Of a stretch of DNA of 64,000 bases, positions 1 to 64,000 are shown piece after piece. The notes under the pieces were generated by a model. It saw only the letters and a list, made by a program, of their open reading frames with translations. It did no database searches and was not told where the DNA came from. Positions within the stretch are counted from its first letter, which is position 1, and each line of letters begins with the position of its first letter. Origin of the DNA: an uncultured virus (IMG/VR IMGVR_UViG_3300042922_000886) (Duplodnaviria > Heunggongvirae > Uroviricota > Caudoviricetes); IMG/VR virus record IMGVR_UViG_3300042922_000886, positions 1 to 64,000 of that record. One strand, written 5' to 3'. The position numbers and the translations under genes were made by a program.

Positions 1-2210
1 TTAGTTGTCCATATAGAGATTTCACTGTTCAAAGTATTTAACGCGTTTTGATAGTTTGCCTTCTCCGTTGTAATGCCGAGCGAAGTCGCTACGTTGATTA
101 CATCTGTGGATTCTTTATCAACCTGTGCTTGCGACAACTTTAATGCATTGGCTTCGGCCAGCGTAATCATCCCGTCATCGGCATACTGATCCAACGCATC
201 TTCAAGGGAATCTAGAGAGCCATTCAACTCGATGACTTGAGTATCCACGTACTGTTGAGTATTTCCTTCTACACTATTCCAATAAGTTGCAGATGATATT
301 ACAGTATCGGGAATCTTTGCTCCCCCATCGCCAACGATGATTTGATTCGCTCGTAGTTGTACGAACTCACCGAGTACACCCATGATGTTTTCTGCAACGA
401 TTCGATCATGGCGAATTGCCGTTTTCCACGTATTTCCTCCGTCTCCCGACATCGCGAGAATACCGTGTTGGGCAATGAGCATTTTATTGGAGTCGGCTGG
501 ATCATAGATACGCAGTCCTTTACGACTTATTTCAACAGTCTCGTTTTGACTCGCTTTTATTTCTCGCGCTGCTGCGTCCCATGTGTTGTTGATCGTCTGG
601 AATATCTCTGAGTTAGTTGTTACGGTATCCTGCAAGGCGTATTTACTGCTGTCGTAGGATGCAGAAGAGGAAATTGTTCGATATAGATTCTTAATAAATC
701 TTTGCTCGTCAGTTAGTATATCTTTCACATTACTGATAGTGAGATTTATTTCTCCTGATTCATAATCAAAGTTTAACTCGATTATTTTCGCAGTAATGTT
801 AACATTTAGTTTATCATGTTCTATTTTTATAATGTCGCCTAAATTTAATTTATCCCAGTTGCCTTGCTCACTCATTATTTCGAATAAGTTCACAATTGAA
901 ATATTTACCGATATATGTGGTTCTCGACGTTTTTCAAACTCTTTTTTCGCAGCATCATACAATTCTTTAGCATCTGTATAATTCTCATTCGACCATTCTT
1001 GAACGACGACATGAGGATTCCATTCTTTCAATTGATCTTCTGTAAAATTATTTTCAAGAGTTAAAGAATTTCTAAGTGTAGTAATTTGACTATCCACACT
1101 CGCAATATTCGTAGTGATACCATTAATTACACTTTGTTGACCATTTATTTGACTTTGTTTGGCTGTTTTTTGTGCTATAATCCCAGAAGTACTTCCACCA
1201 GTTGCATTAGCAACACTTAGCTGATCTTCAATTATGGCAAGTTCGTTTTGCAGATTGTACAAAGAATTTTGATTCGTAACTAAATTACTCTGCAACGTCT
1301 CTTTTTGGGATAGTAACGAGCTGAATGCCGCCTTACTTCCTTCCACTAATTCTTGATAGTCTAAGATTGCATTGGCCAGATCATCACTTATATCCTGTGC
1401 ATGGGACAGTACATTGCCATGTATGTCTCGTTGAAACCCGTATAAAATACTCGAATAATCTTCTAGAAAGTTACTGCCTGTAGGATTAACTGATTGAATA
1501 CTTAGACCAGACCGACCGAATACTTTCAAACGAGTACAATAATCTGCACTGTCCGACTCATAAGTGATATTCTTGAGCAGCTTCCCATACTTAACTTTAA
1601 ATCCTCTATTTTGACCAATATTATCAATGTCGTAAAAAGAAATCCTACGATTGACCGTATCATAAACGATTACAGCGTTAAACGTTTCTGCAACCTGTTG
1701 AATAGCATCAAGGACGGAAGAGGAAATATCAAAAGATCGGTACTTTATATTAAAACTCGAATCAATATAATCAATCGACCAAATTGATTCAGAGAGTAAA
1801 TCGGCTAATACTTCTGTCGCATTCTTAGATGTAACACTGTAATCTTTTATTTTTTTATCGCGCAATTCATATCCGAGACTATAGCATTCTACTTTTTTAT
1901 AATCGGCATTATCATCCATTACATCCGCAACCTTATGTATGATGTAATACTCGATGTAATCTCCCTTATTAAACTTTACTATTCTTCTTTCTTTTATTTT
2001 TAAGATATTCTCATTTTGTATTAAGCCTTGTGTGCGCGCCAGTTCATATGGTATATGAAAAGATAACTCATTTATGTTTCCAATTGTAATTTTTTGGCTT
2101 ACATTATATGACTCACTGAGATTTCCAATGACAGTTCGATATAAATCGTTTTTGCACAATTGCAATCGTGGCTTTATTTTCTTTTTAGACCAATCGATTT
2201 GCGGAAACAA
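1..2210 (-). CDS. Phage tail protein (YomG-like, Tal/endopeptidase family), runs off the left edge
   Basis: Manual translation from TTG at 2210 gives MFPQIDWSKKKIKPRLQLCK...NELSFHIPY; same frame is open at position 1; follows the distal tail gene. Confidence 0.75.
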   Translation of the reverse strand, partial: MFPQIDWSKKKIKPRLQLCKNDLYRTVIGNLSESYNVSQKITIGNINELSFHIPYELARTQGLIQNENILKIKERRIVKFNKGDYIEYYIIHKVADVMDDNADYKKVECYSLGYELRDKKIKDYSVTSKNATEVLADLLSESIWSIDYIDSSFNIKYRSFDISSSVLDAIQQVAETFNAVIVYDTVNRRISFYDIDNIGQNRGFKVKYGKLLKNITYESDSADYCTRLKVFGRSGLSIQSVNPTGSNFLEDYSSILYGFQRDIHGNVLSHAQDISDDLANAILDYQELVEGSKAAFSSLLSQKETLQSNLVTNQNSLYNLQNELAIIEDQLSVANATGGSTSGIIAQKTAKQSQINGQQSVINGITTNIASVDSQITTLRNSLTLENNFTEDQLKEWNPHVVVQEWSNENYTDAKELYDAAKKEFEKRREPHISVNISIVNLFEIMSEQGNWDKLNLGDIIKIEHDKLNVNITAKIIELNFDYESGEINLTISNVKDILTDEQRFIKNLYRTISSSASYDSSKYALQDTVTTNSEIFQTINNTWDAAAREIKASQNETVEISRKGLRIYDPADSNKMLIAQHGILAMSGDGGNTWKTAIRHDRIVAENIMGVLGEFVQLRANQIIVGDGGAKIPDTVISSATYWNSVEGNTQQYVDTQVIELNGSLDSLEDALDQYADDGMITLAEANALKLSQAQVDKESTDVINVATSLGITTEKANYQNALNTLNSEISIWTT

Positions 2211-2222
2211 TAGCCACACCAC

Positions 2223-3008
2223 CTATCCTTGCTTAGTTTTAAATTGATATGTAAATCTTAATTCTACGTTTCCAAACACTTTCAAATAGTTGTTCCCTCT
2301 TGTTAATTTGAGAAATAAACCATTATGGCTATCATATCTGTATGTCATCGGAATATCGCTTGTGATATCTTCACTTTCACAGTTGATTGTCAATTTTTCA
2401 TTAATACTCAAACCTGCGAAACTCATTGAATCCCCACTATCTGACATGTTCATTATCGAGAAAGACGATCCATTTACAATATAAACTTCTACAATTGGTA
2501 AGCAGTCAACGTCTCCAATATTTTGAATCAGCAGCTCCGTACCAGAAGCAGGGTTTATTGAAAAATCAAATATGGAAGTATATATAGGAGTATAGGTATA
2601 CGCATCAATATTTTCCATTGTGAGACTTATGTAGCCCTGTTTGAGAGTATTATGGATTAATTTTGTATCACCTGTATAAATACAATAGAACTTCCTGTTT
2701 ATGTTGTCGCTAAAATATAATTCTTTATAATAATTTTGAGATAGCCATCGAGCAACTTCTCGAATCTTTTCTTCATTCCAAGGTTCCAGAAAAGCAAAAT
2801 TCAAGGGTATTTGAAGAACACTCTCTCTAACCTCTTGAAAATAGGGCACTGTTCTTCCTCTAACCATGGTCTTAATTATTTCACGTTCAGATAGAAAAAT
2901 TTCTTCCTGCATTCCCGAAGATATATTTGCATTCACCAATCCCATGTCTGTACTTTTAATATTGTCGTACATAAAATAAAGACTTTCCGCGATAGTTATA
3001 AAATTCAC
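2223..3008 (-). CDS. Distal tail protein (Dit, YomH-like)
   Basis: Directly after the tape measure gene; ends in typical Dit motif FLKLTRGNNYLKV. Confidence 0.8.
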   Translation of the reverse strand: MNFITIAESLYFMYDNIKSTDMGLVNANISSGMQEEIFLSEREIIKTMVRGRTVPYFQEVRESVLQIPLNFAFLEPWNEEKIREVARWLSQNYYKELYFSDNINRKFYCIYTGDTKLIHNTLKQGYISLTMENIDAYTYTPIYTSIFDFSINPASGTELLIQNIGDVDCLPIVEVYIVNGSSFSIMNMSDSGDSMSFAGLSINEKLTINCESEDITSDIPMTYRYDSHNGLFLKLTRGNNYLKVFGNVELRFTYQFKTKQG

Positions 3009-3052
3009 CCCACAATACTAAGAAGGAGTTGAGAGTCCAACTCCTCGCTACT

Positions 3053-6000
3053 TTAATTCCCCATCTTTTGAAAATTCTTAATAATTGTATTAAATACGGT
3101 TTCTCCACCATTTCTGTCGCCAGTTACTTGATCGATCCGTAGATTTAAGTTGTAGGTTGGACCATTTGCAACTGGTTCCGTTCGATTAAACCTAATATTA
3201 TCGAAATTTGGTCTGCGAATACTCTCAAAAATACTCCGAGTTACATCGACCACTTTGAGCAGTTTCGAAGTATCAAATTTGTCTAATATTAATTCTTTCT
3301 CATCCAAGAATGCTAGTTTTGGCTGATTACCGAATGCAGGAGTCATCCCCCCTGTATCGAACCGTGCTACATTACCTTTAATAATGTCCTGATAGTCGTA
3401 ATCTGCAAATCCGTACTTCTTTCTGAACGCTTCGTTTTCAATATTGAGTTGAGCCATACGTTCTAGATTTGGTTTAGCCGACTTGCTTAATGACTCCCAT
3501 TCAACTTTATTTTGAATGTACTTAGAATGGTCACTCCGCTTTTGCGCTAATGCGCTGTCTACTACAACATTGCTTATATTGCCAGTTGAAACAGCCTGAA
3601 GTAACCGGAGGGCATTTTCTAACTCTGCGACAAGATTATTACGGATACTTTTGCCCATCTCAGAAGTGTTGGATGAAATCTCATTCTTCAAACTGTTAAG
3701 CGAACTTTCGATAGTAGAAATATTTCCGGCAATAATTTCTGATTCAAGTTGCGCGAAATAAGCATCATTGTTTAAAACATTGTCCCAATATTGCTTTCGT
3801 GCATCTTCGACGTTTTTCAGACCACTCTTGATACCCTCATATTTCGCATCTTCGGCTTTCTTACTCGCATCAATCTCTTTTTCTTTTTGATTCAATTGTT
3901 CCTGTAGCGCATCTTTGCGTAACTTTCTCGAACGATCCTCCTTGAATTTCTCAATTTCTTCTAGTTTGTTTTGGAGTTCCTGTTCGAGTTGCTCACGCTT
4001 TGCTTTGGTTTCAATGGAATCGTCCAGTGCGAGAACGCTTATTTGACTCTGAATTTTTTGAGCATCAGATTGTTTTTTCGTTAAATCAGAATCAAAATCT
4101 TCTTTCTCGTTCAGTTTATCGAGTAAAGATAACTGCTCATCAATTGAGTTCTTATATTTTTGCAGTTCGTCATCCAACTGCTCCATTTTTTCGTTATGAT
4201 TTTTCTCTTGTTGTTCTGCAATCTTCTCAATATCTTTTAACTGTTCATCGCGTTGATATTCAAGAGATTTTCTATGTGCATCGACGACTTTTTTGGCAAT
4301 TTCTTCGAGTTTCTTATTCTTTTGTTCGGATAACTCGAGTAACTTCATCCGTGCATCATATACATTCTTATCTGCTGTCAACTGTTCTGACTCGGATAAT
4401 GCGATGATTCCACGTTCCTTCGTCCATCGCGAGTCGGCCATACGTAGACGAGCATCGAGAACCATTTGAGCGATTTCGATTTCCGTTTTACCGGCAAGAG
4501 TCAAACGAGTTGTCTCTTCGGAAATCCAATTTTCCGACAGTTTGAACTCATTCTCTCGATGCTCATTTGTTAATTGATCGATTTGTGTTAGCAGATTACC
4601 AACTGTATCTGTGACCTTTTGTACTTCTTCATCATTACTTTTCCATGCTTGTTTAATAGATTGAATTTGCCCGAAGATGCTCTCATAAAGGTTCATTTGG
4701 TTTTTGAGAGTCTTAATTTGATTCTCTTGTGCTGTAGTTAGGTTTTCTCCAGTGCCTTCAATCTGTTGAATTTGCTTTACAATATCCGTAATCGCCTTTG
4801 TGTAGGTCTTCGATGCCGTCGCGTCGTCATTAAACCAAGCATCAAAACCGACTAACGTACCTTCGCCATTATCCATTGCGAATAGTTCTGCAAGTTCAGT
4901 ATACGTTCCACGTATCTCATCAGCATAACCGGATAGATTTTTGTTTGCAGAATAAATATCCTCTATTTTAGACTGCTGTTCAGCAAGGAGTTTATTCGTT
5001 AATTCTAATGATTTATTATAATCATCCGTTTTCTTCTCTGTGTTAATCTGCCGTTCGAGTGACTTGATATTCTGGTCACGCTTTGAAATGATACTATTGA
5101 TATTGTCAATTTCTTCTCTGGTAAAGTCTGGGGGCGTAGTAAGAGTTGCTTGTGTGTCCTGCTTAGGTTCTTTATAACCCTTTGGATCGATACGATCTCC
5201 CTTTTGAAGACGGTAGATATCCTCATCAATGCCGTATAAATCTTCGGAATATAAGTCAGAAAAAGAATTTCGAATATTTTTCAGCTTCTCTAACTGTTGA
5301 GCAGCATTTTCATATCCAGTCGATTCCATGTTGACGAGATGACGGAATTGCTCCATCTCTGACTGGAATGCATCTTTTCGGACTTTATATTCTTCCTCGA
5401 TCTCTTCAGGTGATTTGACTTTTCCGAGTGTGCCTGACTTTTTTTCTGGGGGTGTTTCACCTTTATTTGTATTGTTTAAACTGTCAAGTAGTTCTTGTGA
5501 CTGCTTTATTTCTTGTTCAATTTTAGCTATTTCTTGACCATCTTTTAATATTTCACTCGCTATGTCTTCACGCTTATATTTGAAATCATTTGAGAGGATA
5601 CCTTTAGCACCTTGCAACACACGTCCAAAGTCAAACAAGCCGGATATTGGCTCTAAAAGTTCATTATTGGAAGCAATGCGTTTTTCGAGTTCCTGCTTTC
5701 TCTTATTACCTTGATCTATTTTAGTTTGTTCCGTAATACGAAGTACTTCGCCGTATTTCTTTTTATAATCATCCAACTTTGTGATATTGATATCAACAGC
5801 TTTACCATGCTCATTCCACTGAGTCACCAAGGACGGCATTTTATTCGCAAGAGTTTCAATGACCTTAGTAAGTTCTGTCTTAGCATTCTTTATCTCGATA
5901 TCAGACTTAGTATTTTCTTCGATTATTTTCTTTAGTTCGTGATATTTATCGGTAAGTTTAAATACTTCGTCTTGATTATCATTCAGAGCATTATCCAGAT

Positions 6001-8236
6001 CAGATAAATTTCTTGTTGCATCTGCGCTATTTTTAATAATTTTCTCAAATATGAATCCAAGTGCAACAAATGCCGCACCAACCAGCGTCGCGGATGCCAA
6101 AGTTCTTAAAGAAACAGTAAGTGCCCTTGTAGCAATAGTTGCTCTTGTCGTACCAGCTTCAACAACCAACAATGAAGCTACAAAGTTTCTAAAGTTTGAA
6201 TTTAATGCGAAGGTTGCCACTCCGACCGTTCCCATAACCGGACCCAGAATACCAAAGTTGCTTGTTAACTCTGATCCGATTTTGGCTAGATCTGTAGCAC
6301 CCTTTATTAACAGAATCAAAGAGTCAGTAAGGACAGCATCTCCAACTGTGAGTGCCAATTCACTAAAAGCATTTTTCATTTTATTGATTCTTGCTTCTAA
6401 ACCTTGTTGATACTTATCATTTTCTCGAGCAGCACTACCGAATGAATTCAATGCTGTCGTTGTAGCATCTACCGACAATTTACCACCCGACATCAAAGCG
6501 AAAAATCGGTTTAACTGGTATCTACCAGCTAATGCAACACCCAACGATTGCTGTGTCTCAGCATTCAAGTTGCTCCAAGAGGATTGCAATTCTGTAATGA
6601 TTTGAGTTGCCGTCTTCATTTCGCCGTTCGAATCACGAACATTAATTCCAATCGAAGCAAGCGAATCAATTGCCGGTTGCATGGTCGTAAGTCTGGAGTA
6701 GATGGTTTTCAAGGCATTTCCCACAACTGCTCCTGACTCTCGTGTCTGAACTCCGATTGCAGTTACATGTCCAATTTGCTCTTCCATAGTAACTCCAAAA
6801 GCGTCACCAGCGCTTCCAGCCTTTTGAAGTGCAAGCGCCAAATCTCTACTTGTAATTGCAAACTGATTGTCTACCTCGTTGATGGCGTTTATGATTCTGA
6901 TGGAATCTTCGGCTTTGATATTAAAGACTTCCATTGCAGAAACCATTGTAGACATGGATTCTTCAACGCTAAGTTCAGAAATATTTGCAGCCATAATCGC
7001 TGTTCGAGTCAATGCTTCAATTTGTTGTTCGGAAAAGTTTCCTTGTCGTGCGAAGCCAATCATGGACTGATTTACATTTTGGATAGACTGGCCGAGTTCA
7101 TTAGCAAGATTTATGCTGACACGCAACATATCATTTACATCAACTACGGGATCAACAACACGCCTTAACTCGGTTAATTGTTTATCAATCTGTATGATCG
7201 TGTCGACGGCAGAATTGAGTGCTCTAAGTGGTGCGTAGAAAGCTGTGGCTGCAACCATCCATATCGGAAAACGAGTTAGGGCTGTTTTTAGTGCCTCTCC
7301 CATGGTAAGGGTGTGAGCGCTTGCTATCTTAGCCTCTGCACCGATCTGTTTAATCTGATTCGGAATCTCCCGTAATCTCTTATCGAAATCCGGGTTTCCA
7401 ATATCCATATTTCCTAATTCAGTTTTTAACGATGACAGTGCGCCTGTATTTACTTTATTACCATACCGCCGTTCCAAATCAGTGATACTGGCTATATATT
7501 TAGCTCGATATGTCTCTAAATCGCGAAGCTTCTTCTCTGTTGCAGCGCGATCCATATCCATGTTTTTCTGAATCGCTCTTTGCTGTTCCTCATTCCACTT
7601 TCTTGACTCGTTTCGAACTCTTTCTTCAGATTTAATTCGACCAGCATACATTTGTTCAAGTAATTTCTGCTCATCTTCTCGATCTCTTTTGAAATTTGTC
7701 GTAGTCGATGATCCAATTAGAGTTTGTCCATCGGATTCTAATTTTCGTGTAGTTACTGTATTTCCTTCTGAAGATACAACTCTATATCCTTTTGTTGCAT
7801 TTGCTTTATTTTTTAATACAGTTATCGAGTCAAGTTCACTATTATTTAGTTTATCTACAGCTTTAGCAAGTTTGTCAGCAGCGAGGGTCTCATCTTGCAT
7901 TGCCTTCTTATTGGCATCGTGTATAGTCTTAGTTTTTTGAATTATTTCTCCGCTTTTAAGAACTTTTTGAGACACTTGAGTAACGGTTCCATCAAGCTTC
8001 TTATATATATCCTGAGTTTCCGAGATAACTTTATTTTGTTCGTCTGCGACACTCTTCAACTTCTCGGTTGCCTTAATAAACGATTGAATGTGTGTATTAA
8101 AATTCTCTGGCACTTCTATTTTAAGTTTTAATTTATTTATTTTTTTTTCTAAACCAGCAATTGCGGAATTAATTTCACCTATGCTACGACCAACATTTAA
8201 GCTTGATGTAATAAGGATTTTTAAATTGTTATTCAT
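3053..8236 (-). CDS. Tail tape measure protein
   Basis: 1727 aa, helical/coiled-coil; TMP core (NEVDNQFAITSRDLA, RESGAVVGNALKTIYSR), hydrophobic segments, C-terminal FDTGG. Confidence 0.92.
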   Translation of the reverse strand: MNNNLKILITSSLNVGRSIGEINSAIAGLEKKINKLKLKIEVPENFNTHIQSFIKATEKLKSVADEQNKVISETQDIYKKLDGTVTQVSQKVLKSGEIIQKTKTIHDANKKAMQDETLAADKLAKAVDKLNNSELDSITVLKNKANATKGYRVVSSEGNTVTTRKLESDGQTLIGSSTTTNFKRDREDEQKLLEQMYAGRIKSEERVRNESRKWNEEQQRAIQKNMDMDRAATEKKLRDLETYRAKYIASITDLERRYGNKVNTGALSSLKTELGNMDIGNPDFDKRLREIPNQIKQIGAEAKIASAHTLTMGEALKTALTRFPIWMVAATAFYAPLRALNSAVDTIIQIDKQLTELRRVVDPVVDVNDMLRVSINLANELGQSIQNVNQSMIGFARQGNFSEQQIEALTRTAIMAANISELSVEESMSTMVSAMEVFNIKAEDSIRIINAINEVDNQFAITSRDLALALQKAGSAGDAFGVTMEEQIGHVTAIGVQTRESGAVVGNALKTIYSRLTTMQPAIDSLASIGINVRDSNGEMKTATQIITELQSSWSNLNAETQQSLGVALAGRYQLNRFFALMSGGKLSVDATTTALNSFGSAARENDKYQQGLEARINKMKNAFSELALTVGDAVLTDSLILLIKGATDLAKIGSELTSNFGILGPVMGTVGVATFALNSNFRNFVASLLVVEAGTTRATIATRALTVSLRTLASATLVGAAFVALGFIFEKIIKNSADATRNLSDLDNALNDNQDEVFKLTDKYHELKKIIEENTKSDIEIKNAKTELTKVIETLANKMPSLVTQWNEHGKAVDINITKLDDYKKKYGEVLRITEQTKIDQGNKRKQELEKRIASNNELLEPISGLFDFGRVLQGAKGILSNDFKYKREDIASEILKDGQEIAKIEQEIKQSQELLDSLNNTNKGETPPEKKSGTLGKVKSPEEIEEEYKVRKDAFQSEMEQFRHLVNMESTGYENAAQQLEKLKNIRNSFSDLYSEDLYGIDEDIYRLQKGDRIDPKGYKEPKQDTQATLTTPPDFTREEIDNINSIISKRDQNIKSLERQINTEKKTDDYNKSLELTNKLLAEQQSKIEDIYSANKNLSGYADEIRGTYTELAELFAMDNGEGTLVGFDAWFNDDATASKTYTKAITDIVKQIQQIEGTGENLTTAQENQIKTLKNQMNLYESIFGQIQSIKQAWKSNDEEVQKVTDTVGNLLTQIDQLTNEHRENEFKLSENWISEETTRLTLAGKTEIEIAQMVLDARLRMADSRWTKERGIIALSESEQLTADKNVYDARMKLLELSEQKNKKLEEIAKKVVDAHRKSLEYQRDEQLKDIEKIAEQQEKNHNEKMEQLDDELQKYKNSIDEQLSLLDKLNEKEDFDSDLTKKQSDAQKIQSQISVLALDDSIETKAKREQLEQELQNKLEEIEKFKEDRSRKLRKDALQEQLNQKEKEIDASKKAEDAKYEGIKSGLKNVEDARKQYWDNVLNNDAYFAQLESEIIAGNISTIESSLNSLKNEISSNTSEMGKSIRNNLVAELENALRLLQAVSTGNISNVVVDSALAQKRSDHSKYIQNKVEWESLSKSAKPNLERMAQLNIENEAFRKKYGFADYDYQDIIKGNVARFDTGGMTPAFGNQPKLAFLDEKELILDKFDTSKLLKVVDVTRSIFESIRRPNFDNIRFNRTEPVANGPTYNLNLRIDQVTGDRNGGETVFNTIIKNFQKMGN

Positions 8237-8258
8237 TGAACCACTCCTTTTGAAAATA

Positions 8259-8287
8259 AAAAAAGAAGTGGTATATTTACCACTCCT
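8259..8287 (-). terminator. Rho-independent terminator
   Basis: Minus strand AGGAGTGGTA-AATA-TACCACTTCT followed by a T run, downstream of 8318-9319. Confidence 0.65.
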
Positions 8288-8317
8288 AGCATTTTAGTAT
8301 GTTTTTTATATTTGCCG

Positions 8318-9319
8318 TCATTTTGTCCGCTCTAAATTTCCGTTCTTATCCATTCTGAATGCCGTTTTTATTTCTGATGAAACTTTTATATCGATAGCGG
8401 AAGCGATGATTCCTTTAGTTTGAATCAGTTCATCTGATATTTTTTCTTTTTCACTTTTTAATTTTTTGAGTGCTGATTGTAGTGCAGCATTTTTTAATTG
8501 CAGAGTTTCAATTTTATCTTCCAATAGTGCAATTTTTTCATTTTGCAAACCTTCGATGCTCTTTTTCATCTCTTCAAACTCTACTAATACTGAATTCAAC
8601 ATCATTTCCTGCCAACTTGGTTTTTTGTATCCTTTAAAATCAGTAAGTTCTTCGCTGTTTTCACTGTTGTCGTGTATATTTCTTTTATTTCCTTCGATTT
8701 TTCTCTTAAGTTCTTCATTTTGAATTTTAGGTTTAATTGATGATGTATATCTGGAGCGACATGCATTTTGAGATTTTCCTAATTTTGCTGATGCAATTGC
8801 ACAAGCAGAATTTAATGTTCCACCACGATTTACTTCGTTAATAATGATGTCGTACAATATCAGATCTTTATTGTCCCAACTGCTACCAGTTACAGCTTTT
8901 GAGCGATGTTGTTGAGTTGAGTACTGTTCAACATTCAGGAGATATGTACGAACTTGTTTAGCAATTTCGCTCTTTTGAAGAAGCATTCCGATCCGTAGTA
9001 CACACCGGCGATTGAGTAAAGTTAATGACGGTATCTTTTTTAACTCAGTGACATTTTGTAACAAAGTCGACTTTATGTGTTTAAGCTCATTTCCTTTAAC
9101 TACCTTTAATCCATCTTGTACTAATTCGTCATTATTACGTACAATAATCTGCCTTATAGTGACGTCTTCGACAAGGTAGTATTCCGAAATCATCTTTGTG
9201 GTCAAATGTTCGTCATCAGGAAGCATTGTCAAAATTTTGACTCTATCTAAAGTCTCAACTCGATTAATATAAGCATTTCTCAACTGCACATCTTCAACGA
9301 AGTTTTCTTGTCTTAGCAT
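8318..9319 (-). CDS. Antirepressor-like DNA-binding protein fused to an RsfA-like domain and coiled coil
   Basis: N-terminal RRCVLRIGMLLQKSEIAKQVRTYLLNVE phage DNA-binding motif; middle WDNKDLILY...GGTLNSAC...LGKSQNACRSRY aligns by eye with the RsfA protein at 58459. Confidence 0.6.
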   Translation of the reverse strand: MLRQENFVEDVQLRNAYINRVETLDRVKILTMLPDDEHLTTKMISEYYLVEDVTIRQIIVRNNDELVQDGLKVVKGNELKHIKSTLLQNVTELKKIPSLTLLNRRCVLRIGMLLQKSEIAKQVRTYLLNVEQYSTQQHRSKAVTGSSWDNKDLILYDIIINEVNRGGTLNSACAIASAKLGKSQNACRSRYTSSIKPKIQNEELKRKIEGNKRNIHDNSENSEELTDFKGYKKPSWQEMMLNSVLVEFEEMKKSIEGLQNEKIALLEDKIETLQLKNAALQSALKKLKSEKEKISDELIQTKGIIASAIDIKVSSEIKTAFRMDKNGNLERTK

Positions 9320-9609
9320 ACTCTCAACTCCTCTTCAATCTGATATTCGATGAATGACAATAAGTCATTCAATAAATCATCGGGATTATATGAGAAGAAC
9401 TTGTCTAGGAATTCGTTGAGATTGCTCGAGTTCAAGTAATACTGTGCAACTATGTATTCGTCAGATTCCTTCGTGTGAAAGTACTCTACGTAGTCTAGAA
9501 AGCCCTGTGTAGATAAGTGGTGATTTTCAATGATATGCTGCCACTTTAAGTATTCTTGATCTTTGGTCATTTGATATCCTCCTGTGAAATTGGAATATAT
9601 TTCATTCAC
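9313..9609 (-). CDS. Hypothetical protein (likely start MTKDQE near 9570)
   Basis: ORF with GGAGG RBS, coupled to the next gene. Confidence 0.6.
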   Translation of the reverse strand: MNEIYSNFTGGYQMTKDQEYLKWQHIIENHHLSTQGFLDYVEYFHTKESDEYIVAQYYLNSSNLNEFLDKFFSYNPDDLLNDLLSFIEYQIEEELRVC

Positions 9610-9616
9610 AATTCAC

Positions 9617-9702
9617 AGTATACAATCAAGTGCTAGCACCGTCAAGCAATATCAATCAAAATCCAGATGGATTTTTGCTTTTACTTGCTAGCACCTTATA
9701 GT
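9617..9702. promoter_or_regulatory. Divergent sigmaA promoters with repeated TGCTAGCACC operator
   Basis: Minus-strand TTGACG-17-TATACT (9645-9617); TGCTAGCACC at 9631 and 9686. Confidence 0.6.
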
Positions 9703-9710
9703 ATTATATA

Positions 9711-10133
9711 GTGAGATATCCTTTAAGGAGGAGTTTTCATCTTATGATTCCAGAGTCAAGTAAGCGAGTACGTTTTGCCAATTCACTAAATAAAGACTTG
9801 TACGAAAGACTTCAAGAACACTCGAAATCCACAAACATTCCTATATCTAAAATCCTTGATCAAGCAGTTGAAGAGTACTTCGTCAAAAGTAAAATTACAA
9901 TCAATGATGATCTATACAGTTACCTTTGCGTTTATTTTGGCACAAAGGGATTGGATATCGACGAAGAGATAGAGAACATTCTTGTTAAATTTGTTGATGG
10001 ACAGCAGAGACTAGTTGAAGATATTATCCATTCTGTGACCCGACAACAACGGGGGAAAAGGGTTAACATTGAGAAACGGGACGCTGTTGCCGAAGAATAT
10101 TCTAGTTATAATCCAAACGAGAAGTCAGATTAA
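9711..10133 (+). CDS. Ribbon-helix-helix DNA-binding protein
   Basis: RVRFANSLNKDLYERLQEHSKSTNIPISKILDQAVEEY is an RHH pattern. Confidence 0.75.
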   Translation: MRYPLRRSFHLMIPESSKRVRFANSLNKDLYERLQEHSKSTNIPISKILDQAVEEYFVKSKITINDDLYSYLCVYFGTKGLDIDEEIENILVKFVDGQQRLVEDIIHSVTRQQRGKRVNIEKRDAVAEEYSSYNPNEKSD

Positions 10134-10194
10134 CATTTGTTTGCAAAACTATCCGCACCTATAGCTAGATGCAGACCGTTTCGAAAACAAAATC

Positions 10195-10347
10195 TTAATT
10201 ACTTTCAGGCTTTCCTTCTTGAATTGGGTTAAGCAGGATGTACTTAATTTGAACTAGTGGTTCTGCTTCATTCCCTTTTAATTCAACTCTGTCTAGGAAG
10301 ATGAGGATATTGTCTCTAACTTGATCCGAAATTTCATATCTGGCCAT
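10195..10347 (-). CDS. Small hypothetical protein, 50 aa (MARYEISDQVRDN...)
   Basis: Manual translation; GGAGG RBS. Confidence 0.55.
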   Translation of the reverse strand: MARYEISDQVRDNILIFLDRVELKGNEAEPLVQIKYILLNPIQEGKPESN

Positions 10348-10383
10348 TAAATGACCCTCCCTATAAAATGTTGTTTTTATTTA

Positions 10384-11367
10384 CTAAAATAAATCATCAA
10401 CATCATCTTCGCCCTCTTTAACAACGTATATCTTAGTTGTTTCTGACGATTGATGTCCAAGTAAGTTTTTAACCTTTTCAATGTCTTTACCTTCAACTGC
10501 GACAAGATTTGTTGCACGACTAGATCGAAGTTGGTGGGGATGTACACGTCTTCCAACAATCTCGGAAAAAATCTCAGAGCACCAGTCATTAAAGGTGGTT
10601 GGGTTAAGGCCTCTTGTTTCACCCTGCTTAGTTTTATAAACAAACAAATATGGACAATCATCTTGTCCACGAACCTGAACCCATTTACGTATAGCTTCCA
10701 TAGACATGTCGGAAAAGATCATTTTACGAACTTTTCCTTCTTTTCCTCGCCCTTTTGCACGAATATTATGTGTAAGGTAGTAGCTTTTCAAATCACCGGT
10801 TTTCATATCTTTAACATAACTATATTCGGCAACTTCTTTGAGTACTTGTAGGACTTCACCTCGACGACATCCTGAATCATAGCTAAAAAGAATATAGGCA
10901 ACCATTTGGAACTCTTTCCGTTCTTCAAGAATTTGAATAAGTCGATCAATTTCTTCTTGAGTCAAAGGCTTCTTTTCATGTCGTAAAGCTTTAGGAGGAT
11001 TTGGTATTTTCTTATTGTAAATATTGCGAAATAGTGGATACTCGTCTGAATAGTAGACTTCCATATAACCACACAAAGAGGATACTGCTGACCTTTTTAA
11101 TTTAACAGCACTCGAGGAAAGACCTCTTTTCATGAGGTAGTTTTGGTATTGTAGAGCATGTTTTGGCTTTAGTTCATATATAGGTACGTTGTTACATTTT
11201 TCCAGAATAAATCTAAAGAAAATCTTTAGTGCAGATTCGTACTGTTTTAGAGTCTGAGGTGAGAGATGTTGTTGTAGAAGGAATTCTTCTACTTTTTCTC
11301 TACTATATTCATTTACTTTGTTCCACTCTTCTTGTGTGACTTCGGAGATTTTCTCAACTTCACCCAT
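10384..11367 (-). CDS. Tyrosine recombinase (YomM-like)
   Basis: Full catalytic set: GCRRGE, KGRG, HQLR, LLGHQS, TKIY. Confidence 0.92.
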   Translation of the reverse strand: MGEVEKISEVTQEEWNKVNEYSREKVEEFLLQQHLSPQTLKQYESALKIFFRFILEKCNNVPIYELKPKHALQYQNYLMKRGLSSSAVKLKRSAVSSLCGYMEVYYSDEYPLFRNIYNKKIPNPPKALRHEKKPLTQEEIDRLIQILEERKEFQMVAYILFSYDSGCRRGEVLQVLKEVAEYSYVKDMKTGDLKSYYLTHNIRAKGRGKEGKVRKMIFSDMSMEAIRKWVQVRGQDDCPYLFVYKTKQGETRGLNPTTFNDWCSEIFSEIVGRRVHPHQLRSSRATNLVAVEGKDIEKVKNLLGHQSSETTKIYVVKEGEDDVDDLF

Positions 11368-11379
11368 GTAATCACCTTT

Positions 11380-11829
11380 CTACTGTGAGTCAATACCACG
11401 TTTTTTTAATCCTTGTTTCATTGCTTGGTTCAATCTATCCGTACTTTGCAACTCTTCTCTAGTCTTCTCGGTAAACGGTCTAGGCGCCCCATTATAGGGG
11501 AAGTCGAACTGATAACCTTGTCCGCTCTCGACTATTTGTGCTACCTCACGGTCACCGTCAAATCGAATATTTTCAACTGCAATTGTATTATCGCTTTCTA
11601 CCGTTACTTCAATATTCTTTGGATCAACAAGTCCACCTTGATATCCTTGTCGTTCATACACTCGAGGCTCATACACACTGTAGACTTCATCCTCAATTTT
11701 TTCTTGCATAGTTCGAATGACTTCTTCTGCCACCTCGTTTTTCAGTACAGAATTCGCTTGTTTTTCTAAATGTTTAAATAAATCATTCAGATTATTGAAC
11801 GACTTCCCCATTTTCCTCAACACCCTCAC
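11380..11829 (-). CDS. Tail component (HK97 gp10-like); likely start 11811
   Basis: APRPFTEKT motif; position in the tail module. Confidence 0.6.
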   Translation of the reverse strand: MRVLRKMGKSFNNLNDLFKHLEKQANSVLKNEVAEEVIRTMQEKIEDEVYSVYEPRVYERQGYQGGLVDPKNIEVTVESDNTIAVENIRFDGDREVAQIVESGQGYQFDFPYNGAPRPFTEKTREELQSTDRLNQAMKQGLKKRGIDSQ

Positions 11830-12286
11830 TCAAGACGCTTTGTAAAGATAACTCTCCAAGAATATTACCAATACCATTAGCTGCCTTATCAATCTCTTTT
11901 GTAAGTAATTCAACTTGATCTTTAGGAAACCCGTTCTCTCCAAATAACTCCTCCATAATGCCAAGATCAAGTAAGGAATTCGAAACTTGAATCAATTTCT
12001 CAACATCGTCAATATCGGGTAGTGGAATATCAGAGAAATAACGAATTATTAGAGCGTATAGGAGAGATGTTGTATGTACGATTGTTTCATCATTGATATT
12101 TTCGCGCTTTTTTAAATCTTGCAAAATTGTAAAGTAGTCCAGAATGACTTTTTGTATTTTAGTTCTCCTAAATTTAATATCAATCTGAACTTCATAATCT
12201 CCACAAACACGGATAACTTTTCGTTCATTTAACTCACTGTTAAGTTTGCTTATGTTGGACAGAGTAAGTTTCTTGGATTTTGACAC
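11792..12286 (-). CDS. Putative tail assembly chaperone
   Basis: Position downstream of the major tail protein. Confidence 0.5.
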   Translation of the reverse strand: MSKSKKLTLSNISKLNSELNERKVIRVCGDYEVQIDIKFRRTKIQKVILDYFTILQDLKKRENINDETIVHTTSLLYALIIRYFSDIPLPDIDDVEKLIQVSNSLLDLGIMEELFGENGFPKDQVELLTKEIDKAANGIGNILGELSLQSVLSEGVEENGEVVQ

Positions 12287-12398
12287 TTGTATTCCTCCCT
12301 AAAATATTTTGATGAATTACACATGTTCAAAAACCCTTATATATCAAGGGTTTCTCAAGATGAATAATCCAATAAAATGCTCATTTCATTTGTTTTAA

Positions 12399-12440
12399 AA
12401 AAAATAAGAAAGGCGATTTAGAACAGTCTTCGCCTTTCCA
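12399..12440 (-). terminator. Terminator after the major tail gene
   Basis: GAAAGGCGA...TCGCCTTTC hairpin plus T tract on the minus strand. Confidence 0.7.
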
Positions 12441-12475
12441 TTGTTATATTTAAAATATTGTATTAATTTATTTAA

Positions 12476-13276
12476 TTATGTAAGCAGATCGCCATCATAA
12501 AGAGTAATTGTATAGAGATCGTTTTTACCTTGCTGTTTCAGAATTTCAATTGGCATAGAGTGTTCACTTGGATCACCGTCAGCTGCCATCGAAATAGACC
12601 AATTGTCCTCCATCTTTGCTGCCCAAATATTAATCTGAGCTGCATAATCCTTTTGATCATAAGGCGATTTAACAATGGCATCCAATACGAGTCCGAATGA
12701 TCCAGCGAATTTGTCACTAGAAATTGTAATCGTCTGAGCTGTCGCGTCAGTATTGGTATTGTAATAGACGATTACATCACTTCCATTTGGTAAGTCACCC
12801 GCAAAGAAAGAAACCTCCTTAGCGGAAGTATGACCATATTGTCCTGTTGTGAGTGTGCCGGAGGCAAACACAATTTCATCTCCATGAGATCCGTCGTCAT
12901 TCTTTTCGAATACTGCAATTAGGGCGCCTGTTGTGCTCACTGGCGTAAAACTAAGTGAAACTTTGTTTGTGTTTACGGTAAGAATCTCTCGTTGCTGAAT
13001 TGCCTTTACTCCTTTAATAATCCCGTTACCCGTTGCCATAGCAAGTGCCGCATTATCGAAGACCGCATTAGAAGCTTCAATTCTTGCTTCACGATTTGAC
13101 GAAAAGCCAACAATTTTGGGGTTACCAGTACCTCCACGTGCATATACAGTTTCAGCAGAATTGTCTAACTGGCTAGTTTTCAAGTCCAATAAGTAAAATA
13201 AAGGCTTACGACTCGCTACATCCACGAAAGTCATTTTGGGTACATCACGAATAACCCATGTATTAGGTGTTGCCAT
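12476..13276 (-). CDS. Major tail (tube) protein
   Basis: 266 aa beta-rich protein, VYARGGTGNPKIVGF motif, synteny, followed by a terminator. Confidence 0.7.
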   Translation of the reverse strand: MATPNTWVIRDVPKMTFVDVASRKPLFYLLDLKTSQLDNSAETVYARGGTGNPKIVGFSSNREARIEASNAVFDNAALAMATGNGIIKGVKAIQQREILTVNTNKVSLSFTPVSTTGALIAVFEKNDDGSHGDEIVFASGTLTTGQYGHTSAKEVSFFAGDLPNGSDVIVYYNTNTDATAQTITISSDKFAGSFGLVLDAIVKSPYDQKDYAAQINIWAAKMEDNWSISMAADGDPSEHSMPIEILKQQGKNDLYTITLYDGDLLT

Positions 13277-13292
13277 TTAAATTCACATCTCC

Positions 13293-14024
13293 TTATTTTG
13301 CATCTAGTATTTTTGCAAAACTCAAATCTTTTATATTTATTTTTTTTGCATCCACATTGCCGGTATAGATTCCGTACAATGTATAATGAATAGAATCGAG
13401 ATTTTCAATGCGTTTGTAACCATCATAAAATTGATACATTGTTAAATTAAGAATATCGGAAATATGGGGGACACCAGATTTCCAAGCTAATCCTGAGATC
13501 ATACTGTGTAGGTTTATGGTAGGTCTAGGCTTCTTCTTTCTTTTCTTACGCTCTAACATTTCAGCAATTATTCTTGCCGTAACTTCATTAGCTGGATTAT
13601 ATGTATCTTCATCATTACTTACTCTGGCATGATTACCAATTCTAATAATTTCTTGTATTTGAGCGAAGTTATCTCCATGAATCCTTCCACCATTGTCAAA
13701 ATAAAAAAACGCCTTTGAGGATGTTATGACATCACACATAGTCGCTTTTTTTCTAAACGCCATCTCAATTGCATCTAAAAAATCCTGTTTAAACTCTTCA
13801 TTATGGAAACAATTTGCGAACAAGATATCGAAGGGATCGTATGTCACACCTGATTCGCCTTCTATATTTTTTTTATCTAACAACAAAATAGATAGTAGTT
13901 GGCTGTATTTACTTTCACCCATTCTCACAACTTCGCGTACAGTTGGTATATGTACCTTTCCACATTCCTCAATTTCAATGGGTTCGGCAGATAGCAATTT
14001 TAGTTCGACATCTTCAATATTCAC
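13293..14024 (-). CDS. Conserved SPbeta-like tail-region protein
   Basis: Synteny; LTMYQFYD...GIYTGNVDAKKI. Confidence 0.55.
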   Translation of the reverse strand: MNIEDVELKLLSAEPIEIEECGKVHIPTVREVVRMGESKYSQLLSILLLDKKNIEGESGVTYDPFDILFANCFHNEEFKQDFLDAIEMAFRKKATMCDVITSSKAFFYFDNGGRIHGDNFAQIQEIIRIGNHARVSNDEDTYNPANEVTARIIAEMLERKKRKKKPRPTINLHSMISGLAWKSGVPHISDILNLTMYQFYDGYKRIENLDSIHYTLYGIYTGNVDAKKINIKDLSFAKILDAK

Positions 14025-14034
14025 TTTGGATCAC

Positions 14035-14532
14035 CTACGAAAAATCTGTTATTCGGTAGTGTAATGAATATCCACTGAACACGTTATTAACCCATAGAAA
14101 CCTGCTTTTGACAAATTGAGTTTTTCCAATACCAACAACCTTCTGATTATTGAACATTTCATCTATCTCGTTCATAATCGCATACGGTCTAAGTTTCCCT
14201 AAAAGCCTATGCTGATTGATATGGCTGACAATATTAAATGTGATAATCGAATCCTTAAAATAGATGCTTCCACCTTTTTCGATATTCTCAAAGTAAACGG
14301 TTAGATAGGTTCCTGCAGTCAATTCGTTTTCACTTGGTAATTTCGGAAAGGGAAAGACTTTTGTGTACATCAAATCTCTACGTTGTTGTAGAGTTAGATC
14401 AGGATTGTCGAGGGGGTCAGAAGGAACGTTTTGATTGGATTCATAGTAGATATATTTACATAGATTTTGAGACTGTATCAATTCTAATAATATTTGGTTA
14501 ATATATTCATTTAATTCTTGAAATTTTGAAAT
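14035..14532 (-). CDS. Putative tail terminator/completion protein (ATT start proposed at 14532; TTG alternative at 14481)
   Basis: RPYAIMNEIDEMFN...GIG motif; frame open to ATT downstream of GGGAGG. Confidence 0.55.
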   Translation of the reverse strand: MSKFQELNEYINQILLELIQSQNLCKYIYYESNQNVPSDPLDNPDLTLQQRRDLMYTKVFPFPKLPSENELTAGTYLTVYFENIEKGGSIYFKDSIITFNIVSHINQHRLLGKLRPYAIMNEIDEMFNNQKVVGIGKTQFVKSRFLWVNNVFSGYSLHYRITDFS

Positions 14533-14557
14533 ATTAAATCATTCCTCCCGTAAAATC

Positions 14558-15883
14558 TCAAATCAGCGACTCAACTTTTATTCTAAATGTTTGAGAAAGG
14601 ATAGGAGAACTTCCGATTAAGACTGCTTTTAATTTTACATATCCTGATTTATGACCTTTAATTGTACATTGTGTAGTTGAACTAAAAGTCATAGTAGCAA
14701 GAGTGGTTACTGATATTCCAGTATCATCAGTTAAGTACCACTGAACGAATTGCGTGGGATCGACTACTAAATTGTTCTTAATTATTGCTGTAAACGTCTT
14801 ACTTGTACCAACCAATAATTCTAACGAAGAATCCAACTCAATTGAGTAATTATTAGACGTGCTGAACTCAATGGTAACCACTGCCGTATCTGTCACACTA
14901 GTATGGTCCTGTAGCATGGCCGTCACAACAACCTGTCCATTTGCATTGGCAGATAAAATTCCGTCTTCATTGACTGTGGCAATGGTATCATCACTTACCG
15001 ACCACACAACATCCTTTTGTACAGTTACTCCGTTGTTGGTAACTGTTGCTTGTAGCTGCAGCGTGTTTCCAACTTGGACAGAAAAAGATTCTCCATTTAG
15101 AATTTGCAAGGCGTAATTGGAGACATTGCCGAAATAATCGGCAATACCTATCTCTAAATTATCAGTAGACTCATTAATCAGATCTTCCTTCAAACTCAGA
15201 TTTACTAAACCTTCATCACTAGTCCAGTCAAAATCAATTACTTTAAAGACCTGACTATCAAAGATGAACCTTTTATCCCGTTTCAAATTTCTTGTGTGAC
15301 TATTCGATTGTACAATTACTTGTCTTCGTCCATCAGGCATGGACATAACTCGATCTTCATCAAGGCCGAAGTTTGAACGAGTATTGTATTCAAATATACA
15401 AAATTGTTCCTGCAATTGACCATCTCTGTCAACCCATCTTAGAACAGAGTTGGTTGGCTGCATGATGCTGAGATCGTATCCATCTCTAGTTTCGATTGTT
15501 TTAAGAAACAAACACTTCTCAACTGCACCTGAATTCTTATTAATAAAGTCAACGATATTGCCCGGTCTTAGGTTATCACTATGCCTAGTCATAACCTCTC
15601 GACTGTATCTAAGTTGTATACCACCAAAACTATTCTTCTTAGGAAGTTTTCCATAGTCAACAATGCACTTATATGAAGTTCCATCTTTGTTTATTGTGTC
15701 GGCGCGATCAGATCCAATCAGAATATCAAAATGCGAAATCGACTCATTATATTGCTCCGAATATCTATCTGACAAAGAACTTAACATAACATCTTCATTT
15801 TTCCCAGATAAAACAAACTTTTTATATTTGAGTATTTCTGAAATATTCATTGAGCACCACCATAGATGCTCTTTATCTGCCAC
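14558..15883 (-). CDS. Head-closure-like protein with C-terminal Ig-like (Big_2) domains; likely start 15850
   Basis: VGNTLQLQATV...VVWSVSDDTIATVNEDGILSA is a Big_2 pattern; synteny. Confidence 0.7.
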   Translation of the reverse strand: MADKEHLWWCSMNISEILKYKKFVLSGKNEDVMLSSLSDRYSEQYNESISHFDILIGSDRADTINKDGTSYKCIVDYGKLPKKNSFGGIQLRYSREVMTRHSDNLRPGNIVDFINKNSGAVEKCLFLKTIETRDGYDLSIMQPTNSVLRWVDRDGQLQEQFCIFEYNTRSNFGLDEDRVMSMPDGRRQVIVQSNSHTRNLKRDKRFIFDSQVFKVIDFDWTSDEGLVNLSLKEDLINESTDNLEIGIADYFGNVSNYALQILNGESFSVQVGNTLQLQATVTNNGVTVQKDVVWSVSDDTIATVNEDGILSANANGQVVVTAMLQDHTSVTDTAVVTIEFSTSNNYSIELDSSLELLVGTSKTFTAIIKNNLVVDPTQFVQWYLTDDTGISVTTLATMTFSSTTQCTIKGHKSGYVKLKAVLIGSSPILSQTFRIKVESLI

Positions 15884-16326
15884 GTCAACCGATCCCGACT
15901 ATAGTAATTAGTTATAGCATTAATGGTTTCAAATTGAATTTTTTCCAACATTCCAAGAAAAGTTTTTCTATCATTTGCTGGCGAGAAGACGTTAAGTTCC
16001 GATGAACGAAAAGTTATTCCGAATGCCTTTAATTTATTACGCTCTTCTTCAATATAAGATAAATACATTATTTGAGAGAGTAGTGATACTTCTTGAACAA
16101 CTAAAGGTGTATTAAAGGTTTCAAGTTCATCATCTTTATCATAAAAATTGATATCTGGATTACCGTAGTCATACAATTTATCAATTGCTCTATTTAGCAA
16201 TCCACTAAGGTGATCATTAATCATTTCTTCAATCTCTTCATCTTCCATATTGGAATATTTGAAGAAATCTCGATCATTCTTTATTAATTTAATAAATTTA
16301 TCATATATTAATTGATATGACGTCAA
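15847..16326 (-). CDS. Head-tail connector candidate
   Basis: Synteny; FSPANDRKTF motif. Confidence 0.5.
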   Translation of the reverse strand: MTSYQLIYDKFIKLIKNDRDFFKYSNMEDEEIEEMINDHLSGLLNRAIDKLYDYGNPDINFYDKDDELETFNTPLVVQEVSLLSQIMYLSYIEEERNKLKAFGITFRSSELNVFSPANDRKTFLGMLEKIQFETINAITNYYSRDRLTWQIKSIYGGAQ

Positions 16327-16336
16327 TCTCTATCAC

Positions 16337-17062
16337 CTACTTTTTAGGCGGTCTTCCGGATGGCTTTTTGTCTTCTAGTTGAGAGTTGTTTTCTTGCAAG
16401 GGGGCAAGCGATTCTACTCTCTTCAACAAAGCTTCAATTGCTGATTGAGACTTTTCGATAATTTGGTCTTTGGACTTATTATCTTCTTCTAGTTTCCGAA
16501 TTTTTGAAGTTAAATCATCAAGAGTCTTTTTAAGTGCAATATCTTCTTTATTTTTTTGATCGTTGTTCAGAATTCTGCTGATTTCACTGTTTGGATTCCG
16601 TTTACCTCCATTTTTTAATTCATTACTTCGTTCTAGGACAGCTGCAACAATATTATGGGGAGGGGTTTTATTGGTCCGTTCTAAAACAAATAGTTTATGT
16701 TTCATTCGGTTTAGCAATGTTGACGATTTTAGAGAACTAATCTTTTTCACATTCTCAATTGAATCGGTAAGCAGAAATTCGAACATTTGTTTATCGCTCA
16801 TGATATTATCCAGATCTTCAATTCCTAGTTTTTTATAAACTTCATTTTCCTCTGCAGGGTGAAAACGTAATCTACCCACCTTAAATAGATCGGATTTCGA
16901 ATTCTCCGTTTCAATATCATCCAGTGCAACTCGCTCAACCACAAATTCCTCTTCTTCATCCCTGCCACGAATAAAAACACCTTGTTGAGAATGATTACTA
17001 GGAAATCCAGCAGGAGACATTTCATAATTGTATACTCGAATCTTGCCATTCATAATATCCAT
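16337..17062 (-). CDS. Conserved head-region hypothetical protein
   Basis: Follows the capsid gene; coiled-coil C-terminus ending GRPPKK. Confidence 0.55.
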   Translation of the reverse strand: MDIMNGKIRVYNYEMSPAGFPSNHSQQGVFIRGRDEEEEFVVERVALDDIETENSKSDLFKVGRLRFHPAEENEVYKKLGIEDLDNIMSDKQMFEFLLTDSIENVKKISSLKSSTLLNRMKHKLFVLERTNKTPPHNIVAAVLERSNELKNGGKRNPNSEISRILNNDQKNKEDIALKKTLDDLTSKIRKLEEDNKSKDQIIEKSQSAIEALLKRVESLAPLQENNSQLEDKKPSGRPPKK

Positions 17063-17087
17063 ACCTTAATACACTCCCTTTAATGTT

Positions 17088-17131
17088 TCTTACGTGTGGA
17101 ACATAAAATAATGAAAGTTCCACACGTAAGA
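17088..17131. repeat. 15-bp perfect inverted repeat (hairpin) after the capsid gene
   Basis: TCTTACGTGTGGAAC-N14-GTTCCACACGTAAGA. Confidence 0.85.
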
Positions 17132-17149
17132 TTTTCTGTAATTCAATTC

Positions 17150-18154
17150 TTAAGCAAAAGTGATACGTGCAATCTTATCAAGATGATAAATTACATAGTC
17201 GAACTCGTAACCAGTGAACTTAAGATCGACTTTTTCTGCATTGTTATCGTAGGTTTCGTAGTAACGAAGTTCACCACGCATATCAGCGTCACCAATGATT
17301 CCTGCAATGCCAAAGATACGCTTATCAGGCACGAGAGTAATCCCTTTAGTCGTTTTCTTAGCAGTAGGAATCGAGGAAAGTGCAACGCCGTCAAACATCG
17401 CCAGACGACCAACTCGATTCAACTCGTTCTTCAGTTCATCGCTCAAATATTTTTCATAACCACTCATTCGAGCGAAACCATCAATATACTTAGACAAACC
17501 AACCATAAACGGATTACCTTCAGACATATCACGAATGTATCGAGCCAAGGTTTCAGCGTTTGTCTGAGTCAATGCCGAACCGGAATCAATATCTTGATCA
17601 CCAGTAAGAGTATCGATAGCGGCATCGACACCTGTAAACAATCGACTAAACATTTCTTGCTCAAACGCCTCTCTTGTAAGTTCAGTCATTTTAGCAATGG
17701 ACTTCCAACCGTTCCTACGGAGATCAGAATAATTCAACTCAGTTTCAACCTGTAGAGATGTTTTAACAGGGGTGAATACGCCCGGATCTACATAACTCTT
17801 AGGAACATTACCACCACGAACAGCATCATATGTTTTAATGGTATTTTTAGGAAGCCCTGTGTAGATTTTTTCATCAAATTCACCAATAGACCCCATATTA
17901 AAAATATTTGAAAGAATGCTGTACTCGGGTTGGAATACGAGTGGTTCAACAGTTTTTTTAATGAGTTCAGAAATCAGGATATTATTATCAGAGGTTTTAC
18001 CAGAAATACCCACTTCTTTTGCAAAGGTATTCAATACTTCAATCATTTCTTTATCACTAGCATCGATAGTGTTGCTTTTAACTCGTTCAGATAATTCGAT
18101 AATATTTTTTTCTTGAATCATCGAAGCTACTTCAGTTGTAAATAGTTTACTCAT
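17150..18154 (-). CDS. Major capsid protein (YonB-like position)
   Basis: 334 aa; position after the scaffold/decoration genes. Confidence 0.7.
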   Translation of the reverse strand: MSKLFTTEVASMIQEKNIIELSERVKSNTIDASDKEMIEVLNTFAKEVGISGKTSDNNILISELIKKTVEPLVFQPEYSILSNIFNMGSIGEFDEKIYTGLPKNTIKTYDAVRGGNVPKSYVDPGVFTPVKTSLQVETELNYSDLRRNGWKSIAKMTELTREAFEQEMFSRLFTGVDAAIDTLTGDQDIDSGSALTQTNAETLARYIRDMSEGNPFMVGLSKYIDGFARMSGYEKYLSDELKNELNRVGRLAMFDGVALSSIPTAKKTTKGITLVPDKRIFGIAGIIGDADMRGELRYYETYDNNAEKVDLKFTGYEFDYVIYHLDKIARITFA

Positions 18155-18184
18155 ATTATTATTAATCCTCCTATTATTTATTTA

Positions 18185-18649
18185 TTAAGATGGTACAGTG
18201 AATGGATGCACGACTTCGAAAATCTTTAATGCATGCCCAGCGTCGTCGTAAGTGCCAATATACTTTAGAGTAGAGACTTTAGTGGCAACAGCTTTGATCA
18301 ACTTGCCTACATTTGCAGTCGATCCTGCAATGGCATAATCACCGGCAGCAAAAGTACCTGATACTTGATCGGTTGCGATCTGTGCGCCAACAGAATACTT
18401 GACCAAGATTCCTAGAGAATCAGCCTTTACAATGTCCATAGAATCATCGTATTGACTAATTTCTACATCAGAAAGATGCCCCGTAGGTTGATTATCTTTA
18501 TCCAAAAAGTAAATCTGAACACCTTCACCATCTGCTGGATCGGCCTTGGTAGTAGACAGGTTTTTGGTTACAACGGAACCGCGCTTCAAAGCAGCGGAGA
18601 CTTTATAAATTTCAGTTACTCGGGGTGCTACAATTACATTTCTTAGCAT
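18185..18649 (-). CDS. Capsid decoration/cement protein candidate (YonC-like)
   Basis: 154 aa beta-rich protein between scaffold and capsid genes. Confidence 0.55.
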   Translation of the reverse strand: MLRNVIVAPRVTEIYKVSAALKRGSVVTKNLSTTKADPADGEGVQIYFLDKDNQPTGHLSDVEISQYDDSMDIVKADSLGILVKYSVGAQIATDQVSGTFAAGDYAIAGSTANVGKLIKAVATKVSTLKYIGTYDDAGHALKIFEVVHPFTVPS

Positions 18650-18702
18650 TTATCAATCTCTCCTTATAATTATGATTTATTTAATTCAATATCAACATAA
18701 AA

Positions 18703-20265
18703 CTACTTTTTAGCAATCAAGCCTTTGATAATATCGGCGGCGCTGAACATAATCGAATCGCTGTCACTATTATTCAAATCAGTCTTTGGTTTCTTCTCAT
18801 TTTTTACTTCGCTAGTATCCAATTCATCTTTATTTTCACTCTTAGATGCTTTATACTTTTCAATCGCACGTTTACCTTTTATTACTTCAATTTTTTCTTG
18901 TGCAGATTCAAAGTTTTCAATTGTTAATTCCGCGAAGATTGAAACCAGTTTTTCATCAGATTCAAGTTCTTCCTCACTGATCAAACTATCTTCTAGCGTG
19001 AATGTTTTCAATTCTTCTTTCTTCTCAGTTAGAATTCGAACTTTTTCAGCTTGCTCCATTTCGTCAACTTTTTCTTTAAATGGAGTCAGTTTTTCAACTT
19101 CAGCTTCTAAGACTTCCTTCTCTTTTGTTGCCTCTATAAGCAACTTACCAGCTTCAGCAATCTCTTTATTAGCCTCAGCCAGTTTAGATTGTAATTCAGA
19201 TATTTGAGAATTGATTTCAGTCACAGGAATAAACTTCATTTTTACATCTGTTTGCGAAACGATACTTATAGTGTCATCGCTATTTACAGTATACGTAAAA
19301 GTAATAAAATCCTCTTCAGAGCTTCGCTCCCAAGTATACGCTACTACTTTAAACTCGTATGGATATAACATTGAGACATAGAAATATTTGTCCTCGTTTA
19401 AAGAATTTAACGCTTTCCTAACTTTACGGTACAAATCATTATCAGTTAGGGCAGATACTTCATTTTGATCTTCCTTTTTCAAATCCTTTCCTCCTTCGTT
19501 GCTATTTATATTATATTTATTTATATCAACTTTATCGTTTTCAGAGGTATCCGAATCAGGTAAAGTTGATATATTTTCTGATTTAACATCATTCAAAAAG
19601 GCATTCGATAATTCATAATTCATTTCATCGTTCTCAGCAACTTCCAGAACACCAGCGCCGTGGACGGCTCCGATCACGGAAGAACCCAATAATGCGTTAC
19701 CAATGAACTCAAATGCTTTTAGAATCTTGCCTCTGGCGGTCTTCTCTGCTTCGGAAGAACTAATTTCCCATGAACTTGATATGCGACCCTTATCCCAAAG
19801 TTTATCAAAAACTTTAAAATATTCAGGAAACCTGCTCTTCCATAGTTTTGTCTTTATCAGGATTGTTTTCTTTTTTCCTTCATAACCGTCAACTTCTCTT
19901 TCTTCTATCCATGACTCGATAACTGAACCAATAGGGTGAGTAGCAAAATAGTATTCTACTTTTTTAGTTTCAGTATTATATTTAGTCCGAAGTTCGTGTC
20001 CACCAAAATCATCGGGTTTCCCTTCTTTATCATATTTTAAATAAGCAAGGATCGGATATCCAACAATTGTACTATGATATTTTTCTCCTTCTTCTGCTTG
20101 GATTAATACATTGTTTGCGTTATATTCATCAAGAACTGAAATAAGGAAAGTTGCTTCTTTATGATTAGGAAAATCGCTAACTTCGATTGGTAAACTAGAG
20201 AGTACGAAATTTTCCAATATTTTTTTCTCACCACCTTTCATTGAATGCGAATTAACCAAACTCAA
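18703..20265 (-). CDS. Prohead protease/scaffold (YonD-like); likely TTG start at 20217
   Basis: DFGGHE and SSSWEI protease-like motifs; acidic coiled-coil C-terminus. Confidence 0.7.
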   Translation of the reverse strand: MSLVNSHSMKGGEKKILENFVLSSLPIEVSDFPNHKEATFLISVLDEYNANNVLIQAEEGEKYHSTIVGYPILAYLKYDKEGKPDDFGGHELRTKYNTETKKVEYYFATHPIGSVIESWIEEREVDGYEGKKKTILIKTKLWKSRFPEYFKVFDKLWDKGRISSSWEISSSEAEKTARGKILKAFEFIGNALLGSSVIGAVHGAGVLEVAENDEMNYELSNAFLNDVKSENISTLPDSDTSENDKVDINKYNINSNEGGKDLKKEDQNEVSALTDNDLYRKVRKALNSLNEDKYFYVSMLYPYEFKVVAYTWERSSEEDFITFTYTVNSDDTISIVSQTDVKMKFIPVTEINSQISELQSKLAEANKEIAEAGKLLIEATKEKEVLEAEVEKLTPFKEKVDEMEQAEKVRILTEKKEELKTFTLEDSLISEEELESDEKLVSIFAELTIENFESAQEKIEVIKGKRAIEKYKASKSENKDELDTSEVKNEKKPKTDLNNSDSDSIMFSAADIIKGLIAKK

Positions 20266-20401
20266 TTTTTATTTTTTCTAAAACCTTATTTAGTTCAGTA
20301 TCGGGAACGGTATCCAAATGTACTATTGCTACTGTATGCTCTCCATCAATATAAACAATCAGTTCTTTGTTACAGCATGGACAAGTAATCCTAGTTTCCA
20401 T
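20252..20401 (-). CDS. Small CPCC protein, 49 aa (METRITCPCCNKEL...)
   Basis: Manual translation between the portal and protease genes. Confidence 0.5.
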   Translation of the reverse strand: METRITCPCCNKELIVYIDGEHTVAIVHLDTVPDTELNKVLEKIKIEFG

Positions 20402-20406
20402 ATCAA

Positions 20407-21990
20407 TTACCTTCCATTATCCTCGTTGTATGTTTTGTCGTAATCAACCTTATCAGTATTTTCTCCATCACTCGGTCTACCAACTTCATCATCTGAGTTG
20501 TTAGTGTAACTAGTCTTTCTAGGCTTGAATGTCTCATCGTAACCAAGCTCTTTTTCGCGTTTTCTGCGCAACTCCTCTGTACGCACATCCAGTCCAAGAA
20601 CTTGATAAACTGTCTCTAATGATGCATTAACCTCATTGTTAAGCATTTTTGCTAGAGCCATAGCAAGTTCCGTAGATAATTTTTCTGAATCTATAACTTT
20701 TATTTTCGGGCAATATTTTGGATCAATGTTGTTACGAATTAATAACCCTCGATACCACTTCATTAGAATTGCTTCTAACTGTTCGCTAATCTTATTAATC
20801 ATTTTCATGAGTTCCTGAATCGATAATTGAGCTGATCCGAAACCACCCTTATTTGAAATTAGATAAGCAATGCCTACACTTGTCATGATATCTTCGCGAT
20901 ATTTATTTTTCACTTGTACGTTTGTCTGTTCAAGTTTTGGTTCAATGAAACTAACGCTCTCTGTCCATGGGAGTCCAGTGTAGACTGACACACCATTTGA
21001 ACTTAAAGCCGCCATAAGATCGGTGTGAGCCTTGGCTTGAGCAGAACTCCATGTAATATTCGGCATATCTTTTGACTGTGTTACCAATTCCTTGGCCAAC
21101 TTTTGAAAAATTATCTTTTTACCACGAACAAGAGTATTCTTGTCATCTGAAAGTTCAATATTCTCAAGTCGGATAACTGACTTCAAAGCTTTAAAAATAG
21201 GATTGAGTCCATATCTTCTTTTTAAATTATTTATTCGAATTAGACCGGAGTTGTCAACACTCAACTTAGCAAACTGTTCTTTGTTCATATATGCCTGTAA
21301 CACTTCAGATGGATAAGTGTCTTTAATCTCTTGCTCCATATTTTCGTAAAATAATGCCTTATTTTTTCTATTCTTTGTATAAGTTTTCCGCAATCTAGAT
21401 TCTAATTCCCTGATGTTGATCAAAAGATAAGGTTCGCCACCAACCTCGTAATCAGATACCTCTACAACGCCCAATGGATAATAATCAACTTGATAATTGG
21501 TTCCTTTTTTCTCTTTTCTAAGATAGATCGCATAGTTTCCCTCTATGTAGGCCATTGGAATACTCTCGACAATCAAGCGACGAAGGTTGATTTTCTCATT
21601 AAAGTCCACGATTAATTCATCAATTTTGTCAAATAATTCTTTCTCGTTCTCATTGTATTTAGGATGAGTTAAAGTATAGTCAGAGTTAACATTAGTCTCG
21701 ATTGCTTCAAAAACTTTGCCGAGAATGTCGTTCTTATTCACAAAATATCGAACAATATTATTTATTTGTATAATATTATTAAGATTACTCTGAGCATTAA
21801 GTGCTAGTCGATCAATGTCTTCAATTTTAAAGTTTGCTACATTATTTGATCCCTCATTGAAGTAAGTAGATCGAAAATTTGATTTGTTTGTATAATCGTA
21901 CATTGCTTGTTCAAGTATCTTTTTTTCCTCTGCATACGATGTTACCAAGAATGTTTCGTCAGTTACTTGAGATATAATCTCTTTAGACAA
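20407..21990 (-). CDS. Portal protein (YonE-like)
   Basis: 527 aa immediately downstream of the terminase. Confidence 0.75.
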   Translation of the reverse strand: MSKEIISQVTDETFLVTSYAEEKKILEQAMYDYTNKSNFRSTYFNEGSNNVANFKIEDIDRLALNAQSNLNNIIQINNIVRYFVNKNDILGKVFEAIETNVNSDYTLTHPKYNENEKELFDKIDELIVDFNEKINLRRLIVESIPMAYIEGNYAIYLRKEKKGTNYQVDYYPLGVVEVSDYEVGGEPYLLINIRELESRLRKTYTKNRKNKALFYENMEQEIKDTYPSEVLQAYMNKEQFAKLSVDNSGLIRINNLKRRYGLNPIFKALKSVIRLENIELSDDKNTLVRGKKIIFQKLAKELVTQSKDMPNITWSSAQAKAHTDLMAALSSNGVSVYTGLPWTESVSFIEPKLEQTNVQVKNKYREDIMTSVGIAYLISNKGGFGSAQLSIQELMKMINKISEQLEAILMKWYRGLLIRNNIDPKYCPKIKVIDSEKLSTELAMALAKMLNNEVNASLETVYQVLGLDVRTEELRRKREKELGYDETFKPRKTSYTNNSDDEVGRPSDGENTDKVDYDKTYNEDNGR

Positions 21991-22022
21991 GTAAAAATCA
22001 CCTCGCTTTCAATCTGTGTCAT

Positions 22023-23898
22023 CTACAATTGAATGTTCAACGTTGAAACTTGCGTAGGAATAGTACTTAAATCAACTTCATCTTTTTGTTTATTTATTAT
22101 ACTGTCTCTTCTCAATTGCTGTAGGTGCCATGCAAGCATTGCCAAGCAATAAGCTCGGTCGTCATTCATTTTGTTTTCTTTGTCAGGCGATAAAGCATAT
22201 CTGTAACCACCACTCGGATTGTCGAAACGATAAATATTTACAGTTTCTTCTTTCGCTAAGTCAATGTTCTTTAGTGCAAGTTCTTCATCAAATGAAAGTT
22301 TGTGTACTTTTTGACTTGCCTGTACAGATTTTTTTTTATTCTTTTTCTCGTCCTCATATTCGAATTCATGATTTTCGAATAAAGTTAGAAACCCCTTCAT
22401 ATCGTATTCTTCAGTAAAAGATATTAAATCTAGTCCAAGCATTTCAACAAGTGCATCGAACATTTCATTCTTGTATTTCTTAGGGTTCATTAGTCTTAAT
22501 TTATCCACTGCATTTGGAAATCTGTCGACATAATCAGAAGATTCCTTTTTATCTATCAATCCTTTATGTTGGACTCCTCTGGAGTCAGTCCAATCTTCCA
22601 TAAAATCATCTGCAATGATATGTCCGCCACCACCGGCTCCTGAATCAATTAATAGTGCAGAAATGTTTTCATAATCAGCAGCTTCTTTGCCATTGTAGTC
22701 TAATATCATTTGTTTAACGAATTTAATCTGCTCTGGGGTTCTCATAGGAGTTTTCTTTTTTTTTGCTACATCGACAAAGGATACTCCGTTACAAATTCTC
22801 ATTTTTAAGCCAACATTTTCATCATGATACAATTCACCAGTCATCGAAATTGCATTATCGTATGAACGGGCAGGATCATAGGCTATTGCAAACTTGTTTC
22901 CGGTATTATTAAATAAAACAGGAACTCTAACTTCACTATTTCTAATCAGAATAGCGCGCTTTATCGCCTGATTTTCTCCGCCTTCTGTCGAGAATTTATT
23001 ATAATATTCGCGCAAAGCCTTCTCTTTATTTTTCTTCATAGCGTCATCAATTACTTCTTGTCGTAAAAGTCCCGGATACTGTTTTCCGTTGAATGTTGCG
23101 TTAATGACTATTTCTGCATTTATATCTGCGACAAAATACTTCTTATCGCCTAGTAACATTTTTTTTGCATAGTCCTTATATAGCTTATAAAAGTATGTAT
23201 CTGTGCTGGAGGCTGATGATGCCGCGACCACCTGATTTGGAAACTCTTTAGGCAATGATGAGATATCTATGTTTCCACCAAGTTTAAAGTTGCTGTCCTG
23301 AGCTAGAAACGGCATTGATGTCTCAAACATTTCTTCAGGTGCGAAACCGGCTTCGTCATAAAAGTTTAGATTTGAACGCTTACTTCTATTATTGTCGAAG
23401 GCTCCGTTCAATGAATTCACTAATGATCCATTGTATAACCTGTACTGAAATGATGCAGGGTTATGAGTAAATCCGTCTGTATTTGCTGCACTCTTCACGG
23501 TCTCGTTGAAGAATACATCGGTCAAACCAGTAAAAGAGGCGATCTCTCTTTTTGCTATTTTTTCTATTTTTAAAAATGCTTCTTGTGCCTGAGATCCGAC
23601 TCCTGACATTATATAGGTCTGAAAATTTGGAATTAGATTGGTCTTAGCCATTATAAATGGTGCTGCAAGCGTTGTTTTACCGCTGTTCCGGGATTGGCAC
23701 CATACATTAAAAGGGGTGACCCAACTCATCATAAACACATATTTTTGATTATCGAGAAATTCAATTCCATAAAATCGTTCACAGTACTTTACTGGGACTT
23801 TTCTATCGTCCCCACTGGATTATCTTTGCCAGCTTCAAGAATCCTTCTAGTTTCCTTTGTGACATTTCTTTTTCACTTTGCTTTATAATAACGTTCAT
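22023..23898 (-). pseudogene. Terminase large subunit (YonF-like), frameshifted near 23805
   Basis: Walker A QSRNSGKTT, Walker B FYDEAG, nuclease YDPAR...DDRAY. ATG 23898 reads MNVIIKQSEKEMSQRKLEGFLKLAKIIQWGR then TAG (23803-23805); continues in the +1 frame as RKVPVKYCERFYGIEFLDNQKYVFMMSW. Confidence 0.75.
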
Positions 23899-23931
23899 GG
23901 AGTGGAATCACCCCCTTTACACAATAATTAA

Positions 23932-25056
23932 TTATTCATATTGTTTTATTTTTATTTTTAATAATCGGTTCTCTTCTTCAAGATGAGATACTTTTTCTTC
24001 AAACTTTAAGATCATATCCCTTTGTTCTTTAATCATTTCTGTATAATCATTTTCGTTAAGCATCAATTGATCCATAATACTTTTATTGCTTATATCTGCA
24101 ACCTGTCGCATTCCTTCACATGTTTCAATATCGTATATATTGATTTCTGCAGATTCAATACCCTTCTCATGCAATTGTTTGATAATACCAGATAACGTTC
24201 CTGCGCCTTTACTTTTGTTATTATTATGATTAACGGAAATTCCATTATCTTTAGCTAGAGCAAGCACAGATTTAAGCATCTTTTCTTTTGCATTAACTAA
24301 AGATGTTATGCCACCGACATTTTCTGTAACGGATTTTGTACTAGAAGTTATATGAGATAGGGCTGAATTAATTTTATCTATTTGACTGAAACTTTTTACA
24401 ATTTCAATTACTGCTGGAAGTTTAAAACTATCTTCTAATGTACTCTCATCAAGATAATCAACCAATTTATTAAATAGATGACGTCTGTCTCCTTGAGACT
24501 CGTATTCAAATGGATCATAGCCAAGCATACGCAAGACATCTTCTTCATTTTGTTTATCATTGGTAGCAACTTTAGGATGTTGCTGGTCTGAATCTTGTCT
24601 TTGTTCAGACATTTCTGTAGACTGGATTTTAACTTCAGAGAACACAATATCTTTTTCATTATTTAACTCTTTATCACTGTCTATCCATGTTAACTCCTTG
24701 TATGAAATTTGACAGTTCTTAACATAAAGTCCTATCGGATCTGACTTCTTATTTTCAGATTCCAGCAAAGTGGATTGCCATAGTGCGGAAATAAAAGGAC
24801 GATTTAACTCAAATAAAAATCTCTTAACGCTTTCCAAATCGTCAAGAGAAACATCTTCCCTTAAGCATGATTTACATACGCTGTGTCTCTGATCTGCCTG
24901 ATACCTAGAATTCGATATGTAATAATCATTTGTAGGATGCTTAAATGCTTTACAAGCGGTACATTGTTTTTTTTCTATCTCTTTCTTTTCTTGTGTTTTT
25001 AAATTTTTGCCACCCTTGAGACGTCCCAATACTATTCCAACTCCCTTTGCTCCCAA
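23932..25056 (-). CDS. YonG-like protein, putative small terminase subunit with Zn finger
   Basis: CTAC...CKSC; directly upstream of the large terminase. Confidence 0.6.
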   Translation of the reverse strand: MGAKGVGIVLGRLKGGKNLKTQEKKEIEKKQCTACKAFKHPTNDYYISNSRYQADQRHSVCKSCLREDVSLDDLESVKRFLFELNRPFISALWQSTLLESENKKSDPIGLYVKNCQISYKELTWIDSDKELNNEKDIVFSEVKIQSTEMSEQRQDSDQQHPKVATNDKQNEEDVLRMLGYDPFEYESQGDRRHLFNKLVDYLDESTLEDSFKLPAVIEIVKSFSQIDKINSALSHITSSTKSVTENVGGITSLVNAKEKMLKSVLALAKDNGISVNHNNNKSKGAGTLSGIIKQLHEKGIESAEINIYDIETCEGMRQVADISNKSIMDQLMLNENDYTEMIKEQRDMILKFEEKVSHLEEENRLLKIKIKQYE

Positions 25057-25299
25057 AGATATTTAGATAATTCGTGGAATGCTGCCAGCGGTATAGGGAG
25101 TATCACGCACAGCATATTACACACCTTCAAGCAGGACGAAACCACGAAAAAATGAAAACAAAAAGACGTACCATAAAAAAATGATACGTCCGATCTTTCC
25201 ACTTAAACATTATTGCCGAAAAACTTAAACGAAGTGAGACCCCGTTATTACAAACTCGGCAATGCGTTTTTTCCTTGCAAAAACAATGAAATTAGAATT

Positions 25300-25623
25300 T
25301 TATTCACTTCCATGTTCTTGCTGAAACATTTTAATATTGAATTCCAATTCTTTCGCACGGTCTTGCAAGTACTGAATGTCATTTTGAAGTGATACGATAC
25401 TTGATATATGAGTATAAAATTTATAAAGAACAGATTTTAATTGTTCTATATTTTTACACCTTTTAATAGTCTTCGCGTACTCCTCTATGATTTCTTCAGA
25501 ATCGAAGTCTAGTTTTGGCATCATAATCATAGTCAAATCATCTGGTTCCTCGATCATGAAAACTCCCATAGATTCGTCGTCATCATTTTCCGGTTCAGAA
25601 GCCCAGTAATCATCTTCGGTCAT
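25300..25623 (-). CDS. Acidic hypothetical protein
   Basis: ORF with GAGG RBS. Confidence 0.65.
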   Translation of the reverse strand: MTEDDYWASEPENDDDESMGVFMIEEPDDLTMIMMPKLDFDSEEIIEEYAKTIKRCKNIEQLKSVLYKFYTHISSIVSLQNDIQYLQDRAKELEFNIKMFQQEHGSE

Positions 25624-25654
25624 ATAATCCCCTCCTATTTAGAAGGGTAGAGGT

Positions 25655-26036
25655 CTACTGTTGTGCAGACTTACCGATTTCACAATCATCATTTTCATTA
25701 GTTTTATTTTTATATTTGTCAGATTCAACAGTCCGAATATATTTTGCTTCAGATTCTATACATTTCACCACGTTATCTCGTAGAATCCATAATCCCATTA
25801 AGCAATCAGTCCACTTCGTCAAAACCCTATCAATTTTATCAATATTATATTGTGCAAATCCTACTATGTTTTCGAGGGCTTCTCGACGACCCTCATCAAA
25901 AATATCGTCATAGACTTCATCAACGATTCAGCAAATTCTTCTGCTCGACGGCGCAGCAAGGACAGATATTCTCGTGTTCGCGTTCGCAATCCATTGCATT
26001 TTGAAATGCTTCATTGAAATCGATAACGTTAGCCAT
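25655..26036 (-). pseudogene. Frameshifted hypothetical gene
   Basis: MANVIDFNEAF...ICPCC stops after 38 aa; a startless frame IVDEVYDDIFDEGRREALEN... continues for about 90 codons. Confidence 0.45.
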
Positions 26037-26063
26037 TTTTATTATTCCTTTATATTTTTACTA

Positions 26064-26840
26064 TTAATCATCAATCTCTACTTCATATTTCATCATTGCA
26101 TTAAACAATTTTTCTGGAATTTGAGATCTATAGGTAATAGCGATTTCTTTTATTACTTTCTCTTTAGTTTCTTTGTATGCCAAAAACGCCTCGTATTGTG
26201 TATCAAACGTTCCCAGCACCTTGTGATAACCTAAACCATTACCACAGGACGCCTCGAATTTCTTCCTATCTTTGGTGAGACTAACACCTATAGGCAATGT
26301 TCCTCGATAGCTATCCCTTTTTGTGAAAAGTGTATTAATAAAGTGTGGAACAAAAACACAGCTTTCAGGAGAATATGTTTTATTGCCTTTCGTTAGTATA
26401 TCTTTGTCCAATGCCATTATTGTATCTTCAATTTCATAGTAATTAGCATCATACCACTCACCGAACGTTTGATAATTATGCCACTCTTCTGCCACAGTAC
26501 AATTTGAATAAGTAGGTATTTTTTTATGTAATTCTAAACTGTAGCACCTATTCAACATACTCTTCCAAGTAACATATTGTCGTGTATGGGCTCCATTATT
26601 ACTTACTTTATAGTTTCCCTCTCCTAAGTATCCATAAGTGTACACCGATGGCACATATGGATTCGAAAGAGTTCCTCTTTTAAATTGAACGTATTCAACA
26701 CCTTTAGCAAGATAACCATCTTCAAAGAGGATATCAACATCATCGAATTTCCTATAGTCAACTATTGTCATCTTCATTCCTTTAGAAGAGTACTTGGTTT
26801 CGCCAACTCTATTTTGTGCTACAATAGTTCCCAAGTTCAT
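26064..26840 (-). CDS. HNH/AP2-type homing endonuclease-like protein
   Basis: WKSMLNRCY...EEWHNYQTF...LDKDIL..GNKTYSPESCVFVP..IN and C-terminal LGTFDTQYEAFLAY (AP2-like). Confidence 0.8.
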   Translation of the reverse strand: MNLGTIVAQNRVGETKYSSKGMKMTIVDYRKFDDVDILFEDGYLAKGVEYVQFKRGTLSNPYVPSVYTYGYLGEGNYKVSNNGAHTRQYVTWKSMLNRCYSLELHKKIPTYSNCTVAEEWHNYQTFGEWYDANYYEIEDTIMALDKDILTKGNKTYSPESCVFVPHFINTLFTKRDSYRGTLPIGVSLTKDRKKFEASCGNGLGYHKVLGTFDTQYEAFLAYKETKEKVIKEIAITYRSQIPEKLFNAMMKYEVEIDD

Positions 26841-26916
26841 GTCTCCTTTTTATATTATTAAGGAGTGGTGGGAGCCTACCTCACCATGAGTTGCTCCTTG
26901 AGAACATTTTTTAGTT

Positions 26917-28194
26917 TTAATAAACTGTGTGTAAGATATCTAATAAACCCCGTTCTTTGTCGTAAACGAAAGATTGTGCCTTTTTTTGACTCCCAATAAA
27001 CCCTTGACTATAGTGCCAGGCATCGGTTCCAGTTACACTGCTTATATGACGCACAATAATTCCATTCTGCTCTTGCACCATTTGTTCGCTGTGCAAATGT
27101 CCGAGATGGAACTCTCTATAGGAGGTTCTTCCCCAAGCCTCTTTCGCGTCAACCGGCATCGCGTGAGCAATACGCTTCTTTTCGTTGTGCCCATGTGCGA
27201 ATCCTATCAGATTCTGTCCAAACTCAACATATTTCCTTGAGAGTGGACTGTTATCGATAGTTACGTTTGGGTTGCTTCTGTACCAAGCGTATAGATACTC
27301 AAGTGCATAGTAACTTATTTGTCTATCATGATTGCTCTCAATATATAAGGTATAAACTGGAGCAAATTGAGTAAGCATATCAATGCCTTCGACCAATAGT
27401 TGAACTCCGGTTTTAAACAGATCATGCCAACGCAAATCGGTTTCCATTTTTGTACCCGAGGTTGTTGATGTGGAAAGTCCTTCATGATGAAAGAAATCCT
27501 GAGAAAAAACAAAAAGTATTTTTTCAAATTTGTAATGTTTTGTTCTATTAATAACATCATTTATTACGCCCAAGAAACGCTCTTTGGCAATTCCTTGATT
27601 ATATATGTCATTCGAAGTAAATGAGTCAGCAACTTTGCCTAAATGAAGGTCAGAAATATTTATTTCTAACATTCTTCCGTCATTTGAATATATTGTTGGA
27701 ATATGCACCGGACTTTTGTAAAATTTACTCATTTCTTCAAATATTTCTTTTATATTATTGATTCCAAACTCATCTTTTCGAGGTTTGACAGTAATCTTAC
27801 TAGAATACAATTGGAGGATTCCGTCCTTTTTTGAGTAGGCATTCCAAATGTTATTCCTTGCAGAAATTAATTCCCATGCTTTTGAATCGAATCCATGTGC
27901 TAACAATAAGTAACTTGGATCTTTAGTTTGTTCTAAAGACATTTTGACTAATTTATTGCTACTCTGTGTACCATCTTTATGTATCTCATGAGATTCATTA
28001 AAGTTCTGCTCTTTGCTAATATCTTGATTATCTTTTGGCTGGTCGGTACGAATGCGATTTTTGACCCAACAGCGATAAGATTCACCATCAGGAAAGAATC
28101 CATCGCTATATTTTTGAGCGAGGTCTTGCCAACTATCGGGGATTTCTCCGTTACGTTTCTTTAGACCAATATTAAACAACTTGGAATGATTCAA
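26917..28194 (-). CDS. Metallophosphoesterase (YonJ-like)
   Basis: SDLHLG, QDFFH, SNHD, AHGH and GHLH motifs. Confidence 0.8.
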   Translation of the reverse strand: MNHSKLFNIGLKKRNGEIPDSWQDLAQKYSDGFFPDGESYRCWVKNRIRTDQPKDNQDISKEQNFNESHEIHKDGTQSSNKLVKMSLEQTKDPSYLLLAHGFDSKAWELISARNNIWNAYSKKDGILQLYSSKITVKPRKDEFGINNIKEIFEEMSKFYKSPVHIPTIYSNDGRMLEINISDLHLGKVADSFTSNDIYNQGIAKERFLGVINDVINRTKHYKFEKILFVFSQDFFHHEGLSTSTTSGTKMETDLRWHDLFKTGVQLLVEGIDMLTQFAPVYTLYIESNHDRQISYYALEYLYAWYRSNPNVTIDNSPLSRKYVEFGQNLIGFAHGHNEKKRIAHAMPVDAKEAWGRTSYREFHLGHLHSEQMVQEQNGIIVRHISSVTGTDAWHYSQGFIGSQKKAQSFVYDKERGLLDILHTVY

Positions 28195-28200
28195 TTTTAA

Positions 28201-28395
28201 TCACTCCTCAGAAGGATCAGCAGGTATTTCGGTGGTTCCGCTGAATGATATCTCCAACCCATCTAACTTCTCAAGTTCTGCTCTTAAATCGAAGACTTGC
28301 TTCCCATTTTTGTCTTCAAATGTTACAGTCATATTTTCAAAGTCAAATTTCCCAGTGCGATTAAATGATCTTGAATCATGATTTTTCTTGGCCAC
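28201..28395 (-). CDS. yonK: YonK family protein
   Basis: 64 aa MAKK...FDLRAELEKLDGLEISFS, adjacent to the YonJ-like gene. Confidence 0.65.
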   Translation of the reverse strand: MAKKNHDSRSFNRTGKFDFENMTVTFEDKNGKQVFDLRAELEKLDGLEISFSGTTEIPADPSEE

Positions 28396-28439
28396 TTTTC
28401 ACAACTCCCATATATCATCATTTTATTTAATTAAAATTA

Positions 28440-29618
28440 TTACATCCTATCAGCAATAGTCGCGATTTTGCTTCGATAAATAGTGTTAAATGTCATTTCT
28501 CCGTAGATATCGGTTCCTCGAAAAATGCTGCTCATGCGTCTTATTCCGTTATTAAATCCAGCAAAAGCATCTGAGTCTACTTGAGTCTTGTCGTCTCCAT
28601 CAACTATAATTTTGGAGCCATTTGCAACTCTTTGAAGTGTGAGCTTTAATAGGTCGACGGAGGCGTTCTGCGCTTCCGTAATCCACAAAACAGAATCGTC
28701 TCCGCTGTCATACCCCCGAATATCAACCATTGGTATTATAACGATTTTGCCAGTTGCAATCATTGCTTCAACTGTCGGTCTGTCACCAAATTTACTGATG
28801 AGAATATTGCCAATGCTGGATTGTAAAAGTTTTTCGTTCTTGTCACCTTTATAGAAACCTATGGGTTGTGCATGTTTTACAGGTACAGGATTTACTAAGC
28901 AAACTAACTTTGAGTATTTTGTACTGTCGATTAGGCTCATTGCGTAATTTAAGGCAACTAGACTCTTTCCCGATCCTGCTTTGCCTCTTAAAAGGGTCAC
29001 GTCATTTGAATGTAGGCTATCTGTAGCACACTTCTGATATATATCAAGAGGCTTGAATTTTCCAAAATGAGCTGAAGAAATTGTTTTATTAGTTACTTGA
29101 ATGTATTTACTACCATTCCACTTATAAGCGTCCACAACTTCGCCACTTCGCCGAATAATCAGGTACTGATTAAGAAGAAGATCATATCTATTAATGGTTA
29201 AATCCTCATAAAACTGAGCTAATTCTGTGTCATTCATGTTTAATTCGACATACCCACTGTAATCGTCTTCGTTATTATCAAGATCAAAACATTCGATATC
29301 TTTTGCTTTTGCTTTCAGTTGAACATTGAAATCTTCACTAATAAGAACAGCGTTGTATTTCTGAGCACAAGCAATAATTACATCGTCGTTGTTCCCATTA
29401 TGAAGGATTGAATGTTTATTATCGAATTCAAAATCGTATACAACATTGGATGTTTTTAATTTTCTAATTGCTTGTCTTGCTCGATAAGCTGTCTCAGTAA
29501 GCCCCATCTTCAATTTATCCAATTCGATCAATACGATGAACGGCAATATTTTATCACCTTCCATATCAAGAAGGTCAGATCGAAGTAATAGAGCGTTAGT
29601 GTCGAACACAAACTTCAT
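28440..29618 (-). CDS. phoH: PIN domain-PhoH family ATPase
   Basis: FDTNALL, ELDKLK, NDDVI (PIN); GKAGSGKS, IRG, EAQN, GDDKTQVD (PhoH). Confidence 0.9.
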   Translation of the reverse strand: MKFVFDTNALLLRSDLLDMEGDKILPFIVLIELDKLKMGLTETAYRARQAIRKLKTSNVVYDFEFDNKHSILHNGNNDDVIIACAQKYNAVLISEDFNVQLKAKAKDIECFDLDNNEDDYSGYVELNMNDTELAQFYEDLTINRYDLLLNQYLIIRRSGEVVDAYKWNGSKYIQVTNKTISSAHFGKFKPLDIYQKCATDSLHSNDVTLLRGKAGSGKSLVALNYAMSLIDSTKYSKLVCLVNPVPVKHAQPIGFYKGDKNEKLLQSSIGNILISKFGDRPTVEAMIATGKIVIIPMVDIRGYDSGDDSVLWITEAQNASVDLLKLTLQRVANGSKIIVDGDDKTQVDSDAFAGFNNGIRRMSSIFRGTDIYGEMTFNTIYRSKIATIADRM

Positions 29619-29654
29619 AATGTTACCCCGTTTCTAGTGTTGGGTAGAATATAT

Positions 29655-29681
29655 AAAGGAGCGATAACAATCGCTCCTTGT
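29655..29681 (-). terminator. Terminator after HU
   Basis: AAGGAGCGAT-AACA-ATCGCTCCTT hairpin. Confidence 0.6.
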
Positions 29682-29744
29682 GTTTCGGCTCCTTACCGGA
29701 GACGTATTAAATATATTATTGCACCTCTTAGCGAATGTATCGTT

Positions 29745-30017
29745 TTATTTTATCGCTTCCTTCAGTTTATTACCGGCTTTGAAAGCAGGTACAGTTGTTT
29801 CTGGGATTTCAATTTCTTCGCCTGTCTGGGGATTACGTCCTTTACGAGCAGCACGCTTACGCGGTTCGAACGATCCGAAGCCGATTAGCTGCACCTTCTC
29901 TCCATTTTGAAGTGCTTCTGTAATCTCGACTTGAAATGATTCAATTACTGTTCCAATATCTTTTTTAGCCAATTCTGTTTTTCCTGCAATATTTTTAATC
30001 AATGTTTCTTTGTTCAT
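29745..30017 (-). CDS. hup: HU histone-like DNA-binding protein (YonN-like)
   Basis: MNKETLI...GFGSFE..RAARKGRNPQTGEEIEIP...PAFKAG. Confidence 0.95.
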   Translation of the reverse strand: MNKETLIKNIAGKTELAKKDIGTVIESFQVEITEALQNGEKVQLIGFGSFEPRKRAARKGRNPQTGEEIEIPETTVPAFKAGNKLKEAIK

Positions 30018-30140
30018 ATTTTTAAATCTCCCTTTTATTTTTAGTTTTTTTGGTAAGAAAAGAGCAATCCTCTTCTTCCATATAAGCAATATTTTCATTA
30101 TTCTCGAAATCCCTTATGTATCAAGGGTTTTCAGCACTTT

Positions 30141-30890
30141 TCATTTTCCTAAATTATAATATCTTTTATTTTGTTCGTTCTTTATTATTTTAGCACATGC
30201 ATTACAGTACTTATGTACGTTCTTATTTTTTCGAAACATCCTACTACACTTCAAACACTCACCAATATTGTGACCTTTCCATCTAAGGTAATAATAAACA
30301 ATATCTCGAAAGTCAGTTATTGTGATTGCAGATTCATCTTTGTTATCGGAATAATTAACTCTAATATTTGTGCAATCAACTTTTCTTGATGTATCAACCA
30401 AGCCTAAGTTAAGCAATTCGTGAATCATTAGTTCTTGTTTATGTTTAGTTAATGCTACTTTACAATCACTAAAAACGTCTTTTACATCGCTATTTACCCA
30501 ATATGTATTGTTTTTGTTTTTAACATTATATATCTTGCTATAGACTAACAAAACGAATGCTAGTCTTTCCAATTTGTTATTATTTAGAGAGGAAATGACT
30601 TGCAATTCTCCTCTAGTTACGTGTAACTCATTTATAATTAACATATCCACTTTGTTTCTTTTTTCTTGAATTATTAATTCATCAAATTTTGGCTGCCAAT
30701 AAGTTGTATTGTAATCTTTATAACTTGTTTTCATAAACTCGCTTAAAGTCTGCTTTATCTGATCTGCATTCATCCCTTTATCTAATAGATATCTAATTAT
30801 TATTCTCAATGTACCAGATGGATACTTATCTTTTTTTCCTTTTTTTAATGCATCTTCGGCATACTTCTTTTCATTTACTACTATTTTCAG
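30141..30890 (-). CDS. Hypothetical protein with C-terminal Zn ribbon (CTG start proposed; TTG alternative at 30809)
   Basis: CLKC...YCNAC; frame open to CTG downstream of GGAGG. Confidence 0.65.
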   Translation of the reverse strand: MKIVVNEKKYAEDALKKGKKDKYPSGTLRIIIRYLLDKGMNADQIKQTLSEFMKTSYKDYNTTYWQPKFDELIIQEKRNKVDMLIINELHVTRGELQVISSLNNNKLERLAFVLLVYSKIYNVKNKNNTYWVNSDVKDVFSDCKVALTKHKQELMIHELLNLGLVDTSRKVDCTNIRVNYSDNKDESAITITDFRDIVYYYLRWKGHNIGECLKCSRMFRKNKNVHKYCNACAKIIKNEQNKRYYNLGK

Positions 30891-30897
30891 ATTTGAT

Positions 30898-33648
30898 CTA
30901 CCTCCAATTTTTTGTGGTCATTGACAGATATTGTCCATTAAATTCAATATCGCCTTTTTCATTAAGTATAGGAAAGTTATATTTATTACCATTTTTACTT
31001 AATAAGTTTTTGATCATTTGCTCTCCGCATATATCCCATGCGAATTGTTTTGATTTATTGCCATTTTTATAACACAAATCTACTACGATATTACACAATT
31101 CTTCTTCATTATTGCACAGTTCTAATGCTTTCTGTTTAAAGTGCTGTACAAATACTTCTCGATGATTATAAACATTTGAATCATGCATCCGTATATTCTT
31201 TAATTCTTTAGCGTGATCCTGCATTTTTACATTATGTTCACTATATAATTCTTTAATTTTATTATATCTGCCAATAGAATAGTTTGAGTTTGATTTTAAA
31301 ATAGCATAATCGAAACTCGCTTCTTTAAACTTGTCACTAACTCGATCAAATTCGCTCTCAATTTTCCTACATATCTTATTCATTACAGATGAGGATAATG
31401 AAACTGGCATTCTTTTTTGGTAAGTATTAATAAATTCAATTTCTTGAATAGTCTTATCTTGTTTTGACAGAAGTTCAGAGAGTGATAATCCAAATAATCT
31501 AATGCAATTTCTCTCGCAATTGTTTATGTATTGCTTATACTCCTTCATTAGTTCAGGATAAATATAAATAAAGAAATATGGTTTCTTGTCTGCAAGTATC
31601 CTTAAATTTAACTCTTTCCTTTTCTTGACTTCCGTAGAGTCACCTTCTCTTATTATATTTGATTTATAGTCACACCATTCTTTTGGCATAGGTTTACTAA
31701 CAATACCTTTGGTTTTATCGATAGCGTTCTGTTGATAGTTTTGACCACACTGGATTCTATACTCAAGTTCTTTATATTCTTCGCAACGTGGTTCAAAATT
31801 TGCTAATACATCAAACATTGAGGTTATCCTATTGGTTGTTGTTCCTATTGCATCGCCAAAACTGTCCTTATTAGCCTTTATCAAGTCGCCTTCCTCAACA
31901 ATCTTCTTCGTAGCTGTTTTCTGAACACACACAATCGCATCGAGTTCTTTTATTGATTTCATAATAATCGGATTATCTGTCAACAAAACCGTATCACCGT
32001 CTTTATCGGCCCCGTTTAAAGCATGAGTAGTTGTTCCCCATGAATTAAATATGGTGACAGTATTCATGTATGTATACCACTTTCGGGTTTTTTCATTGTC
32101 AACCAACCGCAATATTCTTATGTTGTTGTGGCAAGTCATTGGAGCACGAAAACACGACACTTTATCAATTTTTCGGTCAGTCCAATATTTATTATAAAAT
32201 TCGCCGGTCTTGAGCAATCCAGTTACTTTTAATCCAAACATACTTTGACAAAGACTATATGGATCACCAGAGATAGTACTGTAATTACCATGCACCTTTA
32301 ATACTCCAACTTTAGCATCCTTAATTCGTTTTTTAATCATATTATGTATTTTATTTCTTACAAAAGGATCATCAATCATTCTCGCATCAACCATTAATGC
32401 CTTCGTGAAGTCATTGCTTCCGTATATAAAATCTTCTTCTGCTATATGTGTTCCTTTCAAAAAAAGCAACGACTTCCTATAATCTCCACCTAATACCTCA
32501 TGAATTTCTTTTACAGTCGGATTGGTCAGTTCATCAATATCTTGATCAGATAAATCTAATGATTGTATAAACTGATAATTCAGATTTCGTTGATTTTCTA
32601 GTTCTTTAGGCGTTATCTTTGTCACACTAAATGTATATCCGTTCTTTTCGCAGCACTCTAAGTAATGCTCAATACTTTTATAAGAATCCCATAGTTTAAG
32701 CATAGATGTTGTTAGAACTACTTCAACATTGCGTATATCTTTTTTATGCCCCCATGCATCTATGACGAAATACTGCTCCGCAACTTCAGATGCAAACTGA
32801 TGAAGGTCGAATGTGAAAAGCATACCTTTTGCATAACTATTTCTTACACAAAATCCGCTAGGAATATAATCTTCTCCTAATTCGCTTCCCCAAACCTCAC
32901 TTAAATAAGGAGATATTAGTCCATACCCATCGCTTTCTTCTAGCAAAATTTCGAAATCTTGCTCGTTAGTAATAATAGGGTATTCCGAATCAGTGTCATC
33001 AATTTTGATTACATTTGTTTTAAATGTAGTGACACAATCTTTAACGACAAGTACTCCTCTTGGATTCGAAACCGGGGTGCTTCCACTGCATACCAACGAT
33101 TTATAAGCTTCAAGCTTTGCTGGAACAAATTGTTTATTATTAATTCTATCGTTCTCAATTTTATTATTTAGTTCATCGAAAACAACATCACTTACATAAA
33201 CTACGGTACTATTTTTTGCTCCACCAGTTGTAGCCAAAAGTCGTTTGAATTTTGTCCCATTGATAAAGAACCCTTTAGTACTATTTAATCGATCAAAATC
33301 TTTATTTTTATCGATTACAATACAAACAAAATGCTTTATAAACAGAAGATCATATAATTTATCATATAATAGCTTAATTTTTTTACGGTTTTGAATATCT
33401 GTTGGAAGTTTCTTTGTTTTTTTGATCTCTAATTTTACATTGTTAACTTGTTCTTGAAAAAATGTATATTCAAATGATTTATTTTCAATTTGTCTTATAA
33501 ATCGTAATGCAGCGCTATCACCAATAGAAATCAATTCTTTATTTTTTATTGCCTCATCAAGACCGAGATTTAAATTCCAATTAGAATTCCTAAGCCGAGA
33601 AGAGTGAATTTTAAATATGTATGACAAACTGGATTGTTGCTTACTCAA
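30898..33648 (-). CDS. yonO: YonO-like single-subunit DNA-dependent RNA polymerase
   Basis: 916 aa; ESDGYG, FRAPM and catalytic NGADKDGD (DxDGD) motifs; SPbeta synteny. Confidence 0.88.
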   Translation of the reverse strand: MSKQQSSLSYIFKIHSSRLRNSNWNLNLGLDEAIKNKELISIGDSAALRFIRQIENKSFEYTFFQEQVNNVKLEIKKTKKLPTDIQNRKKIKLLYDKLYDLLFIKHFVCIVIDKNKDFDRLNSTKGFFINGTKFKRLLATTGGAKNSTVVYVSDVVFDELNNKIENDRINNKQFVPAKLEAYKSLVCSGSTPVSNPRGVLVVKDCVTTFKTNVIKIDDTDSEYPIITNEQDFEILLEESDGYGLISPYLSEVWGSELGEDYIPSGFCVRNSYAKGMLFTFDLHQFASEVAEQYFVIDAWGHKKDIRNVEVVLTTSMLKLWDSYKSIEHYLECCEKNGYTFSVTKITPKELENQRNLNYQFIQSLDLSDQDIDELTNPTVKEIHEVLGGDYRKSLLFLKGTHIAEEDFIYGSNDFTKALMVDARMIDDPFVRNKIHNMIKKRIKDAKVGVLKVHGNYSTISGDPYSLCQSMFGLKVTGLLKTGEFYNKYWTDRKIDKVSCFRAPMTCHNNIRILRLVDNEKTRKWYTYMNTVTIFNSWGTTTHALNGADKDGDTVLLTDNPIIMKSIKELDAIVCVQKTATKKIVEEGDLIKANKDSFGDAIGTTTNRITSMFDVLANFEPRCEEYKELEYRIQCGQNYQQNAIDKTKGIVSKPMPKEWCDYKSNIIREGDSTEVKKRKELNLRILADKKPYFFIYIYPELMKEYKQYINNCERNCIRLFGLSLSELLSKQDKTIQEIEFINTYQKRMPVSLSSSVMNKICRKIESEFDRVSDKFKEASFDYAILKSNSNYSIGRYNKIKELYSEHNVKMQDHAKELKNIRMHDSNVYNHREVFVQHFKQKALELCNNEEELCNIVVDLCYKNGNKSKQFAWDICGEQMIKNLLSKNGNKYNFPILNEKGDIEFNGQYLSMTTKNWR

Positions 33649-33669
33649 TATAGTTTTATCCCTCCTTTT

Positions 33670-34410
33670 TTATCGATTTTTGCGTATGTGCATATCTGTG
33701 TCTATATTAATAAAATACTGAATATTGTTAACAGTTGGACAAATTGAATATTCCTCTAGATTTAATACCATCTCCTTAAGAGGGAAAATGTAATATTCTT
33801 TAAGTGAATAATCGTTATAAGGCAATTTGTTTTTAATTACATCGCTACCAATAGCCACTCGACTCTTTCGCACATCAAGATAAACCTTAATGTACTTCTC
33901 AATGTTTTTAAATCTTGACGCATGATCTGCTGTGTAGGTATAAAATTCAATATTGTATTTGTCTTGTCCAAGAATCCAAATATCTTTTATATCGGCTAAT
34001 CTGTATAGTTCGCGTCTATTTAAAAATTCTGTTGCTATAGGAGTACATTGAAATTCAATTACAAACTTATTACCATCAAGTTCAAAATATATATCTGGTC
34101 TTTGCTTCGTCTCTGGAATCCATGCTTCAAGTTTGCAATTTTTAATGCCATCTAGTTCCCTAATCCATTCATACAATAATTGTTTTCCACACCTATGTTC
34201 TTCAGTTTCAGGTTCAGTATAATACCCTTCACATTCTTTAATTTTATGTCTAAAGTAAGGTGGTGAAATATCGCCATGACAGTATTCACAGCAATCTCCG
34301 CAAACAGGGCATTTTAAAGTGTTTTTATCAGACCAATTTTTTAAAGTGTATTTATCATATCTACCGTCAAAGCAATTTATTAAGGTTTTTCCAACTCTAC
34401 AAGTCAGCAA
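33670..34410 (-). CDS. CoiA-like Zn finger/PD-(D/E)XK nuclease
   Basis: CPVC..PYFRH, ETEEH..GK, QRPDI, IEFQC, WILG. Confidence 0.8.
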   Translation of the reverse strand: MLTCRVGKTLINCFDGRYDKYTLKNWSDKNTLKCPVCGDCCEYCHGDISPPYFRHKIKECEGYYTEPETEEHRCGKQLLYEWIRELDGIKNCKLEAWIPETKQRPDIYFELDGNKFVIEFQCTPIATEFLNRRELYRLADIKDIWILGQDKYNIEFYTYTADHASRFKNIEKYIKVYLDVRKSRVAIGSDVIKNKLPYNDYSLKEYYIFPLKEMVLNLEEYSICPTVNNIQYFINIDTDMHIRKNR

Positions 34411-34439
34411 TTATATAATCACCCATCTCGCTGTTTAAT

Positions 34440-34634
34440 TTATTTATTTTTATTCAATAATTTCAATTCAAAATCATCGTCACAATCATACATAAATTCT
34501 TTATATGTAGAAGCCTCAGATAGTGAATTCCATCCTTGGTCATTATAATTTTTTATGTATCTCATGGTTTTATTATCATAATGTTCAATGCCATCATAAT
34601 AATCATCTTGCCAAGTTCGACGTGAAAAATTCAT
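34440..34634 (-). CDS. Hypothetical protein
   Basis: ORF with GGGGGAG RBS. Confidence 0.6.
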   Translation of the reverse strand: MNFSRRTWQDDYYDGIEHYDNKTMRYIKNYNDQGWNSLSEASTYKEFMYDCDDDFELKLLNKNK

Positions 34635-34699
34635 TTATTATTTTCTCCCCCTTTCGTATGTGTTAGAAAGTTTGTACTTCAAAAACTTCCCTTGCAATA

Positions 34700-34728
34700 A
34701 ATCTATCATAAATAAATAATATTGTAAA
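34700..34728 (-). promoter_or_regulatory. sigmaA-like promoter of the yonO operon
   Basis: TTTACA-17-TAGATT with extended TG, flanked by inverted AATAAATCT/AGATTTATT. Confidence 0.5.
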
Positions 34729-34800
34729 GATTTATTCATAAAATAAAAGGAGTCACGAATAGTGTATACCTCCGTAACTCCGACATATAATATATCGCCA

Positions 34801-35067
34801 CTACCTATTGTCGTCGGTGTTCCTCCATGAACCCGGCGATTTTGTTTTGTCCTCTAATTTATCAATGTCAATGCATATTTCTTTTTGCCAATCAACATTG
34901 TTGGCCATTGATGCCAGCAAGGACATATTCTCGAGATAGGACATTTCCCACCAATAGTTCAAATTTGCATTCAAACAATGAGTAAAATCCATTGCTTCTT
35001 GATCTGTCAGATCTCCGCACTTCTGTTTTTGCCATAACTCAGCTAATCGCCTGAAAATAGGCTCCAT
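34801..35067 (-). CDS. Conserved phage hypothetical protein (MEPIFRRLAELW...)
   Basis: GGAGG RBS; HCLNAN...LENMSLLA...DW motif. Confidence 0.65.
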   Translation of the reverse strand: MEPIFRRLAELWQKQKCGDLTDQEAMDFTHCLNANLNYWWEMSYLENMSLLASMANNVDWQKEICIDIDKLEDKTKSPGSWRNTDDNR

Positions 35068-35069
35068 GG

Positions 35070-35237
35070 TTACCATAGCCTCCACCATCCTACAGCAGCC
35101 AGTATGCCTAGTATGAGGACAAACCATGCGGATAGGTTATTCGATTGATCATCCTTTGGCTCTTCCTGTGAGGTGTATACGGCTTTGACACGATTATCTG
35201 CGGTATACCGAATGTGGTAAACTGTTTGCTTCTCCAT
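35070..35237 (-). CDS. Small membrane protein (MEKQTVYHIRY...)
   Basis: AAGGAG RBS; C-terminal transmembrane helix. Confidence 0.55.
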   Translation of the reverse strand: MEKQTVYHIRYTADNRVKAVYTSQEEPKDDQSNNLSAWFVLILGILAAVGWWRLW

Positions 35238-35305
35238 TGTACCATCGCTCCTTATCGGTTGATGATACATTATATGCAAGTTCGCTTAAATGATTACCAG
35301 TTTGC

Positions 35306-35509
35306 TTAAACTTTTTCAAGCGACCAAATACTCTCTACGGGTACACCCAAAGTTTGAGCAATATCCAAAGCAATTTCAATGCGAGTCGATCCACCATTGG
35401 CAATTTGGCTCATAGTCGTTTTACTAACCGGTTGGTTCATTCTTTGTATTAGATCCTGTTGTGTGACATTCTGTTCGGCCAAAATTACTTTTAATCGGCT
35501 CTTTAGCAT
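35306..35509 (-). CDS. XRE-family HTH regulator
   Basis: MLKSRLKVILAEQNVTQQDL...IALDIAQTLGVPVESIW; GAGGTG RBS. Confidence 0.85.
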   Translation of the reverse strand: MLKSRLKVILAEQNVTQQDLIQRMNQPVSKTTMSQIANGGSTRIEIALDIAQTLGVPVESIWSLEKV

Positions 35510-35673
35510 ATCGATCACCTCGTTTATTACATTCAACAGAGGGGCTTGTCGAATCCTTTGTTGATGAATAAGAAGTTTTGACGAATCTAATAAATAAAAT
35601 AATACAATACATTGACAATCATCATTTTTTACATATAATTTGGATATACGCAATTAATGAGGAGGATTATGAA

Positions 35674-36714
35674 ATGAGTAAGTCATCAGTGATCAATGTT
35701 AGTAAGCTTAACCAACAGGAATCAGTATTTAAATACATTCAATCTTTTCTGAGAAATAAAGGAGTAAAATCACAAAACACTGAAAAGGCTTATGAGAATG
35801 ATATACGCCAGTTTTTTCTGTACATGAGAAATAAAGAAATTGAAAGGCTGCTCGAAGTAGATATTCAGTTTAAAAATGCAGACATGATGGATTACCAGAC
35901 ATACCTTTACAGTGAGTTTGTTCAAACTAATGGTGAAAAATATTCGAATATTACAATAAACCGTAAAATGAATACAATAGTGGCACTCTATGCATCTCTA
36001 AAGCGAAATGGCTTTAGTGTTGACCCGGATATTATGAAGATTGAGGACTTACCCGATGATAGTAAACAGATTGGTTTTCTGACCGTCGATGAAATCGACC
36101 ATATGCTGATAGTAACAAATGATTTGGAATTAAAATATTTCATCATGCTTGCATTGAGAACGAGTTTAAGAAAGGATGCTCTGCTCTCTCTAAGGTGGGA
36201 TCAAATTCAACCATGTCATAATAATCCCGAATGTTATATTATTACGACAATAGATAAAGGGAAGAGAGTGGAAAAGGAGATCCATAAGACAATGTATGAA
36301 CTATTGTTAAAACTAAAAAAGGAAAACGATCCAAGTGTATTCCACACACCTATCAGGACACTTGATTATCGGTTTAAATCATTATGTAAAAAAATTGGCA
36401 TAGATGAAAAAAGAAAGGTATCAATCCATTCTTTAAAAAAGGCTGGGGTTAGTTATGTAAAAGAATTAACAGGTGACATTCATGCAGCACAAATGCAAGC
36501 TGGACATAGTTCTCCAGTAACGACATCTAAATATTATCTGGAGCGCAAAACAAACCTTGCGGGCATGATGTTGGACATTAAGGTAGAGGATAATATCTTT
36601 GAACAATTGACACATCAAGAATTGATAAACCTATTCCGAAGTTTTGGCAATGGAATTGGGCATCAACTTAAACTTAGAGCCAAGAAAATTATTGATGAGC
36701 GTTCGGATAAGTAA
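35674..36714 (+). CDS. Tyrosine recombinase family protein (HxxR reads HSLK)
   Basis: SQNTEKAYENDI (core-binding), LRKDALL, DKGK, HSLKK, GHSS, KYY; TTGACA/TATAAT promoter at 35612-35639. Confidence 0.85.
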   Translation: MSKSSVINVSKLNQQESVFKYIQSFLRNKGVKSQNTEKAYENDIRQFFLYMRNKEIERLLEVDIQFKNADMMDYQTYLYSEFVQTNGEKYSNITINRKMNTIVALYASLKRNGFSVDPDIMKIEDLPDDSKQIGFLTVDEIDHMLIVTNDLELKYFIMLALRTSLRKDALLSLRWDQIQPCHNNPECYIITTIDKGKRVEKEIHKTMYELLLKLKKENDPSVFHTPIRTLDYRFKSLCKKIGIDEKRKVSIHSLKKAGVSYVKELTGDIHAAQMQAGHSSPVTTSKYYLERKTNLAGMMLDIKVEDNIFEQLTHQELINLFRSFGNGIGHQLKLRAKKIIDERSDK

Positions 36715-36756
36715 AATAAATAAATATTTAAAAATATATTAGTACAAGGAAATGGC

Positions 36757-37539
36757 GTGGTAACAATGAATTCAAGTTTATATGATGCCTTACTGATCAG
36801 AAATCATGAAAAAGTCTATATACAAAATAAAATATTTTTTGATTTAGCAAGGAATACACTGTTCTCCACTAAAAATATAGTTTTTATATACGCTTATTAC
36901 TGTTTAATCTGCTACTTGTTTAGATATTGCAAGTATGGTCAAGGTAGGTTTCTAACCAATGAAGACATAAAGGAGATATTGGGTTATCAAAGAAAATATG
37001 CTGGAGTTGATTATCTCATAAAGAGGGGAGGCGTTTTGGACCATATTGGGTATACAGAATGTATTAGAGATTTTCCCTTACAGTATAAACTTGAATCACA
37101 GTATGTTGAATTTAAAATGTATTCTGAGCTAGAACAGGAAACAAAGAAAGTGTTAGATATGCCGAGGAACTTTTATATTAAGAAGCCAATAATGGCGTTT
37201 TATAAAGACGAGAGCAGCTCACAGAATAAAATTTATGATGGGACATTTTATGAAATAGAAAATACTCATCTGTTTGATATATCCATCTTGGTGGAAATGA
37301 TGGTGTCTGGATTGAGCTTAAATGAATTTTATATTTATCAATTTTTCAGGCATAAAACGGATTTATTCAAAAGCGGGTATAGTGCAAGTTATGAACGGAT
37401 AGAGAAAGAAGTTAGAATTCCAGTTAGATCCTTGAAAAGAATAATCTTAAAACTGGAGGAGTTTGACTATTTGAATATTTCAAGGGATAGTGCAAAGGGA
37501 AAGGAGACAAGACCGAATATATACGAGATAAATAGATGA
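36757..37539 (+). CDS. Winged-helix protein, putative replication initiator
   Basis: Two wHTH-like segments, C-terminal ...RPNIYEI; followed by a large palindrome. Confidence 0.5.
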   Translation: MVTMNSSLYDALLIRNHEKVYIQNKIFFDLARNTLFSTKNIVFIYAYYCLICYLFRYCKYGQGRFLTNEDIKEILGYQRKYAGVDYLIKRGGVLDHIGYTECIRDFPLQYKLESQYVEFKMYSELEQETKKVLDMPRNFYIKKPIMAFYKDESSSQNKIYDGTFYEIENTHLFDISILVEMMVSGLSLNEFYIYQFFRHKTDLFKSGYSASYERIEKEVRIPVRSLKRIILKLEEFDYLNISRDSAKGKETRPNIYEINR

Positions 37540-37552
37540 CACTTTAGCGCAC

Positions 37553-37664
37553 TAAAACCCTAGGTTTTGGCACACATTATAATAGATATATTATATATAA
37601 TAATAAATAATAATATAAATAATAATATAATCTATTATAAGGGGTGCCAAAATCTAGGGTTTTA
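37553..37664. repeat. 35-bp imperfect inverted repeat around a 42-bp pure A/T spacer
   Basis: TAAAACCCTAGGTTTTGGCACACATTATAATAGAT ... ATCTATTATAAGGGGTGCCAAAATCTAGGGTTTTA. Confidence 0.9.
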
Positions 37665-38424
37665 AATTTTCTAATATTTGATGAGTGAGTGTGAGATACA
37701 GTGACCAGTTATGGTCATTTTTTTATTCGATAAATGGTTATCGAGTAGATTTGGTATTTATATTGATGGGACAAGGGATCGAGCGTAAAATTGTGATGAA
37801 ATATAGGAGAGAATATAGGCTGCATCGTGTAAATGTAGATGGGAGTAAGGAGGATGAGGGAATTATAGTGTAGTTGGTAGTAATTTTAGGGAAATTTATT
37901 GAAATTGAGGAGAAGGGAAAGCGTTGGGGGAGTAGGGATGGATCGATGCGGTATCGATGTGATTATCGATGGGGATTGGAGTGAAAATTGGATATTGGGG
38001 AGGGAGGGATAAAAATAGGTATAGTGTGTGGATAGACCTGCTGCGGCCCCAAAGTCCGATATAAATGGGCTGGGAAATGTAAATATACCCCCTACCTATG
38101 CTGAAATGTTGCGTATATGAATGGTTATACGCAATATGATGTTTCAGACATACCGAACCAATCAATGCTTTCCGATCCAATGAATGAGCAGACGATGAGC
38201 AATAAAAAAAAGATAGATACCACTAATAAAAATTTTGAAAATGTCATATTGAAAATATCGAATAGTAACATGCCGCCGATTTTCTAAGTCTTATCATCAA
38301 CTATAACTATTAACTATCACATACACTAATCCAATAACTTTCACCTATCACCTTTACATTATAATCATTCCCTATCACTATTGTGCATATTATAAACTAT
38401 TCCTATCATCACTCACCCCAATCT

Positions 38425-38467
38425 AATAAAATAAACATTTGCAATAACCTTATCATTATGGTATAAT
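38425..38467 (+). promoter_or_regulatory. Early sigmaA promoter
   Basis: TTGCAA-17-TATAAT with extended TG, preceded by AATAAAATAAACAT. Confidence 0.75.
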
Positions 38468-38497
38468 TTTCTTTGTAGGGGAAAGGAGGTGATTCCC

Positions 38498-38650
38498 TTG
38501 CGGTTCCTTGAATTAATCCCGTTGCTCGTACTTATTCGCCTAATCTTCTTAGACGCTATTGCATTCATCAAATGGTTGTACGAGAAACGGAAGAAAAGGA
38601 AAAAGCGCCGAAAAGGTTCGCACAAACCTAACCGACGCAAGCGCAAGTAA
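38498..38650 (+). CDS. YonT-like type I toxin, 50 aa
   Basis: AAAGGAGGTG RBS plus TTG; MRFLELIPLLVLIRLIFLDAIAFIKWLYEKRKKRKKRRKGSHKPNRRKRK (TM helix plus basic tail). Confidence 0.75.
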   Translation: MRFLELIPLLVLIRLIFLDAIAFIKWLYEKRKKRKKRRKGSHKPNRRKRK

Positions 38651-38710
38651 AGCCTTATACCTGATACATAAGCAATATGAGAGACAAGGGAAGCCGATTC
38701 CCTTGCTTTC
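38590..38710 (-). ncRNA. Putative antisense antitoxin RNA (SR6-like)
   Basis: Minus-strand TTGTCA-17-TAAGAT promoter (38745-38717) and terminator GCGUCGG...UCGGCGC-UUUUU inside the toxin 3' end. Confidence 0.6.
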
Positions 38711-38746
38711 CCTTACATCTTATCATACTAATAAAGGGGTGACAAT

Positions 38747-38887
38747 ATGAACAAAACGCGCCTTGTCTACGCCTTGCTATTCACTTTCTGTGCCATTATC
38801 TTTGACAATCCATTCATTCGGTACACTATGTTTGTAGCGGTTCTGTATTGCATTGTTACGGCTTATATAAAGCGTAATAAACACTAA
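38747..38887 (+). CDS. Small membrane protein, 46 aa (YoyJ-like position)
   Basis: MNKTRLVYALLFTFCAIIFDNPFIRYTMFVAVLYCIVTAYIKRNKH; GGGGTG RBS. Confidence 0.6.
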   Translation: MNKTRLVYALLFTFCAIIFDNPFIRYTMFVAVLYCIVTAYIKRNKH

Positions 38888-39090
38888 TCGGACCATCACT
38901 TGTTGCATCATTCTAATGCAAGCAATATCATACGTTGTTGTATCCATCATTTGCAGCTAAATACATTGAAGAACAGCGGAATATAAATATCGAATAGTCC
39001 AATGAGTATATCGGCTTTTCTTTTCGTTAATAAAATAAATATTTGAAATATAACATTAATCGTGATACAATGTATTTAAGAAATTAAACC

Positions 39091-39342
39091 ATGGGAGGAA
39101 TTACAGTGGAAAAGGTTGTTGTAATGGTAGATTTTAAAAAAGGATACTTTAATGCATCTGCCCAAGCTAACATACCGGGAAGATTTACTGCAGAAATTGT
39201 TACTGGTCCAGACGATATTTTTGAAGGTGGTCATCAATTTTATGGAGACGGTAGAACAGTGGAGGAAGCATTTTCTACAATTTCGAATCAGTTAAAGAAA
39301 TTCGGGAATTATGAAGTTGTTAAAAGTAAAAGGAGCCTATAA
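39091..39342 (+). CDS. Hypothetical protein with its own promoter and terminator
   Basis: TTGAAA-17-TACAAT upstream; GGGAGG RBS; GAGCCT..AGGCTC-T hairpin downstream. Confidence 0.65.
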   Translation: MGGITVEKVVVMVDFKKGYFNASAQANIPGRFTAEIVTGPDDIFEGGHQFYGDGRTVEEAFSTISNQLKKFGNYEVVKSKRSL

Positions 39343-39431
39343 AGGCTCTTTTTTTATATAAAATAAATATTTGCAATATAACTTAAAACTATGATATAAT
39401 GAACTTAGTTAAATAAATCGTTTTATAAGGA

Positions 39432-39779
39432 GTGGTTACCATGAAATTCACTTTCAAACCGGATATCACAATCACAACTATCATTATCAAGCCTCATGAC
39501 ACGCTCAGAAACACCATTGATTTTTACGCACAAGGTAATATCGTTGATTGCATTGATGACGAAAGAACCGTCACGGATATCATCGACGATGCGCAAAAAG
39601 CATTCCCGAATGCATCAATCAAAATTGAAAGTGAAGATGATGGTATTTTAACTTTCATTGGTGTCAACTTCAGCAAAAACTTTAATATGGGTAACGGTGC
39701 AAATGTTTACAGATTCACCTATGAAGATGGTAACCATACGGAAATGGTATCTGAATATGTAAACGAGCTATTAAAATAA
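39432..39779 (+). CDS. Hypothetical protein
   Basis: Promoter at 39371-39400; AAGGAG RBS. Confidence 0.65.
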   Translation: MVTMKFTFKPDITITTIIIKPHDTLRNTIDFYAQGNIVDCIDDERTVTDIIDDAQKAFPNASIKIESEDDGILTFIGVNFSKNFNMGNGANVYRFTYEDGNHTEMVSEYVNELLK

Positions 39780-39806
39780 AAAAATACAATAAACTAAATA
39801 TAAGGA

Positions 39807-41198
39807 GTGCGAATGATGAAAAATACTGAATTAAAACCGTTCATTATCAATTTTGCTGAAGGTTATCAAAACGTAATGGGAAATCGCGTATCATCCATCC
39901 ATTCTGAAGGCAATACAATCTATATTCGCTTTTTAATCAATGCAAACAAAGCAGAATACTCACTCGATATGATTCGTGTATTTTGCAATGTCGCCTATAA
40001 CATCGAAACGGCTAAAGTTTCCATTGTAACCGAAAATGGTAAAGGTTCGCGCAAGTTTAATTCCTACGTTAAACACGAATGCGAACTACTAACAAAATTG
40101 TTTGTCGAAGAGGCAACAAAGAAACTGAACCTTGAAATCAAACAACAAAATAGTGACTATTACGATTCTTGTCATGTTGAATTGTTATCTTTAATCAATA
40201 ATGATTCATCAAAAAAGAATGTATGTTTCGAGTACATTAACAAAGTCCAAGAACTATACGTGAGCGGTGCAAATGTCGACGAAATGTCTGCATTGTTCGA
40301 AATGGTTAAAATCGAAATGTTAAATGATACTCGCCTTTTCCCTGTTGTTCTTGAATCTCCAACTAGAACCATAACAGAAACGGTACAGGATACCGGGCAA
40401 ACTTTTACCGCTTTTAATCGTTCCTTCCCTTCTTACAATCAAGCGTATAACTTTTGTATCTCTTCGGACTTCGATCCAGCATACATAATTCCATCTGCTG
40501 TTGACTCAATAACAGAAACCGCCATAACAGACGGTCAAATATCGAACGGACTAAAACTCGACTTACAACTATTCGGCAATGCTCCTACCTCTGTATACAT
40601 TCCTGAAGGCGTTCATAAATGGGGAATAGGTAAATATCTTCACCTACTTTACATTGTCGAGACTACGAAAACAAATAAAGAAGTCGAATCAATGAATTAT
40701 TCAAATGCGCATCAATACGAGCATAGAAGCATTCAGTCAGCTATGAATCATATGCTCACTATGCAGCGGAATGGATGGCATAACATCAATTTGAATGTGC
40801 AGGTATACAACAGAGAACAAATTATAGTTGAGGATATTGCATACGATACCCAATTTGTAAGCACGACAGAACAGGATACTAAACAGGAAAATAGACAACT
40901 AATGGAACAAATCAGGTGTATGACAATCGAAAATGAAACATATAAAGGATTCATTTCTAAGTACAATGCGAAAAAGACGTTTGAAGCATATACAAATGAA
41001 CAGCAGAGCATAAACAAAGATGATAACGGCTTGTACTGGTACGAAATGTTATACTGTCCATTGTCTCCATTTTGCCAACCAAAAGGACATATTGCCTATG
41101 ACGACACAATAGGAAAACACGGCATAATTGCATATAACAGACCGTTAACAGATAGCGAATTAATTGAATATGAATTAATTAAATGGAAAATTGTATGA
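39807..41198 (+). CDS. Multidomain protein with DarA_C-like C-terminal domain
   Basis: C-terminus YEMLYCPLSPFCQPKG...HGIIAYNRPLTDSELIEYEL. Confidence 0.6.
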   Translation: MRMMKNTELKPFIINFAEGYQNVMGNRVSSIHSEGNTIYIRFLINANKAEYSLDMIRVFCNVAYNIETAKVSIVTENGKGSRKFNSYVKHECELLTKLFVEEATKKLNLEIKQQNSDYYDSCHVELLSLINNDSSKKNVCFEYINKVQELYVSGANVDEMSALFEMVKIEMLNDTRLFPVVLESPTRTITETVQDTGQTFTAFNRSFPSYNQAYNFCISSDFDPAYIIPSAVDSITETAITDGQISNGLKLDLQLFGNAPTSVYIPEGVHKWGIGKYLHLLYIVETTKTNKEVESMNYSNAHQYEHRSIQSAMNHMLTMQRNGWHNINLNVQVYNREQIIVEDIAYDTQFVSTTEQDTKQENRQLMEQIRCMTIENETYKGFISKYNAKKTFEAYTNEQQSINKDDNGLYWYEMLYCPLSPFCQPKGHIAYDDTIGKHGIIAYNRPLTDSELIEYELIKWKIV

Positions 41199-41354
41199 TA
41201 CGTTCTTTATATGTCCATATTCAAAAATTAATCAAGTGGTACATTGCCCTAGAGGAAACCGAAACTGTCTAATAAGCCTATAACAGCACTCGATTTTTAT
41301 TACCAGCATTTTATATAATAACGCTCATGAAATGGATCTGAAAGGATCAATCTT

Positions 41355-41519
41355 ATGTACCTACAAATTCATTACGGATGGTATTATAAAATAACTTCGA
41401 CTTGGTGCTACTGGGTAGAATCAAAAGAAAAGGCTACAAAGTTTGATACAGCTGAAGCAGCCGATAAAGCACATAATTTTCATTTTAACTTTAATAAAGC
41501 AATTAAGGTTACCGAATAA
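41355..41519 (+). CDS. Small hypothetical protein, 54 aa
   Basis: Manual translation MYLQIHYGWYY...; AAAGGA RBS. Confidence 0.5.
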   Translation: MYLQIHYGWYYKITSTWCYWVESKEKATKFDTAEAADKAHNFHFNFNKAIKVTE

Positions 41520-41546
41520 ACCTTTTTATTAAATGGGGGATTACAT

Positions 41547-41981
41547 ATGCTTTATATCGAAACGAAATATAAAACGATTCATGGGAAGCCGGTTTACGCT
41601 CACATGCAACATGAGGATGATTCGAATTATCGTTTTGTCACTCTGAAAACGAAACGTCAACTTGTGAAGGAACAAAAAGAATTAACATTAAGCGTTCGCC
41701 TTATTCCTCATAACTACATTGATCCAATTGAATGCCCTAAGCTGTTCGAAGAGTCACCATTACATTTTAGCTCCTTCATTTCCTCTATGCTTCGTATTTG
41801 CAAATGGTTAATGCCTTATTATGTCGGTTACATCAAAGACGGCCATGACAGCCGTAGAGCCTTTGATAAAGCGGTTATAAATTATGAGGAATGCCACAAC
41901 GTAACATTAGACGGTTTATGGTATCATCATGCATTCGATATTGTTTCAGCAGCAGCGAAAGGATTGGAGGGAATCGCATGA
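41547..41981 (+). CDS. Hypothetical protein
   Basis: ORF with GGGGG RBS. Confidence 0.6.
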   Translation: MLYIETKYKTIHGKPVYAHMQHEDDSNYRFVTLKTKRQLVKEQKELTLSVRLIPHNYIDPIECPKLFEESPLHFSSFISSMLRICKWLMPYYVGYIKDGHDSRRAFDKAVINYEECHNVTLDGLWYHHAFDIVSAAAKGLEGIA

Positions 41982-42142
41982 TTTGTCCAAAGTGCAATAT
42001 AAAAATGAAACCTAAAACTGATAAAGAATTAAATGAAAAATATTATGATTGTGAGCAATGCGGATTTAATATTTTAAGATCCATTGCAAAAATGAAAATT
42101 CACAAGGAGACTGAAAGAATAATTAAATACAGTATTCAATAA
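41978..42142 (+). CDS. Small Zn-ribbon protein
   Basis: MICPKC...CEQCG; GGAGG RBS. Confidence 0.6.
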   Translation: MICPKCNIKMKPKTDKELNEKYYDCEQCGFNILRSIAKMKIHKETERIIKYSIQ

Positions 42143-42175
42143 AATGAAAGTTTGAATTCATAGGAGGGAAAATAA

Positions 42176-42436
42176 ATGACTTATGAAGAAGCCAAAGCAC
42201 ACAAACTAATATTAGAGAAAAAGAATAATACTGATTCTAGCGCGCTGCAATTCTTCGAAAGAAACGCTATGGGATTAATACCGGATCATGTTAGAGAAAC
42301 GCCAGAATGGAAAAGTGCTAAAAAGGCTTTTGATAGTTCTTTTGCCGAACTAAGAAACTTTAACGGATGGTTTGTTAAAATGTTTAAAAAAGAAATTTCT
42401 GCCGATAGAAATTATAAACGATACGTGAGCAAATAA
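42176..42436 (+). CDS. Hypothetical protein
   Basis: GGAGG RBS; MGLIPDHVR...W...F..LRNFN. Confidence 0.7.
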   Translation: MTYEEAKAHKLILEKKNNTDSSALQFFERNAMGLIPDHVRETPEWKSAKKAFDSSFAELRNFNGWFVKMFKKEISADRNYKRYVSK

Positions 42437-42466
42437 AATTTTAATTTTATCATCCAAAATAAAGGA

Positions 42467-42721
42467 GTGTTTACCATTTCGCTATCATACAAAATCAAAT
42501 TGTTGTCACAAGAAGAAAAAAGTAAATTTATTAGCATGTTAGATAAATGTTTAAAACTCCAATCTTTTTGGGTTAAATGTTTACTTGATACTAATAAAAC
42601 AAATGAACAATGTGACTTTGCATTAAATAAATTATATTCAATAGAGCAAGAGTTCAGAAACCGATTTAATTATTTGGGTTTGGATAGTTTCAGATTAAAC
42701 GATAATAAACTGTGCCTATAA
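42467..42721 (+). CDS. Hypothetical protein
   Basis: ORF bounded by repeat sites. Confidence 0.5.
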   Translation: MFTISLSYKIKLLSQEEKSKFISMLDKCLKLQSFWVKCLLDTNKTNEQCDFALNKLYSIEQEFRNRFNYLGLDSFRLNDNKLCL

Positions 42722-42987
42722 AATGTTACTTTTATTCCTTAAAGGATCGGCAGCCATGCCGGTTTTTGTTTGTGTCTAAGCGTCTATATTCGCTTTATCA
42801 TTGCTTATCCAGAATTTAAGTATATCCCTATGATTGAACCTAGAAACGTCTTACATTGGGTTTGTGGCGTTCTCAGCTCATATAAAATAAACATAAACAA
42901 TAGTAAATAAAACATTTGTTTATCTATTCTTAGTATGATAATATTAATTTTAGGGATTCTATTCGCCCTAACATTAAATAAAATGGA

Positions 42988-43638
42988 GTGGTTTTTATTA
43001 AAAAGTGTTCTGATTGTAATAAAGAAAAACCTTTAAATGAGTATTATTTCAACTTTATTAAAAAGAAAAATGGGGAAGTTAAAATTTCGTATCATCCCAG
43101 ATGTAGAGCGTGTTCGGTAATTCGTAATTCTGAATACCGAATAAAAAATGACAACAGAGAGAAAAGATTGGTGACACAAAAGCAATATAATAAACGTGAA
43201 GAAACTAAAGAATATCAAAATAAAATGAGGAGAGATGGATATAGAAAAGAATATTTAAGCGAGTATAGGAAAAGTAATCCTAATAAAATTAAAGAATATA
43301 ATAAGAAGTACTCAAACAAAAAGCATAAAATCACTATGAAAGAATGGGATGCCTGTCGTTTATATTTTGACTATAGGTGTGCATATTGCGGCAAAACTTG
43401 GGAGCAGAATAAAAAAGAAACAAGAAAAGATTTACATCAAGAACATGCATATGATGACGGTGCGAATGATCTAAGTAATTGTATTCCATCATGTCAAAGT
43501 TGCAACAGTTCAAAACGTGAAAATGATTATATAGAGTGGTATTCGATTAATAACCCTTTGTTTAAGCAGGAAAGAATAGAGAAAATAGATAAATGGTTAA
43601 TTGAGGAATATAAGAGATATATTGAATTCATCCAATAA
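42988..43638 (+). CDS. HNH endonuclease with N-terminal Zn finger
   Basis: CAYCG...QEH...GANDLSNCIPSCQSCNSSK. Confidence 0.85.
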   Translation: MVFIKKCSDCNKEKPLNEYYFNFIKKKNGEVKISYHPRCRACSVIRNSEYRIKNDNREKRLVTQKQYNKREETKEYQNKMRRDGYRKEYLSEYRKSNPNKIKEYNKKYSNKKHKITMKEWDACRLYFDYRCAYCGKTWEQNKKETRKDLHQEHAYDDGANDLSNCIPSCQSCNSSKRENDYIEWYSINNPLFKQERIEKIDKWLIEEYKRYIEFIQ

Positions 43639-43695
43639 ATTACTGTTTTCATTCACCTATTTAAACTATAATCACAGTAAAGGAGTGAGTACATT

Positions 43696-43914
43696 ATGAA
43701 TCAAATCACGAGTTTTTTAATCTATACGCAATACGGATTAGTTAATATCGTACATTCTCTAGAGGAATTGCAGCAGATTGAAAAAATAAATTGGATAAAG
43801 GTCGAGATATGGAAATTTGGAACACGTCAAAATGTTATCGAAAAATGGAACGGCTACGATAAACTAATGGAATATGCAATCTTTTATTTCAAATTGATTC
43901 AGCCTAACAAATGA
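43696..43914 (+). CDS. Hypothetical protein
   Basis: AAGGAG RBS. Confidence 0.55.
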   Translation: MNQITSFLIYTQYGLVNIVHSLEELQQIEKINWIKVEIWKFGTRQNVIEKWNGYDKLMEYAIFYFKLIQPNK

Positions 43915-44010
43915 AAACTGGATTTTATCAATATGAATAAAATAAATGTTTGTAATAAAATAAATGTATGATATAATGTATTTAGACGAAAGAAGAAAGG
44001 GGCGATGTAA

Positions 44011-44205
44011 ATGATTATCATACAAGGTGCATACACCATTATGGCAGCAAACATAGCAACGGGAGAAACTGTACAGCATGACATGATTCTTCCTCTAGAC
44101 GTAACCACTATTCAACTTAAAAGGTTTTGTCGTCAAAAGTTTACCCGATTTATTGAGATAACAGATTTTGAACCAATACAAATGGAATTGAGCGGTGATA
44201 GATGA
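44011..44205 (+). CDS. Hypothetical protein
   Basis: Follows the promoter at 43950-43977. Confidence 0.55.
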   Translation: MIIIQGAYTIMAANIATGETVQHDMILPLDVTTIQLKRFCRQKFTRFIEITDFEPIQMELSGDR

Positions 44206-44300
44206 TAAGTAGATTAACTCGTTCGAGCGAGTATAAAAAGGCCACTAGGCTCGAAGCGTTCCCCTGTAATGGGGAGGAGGCAAGATAAATAATACATAGT

Positions 44301-47102
44301 ATGGAGGCGTTCCAAATGCACTATATTTACAAACGGGAAGCAAAGGTAATGATTGCTCATGCACTCGAAAAAAACGGATGGAAAGTTTACGGCTATCACG
44401 AAGACCAATCCGACAGCATGACCGACTATTATCACCCGGCCTCGTGGGATGGAATCGCTACAAAGAACGGTCATACACTCGTTATTGATAATTCCAATAC
44501 ATACTATTCCGGTTATGAAGTAAAGAAATATAACTATTCTGCACGTAAAGCTGTTGTAAATAACAATAACAAGATTGAAAAACTTCGTGCACTCGCTAAT
44601 GATGAAGGAGCGACAGAAGGAGAAAAGGCGGCAGCACGTGAAGGAATCGAGCGCCTAACAGGTAAAGAAGCAAATGACGAACCTACATGGACAGTCATCG
44701 GCACTTACCCAACGTTTGCCCACGGTAATCCGGGTAAATGTTCATGGCACATAGAAAAAGACGGTCAAATATTGGCTAAAGGAACCGGCGTGTTTGCTTG
44801 CAATGAGTATGATTGGGAGGACAAGACAAAAACAGCAGCAGAACAGAAACAGGAAAAAGTTACAGATATTATTGCTCGATTTGAAAAGGTATTAGGGGAT
44901 TCTGATGCACTGCAAGCCGAAGTAATTAAAGTTGAAAAGAAAATTATTAAACATGTAGAAATTGAAAAGACAAGTGTAACAGAAAGTGAAATTACCGAAT
45001 GTTTTACTTTTATTATGAAGATTGATTACACGGGAGGTAATTGGAAGGGCAATAAATGGCAGATGGTTAGAAGATATGACAGCGAGAAAAGCGGAGCGAA
45101 CTTTATATTTCAGCGCTTAGGTAAGCGCGGCAAGCCTGTTAATGGTGATTGGTGGTTAAGTGTTGAAAAACTTAATAAGATTCTTTCCAAAGGACACATT
45201 GCAATTGTAGAAATGCAAGAGGTTACAGAATACGAAGAAAAGACCGTATTTAAGAAAACTGGACGCAAGCAGCCTCAAGCAAACTTTGACAATGACGCTT
45301 TACCGGGAGATGTTGAGGAGGAAACAACAGAAGAAACTACACAGGAGTCCGCACAAGCAAAGAAACAAACTGTAAAGCATGAAACAGTATCCGACAACGA
45401 TCAAGCGACTAAAAAGCAACTATGGGCGCTACACTGTGCAACAAAGTTAAACACGACTAACCTTTTTATTACAAAAACTAAAGCGTCCGAGTTAATCAGC
45501 AAATCGAAAGCCGGTACAGATATAACGGACGAAGTGAAAGCATTATTAGGTATTGTAGACGCTCCAGAAGTGAAAGAGGAGTCGATAAAAGTAAATGCAC
45601 AAGAGAGTCAACAGAACGACGAAGATCCTGCAGATTGGATCTTAGACTATGCCACAAGTATTATAATGGATGATAATACGGATTCGGTTAAGAAACCGGA
45701 AACGGAGGAAGAAAAAGCAGATTTTAGAAACAAAATAATTGAGTATGTGAAGTACAAAGGAGATTCTGTTACCCAATCTCTTATCAATCATTTTATCTCA
45801 TTAGGTTCTGGCGTAACCATCTTGTTAATTGTAGAGGCTTTGCAATCATTGAACGGTTCCCATAACAGCATAGACGAATTAAAGCAGGATGATTATACAT
45901 TCAATATCGATTCGTCATATCTGTACCACGATATACATTTCAAAGCATGGAACATGGAAATAGAACAAATTGAGCCGTATTTGAATGTTCGGGAAATACC
46001 ATTTTACATTGCTGGTGATAAGTTTATATGTAAAGGTTTGACTATTGAACAAGTACAATTTATCGAAGGTTTGAACGCATCCAATCAGGCGATATTGTTT
46101 TATGATGATAAATACAACGAAAAGCCCAATAACAGCACCAGAACAGAAGAGCTTGAGAATCAGAATGAAAACACAATTTTATCATCCGATAACATTATAT
46201 ATCATAACTTTACCAGCAACCAAACCAATAAAGAGGAGACTGAAAACGAATATATGATTGACGATGACTTTTTAAGCAAATTTGATAATGTCGAAGTAAC
46301 AAATGAGTCAAAGATTGCCGCTGATGACTTGGAATTCTGTAAGGAACAAGAAGACATTTATAAAAAACTTATTTCAACGTATAACAGTTTTAGTAGTCAA
46401 TTGCAGGACATTTCAAAATTAACTAAATCCATTAGTGAAAATTATACTTATACTAATAATGGATATACGCATAGACACGATACAGCATACTCTAGCAGCT
46501 TTTCACAAAGCGATATTAATGAAAAAATTAATAAAATGAAAGATCGCTTTATTAGCACAATCTGCTATTACTTTGAAAGAAAATACAATATAACAATTCA
46601 AGAAGAGAAAATACAGAAAAAATATAAAGAATCCGTAACACTAGAAAACATTTTAGATGAAATACATATACAGTTAGAAGGATTCAATTTCACTGAGAAA
46701 GCAGAAAAAGAAATCAAGGACAAATCAAAAGAAATTGTAAGAAATAGTGATAAAATTACAATTAAAAACAACAAATTAATAATTGATGCTTGGTTTTCTC
46801 GCCTTGATTCAATTTGGAAAGAGTATAGAACTAACGGAGAAAGACTTACCAATATTTTTAATGCTCTCCAGCACTTCGAAAATGGGCAAATAAAAGGCAA
46901 TGAGGAACTAACTAAGAAATATATTGGCTATGATAACGAACGCAGCCAGTCAAACTATGAACGTTATGAACCGACAACATTAAGTAAAGTTGCTTCGATC
47001 AAAATTTTGAAAAATGGAAAACTTGAAATTGAATTTAAATCAAATCAACAGGCTACACAATTTGCAAAGGTTTATTGCGGATACAATCAAAAATCAGCAT
47101 AA
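44301..47102 (+). CDS. Large multidomain (polyvalent-type) protein
   Basis: 933 aa; SDSMTDYYHPASW motif, DUF2786-like KIEKLRALANDEGATEGEKAAA, ATKKQLWAL motif, acidic linkers. Confidence 0.65.
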   Translation: MEAFQMHYIYKREAKVMIAHALEKNGWKVYGYHEDQSDSMTDYYHPASWDGIATKNGHTLVIDNSNTYYSGYEVKKYNYSARKAVVNNNNKIEKLRALANDEGATEGEKAAAREGIERLTGKEANDEPTWTVIGTYPTFAHGNPGKCSWHIEKDGQILAKGTGVFACNEYDWEDKTKTAAEQKQEKVTDIIARFEKVLGDSDALQAEVIKVEKKIIKHVEIEKTSVTESEITECFTFIMKIDYTGGNWKGNKWQMVRRYDSEKSGANFIFQRLGKRGKPVNGDWWLSVEKLNKILSKGHIAIVEMQEVTEYEEKTVFKKTGRKQPQANFDNDALPGDVEEETTEETTQESAQAKKQTVKHETVSDNDQATKKQLWALHCATKLNTTNLFITKTKASELISKSKAGTDITDEVKALLGIVDAPEVKEESIKVNAQESQQNDEDPADWILDYATSIIMDDNTDSVKKPETEEEKADFRNKIIEYVKYKGDSVTQSLINHFISLGSGVTILLIVEALQSLNGSHNSIDELKQDDYTFNIDSSYLYHDIHFKAWNMEIEQIEPYLNVREIPFYIAGDKFICKGLTIEQVQFIEGLNASNQAILFYDDKYNEKPNNSTRTEELENQNENTILSSDNIIYHNFTSNQTNKEETENEYMIDDDFLSKFDNVEVTNESKIAADDLEFCKEQEDIYKKLISTYNSFSSQLQDISKLTKSISENYTYTNNGYTHRHDTAYSSSFSQSDINEKINKMKDRFISTICYYFERKYNITIQEEKIQKKYKESVTLENILDEIHIQLEGFNFTEKAEKEIKDKSKEIVRNSDKITIKNNKLIIDAWFSRLDSIWKEYRTNGERLTNIFNALQHFENGQIKGNEELTKKYIGYDNERSQSNYERYEPTTLSKVASIKILKNGKLEIEFKSNQQATQFAKVYCGYNQKSA

Positions 47103-47162
47103 CAGGAGCATAAAAAAGGAGCCAGCGTTTTTATAAGTTGGCTCCTAGAAAGAAGGTTAATC

Positions 47163-50100
47163 ATGTATCAGATATCTAATACGGTCATACCACAAAATAA
47201 ACGCGAGACGCTAAACAACAAAATTTTGCATCTGATCGAGAATAACCTAACTCAAAAATATAACGTGACTCCCAGTGATGTCTACAACGGCTATACGGGT
47301 TTCGGTGGTTTGCATGGTCTGAACTACAACGATTTCAATTCATATCATGCATTCAGTGAAGCGAAAAAACAAATCGAACTAGGGGCATTCTATACGCCTC
47401 ATCATGTCTGCAAATTTCTTATAGAATGCTTGAAACCTTCTAGCCACGATCTAATAACAGACATGACATGTGGAATCGGAAACTTTTTTAACTGGCTTCC
47501 GAATCATTCTAATGTATATGGAAATGAAATTGACATTCGCGCTTACAAGGTGGCAAAATATCTTTACCCAAATATCAACATAACAGCGGATGACATTCGA
47601 AGCTGGTCACCTAGCGTTTCGCTCGATTTGGTTATCGGTAATCCCCCATATAATCTAAAATTTAAAGTAGGCAAAGACGAATACCTTTCACAACTATACT
47701 ACTGTCTAAAGTCTTATGACGTTCTCAAGCCTTCTGGACTTCTCGCTTTAATCCTTCCAGCATCATTCCTAGCAGATGATTTTAGCGACTCAGGCATGAT
47801 CAAAACAATCAACGATAAATTTAACTTTATATATCAGGCCGAATTACCTTCTAATGTGTTCAAGTCTGTATCTGTAGAAAATTATCGTACCAAAATTATG
47901 TTCTTTCAAAAGAAAAGCGAACAAATAGCAGCCGATAAACCATATTCCACAACTTTACCTATAACAGCCATTGATCAAAATAGCAGCGATTTTATTTATA
48001 ATACATATATCAAGCCAGTTATCGAACAAAAAGAAAAAGTTAAGCATAAATTGTTTTTTGAGCAATTACATAGTAACAGTGGTGACGTAGAATTTCAGGA
48101 GAAAGTAAAAAAGTATCTCTTTGATATCAAGCGCAATAAATATGTTAAAAATTACTATGCCAAAGCTACTGAGTACGTGAATAGATATCACACGCAGAAA
48201 CAACCTGAAGGAATGAAGTGGGATGAGTGGGAAAAGATCAGAATCAAAAAAGGAATGGTATTGTCATATCTTAAGAGAATCATCAAGAATCAACATAACA
48301 ATGAACGAGATGAGATACGGCTAATTAAAACAAATTTTTCAATCAAACTCAAGGGATACTCTCAGAAAAATAAAATATATCTATCCAAGTTTACCGGAAC
48401 AAAAGAAATATCATTCAATGATATGATCCTTAATGGCTCCTATCCATTTGAAGATGAAACATATAAATTTTTATATAACAGCAAACGTAAAAAGTTTCTA
48501 GTGCAATCAAAACCATTTAAGCAGATTAATGAAAATTCTAATATCAAATCATGGTTAGACAATTTCAGCCTGTACAATCAGGAAAAGAAAGAAACAATTC
48601 ACCTAAAGGATTTTCAAAAAGAGGATTTACAGAAGATCCTCCAGAAAGACAAAGCACTATTGGCTTGGAATGTCGGCCTCGGTAAAACAGAAGCGGGAAT
48701 CACATGGATGTCATACATCAACCAGCATAAACATGTTAAGAATACATTCATTGTTTCATCTAGTATTTCAATTAAAATGACATGGACTCAACGGCTATCG
48801 AACTATGGCATTAACTTTAAAAAAATAGAGTCACTAAAGGATATTAAAACTTTAACAAAAGGCGAGATTGTGCTAATCTCCTTTAGTATGCTTGTTAAGT
48901 ACCAGAAGCACTTAAAACATTACATCAAGAAGCAAGGAAGAAAACTAGCATTGATTCTCGATGAAAGTCACCGCTGTATCTATCCAAACACAAAGACAAC
49001 GAAAGCAGCCTTATCTGTATTTCAACGTGTACCGTATAAATTATTAGCTTCTGGAACGCCAACGAAAAACAATGCTAACGAATTGTATTTACAATTCATG
49101 ATCTTGTATGGAAGTAGCATCAATTTCTTATGTGAGTGTGAATATATATCTGTAGAAGACAAGAAAACCGGAGAATGGAAAGAGGTTCAGAATAAGTACT
49201 ACATGAAGCCATTCCCACAATATAATCAATCATTGTTTTCTGCTTGCTTCTCGCCAAAAAAAGCATCAGTTTTTGGAATTGAAAAAGGCAACCAAAATAT
49301 TTTAAACTCGGATAAGCTGATTAAACTAATTGAAAAAACAATTATAGTGCGTAGTATGTTCGAAGTGTTAAACAGAGATATGGTCGAGTTTAAGACTCAT
49401 CGTATAGAACAGAACGTGAACGAAAAAGAAGTGTATCGGCTAATCATGGAGGAGTTTCATTCTATGGTTAGGAATTACTATGGATCGACTGGAAACCACA
49501 GAAAAGATACTATGTTGCGGATCATCCAGCAAATTATGCTTCTTCAAAAAGCCGTAAGTATCCCACATAAACTAAAAGAGTACAACGGATACAAAGAGCC
49601 GAATAAATACAAGAAAATTGTAAATATAGTAAACACTGCTAAGAACGAAAAAGTAGCATTAGGTGTAACGTTTATTGATTCGGCTACTTACTACTATCAC
49701 AAGTTAAGAAGCGAGTTTCCAGATAGAAGGCTGTTCCAAATCCTTGGTGAAACACCATTCAAAAAACGCCAAGAGACTATTCAAGAGTTCGAGTCAACTA
49801 CAAATGGCATCCTTGTTTCGTCCCAACAATCACTCTCCGAGAGCGTCAATATCCCATCCTGTGACGTAGTAATATGCGAAGGTCTTCAATATAACATAGC
49901 CAACATTATGCAGTATGTGGGACGATTTACGCGCTTAAACAGCGAGAATAAGACGGTTATTCACTTTGTAACATATATAAACTCATTAGAACAGAATATT
50001 CTAGCTCTATTAATGGCAAAGCAACGCATAAATGAATTTATAAAACAATGTGAGTACAAAGAAGATGCTGTGATATTTGATGAATTTGGAATCAGTTTGG

Positions 50101-50183
50101 ATATTTTCAACAACATCATCACAAAAGAAAAAGACGAAAACGGTCTGACAAAATTGAAATGGGGAGAGCAGTCAATTGTCTAA
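47163..50183 (+). CDS. N6-adenine DNA methyltransferase-SNF2 helicase fusion (DarB-like)
   Basis: GAFYTP, DMTCGIGNF, GNPPY; VGLGKT, DESH, SGTP, QYVGRFTR. Confidence 0.88.
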   Translation: MYQISNTVIPQNKRETLNNKILHLIENNLTQKYNVTPSDVYNGYTGFGGLHGLNYNDFNSYHAFSEAKKQIELGAFYTPHHVCKFLIECLKPSSHDLITDMTCGIGNFFNWLPNHSNVYGNEIDIRAYKVAKYLYPNINITADDIRSWSPSVSLDLVIGNPPYNLKFKVGKDEYLSQLYYCLKSYDVLKPSGLLALILPASFLADDFSDSGMIKTINDKFNFIYQAELPSNVFKSVSVENYRTKIMFFQKKSEQIAADKPYSTTLPITAIDQNSSDFIYNTYIKPVIEQKEKVKHKLFFEQLHSNSGDVEFQEKVKKYLFDIKRNKYVKNYYAKATEYVNRYHTQKQPEGMKWDEWEKIRIKKGMVLSYLKRIIKNQHNNERDEIRLIKTNFSIKLKGYSQKNKIYLSKFTGTKEISFNDMILNGSYPFEDETYKFLYNSKRKKFLVQSKPFKQINENSNIKSWLDNFSLYNQEKKETIHLKDFQKEDLQKILQKDKALLAWNVGLGKTEAGITWMSYINQHKHVKNTFIVSSSISIKMTWTQRLSNYGINFKKIESLKDIKTLTKGEIVLISFSMLVKYQKHLKHYIKKQGRKLALILDESHRCIYPNTKTTKAALSVFQRVPYKLLASGTPTKNNANELYLQFMILYGSSINFLCECEYISVEDKKTGEWKEVQNKYYMKPFPQYNQSLFSACFSPKKASVFGIEKGNQNILNSDKLIKLIEKTIIVRSMFEVLNRDMVEFKTHRIEQNVNEKEVYRLIMEEFHSMVRNYYGSTGNHRKDTMLRIIQQIMLLQKAVSIPHKLKEYNGYKEPNKYKKIVNIVNTAKNEKVALGVTFIDSATYYYHKLRSEFPDRRLFQILGETPFKKRQETIQEFESTTNGILVSSQQSLSESVNIPSCDVVICEGLQYNIANIMQYVGRFTRLNSENKTVIHFVTYINSLEQNILALLMAKQRINEFIKQCEYKEDAVIFDEFGISLDIFNNIITKEKDENGLTKLKWGEQSIV

Positions 50184-50410
50184 GGGAGAATCGAATATTC
50201 TCCCTAAAATAAAACTTGATTTTTATAAAGTAAAAGTATATAAATAAAATTAACAAGTAAACCAATTGCAGAAATTTTAAGGGAGGAATACAAAAATGTT
50301 CAAAAGCGGAAAAAGGATTAACGGCAAGTTGTATGTGCGAACCCATAAGGGAAATCTAATTGAATTATCGCTGCTAATTATATAAGTAAAAACATAATAT
50401 AAAAGGGGTT

Positions 50411-50809
50411 TTGTTTATAATGACTGAACAATTGGTAATGGACATAACAAATGATCTGAAAGCAACTGGCAACTTTAAACAGTACAACATTTCCGACATA
50501 AACAAGCACTATCTTGATTCGTTTCAAAAAGGAAAATACCCGGATCTTTTGACTGATAAAAAGCAACGAATGAGTTTTAACCAATACCGATGCACCGTGA
50601 ACAATTTTCTCGAATCGCTTTCTAAAGACGTTGCAATGGTTAAACGTGAGGATATTGATAACTTTCTTGCCCTGATCCCGAATGAGACGACAAGAGGCAA
50701 CAAAGCAGCTCACATAAAAAGCTTCCTTGTATATCTCATATCTAACAATGTTAAGAATTGCACGAGCAAGATAAGTCGGGACTTGTTGATAAAACTTTTG
50801 GAGATGTAG
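50411..50809 (+). CDS. Stand-alone integrase core-binding (SAM-like) domain protein
   Basis: YRCTVNNFL...VKREDIDNFL...NETTRGNKAAHIKSFLVYL; no catalytic domain. Confidence 0.6.
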   Translation: MFIMTEQLVMDITNDLKATGNFKQYNISDINKHYLDSFQKGKYPDLLTDKKQRMSFNQYRCTVNNFLESLSKDVAMVKREDIDNFLALIPNETTRGNKAAHIKSFLVYLISNNVKNCTSKISRDLLIKLLEM

Positions 50810-50877
50810 TAACTAAACATGATCCAATGAAATCAGAATTTTATTTGGAGTAAAAAATAAAAAATGGAGTGATAACA

Positions 50878-51024
50878 ATGAAAACAAAAGAAGAATTATT
50901 AAAGTATTATGAAAAGCAACTAGAAAAGGTAACTAACACCTACAAAGATGATCATAGAAAAGAAGAATACATCAAACAAGCAGAGGAAAATTTAGAGGCA
51001 GTAAAGAACGGGAGAGAGTGGTAA
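50878..51024 (+). CDS. Small hypothetical protein, 48 aa
   Basis: Manual translation MKTKEELLKYY...; GGAGTG RBS. Confidence 0.55.
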   Translation: MKTKEELLKYYEKQLEKVTNTYKDDHRKEEYIKQAEENLEAVKNGREW

Positions 51025-51030
51025 TTAATT

Positions 51031-52440
51031 ATGAAACTATACAAAGTTTACGAAGGTAGCATTGAAGCAATGAAAAATACGCCTTGCAAAGTTGTTATAT
51101 TTGCAGATGGGAATAACATTAAAATTTTTCAAAAAGCTTTTTATAGAAATAAATTAAGCAGACCAAACTCGATAAGAAATATAATTTTAGAAAAAACAAA
51201 AAATATCAATTCAATTGAAAGTGTTCTATATTCTTCGGGCTTCGTACCAAAGGAAGTACATTAAATGTTAATACAATACGAAAAAATTAAAGTCGGCGAT
51301 ACATTGATTTGTAATGTATTAAGTAATAATGGAATTACACAAATCGAACATATTGTAACTAGAATAGAATTTTTGGATATGTATGGAATCAGATCAGATA
51401 TTAATAAAGAAGTTGCTATTCTAGGCGCAAGTATCTTAGAACATAAAACGTCTAATAACACAACAAAATAATGCTTTCATCGTCACTTAGGAGCGAACCA
51501 CTATGCTAGACTCAAAAATTATTATGTTAATCCATAACAGAAAAGCAGAAATAAAGCAGGGGCAGAGACAACAATTAATTAAGCATGGGTTCGGAAAAAA
51601 TTCAAGGGATATTGATAAACAAGCAACGGATGCGTTTTTCAAAATGGCCGAAGAAAGCAAAGAAGACCTAAATGCTTATATTGAATTTGAAAAAGATTAT
51701 GTCGAGTGTAATCAAAGACTTATTCAGTTAAGACTTAGCAGCCAATGAAAGAAGTTTTCGCAGCCCAATGGGACATGTTATAATTGTCATAATATACATA
51801 GGCTAACACTTAACAGTCAAGGGGAATGAAACCAGTCTTTCATAGGATAACAGAGAGGATTGATAAAAATGGAAGAGGTAAAAGTAGGTTTCCAGCATCC
51901 TGATTATGGTATTCCATGTATCGCAATATGGGATGAGGATGGGGAAACATTGATGTTTGATATTGAAGATTACGAAGAAGCAGAGAAATGGAATCCCGCC
52001 GAAGACGTTGAAGCGGTTCGTCAATGGTGCATGAGGAACGCAATTAACTGTGACAGTGCAAATCGAGCAAATAATCACTTGGCATTCCTAGGAATTAAAG
52101 AGTGCATAGCCGATTAATCACCCTAAATAGGTTATAAAACAAGTATTTTATCTCATGAACAGGGGGATTGCCTGTGCGCTGCAAAGTGTCAAATGGGTAT
52201 GCAGAAATCGGAGATATTATTTCTGTTAGTGAGTATGGTAATGCGCAATATAAAGTCACTGAGTTTGGGGACTATGAAGGCGCGCCGCAAATTAGATATC
52301 GAAGGATTTTTCCTGAGACTGGTGAATTCTATCCAGATACAATTGGATCATGGATGAGCTTAGAAGATGCTTCAACGGAGTTAAGATTGGTTAGCCAAAA
52401 GAAAAAGTTTAGTCTTCGTAATTGGATTAGTGGCAGATGA
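51031..52440 (+). CDS. Five small hypothetical genes (51031-51264, 51265-51471, 51503-51748, 51860-52117, 52168-52440)
   Basis: Tandem ORFs, mostly with RBSs and separated by repeat sites. Confidence 0.55.
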
Positions 52441-52542
52441 AAACGGCATTTTATTTAGGATTTTTCTCTAATGAATTCTACATACACATTGTGGACTAGA
52501 TTAAGATGCCAAAGGATATAAAATAAAACCAATGATGTAACT

Positions 52543-52854
52543 TCAAATAAATAATGGTTTTGGTCGAACTAAAAGTATAACATTTGTGGGTTTATGTTTA
52601 TTCAATAATTCATACATTCTAAACCTTCCAAATGGGTTAGCAGAATGAATAACAATCTTTTTTGGATATGTTCTGTTCTGCACCATGTATCTAACGACTT
52701 CATAACCAGATGGTTTGCCAAAGCCTAGATCATGGTCTAATGACAATGTGTTTACCTTATACTTGGTTATAATCTTAATACATTCATCTACTGTCTGAAC
52801 ATATTTATATCCTTTTGGGCATGGACGAAGATCGTCCAAAAACACATTAATCAT
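52543..52854 (-). CDS. Cyclic-phosphate-processing receiver-domain protein
   Basis: FLDDLRPCP...LSLDHDLG...IHSANPFGR. Confidence 0.8.
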   Translation of the reverse strand: MINVFLDDLRPCPKGYKYVQTVDECIKIITKYKVNTLSLDHDLGFGKPSGYEVVRYMVQNRTYPKKIVIHSANPFGRFRMYELLNKHKPTNVILLVRPKPLFI

Positions 52855-53002
52855 AAGTTAATCACCTACAATGGAAGGTAAGATATCCTGTTATTTTATG
52901 AAGTGAGCATAATGATTGATTGGACACATCGACAAAAAAGTAATTAAATAAAAAGTATAAATAAAAAGTGTATTTCATGTGGTGAACTAGGAGTTGAAAT
53001 TG

Positions 53003-53706
53003 ATGAATAATTTGTTATGTAAATTGTCTGGACATTCACTTGATTTCTCAAAAGTTGTTGGACGACTATCAAAAACAAATTTAGTGAAATACAGATGTGT
53101 GCGATGCAACAAAATAGTTGTGTGTAGATGAAACGTATCTTTCATTATGGAGGAGTGATGAAAAATGAATCATTATAAATGGTTAGAGGAAAATCTTCCG
53201 ACATTTTTTGAAAAGATGGGAATAAATCCTGAATACTCTCACGGCGTCATAGCGGCTCATGGTGATAAATGTGAAATGGCAAGAACATTGTTTAAAAGAA
53301 ATGGATTAAAATACTGTCATGGGGTAGCCATCTATCTTTTACTAAGTTTTGAGCCATATGCTAATCAAGTACGACAAACAGTAAATGGTTGGATTGATCC
53401 ATTTGAGTGGATTGTTAATAACAAAGATAAATTCGAGCCTTACTTGTCTTAACCCAAATAACATTAATAAATAAAAAAATCTACATTTTATTCGATAACA
53501 GAGGAGGAGCAAACAACATGAAATCTTTGGTTGGGTATAATGTTAAAGTTGAAACATCCAGACAGAATTATAGCGGAGTTGTAGTTGGTCATTTATTCCA
53601 GTCCAGTAAAGTAGATGTGAAGATTACAGAAGTAATCAAAGGAAATAAGAAAGTAGGAAAAGTCGCTCGGTTCTCAATGGATCAAATTACAACGGTTTCG
53701 GCATAA
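53003..53706 (+). CDS. Three small genes (53003-53131 Cys-rich 42 aa; 53165-53452; 53518-53706)
   Basis: ORFs with GGAG RBSs, each bounded by repeat sites. Confidence 0.55.
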
Positions 53707-53739
53707 AATTTGCATTTTAACGGGAGGGAAGGGGTTAAA

Positions 53740-54093
53740 ATGATTAATCTGTATGTTGACGATCTTCGTGATTGTCCTGAAGGCTTCGTTGTTGCTCGTA
53801 CATATGAAGAAGCAATTAACCTTGTGGAAAATAACGAAATTGAAATCCTTACACTTGATCATGACCTTGGAGAAGACGCCAATGGCAAGGAACTTCCCAA
53901 TGGATATGACTTCGTTAAATGGTTCTGTGAAAACGGTAAACGAGCAAACAAAATTTATCTTCATACCGACAACCCTGTGGGTCGCAATAATATGTATGAA
54001 ACGCTTCTCGCTGCTCAAAGAAGAGGTTTTATTGATGAAGATATTGAAATTTATCATTATCCGATTACGGCAAACAAATATTCTGGGCAATGA
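53740..54093 (+). CDS. Cyclic-phosphate-processing receiver-domain protein (second copy)
   Basis: YVDDLRDCP...LTLDHDLG...LHTDNPVGR. Confidence 0.8.
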   Translation: MINLYVDDLRDCPEGFVVARTYEEAINLVENNEIEILTLDHDLGEDANGKELPNGYDFVKWFCENGKRANKIYLHTDNPVGRNNMYETLLAAQRRGFIDEDIEIYHYPITANKYSGQ

Positions 54094-54122
54094 AATATCT
54101 ATTTCATTAGGAGGACTAACGA

Positions 54123-55317
54123 ATGGTTGAAAAGAAAGATTTCGAATTATTCACTAAAACATATCTTGCAGCAGGAGAAATGTTTGATTATGACGGGGAT
54201 TCTTATGTTACGATTTCTATTCTGGAAGTAAGAAGCAATTGGGAAGGAAAATGCATCATCACAGCACTTGTTGTTAAGCAATAAAATGTCCATTTTAATT
54301 GGAGGAGTAAACGAAGATGAGATATCCTACTTTATACGATAAGGATCAGATTGAATCAATTGTGTATCGACTTGTGGGCTACTGGAACAACGATAACTAT
54401 GTACAATTTGTTAAACAATCAAATGAACTTTATGAGAAATACGGAGAGTTTCAAGCAGATGAGTTGATGAAAAAGATTAAGCAACAAATAAAATAATTGT
54501 TTTATTAACTAAAAGGAGTGAAAATAAATGAATATATGTAATGTGTATATAAATGTGTCTACTTCATTGATTGGAACATGTGATGTGGAAGTATTTTATC
54601 ATGATCCAGTATGTGATGAATGGGATATAGATGAGGATTTAACAAAGAAAAATTTGAATTCGAGAACTGAAGCTGATTTATACATCAATGAACTTTGGCA
54701 GCAAGACGACATAACTATCCGAATTCAGGATGTTAGATATTTTTAAAAGGAGGAGCAAGAAATGAGCCAACTTTACCTATCTAAACCAAGAGGCGATAAC
54801 AAACATCGTCTGTGGTTCAAATCCGAAGATCCTAAGAAGGTGAGCGAGTTTAAAGTGGCATGCTTCATGAAAATGGATATTGTTAAAGTCCAACCAATTC
54901 ACCATACGGATTCGAAGGATTTTCAAGTATTCGAATTTTGGAATGGAACATTCGATGAAATCGTTACAGAGTGTCAGAAGGTTGCTCGTATTCTAAATAT
55001 AGAATTAATATAGGTATATCTTTGACCTTTAATTATGCTTATGCTGATTTTAATATAAATGCATCGGAAGTATCTGAGTCATAAAAGGAGAAGTTACTTT
55101 CTGGGCGGATAAAATCCAAACAGGAGGCTTGGTTTGTATGTGGTTCAAGAAGAAAGAGGAGAGTTATCTTATTGATTTAGTCAAAGAACGAGATGGGTAT
55201 GTTGTGCGTAATCCATCGAACGGAGTAACAGTAAGATGCACAGAGAAATTTCTAGAATCATGGAAAGCAAGAGGTTTTGAAGTGATTTACGCAGGGAAAA
55301 TAAAGCTTATAGAATGA
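54123..55317 (+). CDS. Five small hypothetical genes (54123-54284, 54317-54496, 54528-54746, 54762-55013, 55129-55317)
   Basis: ORFs with GGAG RBSs; terminator GAGGC-GAAA-GCCTC-T at about 55323. Confidence 0.55.
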
Positions 55318-55422
55318 CGGTGGAGGCGAAAGCCTCTTTTTTGTTGTAATATTCTCAATGTGCGATTTTAAGAAATAAAAGAGCCGTTTTATTTACCGGC
55401 TCCTAGAAGTGTGTCCATATAT

Positions 55423-55794
55423 TTATACCGCTCTCTTGACGTCATTGTTAACAATCTCTTCAATATTGAAAATCAAAACTTTACTATACTCTTTTTGATA
55501 ATACTCGAGTTGCTTCATCATTTTTTCTTCTGAGGTGTGTACTTCTCCAAACACGTATCCAATTGTATTACCGGCTCTAGCAATTAACCAGTTTTCTACT
55601 TGAACATGATCCCCGTATACTATTCCCCATAGATCTAAAATTCTTTCGAAACCAATTGCAAACTTTTTACTTGTCACTATCTTTGCCTCCAATTTGTATT
55701 GCATATTGTTAGTATACATTAAGAACAAGTGTTCTGGTTGAATGTAAATAATGTCCGAAATGTCGTATGTGTACGATGAAAAATGTGGTTTCAT
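55423..55794 (-). CDS. Hypothetical protein (start uncertain)
   Basis: Reverse-oriented ORF. Confidence 0.45.
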   Translation of the reverse strand: MKPHFSSYTYDISDIIYIQPEHLFLMYTNNMQYKLEAKIVTSKKFAIGFERILDLWGIVYGDHVQVENWLIARAGNTIGYVFGEVHTSEEKMMKQLEYYQKEYSKVLIFNIEEIVNNDVKRAV

Positions 55795-55884
55795 AAATCA
55801 ATTTAATAAATAAATATACATAATAATAATGTTGTTATTGCGGTGTAATAGGTGTATAATATTAGTAAGTGGAAATAAGGAGGA

Positions 55885-56460
55885 TTGAACAGAATGGCTT
55901 GGGAGTTTGTGAAAACAAACATTGTAGGGTATGGTCGGCTGCTTGATCCAAAGGGAAAGGAATATAATGTTCAATACAATAATGAAGGAAATATAGAAGT
56001 TACAACGATTAAGCGTAATACAATAGTAAAAATTCCTCAGAAGGTACATAGAATGATTACCGAAAAAGTCTATAATACATGAGTGGATAAAAGGGTTATT
56101 TCAATTGGTTAATAAAGTTGGTTTGAATAAATTATTGGAGGCGTTTATTGTAATATGATAACTAACAATCGTAACGAGATAGTGCAAAAATCCTTTCAAT
56201 TGCAAGTTAGACTTTCTAAAATGGCTAAAGAGGATAATCAGAATGAATTATTAAAAGCTTTACATAGCAATCATAACCAATTAAGACTTGATTATCGAAT
56301 GAAAAGAATTTCATTTGAACAATTTCACGATGGATTTTTGTTAGTTAGCAATACTCTTGGTGAGATAGACAGGATTAGCACGGAGATACTAATGGATGCA
56401 GTTGAAAAGTTAGGACAGATGTCTTTATTGCATGGACGTCAAAATGTGGGGATAAAATGA
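55885..56460 (+). CDS. Two hypothetical genes (55885-56082, 56155-56460)
   Basis: Promoter -10 TATAAT at about 55855; GGAGG RBSs. Confidence 0.55.
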
Positions 56461-56497
56461 CTGTTTCATCATCTTCAATGCTTCAGGAGGATTACAT

Positions 56498-56749
56498 ATG
56501 GCAAAAGCAAAAATACCAAAGCGGACAACTCGAGATGAATTTGTAATGGAAGAATTAGGGGACCAAATATCTGAAGCATTTAACGAAAAATCGGAAGTTC
56601 TTTTGACCATATGGGGATGGGAGCAACAATTGCGCGGAACGATAGTGCATTTAGATTCTCGAACAGGTAAGGTTCACGTTCAGAAACAGAATGAAACTGT
56701 TAAAGTTCCTTTCATGGATATTATGCAATTGGATTATCCGAGAGATTAG
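56498..56749 (+). CDS. yolD: YolD-like family protein
   Basis: RDEFVMEELG...LTIWG...GTIVHLD...KVPFMDI. Confidence 0.75.
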   Translation: MAKAKIPKRTTRDEFVMEELGDQISEAFNEKSEVLLTIWGWEQQLRGTIVHLDSRTGKVHVQKQNETVKVPFMDIMQLDYPRD

Positions 56750-56773
56750 AATCGAACAGTTTTTTCGGGATCA

Positions 56774-57022
56774 ATGAGGGGAGTTACAATGAAATACATA
56801 ATGCCAACATCCGACTGGATAAACTCGCTTAATATTGGTGATACAGTACTTGAAGTAACGACACCAAGAATCGGAGAAGATGCGTTAATAAAAGAAGTTA
56901 GAGTTAAATCTATATCGAAAACCGGAATAATTTCAGTTGAAGGAAGCAGCAACACTTTCAAAGATGGATATCGGAGAGGGTTTCAACACTCTGGAAACTG
57001 TTGGCTTCAACCGATATCATAA
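56774..57022 (+). CDS. Hypothetical beta-barrel protein
   Basis: LNIGDTV...VKSISKTGIISV. Confidence 0.55.
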   Translation: MRGVTMKYIMPTSDWINSLNIGDTVLEVTTPRIGEDALIKEVRVKSISKTGIISVEGSSNTFKDGYRRGFQHSGNCWLQPIS

Positions 57023-57035
57023 AGGAGAAGAAGAA

Positions 57036-57278
57036 ATGAAAGTTCCAGCACATATTAAGGAATGTATAAGAAAAAATGCAAAAGCCAATGATATTGCGAG
57101 AAAAACAGATGATGTGATACGTGATTGGTGACTGAAGAAGAATATTTGCAATGACTCAATCATAGACCAACTAATCGATTGTTGTGACAATACAAATAAT
57201 CCTGAAAGTTTCATATTGTTTTTAGAGAATGAAGCTTCTTTTTTTGAAGGAAACGATGATGAGTATTTAGAGAATTGA
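57036..57278 (+). pseudogene. Small gene with internal TGA
   Basis: MKVPAHIKE...IRDW*LKKNICND...YLEN; stop at 57129-57131. Confidence 0.55.
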
Positions 57279-57363
57279 AATTAATTGATTTCTTAACGAA
57301 ATAGAGAAGGAGAGTATTATGAAAGAGTTTTTGATTTGATTCAAAAGGCAAAAGGGGATTAGT

Positions 57364-57855
57364 ATGAACTTTCTTGAACAGTTGGCGAATGAGTGGTACT
57401 CGTATACGGATCATTTTGTTCGCAATAATATTAAGTTTGATAAGCGTCCAAATGGAGGCTACAATGGAGAAATTGATGTAATAGCATTTAATTATAAGGA
57501 AAATCAACTAATTCACATTGAAGCTTCTATGGATGCTAATCAAAATGAAAAACGAGTTATTGGCTTCAATAAGAAATTCCGTTTAACACTAGGGGAATAC
57601 AACGAACTGTTGAAAACCGAGGCTACGAATATAAAGAAAATTGCAATAGTAGGCATATCGAAAACAGCAATTGATTTTGGAAACGGAATTCAGCATATTA
57701 CTGTACCTGATTTTGTAAACAATATAACGAATAGAATTAAGAACATTGATCCAATGAAAGCAGCAATTCCAGAAGGCTTCCCGTTGATGAGAGCAATCCA
57801 ATTTTCAAATTATTATATAAATAAAACAAAGGATGAAATTATCGTTAGGCAATGA
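57364..57855 (+). CDS. PD-(D/E)XK nuclease-like protein
   Basis: LEQLANEWY...GEIDVIAF...IHIEASMD. Confidence 0.55.
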   Translation: MNFLEQLANEWYSYTDHFVRNNIKFDKRPNGGYNGEIDVIAFNYKENQLIHIEASMDANQNEKRVIGFNKKFRLTLGEYNELLKTEATNIKKIAIVGISKTAIDFGNGIQHITVPDFVNNITNRIKNIDPMKAAIPEGFPLMRAIQFSNYYINKTKDEIIVRQ

Positions 57856-57888
57856 AATGGTTCTTTTAATGGGAGGTTGAATTGAATA

Positions 57889-58441
57889 ATGATGAAACAA
57901 GATTTCATTAAGCAAGTTTTCACTAAGATCGAATCCAAAGGATTTACGGTATTTGAAGGGGAACAAAAATCTGAGGCAGTGCATGTAAAGGTTCTACATA
58001 ATCAAACGGCTCACTCGTATGATTTAAAACTCCAATTTAAGAATGATAACTACGATGGTTTTGAATTGGGTGGAGATCAGGAGGTTGAGCATGTAACTCG
58101 AAAAAATTACGAAACCTTTGATATAATGAATCAGATCGAATCGTCTATAAGGGAAGTTTTGTTTCGACGATAATAGGCATGTTATTTCTTAAAAATTTGG
58201 ACGTGATTCAGTGAGTAAATGCAATTATATATCTTTAAAAGATTTAATTAAAAAACTCATTCTCGATTCTCACGATGATGGTTATGTGCTTCTGTACGAT
58301 GGTGTTGAATGTATTGTACGTAGTTTTGATCGATTTATTTTAGATTATTGTGTAGACAAAGACTATTTCGCTCCATACTTCAGTTATTATATTGCCGAAG
58401 ACACAAAATACTTTGATGATTTTAAATGGAGATATGTATAA
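57889..58441 (+). CDS. Two hypothetical genes (57889-58173, 58211-58441)
   Basis: Tandem ORFs ending at a bidirectional hairpin AAAACCATGC...GCATGGTTTT (58446-58475). Confidence 0.55.
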
Positions 58442-58458
58442 ATAAAAAACCATGCTGC

Positions 58459-58944
58459 TTAAACGGCATGGTTTTGGTTTGTTCCATCGAGAATCCCAAG
58501 TTTACGGGCATTTTCAATTATTTTGAGCATGTTTTTAAAATCTTCATTTATCTTGATTTCCGGCTTATTTTCTAATTTTATCGTTAGTTCTTCATTTTCT
58601 TTTCTCAATTTATCGATTACATGCTCCATCAATTGTAAGGCTTCAAGAATGTCTGAGATGGGGATGAAATTGTTTTCAGTTACTGTTGGAATAGGATCTG
58701 CTTTAATTTTCGGTTTAACCGCAACAGTATTTTTTCGTTCCATTTTTGCCTCTTTAATCTCTTTCTCATAACGTTTTCTTACTTCGCTATTCCATCTGAA
58801 CCCAGCTGCTGCCGAAGTCCTTTCGAGGCGTTCTGCGACCTCCAAAAATGCCTTTAATTGTGTACTGCCATCTCTTATATGTTGAAGTACAGTTTCAGCT
58901 AAAAGTAAGTCGTCCTCTAAAGTCCATTGATCTTTTCTTTCCAA
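58459..58944 (-). CDS. rsfA: RsfA-family sporulation transcriptional regulator
   Basis: [63 protein letters not shown] before TTG at 58944. Confidence 0.88.
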
Positions 58945-59040
58945 TTGTTCCACCTCAACTTTTAAGTTATTGTTATCCAGTATATTCATTTATGTGAACT
59001 ATATTCATTGGGACAAAATGTAGTTGACAAAATTTAAAAT

Positions 59041-59067
59041 AGAACAAATGTTCTATTGTGTTATAAT
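59041..59067 (+). promoter_or_regulatory. LexA (Cheo) box overlapping the mazF promoter
   Basis: AGAAC-AAAT-GTTCT at 59041-59054; TG-n-TATAAT at 59059-59067. Confidence 0.7.
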
Positions 59068-59139
59068 CATTTACACTATATAATAGGTACATGGATATAA
59101 ATAAATGATAATAATACTATTATACAAGGAGTCGATATT

Positions 59140-59553
59140 ATGGCGGTTGCAATGATGGAAAGAGCATCAATTAATATTCATCAAACTAACTTTACTGCAC
59201 CAAAAACAATCCATAGAGGCGATATCTATTTTGCGGATTTAGGCGATGGAAGAGGATCAATTCAAGGAGGAGTTCGGCCAGTACTTATTATTCAAAATGA
59301 TATTGGAAATCGATTCAGCCCTACCGTTATCATCGCGCCTATTACAGCTCAAATTCAAAAAGCGAAGCTGCCGACTCATGTAGTGCTATCGGCAATAAAG
59401 TATGGACTCGAAAGAGATTCTGTTGTACTGTTTGAGCAAATACAGACAATAAATAAGTCCGAACTTGGTGATAAGATTGCGCATATCAGTAGCCGAGACA
59501 TGAAGGAGATCATTCAAAGTGCAATGCAGATTAGTATTGGTTTGGTCCACTAA
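59140..59553 (+). CDS. mazF: MazF/PemK endoribonuclease toxin (NdoA-like), orphan
   Basis: RGDIYFADL...QGGVRPVLIIQNDIGNRFSPTVIIAPITAQIQKAKLPTHV. Confidence 0.93.
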   Translation: MAVAMMERASINIHQTNFTAPKTIHRGDIYFADLGDGRGSIQGGVRPVLIIQNDIGNRFSPTVIIAPITAQIQKAKLPTHVVLSAIKYGLERDSVVLFEQIQTINKSELGDKIAHISSRDMKEIIQSAMQISIGLVH

Positions 59554-59730
59554 TAAAAAGGGATTGATCTGATATGTCGAGGATAACTTAGCCTGATTGG
59601 TGTATGACACTGGTCAGGCTAAAATTATAAAACAGGAAATTTATAGTTGACTTAAATAAAATAAAAGTATATAATAAAATTAATCAAAATCATATTACAT
59701 AAGATCAAATGAAACTATTATTTTTATTGG

Positions 59731-60503
59731 GTGGTGAAGAAGATGAACACAATAATTGAACTTAAGAATGTGTGGATCAATAAGTCATCAACTAAAGAAG
59801 ATTTTTATTTCTGGAGTGCTCGGTATTTAAGTGGAAAGTACGGTGAGGATTATCAGAAAGCAGCGAGAGAAATTGGTGAAATGATTGTAGAACTTCAACT
59901 TACTCGAATCCAATCAAACAAGATTTGGGCAAAAGCGAAGGCGATGCATTCAAGATGAAATAATCCTTTCAATTGGGAGATGATGAAACATGGCAAAGAA
60001 ACCGAAATGCAAAGTGTGTGATCGTGAAATTGACACTAGAAAATACTCGCATTATAAATTCGGCCATGACTTCGTGTGTTATGTTGAAGCCACAGAGGAT
60101 TGCGTTGTTCAATACACTGGACAACATTTCAGAGAAAAGGGCGATGGATCTGGTCGTTTGAGTGGTGATGATTATGAGTAGGATAACAATCAAGGAATAT
60201 AGAGCGTCCAAAGGCGGAGATTACGATTGTTATAAGTTATCTAACGGTCAAAAGTATTGGTTATGGCTAAAGGCTCCCTTTAGAGGTGGGGATGCGGCAC
60301 TTGTACATATAGTTACGGACGACGACAAAGAGGTTGGGACTGTGTTCCTAGAGAAAAACATCAGCAGCGTGAGGATGGGCTTTGAGGGAACAGGTAAATT
60401 AATTGAGGTTCCGATAACAGTAATGCAAGATGTTAGGCCGAATAAGAAGTATTACTTTGATAAGATTGTAAGAAACCTATTAATAAAGGAGATGAATCAT
60501 TGA
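59731..60503 (+). CDS. Three hypothetical genes (59731-59958, 59990-60181, 60162-60503)
   Basis: Promoter TTGACT-17-TATAAT at 59647-59675; coupled ORFs. Confidence 0.55.
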
Positions 60504-60925
60504 GCACACTTGAACAAGCAATAATCGTCGCTGCCGATGGGCATCAAGGTCAATATGATAAAGCCGGACTACCGTACATATTCCATCCATTACGAGTAAT
60601 GATGGCTTTAACCACCGAAGAAGAACAGATCGTTGGGGTATTGCACGATGTTCTAGAAGATACGGTTATTACAGAAGATAGGTTAAGGTACTTCGGATTT
60701 TCTGAATTGATTATCGAGGCTGTGAAAAGCGTGACAAGACGTGAAGGAGAAAGTTATTCAGTATTTATTCGTCGGTGTAAGGAAAATGAAATCGGTGTAA
60801 AAGTTAAGATCGTGGATCTGAAGGATAATATGAACATCTCTAGGATTCCCAATCCGTCTCAAGAAGACTTCAGACGGATTGAAAAATACAAAAAGGCACT
60901 AGCAATATTGCTTGACGAAGAATGA
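60500..60925 (+). CDS. HD-domain phosphohydrolase (RelA/SpoT hydrolase/Mesh1-like)
   Basis: HQGQYDKAGLPYIFHP...VLHDVLEDT...VKIVDLKDN. Confidence 0.85.
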   Translation: MSTLEQAIIVAADGHQGQYDKAGLPYIFHPLRVMMALTTEEEQIVGVLHDVLEDTVITEDRLRYFGFSELIIEAVKSVTRREGESYSVFIRRCKENEIGVKVKIVDLKDNMNISRIPNPSQEDFRRIEKYKKALAILLDEE

Positions 60926-60962
60926 AACGAATCTTTTATTGAGAGAGGATGAATAAAAAAAA

Positions 60963-61205
60963 ATGAAACTGAAATTCGTGCAAACTCCACATAATTCCAT
61001 TCGGGTATGGATGCTATTCGATGAGGATCATAAAGATGTAATGATAAAATCGAGAGAATTTAACTTTTTCCAATTCATCTGAATATGGGGTGGATTTGAC
61101 AAAGTGGAAAGAGACATGTTTTCGTGGGAATTACCATTGTCGATAAAAGATTATATCAAGAAAAAATTCGCCCATTACCCAGATTGCCAAATCAATATAT
61201 TGTGA
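60963..61205 (+). pseudogene. Small gene with internal TGA
   Basis: MKLKFVQ...FQFI*IWGGFD...NIL; stop at 61080-61082. Confidence 0.45.
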
Positions 61206-61251
61206 TTAATATAAAAATGTGAGTTCAATTGAGAATGGGTGAGCTGGACGA

Positions 61252-61665
61252 ATGAACGCTAAGGGGTATCGTCATACGTTGGATGATTTAATTAAGGCAG
61301 AAGTTAAAAAAAGAAAACAAAACAACGTTAGCAATGCTTCTGTGCAAGGAGTTATGCAGGATTTGGCTGATTACTGCAAAATAACAACTGATGCAATTTA
61401 TAATTATAGAAAATATAAAGCCATTCCTCTATTAGCTATAGCTTACAGAATGGCTGAGTATTTAGGAGTAACTGTTTTGGAATTGTACCAAATCGAAAAT
61501 TACGAATCAGCTTTAGGTAAAAGAAATGAACATGGAATAGGTAGAGGGAGGAAAAAAGAAGATTATAATAAGAATTGCAAAGAATGTGGTGAAATTGGTT
61601 ATGCGAAAGGTTTTTGTTTGAAGCACTATCAACAGCACAGGAGATTCAAATTAAATAAATTATGA
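61252..61665 (+). CDS. XRE-like HTH protein with C-terminal Zn finger
   Basis: DLADYC...PLLAIAYRMAEYLGV; CKECG..AKGFCLKHY. Confidence 0.7.
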   Translation: MNAKGYRHTLDDLIKAEVKKRKQNNVSNASVQGVMQDLADYCKITTDAIYNYRKYKAIPLLAIAYRMAEYLGVTVLELYQIENYESALGKRNEHGIGRGRKKEDYNKNCKECGEIGYAKGFCLKHYQQHRRFKLNKL

Positions 61666-61714
61666 TTCAAGTTGCGTCTATTATCAAAATATTTTATGGG
61701 GAGATGGGCTTACA

Positions 61715-61909
61715 ATGACAACACTAAAATCGAGCCGTGGAAAAGCAACTTTGAACAACGAAGAAATGGAAGAAGTATAGGAACAGATTAATGGTGAAGT
61801 CTGGAAGTTGATTTCCGCCACTAACCTCAAAGATATTGGAAGGCTGACAGACAATAATGGTTTCTACAAGTATGTCGAACAATTTAAAAATACACAAAAA
61901 CAATTCTAA
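61715..61909 (+). pseudogene. Small gene with internal TAG
   Basis: MTTLKSS...EEV*EQINGEVW...KQF; stop at 61778-61780. Confidence 0.4.
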
Positions 61910-61927
61910 TAGAAAAAATAGAAAGGT

Positions 61928-62349
61928 GTGGTTATTTTGCTTCTAAAAACCTATGTGAAAGTAAATGATAAATACTATGCAGGAGAATTATCAGATACAT
62001 ATAAATCAAGTTTTTCAGGAGTTGGTTTTCACGACTATAAAAACTGCGAATTGTCTGTTTTGAAATTTGTTGACAATGAAAACAATGCTTACGTTTGTGA
62101 AGGTTTACGTAATCTAAATAGTATTATTGAAAGAATTATGCAAAGAGTGAAAGACAATGCGATACAGTTACAAAGAATCGAAATCATCAATGTCGGAAGT
62201 AATGTGTCATGATGGATAATAAATTTAAAATTGTCTGTTGTAAATGTGGAAGTGAAAGTCGTTGGTGGTATATCGAAAATGACTACACTTTGAGTCTTAA
62301 ATGTAATAATGAAGATTGTGGAAACCAGAAAAATTATGAGGAAGATTAA
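61928..62349 (+). CDS. Two hypothetical genes (61928-62212; 62209-62349 Cys-rich)
   Basis: Coupled ORFs. Confidence 0.5.
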
Positions 62350-62399
62350 AAGCAAATGAAAGGATTCTTGTATTGGATAAAATAAGAAAGGGCGGTTAA

Positions 62400-63101
62400 A
62401 TGACAATAAGTTCTAAGCCTGTAAGTGCAAATATTTTATATAAAGTGGTTGATGAAAAAATATATAAGTTATGCTCAATATGTGAAGAATATAAGCCAAT
62501 GAATGAGGAGAATTATAGTAAAAATAAAACCAATAAACGTGATGGCTTTCATCCTTACTGTAAACCTTGCAACAGTAGAAAATCTAGGCAATGGGAAATT
62601 GATAATCCTGAAAAATATAAAGCGTTAAATAAAACAAAATTGCCTAGTAAGAATCCAGTTAGATTGGAACGCTTACGAACATATAGAAAGACTGAAAAAT
62701 CTAAAGATTATATGACTGATTGGCGCAATAACAATAAAGATAAAATAAAAACATACAATGCATATAGATTGCAACACAAGACTCATGAGATAAGTCATAA
62801 AGAGTGGGAATATTGCAAAACTTATTTCAATAACAGATGTGCTTATTGTGGTCTACACTACAATGATCATTACCGAATGTACGCAGGTGAACCCCAAAAA
62901 ATTGATTTACACAAAGAACACGTTGACCACTTTGGTAGTAATAAAATTGATAATTGCGTCCCATCTTGTTTGTCTTGTAATTCAAAGAAACACAATAAAG
63001 AATTAGTTAGTTGGTATAATGAAAAAAATGTAAATTTTACGCAATATCGAATCCAAAGAATATATTTATGGCTTGCGGAAGACTATAAGAAAATCCAATA
63101 A
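62400..63101 (+). CDS. HNH endonuclease with N-terminal Zn finger (paralog of 42988)
   Basis: CAYCG...HKEHVDHFGSNKIDNCVPSCLSCNSKK. Confidence 0.85.
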   Translation: MTISSKPVSANILYKVVDEKIYKLCSICEEYKPMNEENYSKNKTNKRDGFHPYCKPCNSRKSRQWEIDNPEKYKALNKTKLPSKNPVRLERLRTYRKTEKSKDYMTDWRNNNKDKIKTYNAYRLQHKTHEISHKEWEYCKTYFNNRCAYCGLHYNDHYRMYAGEPQKIDLHKEHVDHFGSNKIDNCVPSCLSCNSKKHNKELVSWYNEKNVNFTQYRIQRIYLWLAEDYKKIQ

Positions 63102-63133
63102 AAGAAGTATTTTAAGGGGTGATGAAACGAAAA

Positions 63134-64000
63134 ATGAAAAACGCAAAAGAAATGAATCCCGCTGAACTTATTGATGAATTAGAGACACTTACATTGAAAC
63201 GATGGAATGCAAACTACACAGAAGGCTATAGACTTGATAATCGGTTAAGAGAACTTCGAATTGAAATGATGGAGAGAATGAAATAAGTCATTTATTTGGA
63301 AAGGTGAGTTATAAATATGAATGTTTACAAAAGCCTTGGAGAAATTGTGAGTGATTATAATGCGGGTGTCTACAAGAGTACGCTGCCTTATCCTACCGGC
63401 AGATTTAGAGAGGATCATGTCTTTGATGAAGACCAATCAATAAAATGGAATAAAGATGAGGTTGTAAGAAGAAATAGCGAATACGACCAGAAAAGAAATG
63501 AGTACCGTGCTGATAACAATAGATTAGATAAGTTACTCAAAGATGATGTAACTTACAACTTGATTTATGATTTTGACTTGAATCAAGAACAGGCCGAATA
63601 TACTTATGACATTGCATATACTGAAAAGCATTCTAGTATGACTGACGTATTCTATTATGCGGTTGAATTAGCAGAGTATTTTGTGAAAATGAAAGTACTT
63701 GAAAGATGATAAAAGAGCGATTTTAATGGGAGGTGTGTTAGAGGATATGGATTGCCCGATTGATTTTGATTATAACAGATGCTCTTCAAAGGACTTCGGT
63801 TTGCAGTGTGATACATGTGTTCATGCTCCAGAGTTTCAAATTTATCAGCACGGTCTAATGTGGGTTGTATCAGACGATAAATACATTGCAACCGGCAAGA
63901 CAAGAGATGGAGCAATTGACAACTTCATTGAACTATTAAATAAAGAGTATGCTCGGTTGAAGCAAAAGGTCGATCAGGATATTCAAGAATCAAGAACGAA
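63134..64000 (+). CDS. Three hypothetical genes (63134-63286, 63317-63709, 63747 to window end)
   Basis: ORFs separated by repeat sites. Confidence 0.55.

Follow-up and report, generated by a model that had tools for sequence, protein, structure and literature searches.

This large SPbeta-like phage has short palindromes at the borders of many of its small genes. What are they, and what part do they play in the mosaic structure of its genome? The window, that is, the whole stretch of DNA that was analysed, comprises 64,000 nucleotides of the 121,816-bp genome. An earlier note on this DNA had described an integron-like array of gene cassettes between positions 42139 and 63726, punctuated by ATRAAA-N6-TTTYAT sites. 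A motif scan found 20 exact copies of this palindrome in the whole window, against a mean of 0.30 in 100 dinucleotide shuffles of the window (the top shuffle had two); the note's random model had predicted less than one. Copies with at most one mismatch number 37, against 6.93 expected and 15 in the top shuffle. The motif array is thus confirmed as real and far more abundant than chance would allow, although the note's tallies of 18 exact and 12 one-mismatch copies for 42139-63726 changed to 16 and 15 in the scan of that range; it had numbered the sites by the stop codon, one base to the right of the site start. In the complete genome, 53 exact copies have a spacer of 6 bp, compared with 0 to 3 for each other spacer from 0 to 20, and the reversed order TTTYAT-Nk-ATRAAA is present in 0 to 5 copies. 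In a logo of the 49 exact sites beyond 36 kb, information is found only in the arms and in a flanking A and T, the A preceding the left arm in 36 sites and the T following the right arm in 26. We found no paper that describes an ATRAAA-N6-TTTYAT element. The array between 42 and 64 kb includes the following sites, none of which is assigned to a strand.

42144..42161, one-mismatch site directly past ORF 41978-42142
42433..42450, exact site ATAAAA-TTTTAA-TTTTAT; left arm contains the stop of ORF 42176-42436
42718..42735, exact site; left arm contains the stop of a 94-codon open frame
43635..43652, one-mismatch site; left arm contains the stop of ORF 43168-43638
43911..43928, exact site; left arm contains the stop of ORF 43696-43914
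46165..46182, exact match away from a junction, within the 928-aa ORF 44316-47102; it may be a coding copy or due to chance
50209..50226, exact site 27 nt past the ORF end at 50183
50827..50844, exact site between ORF 50420-50809 and ORF 50878-51024
51463..51480, one-mismatch site; centre begins with the stop of ORF 51265-51471
51826..51843, exact site preceding ORF 51869-52117
52134..52151, exact site 18 nt past the end of ORF 51869-52117
52437..52454, exact site; left arm contains the stop of a 93-codon open frame
52961..52978, exact site with mixed arms (ATAAAA..TTTCAT), preceding ORF 53003-53131
53128..53145, exact site; left arm contains the stop of ORF 53003-53131, next start 19 nt past the right arm
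53474..53491, one-mismatch site flanked by ORF 53165-53452 and ORF 53518-53706
53703..53720, one-mismatch site; left arm contains the stop of ORF 53518-53706
54090..54107, exact site; left arm contains the stop of ORF 53740-54093
54281..54298, one-mismatch site; left arm contains the stop of ORF 54123-54284
54488..54505, exact site; centre begins with the stop of ORF 54317-54496
55375..55392, exact site adjoining a G+C-rich inverted repeat; flanked by ORF 55138-55317 (plus strand) and ORF 55423-55677 (minus strand)
56087..56104, one-mismatch site flanked by ORF 55894-56082 and ORF 56155-56460
56452..56469, exact site with mixed arms; centre begins with the stop of ORF 56155-56460
57852..57869, one-mismatch site, first mosaic joint against the closely related genome G001; hybrid, centre TGGTTC
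59955..59972, one-mismatch site preceding ORF 59990-60181
60922..60939, exact site; left arm contains the stop of ORF 60500-60925
62356..62373, one-mismatch site flanked by ORF 62209-62349 and ORF 62400-63101
63098..63115, one-mismatch site, mosaic joint where G001 homology starts; centre GAAGTA is the same, left arm differs
63278..63295, one-mismatch site; centre begins with the stop of ORF 63122-63286
63709..63726, one-mismatch site directly past ORF 63317-63709

As the earlier note had observed, the sites occupy gene junctions, between the upstream stop codon, which may form part of the left arm or start the centre, and the next ribosome-binding site. Of the 49 exact sites in the logo, 42 fall within -40 to +18 of an ORF end (ORFs of at least 40 codons), 18 have a left arm whose TRA serves as the stop codon, and 38 are followed within 120 nt by a start codon with a ribosome-binding site, typically about 20 nt past the right arm. 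By rough gene calls, 146 junctions beyond 41 kb join genes on the same strand, and 66 of them have a site with at most one mismatch; called genes contain 15 of the 93 sites of this class. The placement relative to stop codons and ribosome-binding sites is constant on both gene strands, as would suit an RNA element of polycistronic early transcripts, that is, a hairpin or protein-binding site for processing or translation coupling. We nevertheless regard such an element as very unlikely. The R and Y positions of the left and right arms are independent (A..T in 14 of the 49 exact sites, A..C in 16, G..T in nine and G..C in ten; Fisher p = 1.0), so an RNA stem would contain an A-C mismatch in 16 sites. 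When six sites were folded, the arms were paired in the best fold only at 54090..54107, the z-scores of the folds ranged from -1.1 to +0.5, and an Rfam search matched no family at the sites. In addition, the two arms differ in sequence as RNA, and a two-fold symmetric reader fits DNA better. The lack of covariation, which the note had also pointed out, and of a stable RNA hairpin supports the view, favoured in the note as well, that the sites are read as double-stranded DNA and not as an RNA stem. Independence of the arms is also what is expected if the two arms of a site come from different modules.

Comparison with G001 showed that related phages have swapped unrelated genes exactly at these sites. 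The two genomes are 98-99.9% identical in the flanks of a 28-kb mosaic zone, and 12 of the 13 pairs of replaced segments have no tblastx similarity. Homology-block boundaries number 34, and 21 of them are no more than 5 bp from a site in one or the other genome, against a chance expectation of 2.5 (maximum 9 in 5000 random draws); about a third of the boundaries fall away from sites. G001 is the single comparator for this lineage; a variant in the metagenome X3 shares its boundaries and is not independent. In a lineage of gut phages, 12 of 60 boundaries are at sites, compared with about one expected. The note had suggested testing whether breakpoints between relatives are related to the sites; the coincidence in both lineages supports the view that the sites bound exchangeable gene modules. 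Between SPbeta and phi3T, only two of 13 boundaries are found at a site edge.

The joints can be placed more precisely. At 14 site boundaries between the present genome and G001 (blocks of at least 96% identity; one row indel-corrected from alignments), the two genomes have the same 6-bp centre in 13 cases and differ by a single base of the centre in the other, while the arm adjoining the variable segment differs in seven and the far arm in two. Only at one boundary (genome position 79512) does the centre go with the variable side. The gut phages G045 and G010 provided a replicate in which sites were picked by flank homology alone: of 18 G045 sites with just one flank homologous in G010, 12 have a G010 site at the projected place, and the centre is identical in 11 of these (six of seven with the left flank conserved, all five with the right), whereas the near arm differs in six and the far arm in one. 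In both comparisons the joints map to the border of the 6-bp centre. Centre-matched site pairs among G045, G051 and G010 number 20, 39 and 19, against 1.4-1.9 by chance, and most form colinear chains, that is, the centres recur in the same order. Short exact matches beyond alignable blocks are common in these genomes, so the retention of a site amid unalignable flanks is not special by itself.

The sites thus look, from sequence comparison, like built-in joints for gene exchange. Our best explanation, which we put forward tentatively and rate as somewhat short of probable, is that the palindromes are recombination sites that are read by a recombinase and exchange DNA only if the centres of the two partner sites match. 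Tyrosine recombinases cut at both borders of an overlap of 6-8 bp, and exchange is completed only if the overlaps match. The arms of all joints are generic, (A)ATRAAA on one side and the mirror sequence on the other, whereas the 6-bp centre that they enclose is particular to each joint. In an encounter of related phages, DNA would be exchanged at the joint, with the crossover where the centre adjoins the arm that faces the incoming gene, so that the left arm would belong to the left gene and the right arm to the right gene, while the centre would persist as a position label. Genes would be swapped slot by slot among sites with equal centres, most likely by a site-specific enzyme of the tyrosine-recombinase type. 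This reading is supported by the inverted arms of 6-7 bp, the strict 6-bp spacing and the concentration of information in the arms, as well as by the module boundaries, the joint positions and the retained centres described above. It also draws support from a clean 592-bp insertion of G001 at 57852..57869, between two sites with the near-identical centres TGGTTA and TGGTTC, and from one site (genome about 86193) at which the centre is duplicated in tandem.

The main alternative, which we consider a serious possibility although a rather doubtful one, is that the palindrome is maintained as the target of a dimeric DNA-binding protein, from phage or host, with an architectural, silencing or transcription-linked role, and has been reused passively as a joint. 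The 18-bp sites would then be the sole sequence common to unrelated junctions, and rare short-homology or microhomology events at them would yield viable phages. The double-stranded geometry is typical of operators of dimeric helix-turn-helix or ribbon-helix-helix proteins, several proteins of these types and an HU-like protein are encoded in the genome, and so is a Sak4-like annealing protein. Repeated ribosome-binding-site and start regions, which are short conserved junction sequences without the palindrome, also serve as joints between some relatives. Furthermore, many relatives with Bacilli and Clostridia hosts have the motif at lower density, as would be expected of a family-wide functional site. 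However, the motif is wholly absent from close relatives whose genes are laid out in the same way. If either arm were used passively as microhomology, about half of the events would be expected to lose the centre, but it stayed with the conserved flank in 13 of 14 joints with G001 and in 11 of 12 between G045 and G010, on both sides, and the frequency of change in the near arm is roughly that expected if this arm always moved with the incoming gene. Against the recombinase reading, an 18-bp common sequence could also serve rare ordinary short-homology recombination.

Movement of the near arm with the swapped gene, together with stationary centres, would also be consistent with transposon-like units, in which each gene is bounded by terminal inverted repeats TTTYAT ... 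ATRAAA and the centres are duplicated 6-bp targets; the G001 insertion between TGGTTA and TGGTTC resembles such a duplication. Yet neighbouring sites almost never have equal centres (none of 92 adjacent pairs in the present genome, one of 123 in G001 and none in SPbeta, G045 or G051), and the strict 6-bp spacing would demand that insertion always took place exactly between two units. No transposase was detected in a PHROG scan of the window proteins or in a Pfam scan of the proteins beyond the window. We therefore consider units of this kind highly improbable.

If the palindromes are recombination sites, which enzyme reads them? The window encodes two proteins of the tyrosine recombinase family, one of which is adjacent to a site in the late minus-strand region:

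10363..10380, exact site, late minus-strand region, immediately past the 3' end of the Xer-like recombinase gene
10384..11367, minus strand, 327-aa tyrosine recombinase with a SAM-like N-terminal domain and a catalytic domain; candidate reader
12372..12389, exact site separating minus-strand late genes
15808..15825, exact site separating minus-strand late genes
25286..25303, exact site; arm contains the stop of the minus-strand ORF 25300-25623
35674..36714, plus strand, 346-aa tyrosine recombinase-family gene; candidate reader or integrase

The Arg, His-x-x-Arg, His and Tyr positions of the first recombinase align with those of an archaeal XerC-like structure, and the presence in the window of an enzyme with aligned catalytic positions adds to the support for site-specific exchange. 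Its gene is located within the structural gene block, like yomM in SPbeta, whereas 35674..36714 lies at the changeover from the minus-strand to the plus-strand gene block. Candidates for the enzyme of our best explanation are the conserved Xer-like recombinase (10384-11367) or the host XerCD. Of 48 related records, 45 contain tyrosine recombinase genes irrespective of motif density, so no gene tracks the motif, nor did a tblastn phyletic profile point to a particular reader. The assembled contigs showed neither circles nor rearranged junctions.

Another protein with a tyrosine-recombinase fold, the master repressor MrpR (YopR/SroF), binds a repeated element (SPBRE) at about ten places in SPbeta (PMC10516654), and a homologue is encoded at 87765-88760 of this genome. 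SPBRE, like the palindrome, is a repeated intergenic element of this phage family, and its reader has a recombinase fold; the palindromes might be operators of this repressor, as the note had allowed for repressors in general. For the known MrpR/SroF, this is excluded by both sequence and phyletic spread, and we give it almost no credence. Upstream of the ten MrpR-peak genes of SPbeta we found a different common sequence, roughly ACAAATACAAAWAATATGTATA, which overlaps about ten promoters; the 26-bp phi3T SroF box printed in bioRxiv 10.1101/2025.11.27.690993 also differs from the palindrome. The MrpR family PF22823 is present in only two of the 48 related records, and G045, G051 and G010 carry the palindrome without it. 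Moreover, about 100 sites within operons are unlike a promoter operator.

Among described systems, the promoter-early stem-loop (PeSL) cassettes of T4-type phages (Arbiol et al. 2010, PMC2839356; also PMC4122927) are similar in that short conserved elements are repeated among small non-essential phage genes and close relatives show insertions, deletions and replacements at the elements. PeSL elements consist of a sigma-70 promoter and a terminator hairpin and recombine as ordinary homology. The present element, in contrast, has 18 bp, no promoter and no stable hairpin, and it has a position-specific centre with the joint at the centre border. The pdif sites of Acinetobacter plasmids have 11-bp XerC and XerD arms, whereas here just 6-7 bp per arm are informative, the arms are alike and the replicon is a Firmicutes phage. 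The dif modules of these plasmids (PMC6449649, PMC13141974) nevertheless have a comparable arrangement, with gene modules bounded by many short inverted-arm sites with a 6-bp spacer, moved by host XerC/XerD and shuffled among replicons.

Integrons share with this locus the arrays of mostly single same-strand genes, the recombination-type sites and the stop codons that reach into the site. Their attC sites are imperfect palindromes of 57-141 bp, recombined as folded single strands, each moving with its own gene. The sites described here have 18 bp and no attC-type structure, their centre stays with whichever flank is conserved, and no attI/Pc platform was found. The earlier reading is thus partly supported: the double-stranded DNA site and the module borders stand, but the integron-like label does not fit in detail. 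Another parallel is with the engineered heterospecific lox and FRT sites of recombinase-mediated cassette exchange, which have 13-bp arms and 8-bp spacers. There, too, identical arms are combined with differing spacers, and exchange confined to sites with the same spacer would lead to slot-by-slot replacement with the spacers preserved; this is the pattern observed in these phages.

The palindrome ATRAAA-N6-TTTYAT is present in 20 exact copies in the window, against 0.30 expected, and in 53 exact copies in the whole genome; with at most one mismatch allowed, the window has 37 copies against 6.9 expected. Spacing is the decisive control for the reality of this motif: in the whole genome, the 53 copies found at a spacer of 6 bases compare with 0–3 copies at each other spacer from 0 to 20, and the reversed arm order (TTTYAT followed by ATRAAA) occurs 0–5 times. 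In SPbeta (NC_001884), 14 exact copies have the 6-base spacer, with 0–3 at other spacers, and the looser form TRAAA-N6-TTTYA occurs 36 times. Sequence information is confined to the arms (6–7 bp each, 18–20 bp in total) and one flanking base per side, and the centre is free in sequence, with a G+C content of about 40%, i.e. less AT-rich than the genome. Beyond 36 kb, 42 of the 49 exact sites lie within −40 to +18 of the end of a long ORF and 18 of the 49 carry a stop codon inside the left arm, the next start following about 20 nt past the right arm; four sites among minus-strand genes are placed equivalently on that strand. By rough gene calls, a site is present at 66 of 146 same-strand junctions (45%), and the junctions that lack one are mainly overlapping or very short. 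The earlier note had claimed a motif repeated above chance, located at gene junctions where the upstream stop codon usually falls in the left arm or starts the core, and composed of arms that do not co-vary. All three claims are borne out, the last by the arm combinations (A..T 14, A..C 16, G..T 9, G..C 10), in which R and Y are independent (p = 1.0).

That independence also bears on the possibility that the palindrome acts as an RNA element, which we regard as very improbable. The arms pair with each other in the best fold at only one of six sites, with z-scores from −1.1 to +0.5, and no Rfam family matched at the sites, so that an RNA element is not credible. An RNA switch, in which the right arm would pair with the next start codon, was rejected as well, as the flanks show no consistent ATGAAA start.

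Most of the 50 related IMG/VR records counted have few or no copies of the motif, but it is clear in G002, G045, G010, G051 and G007. Low-G+C prophages of Lachnospiraceae, Acutalibacteraceae, Ruminococcus and Lysinibacillus carry it as well, at 4–8 copies per 22 kb. Megablast and blastn searches of the window against a phage collection, which may lack near records, returned no match, and in metagenome and genome collections the nearest relative at the probe protein was no closer than 74%. When the MrpR homologue was used as a query in IMG/VR, the sole match was G001, a 183-kb record. The window forms the opening 64 kb of a single 121,816-bp contig, which aligns end to end with G001 and is probably incomplete, because its whole length covers only bases 3298–127044 of that record. 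Identity to G001 is 98–99.9% over 1–57.8 kb and 86.2–121.8 kb, with a patchwork in between. The main features of the genome, in which L001, L002 and L003 denote pieces beyond the window, are as follows.

Bases 1–35 kb, minus strand: structural and late genes (tape measure, Dit, virion proteins, PhoH-like, HU-like)
Within bases 1–35 kb, minus strand: 915-aa protein with phage relatives that carry the annotation RNA polymerase
From about 36 kb onward, plus strand: more than 150 mostly small genes
Outside the window: MrpR homologue, DndB-like, AgrB- and LytTR-like, methylases, Gad1, Sak4-type AAA_24 protein, primase
Genome 87765–90692 (L002:3765–6692): MrpR homologue, then AgrB-like protein and LytTR-domain protein

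Among the genes scanned there was no arbitrium AimR-type match, and the AgrB-like and LytTR-domain genes beside the MrpR homologue hint at a different peptide-signalling module. The Gad1 (Gabija anti-defence) homologue is encoded at L003:4865–5755 (PF25705, E = 6e-115), and the early region contains a MazF-like gene (window 59140–59553) and several HNH endonucleases. A match to the Pistol ribozyme (RF02679, window 44217–44282, plus strand; 55.4 bits versus a gathering score of 34.5) is positioned just upstream of a 928-aa ORF (44316–47102).

Comparison with G001 shows that most module boundaries coincide with the palindromes. When only sites of our genome are counted, 17 of 34 homology-block boundaries are no more than 5 bp from the corresponding outer site edge, and with sites of either genome the count is 21; random placement gave a mean of 2.5 and at most 9 in 5000 draws. 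Segments that replace each other show no tblastx similarity in 12 of 13 pairs and differ in length, so unrelated genes occupy the same slots, and the identity of the retained blocks, which ranges from 82% to 99.9%, indicates a separate history for each slot. Four boundaries stem from two insertions in G001 that are unrelated to the motif. One, of 1360 bp, lies in the late region at window 29664–29671 and is probably a mobile element; the other, of 1719 bp, lies at genome 68859–68866 (L001:4859–4866) inside a highly conserved 679-aa gene and has the appearance of an intron, an intein or a homing element. At both insertions the flanking homology blocks overlap by 8 bases. The 679-aa protein belongs to no Pfam family, yet is about 65% identical across phages of Bacilli and Clostridia. 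This own-lineage boundary result rests on one comparator, G001: over genome 64–84 kb, contigs of three soil metagenomes were also compared, and the joints of the high-depth variant in one of them (X3) are mostly at sites, yet they coincide with those of G001 and were counted as non-independent.

Some coincidence of boundaries and sites is to be expected, because 45% of junctions have a site and selection favours intact genes; the base-level pattern of the joints is not expected from such selection. In alignments with G001, homology covers the entire site and ends at its outer edge, whichever flank is conserved. We examined the 14 site boundaries located in blocks of at least 96% identity, with one row adjusted for a one-base shift. 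The centre is identical in 13 of them and differs by one base in the remaining one. Differences in the near arm, which faces the swapped segment, occur at 7 of the boundaries, and differences in the far arm at 2. A near arm that differs in about half of the cases fits its arrival with the incoming gene every time, because R and Y occur in ratios of roughly 60:40 and 50:50. Near-arm changes combined with kept centres place the putative joint at the transition from the near arm's R/Y position to the centre; the centre is on the variable side at one boundary only (genome 79512). Membership of the two arms in different modules would also account for their lack of co-variation.

The same pattern was seen in the gut-phage lineage represented by G045, G051 and G010. 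In blocks of at least 90% identity, 12 of 60 boundaries are at sites, with about 1 expected (one direction per pair), and over all directions the count is 27 of 141 against 2.1 expected; the joints show the same edge pattern as in the comparison with G001. The check on breakpoints between related phages that the earlier note had called for was thus positive in both lineages. In the more distant pair G045 and G051, 4 of 38 boundaries are at sites (random mean 0.5). Of 18 G045 sites with one flank homologous in G010, 12 have a G010 site at the projected place, and these share an identical centre in 11 cases, whereas their near arms differ in 6 cases and their far arms in 1; by the same approach, G051 and G010 have identical centres in 3 of 5. 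Pairs of sites matched by centre among the three gut genomes number 20, 39 and 19 versus 1.4–1.9 expected, and their order is mostly the same. Centre matches of our genome with G045, G051 or SPbeta are at chance level only. SPbeta and phi3T are a weak replicate, with just 2 of 13 boundaries at a site edge. The preprint of Dragos et al. reports one non-homologous phi3Ts–SPbeta joint 'following yosA', which is near SPbeta site 116414. A conserved site between unalignable flanks is by itself weak evidence, because short stretches of isolated identity abound between such diverged genomes: a (poorly designed) control with exact 14-mers gave 1442 isolated matches, of which 17 contained the motif.

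Recombination by Cre, Flp, Xer and lambda Int needs equal overlap regions in the two sites. Generic inverted arms set strictly 6 bp apart, joints at the edge of this spacer, and a spacer that is kept when either side is replaced form the pattern expected from a tyrosine recombinase acting on equal overlaps. Judged from these genome comparisons, core-matching site-specific exchange at the palindromes has a little less than an even chance of being the correct explanation. A tyrosine recombinase would recombine sites with equal overlap regions, and related phages would trade genes slot by slot. Alternatively, the site may be retained for another function and reused passively as a joint, an explanation to which we give appreciable but lower weight. 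Rare ordinary recombination could take place within 18 bp of identical sequence, and repeats of the ribosome-binding site and start that lack the palindrome act as joints too. Such repeats flank small insertions in the gut lineage, and they show that any conserved junction sequence can act as a joint. In our genome, a 13-base ribosome-binding-site/start linker, GGGGAGGATACCC followed by A or G and ATG, is present in four copies at genome ~118750–120130 (L003:14750–16130), where genes abut without palindromes, and represents another type of conserved junction sequence. Passive use of an arm as microhomology, however, should lose the centre about half the time, whereas the centre is in fact kept. 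Terminal-repeat units with target duplication are as improbable an explanation as an RNA element: one insertion in G001 looks like a target duplication (centres TGGTTA and TGGTTC), but adjacent sites share a centre in none of 92 pairs, which rejects target duplication as a general rule.

Core-matching exchange would require an enzyme that reads the sites, for which there are three candidates.

Window 10384–11367: Xer-like recombinase of 327 aa, encoded in the structural block; an archaeal XerC-like structure has aligned counterparts of its Arg, His-x-x-Arg, His and Tyr positions
Window 35674–36714: second recombinase
Host: XerCD

The phage has two PF00589 proteins, and a site abuts the stop codon of the gene for the 327-aa protein. 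None of the candidates tracks the motif in the surveys made: PF00589 is present in 45 of 48 related records, without discrimination by motif, and a tblastn phyletic profile of all called proteins against five motif-rich and three motif-poor genomes singled out no protein. A fuller proposal is that SPbeta-like phages possess a natural system of addressable cassette exchange, with about 100 sites per genome, generic arms and position-specific 6-bp centres, read by the conserved Xer-like recombinase (YomM family, encoded among structural genes) or by host XerCD. Co-infecting phages and resident prophages would then trade accessory genes slot by slot with gene order kept. Phages would thereby possess an equivalent of integrons and dif modules, operating like recombinase-mediated cassette exchange; in this complete form we give the proposal clearly less than an even chance.

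Comparison with known elements indicates that the palindrome fails the tested defining features of SPBRE, attC, pdif and the promoter and terminator of PeSL, and that it fits the geometry of a recombinase core site. The least probable explanation, which we hardly entertain, is that it is an operator of MrpR (also YopR or SroF). According to a 2023 study (PMC10516654), SPBRE, put forward as an operator in 1999, is bound by this recombinase-fold repressor. The regions upstream of ten MrpR-peak genes share roughly ACAAATACAAAWAATATGTATA, which overlaps the promoter and is not ATRAAA-N6-TTTYAT, and the palindrome is near only two of the ten (yorE and yorM). Only 2 of 48 related records (G001 and SPbeta) carry the catalytic-domain family of MrpR, PF22823, and G045, G051 and G010 have the palindrome without it. 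A k-mer search detected no SPBRE-like operator in our genome, the top repeats being coding A-tracts and the ribosome-binding-site/start linker. The SroF box of phi3T (2025 preprint, bioRxiv 10.1101/2025.11.27.690993) differs from the palindrome, as do the two 'palindrome' features annotated in the SPbeta record. In that record (L006:13663–13700 and L006:32746–32790), two copies of ATRAAA-N6-TTTYAT, one ahead of mtbP and one ahead of yotJ, have an A-tract box, TAAAAATAAAAT, about 5 bases or less beyond their end; this box resembles that of phi3T.

The attC sites of integrons are imperfect palindromes of 57–141 bp with paired R''/L''–L'/R' boxes, and each travels with one cassette, that of the upstream gene. 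Here the information is limited to two arms of 6–7 bp, 18–20 bp overall, and the centre stays with the conserved flank, whether upstream or downstream. The "integron-like" designation of the earlier note does not fit in detail: the sites delimit exchangeable gene modules, but they have neither attC structure nor a centre tied to one cassette. In pdif sites, 11-bp XerC and XerD arms flank a 6-bp spacer; the spacer length is shared, but the palindrome has at most 7 informative bp per arm and its arms are undifferentiated. Its strict 6-bp spacer and symmetric arms match the core-type sites of tyrosine recombinases (inverted arms around a 6–8 bp overlap), and the natural joints, located by genome comparison rather than by cleavage, map between the near-arm R/Y position and the centre, at the border of the would-be overlap region. 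The nearest described case is the PeSL of T4-type phages, where insertions, deletions and replacements between close relatives likewise occur at the element; PeSL consists of a sigma-70-type promoter and a terminator stem-loop, whereas the palindromes have neither a −35/−10 pattern around them nor a stable stem-loop. Closest in mechanism are dif modules, integrons and heterospecific lox sites. We found no published description of this palindrome; the SPBRE paper of Lazarevic (1999) and the supplement of Dragos et al. might bear on the point, and the text of the Kohm preprint mentions neither 'palindrom' nor 'motif'.

Phage genomes are mosaics, and the events that make their joints are mostly unknown. 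'Linker' sequences between modules are an old idea for which we know of few concrete examples, the PeSLs of T4-type phages being one. The joints described here are resolved to a single base and recur in two lineages, and because the sites also occur in the laboratory model SPbeta, the question is open to standard genetic methods in Bacillus subtilis. Should the sites be read by an enzyme, they would represent a new cassette system through which large temperate phages of Firmicutes pass on accessory genes, anti-defence and toxin-antitoxin genes among them, and a possible source of orthogonal recombination sites; if no enzyme reads them, they are still a family-wide DNA signal.

Two individual sites stand out. 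At genome ~86193 (L002:2190–2215), the centre is duplicated in tandem (TTGGCA TTGGCA) where G001 has a single copy, which could reflect slippage or a filled-in 6-bp stagger. A small gene at genome 81990–82196 is preceded by a site with the centre CGATGA (L001:17956–18196), and in G001 (~86860) that same gene is followed by a site-like sequence that contains these six bases, a single case in which the arrangement looks permuted, as if via a circle.
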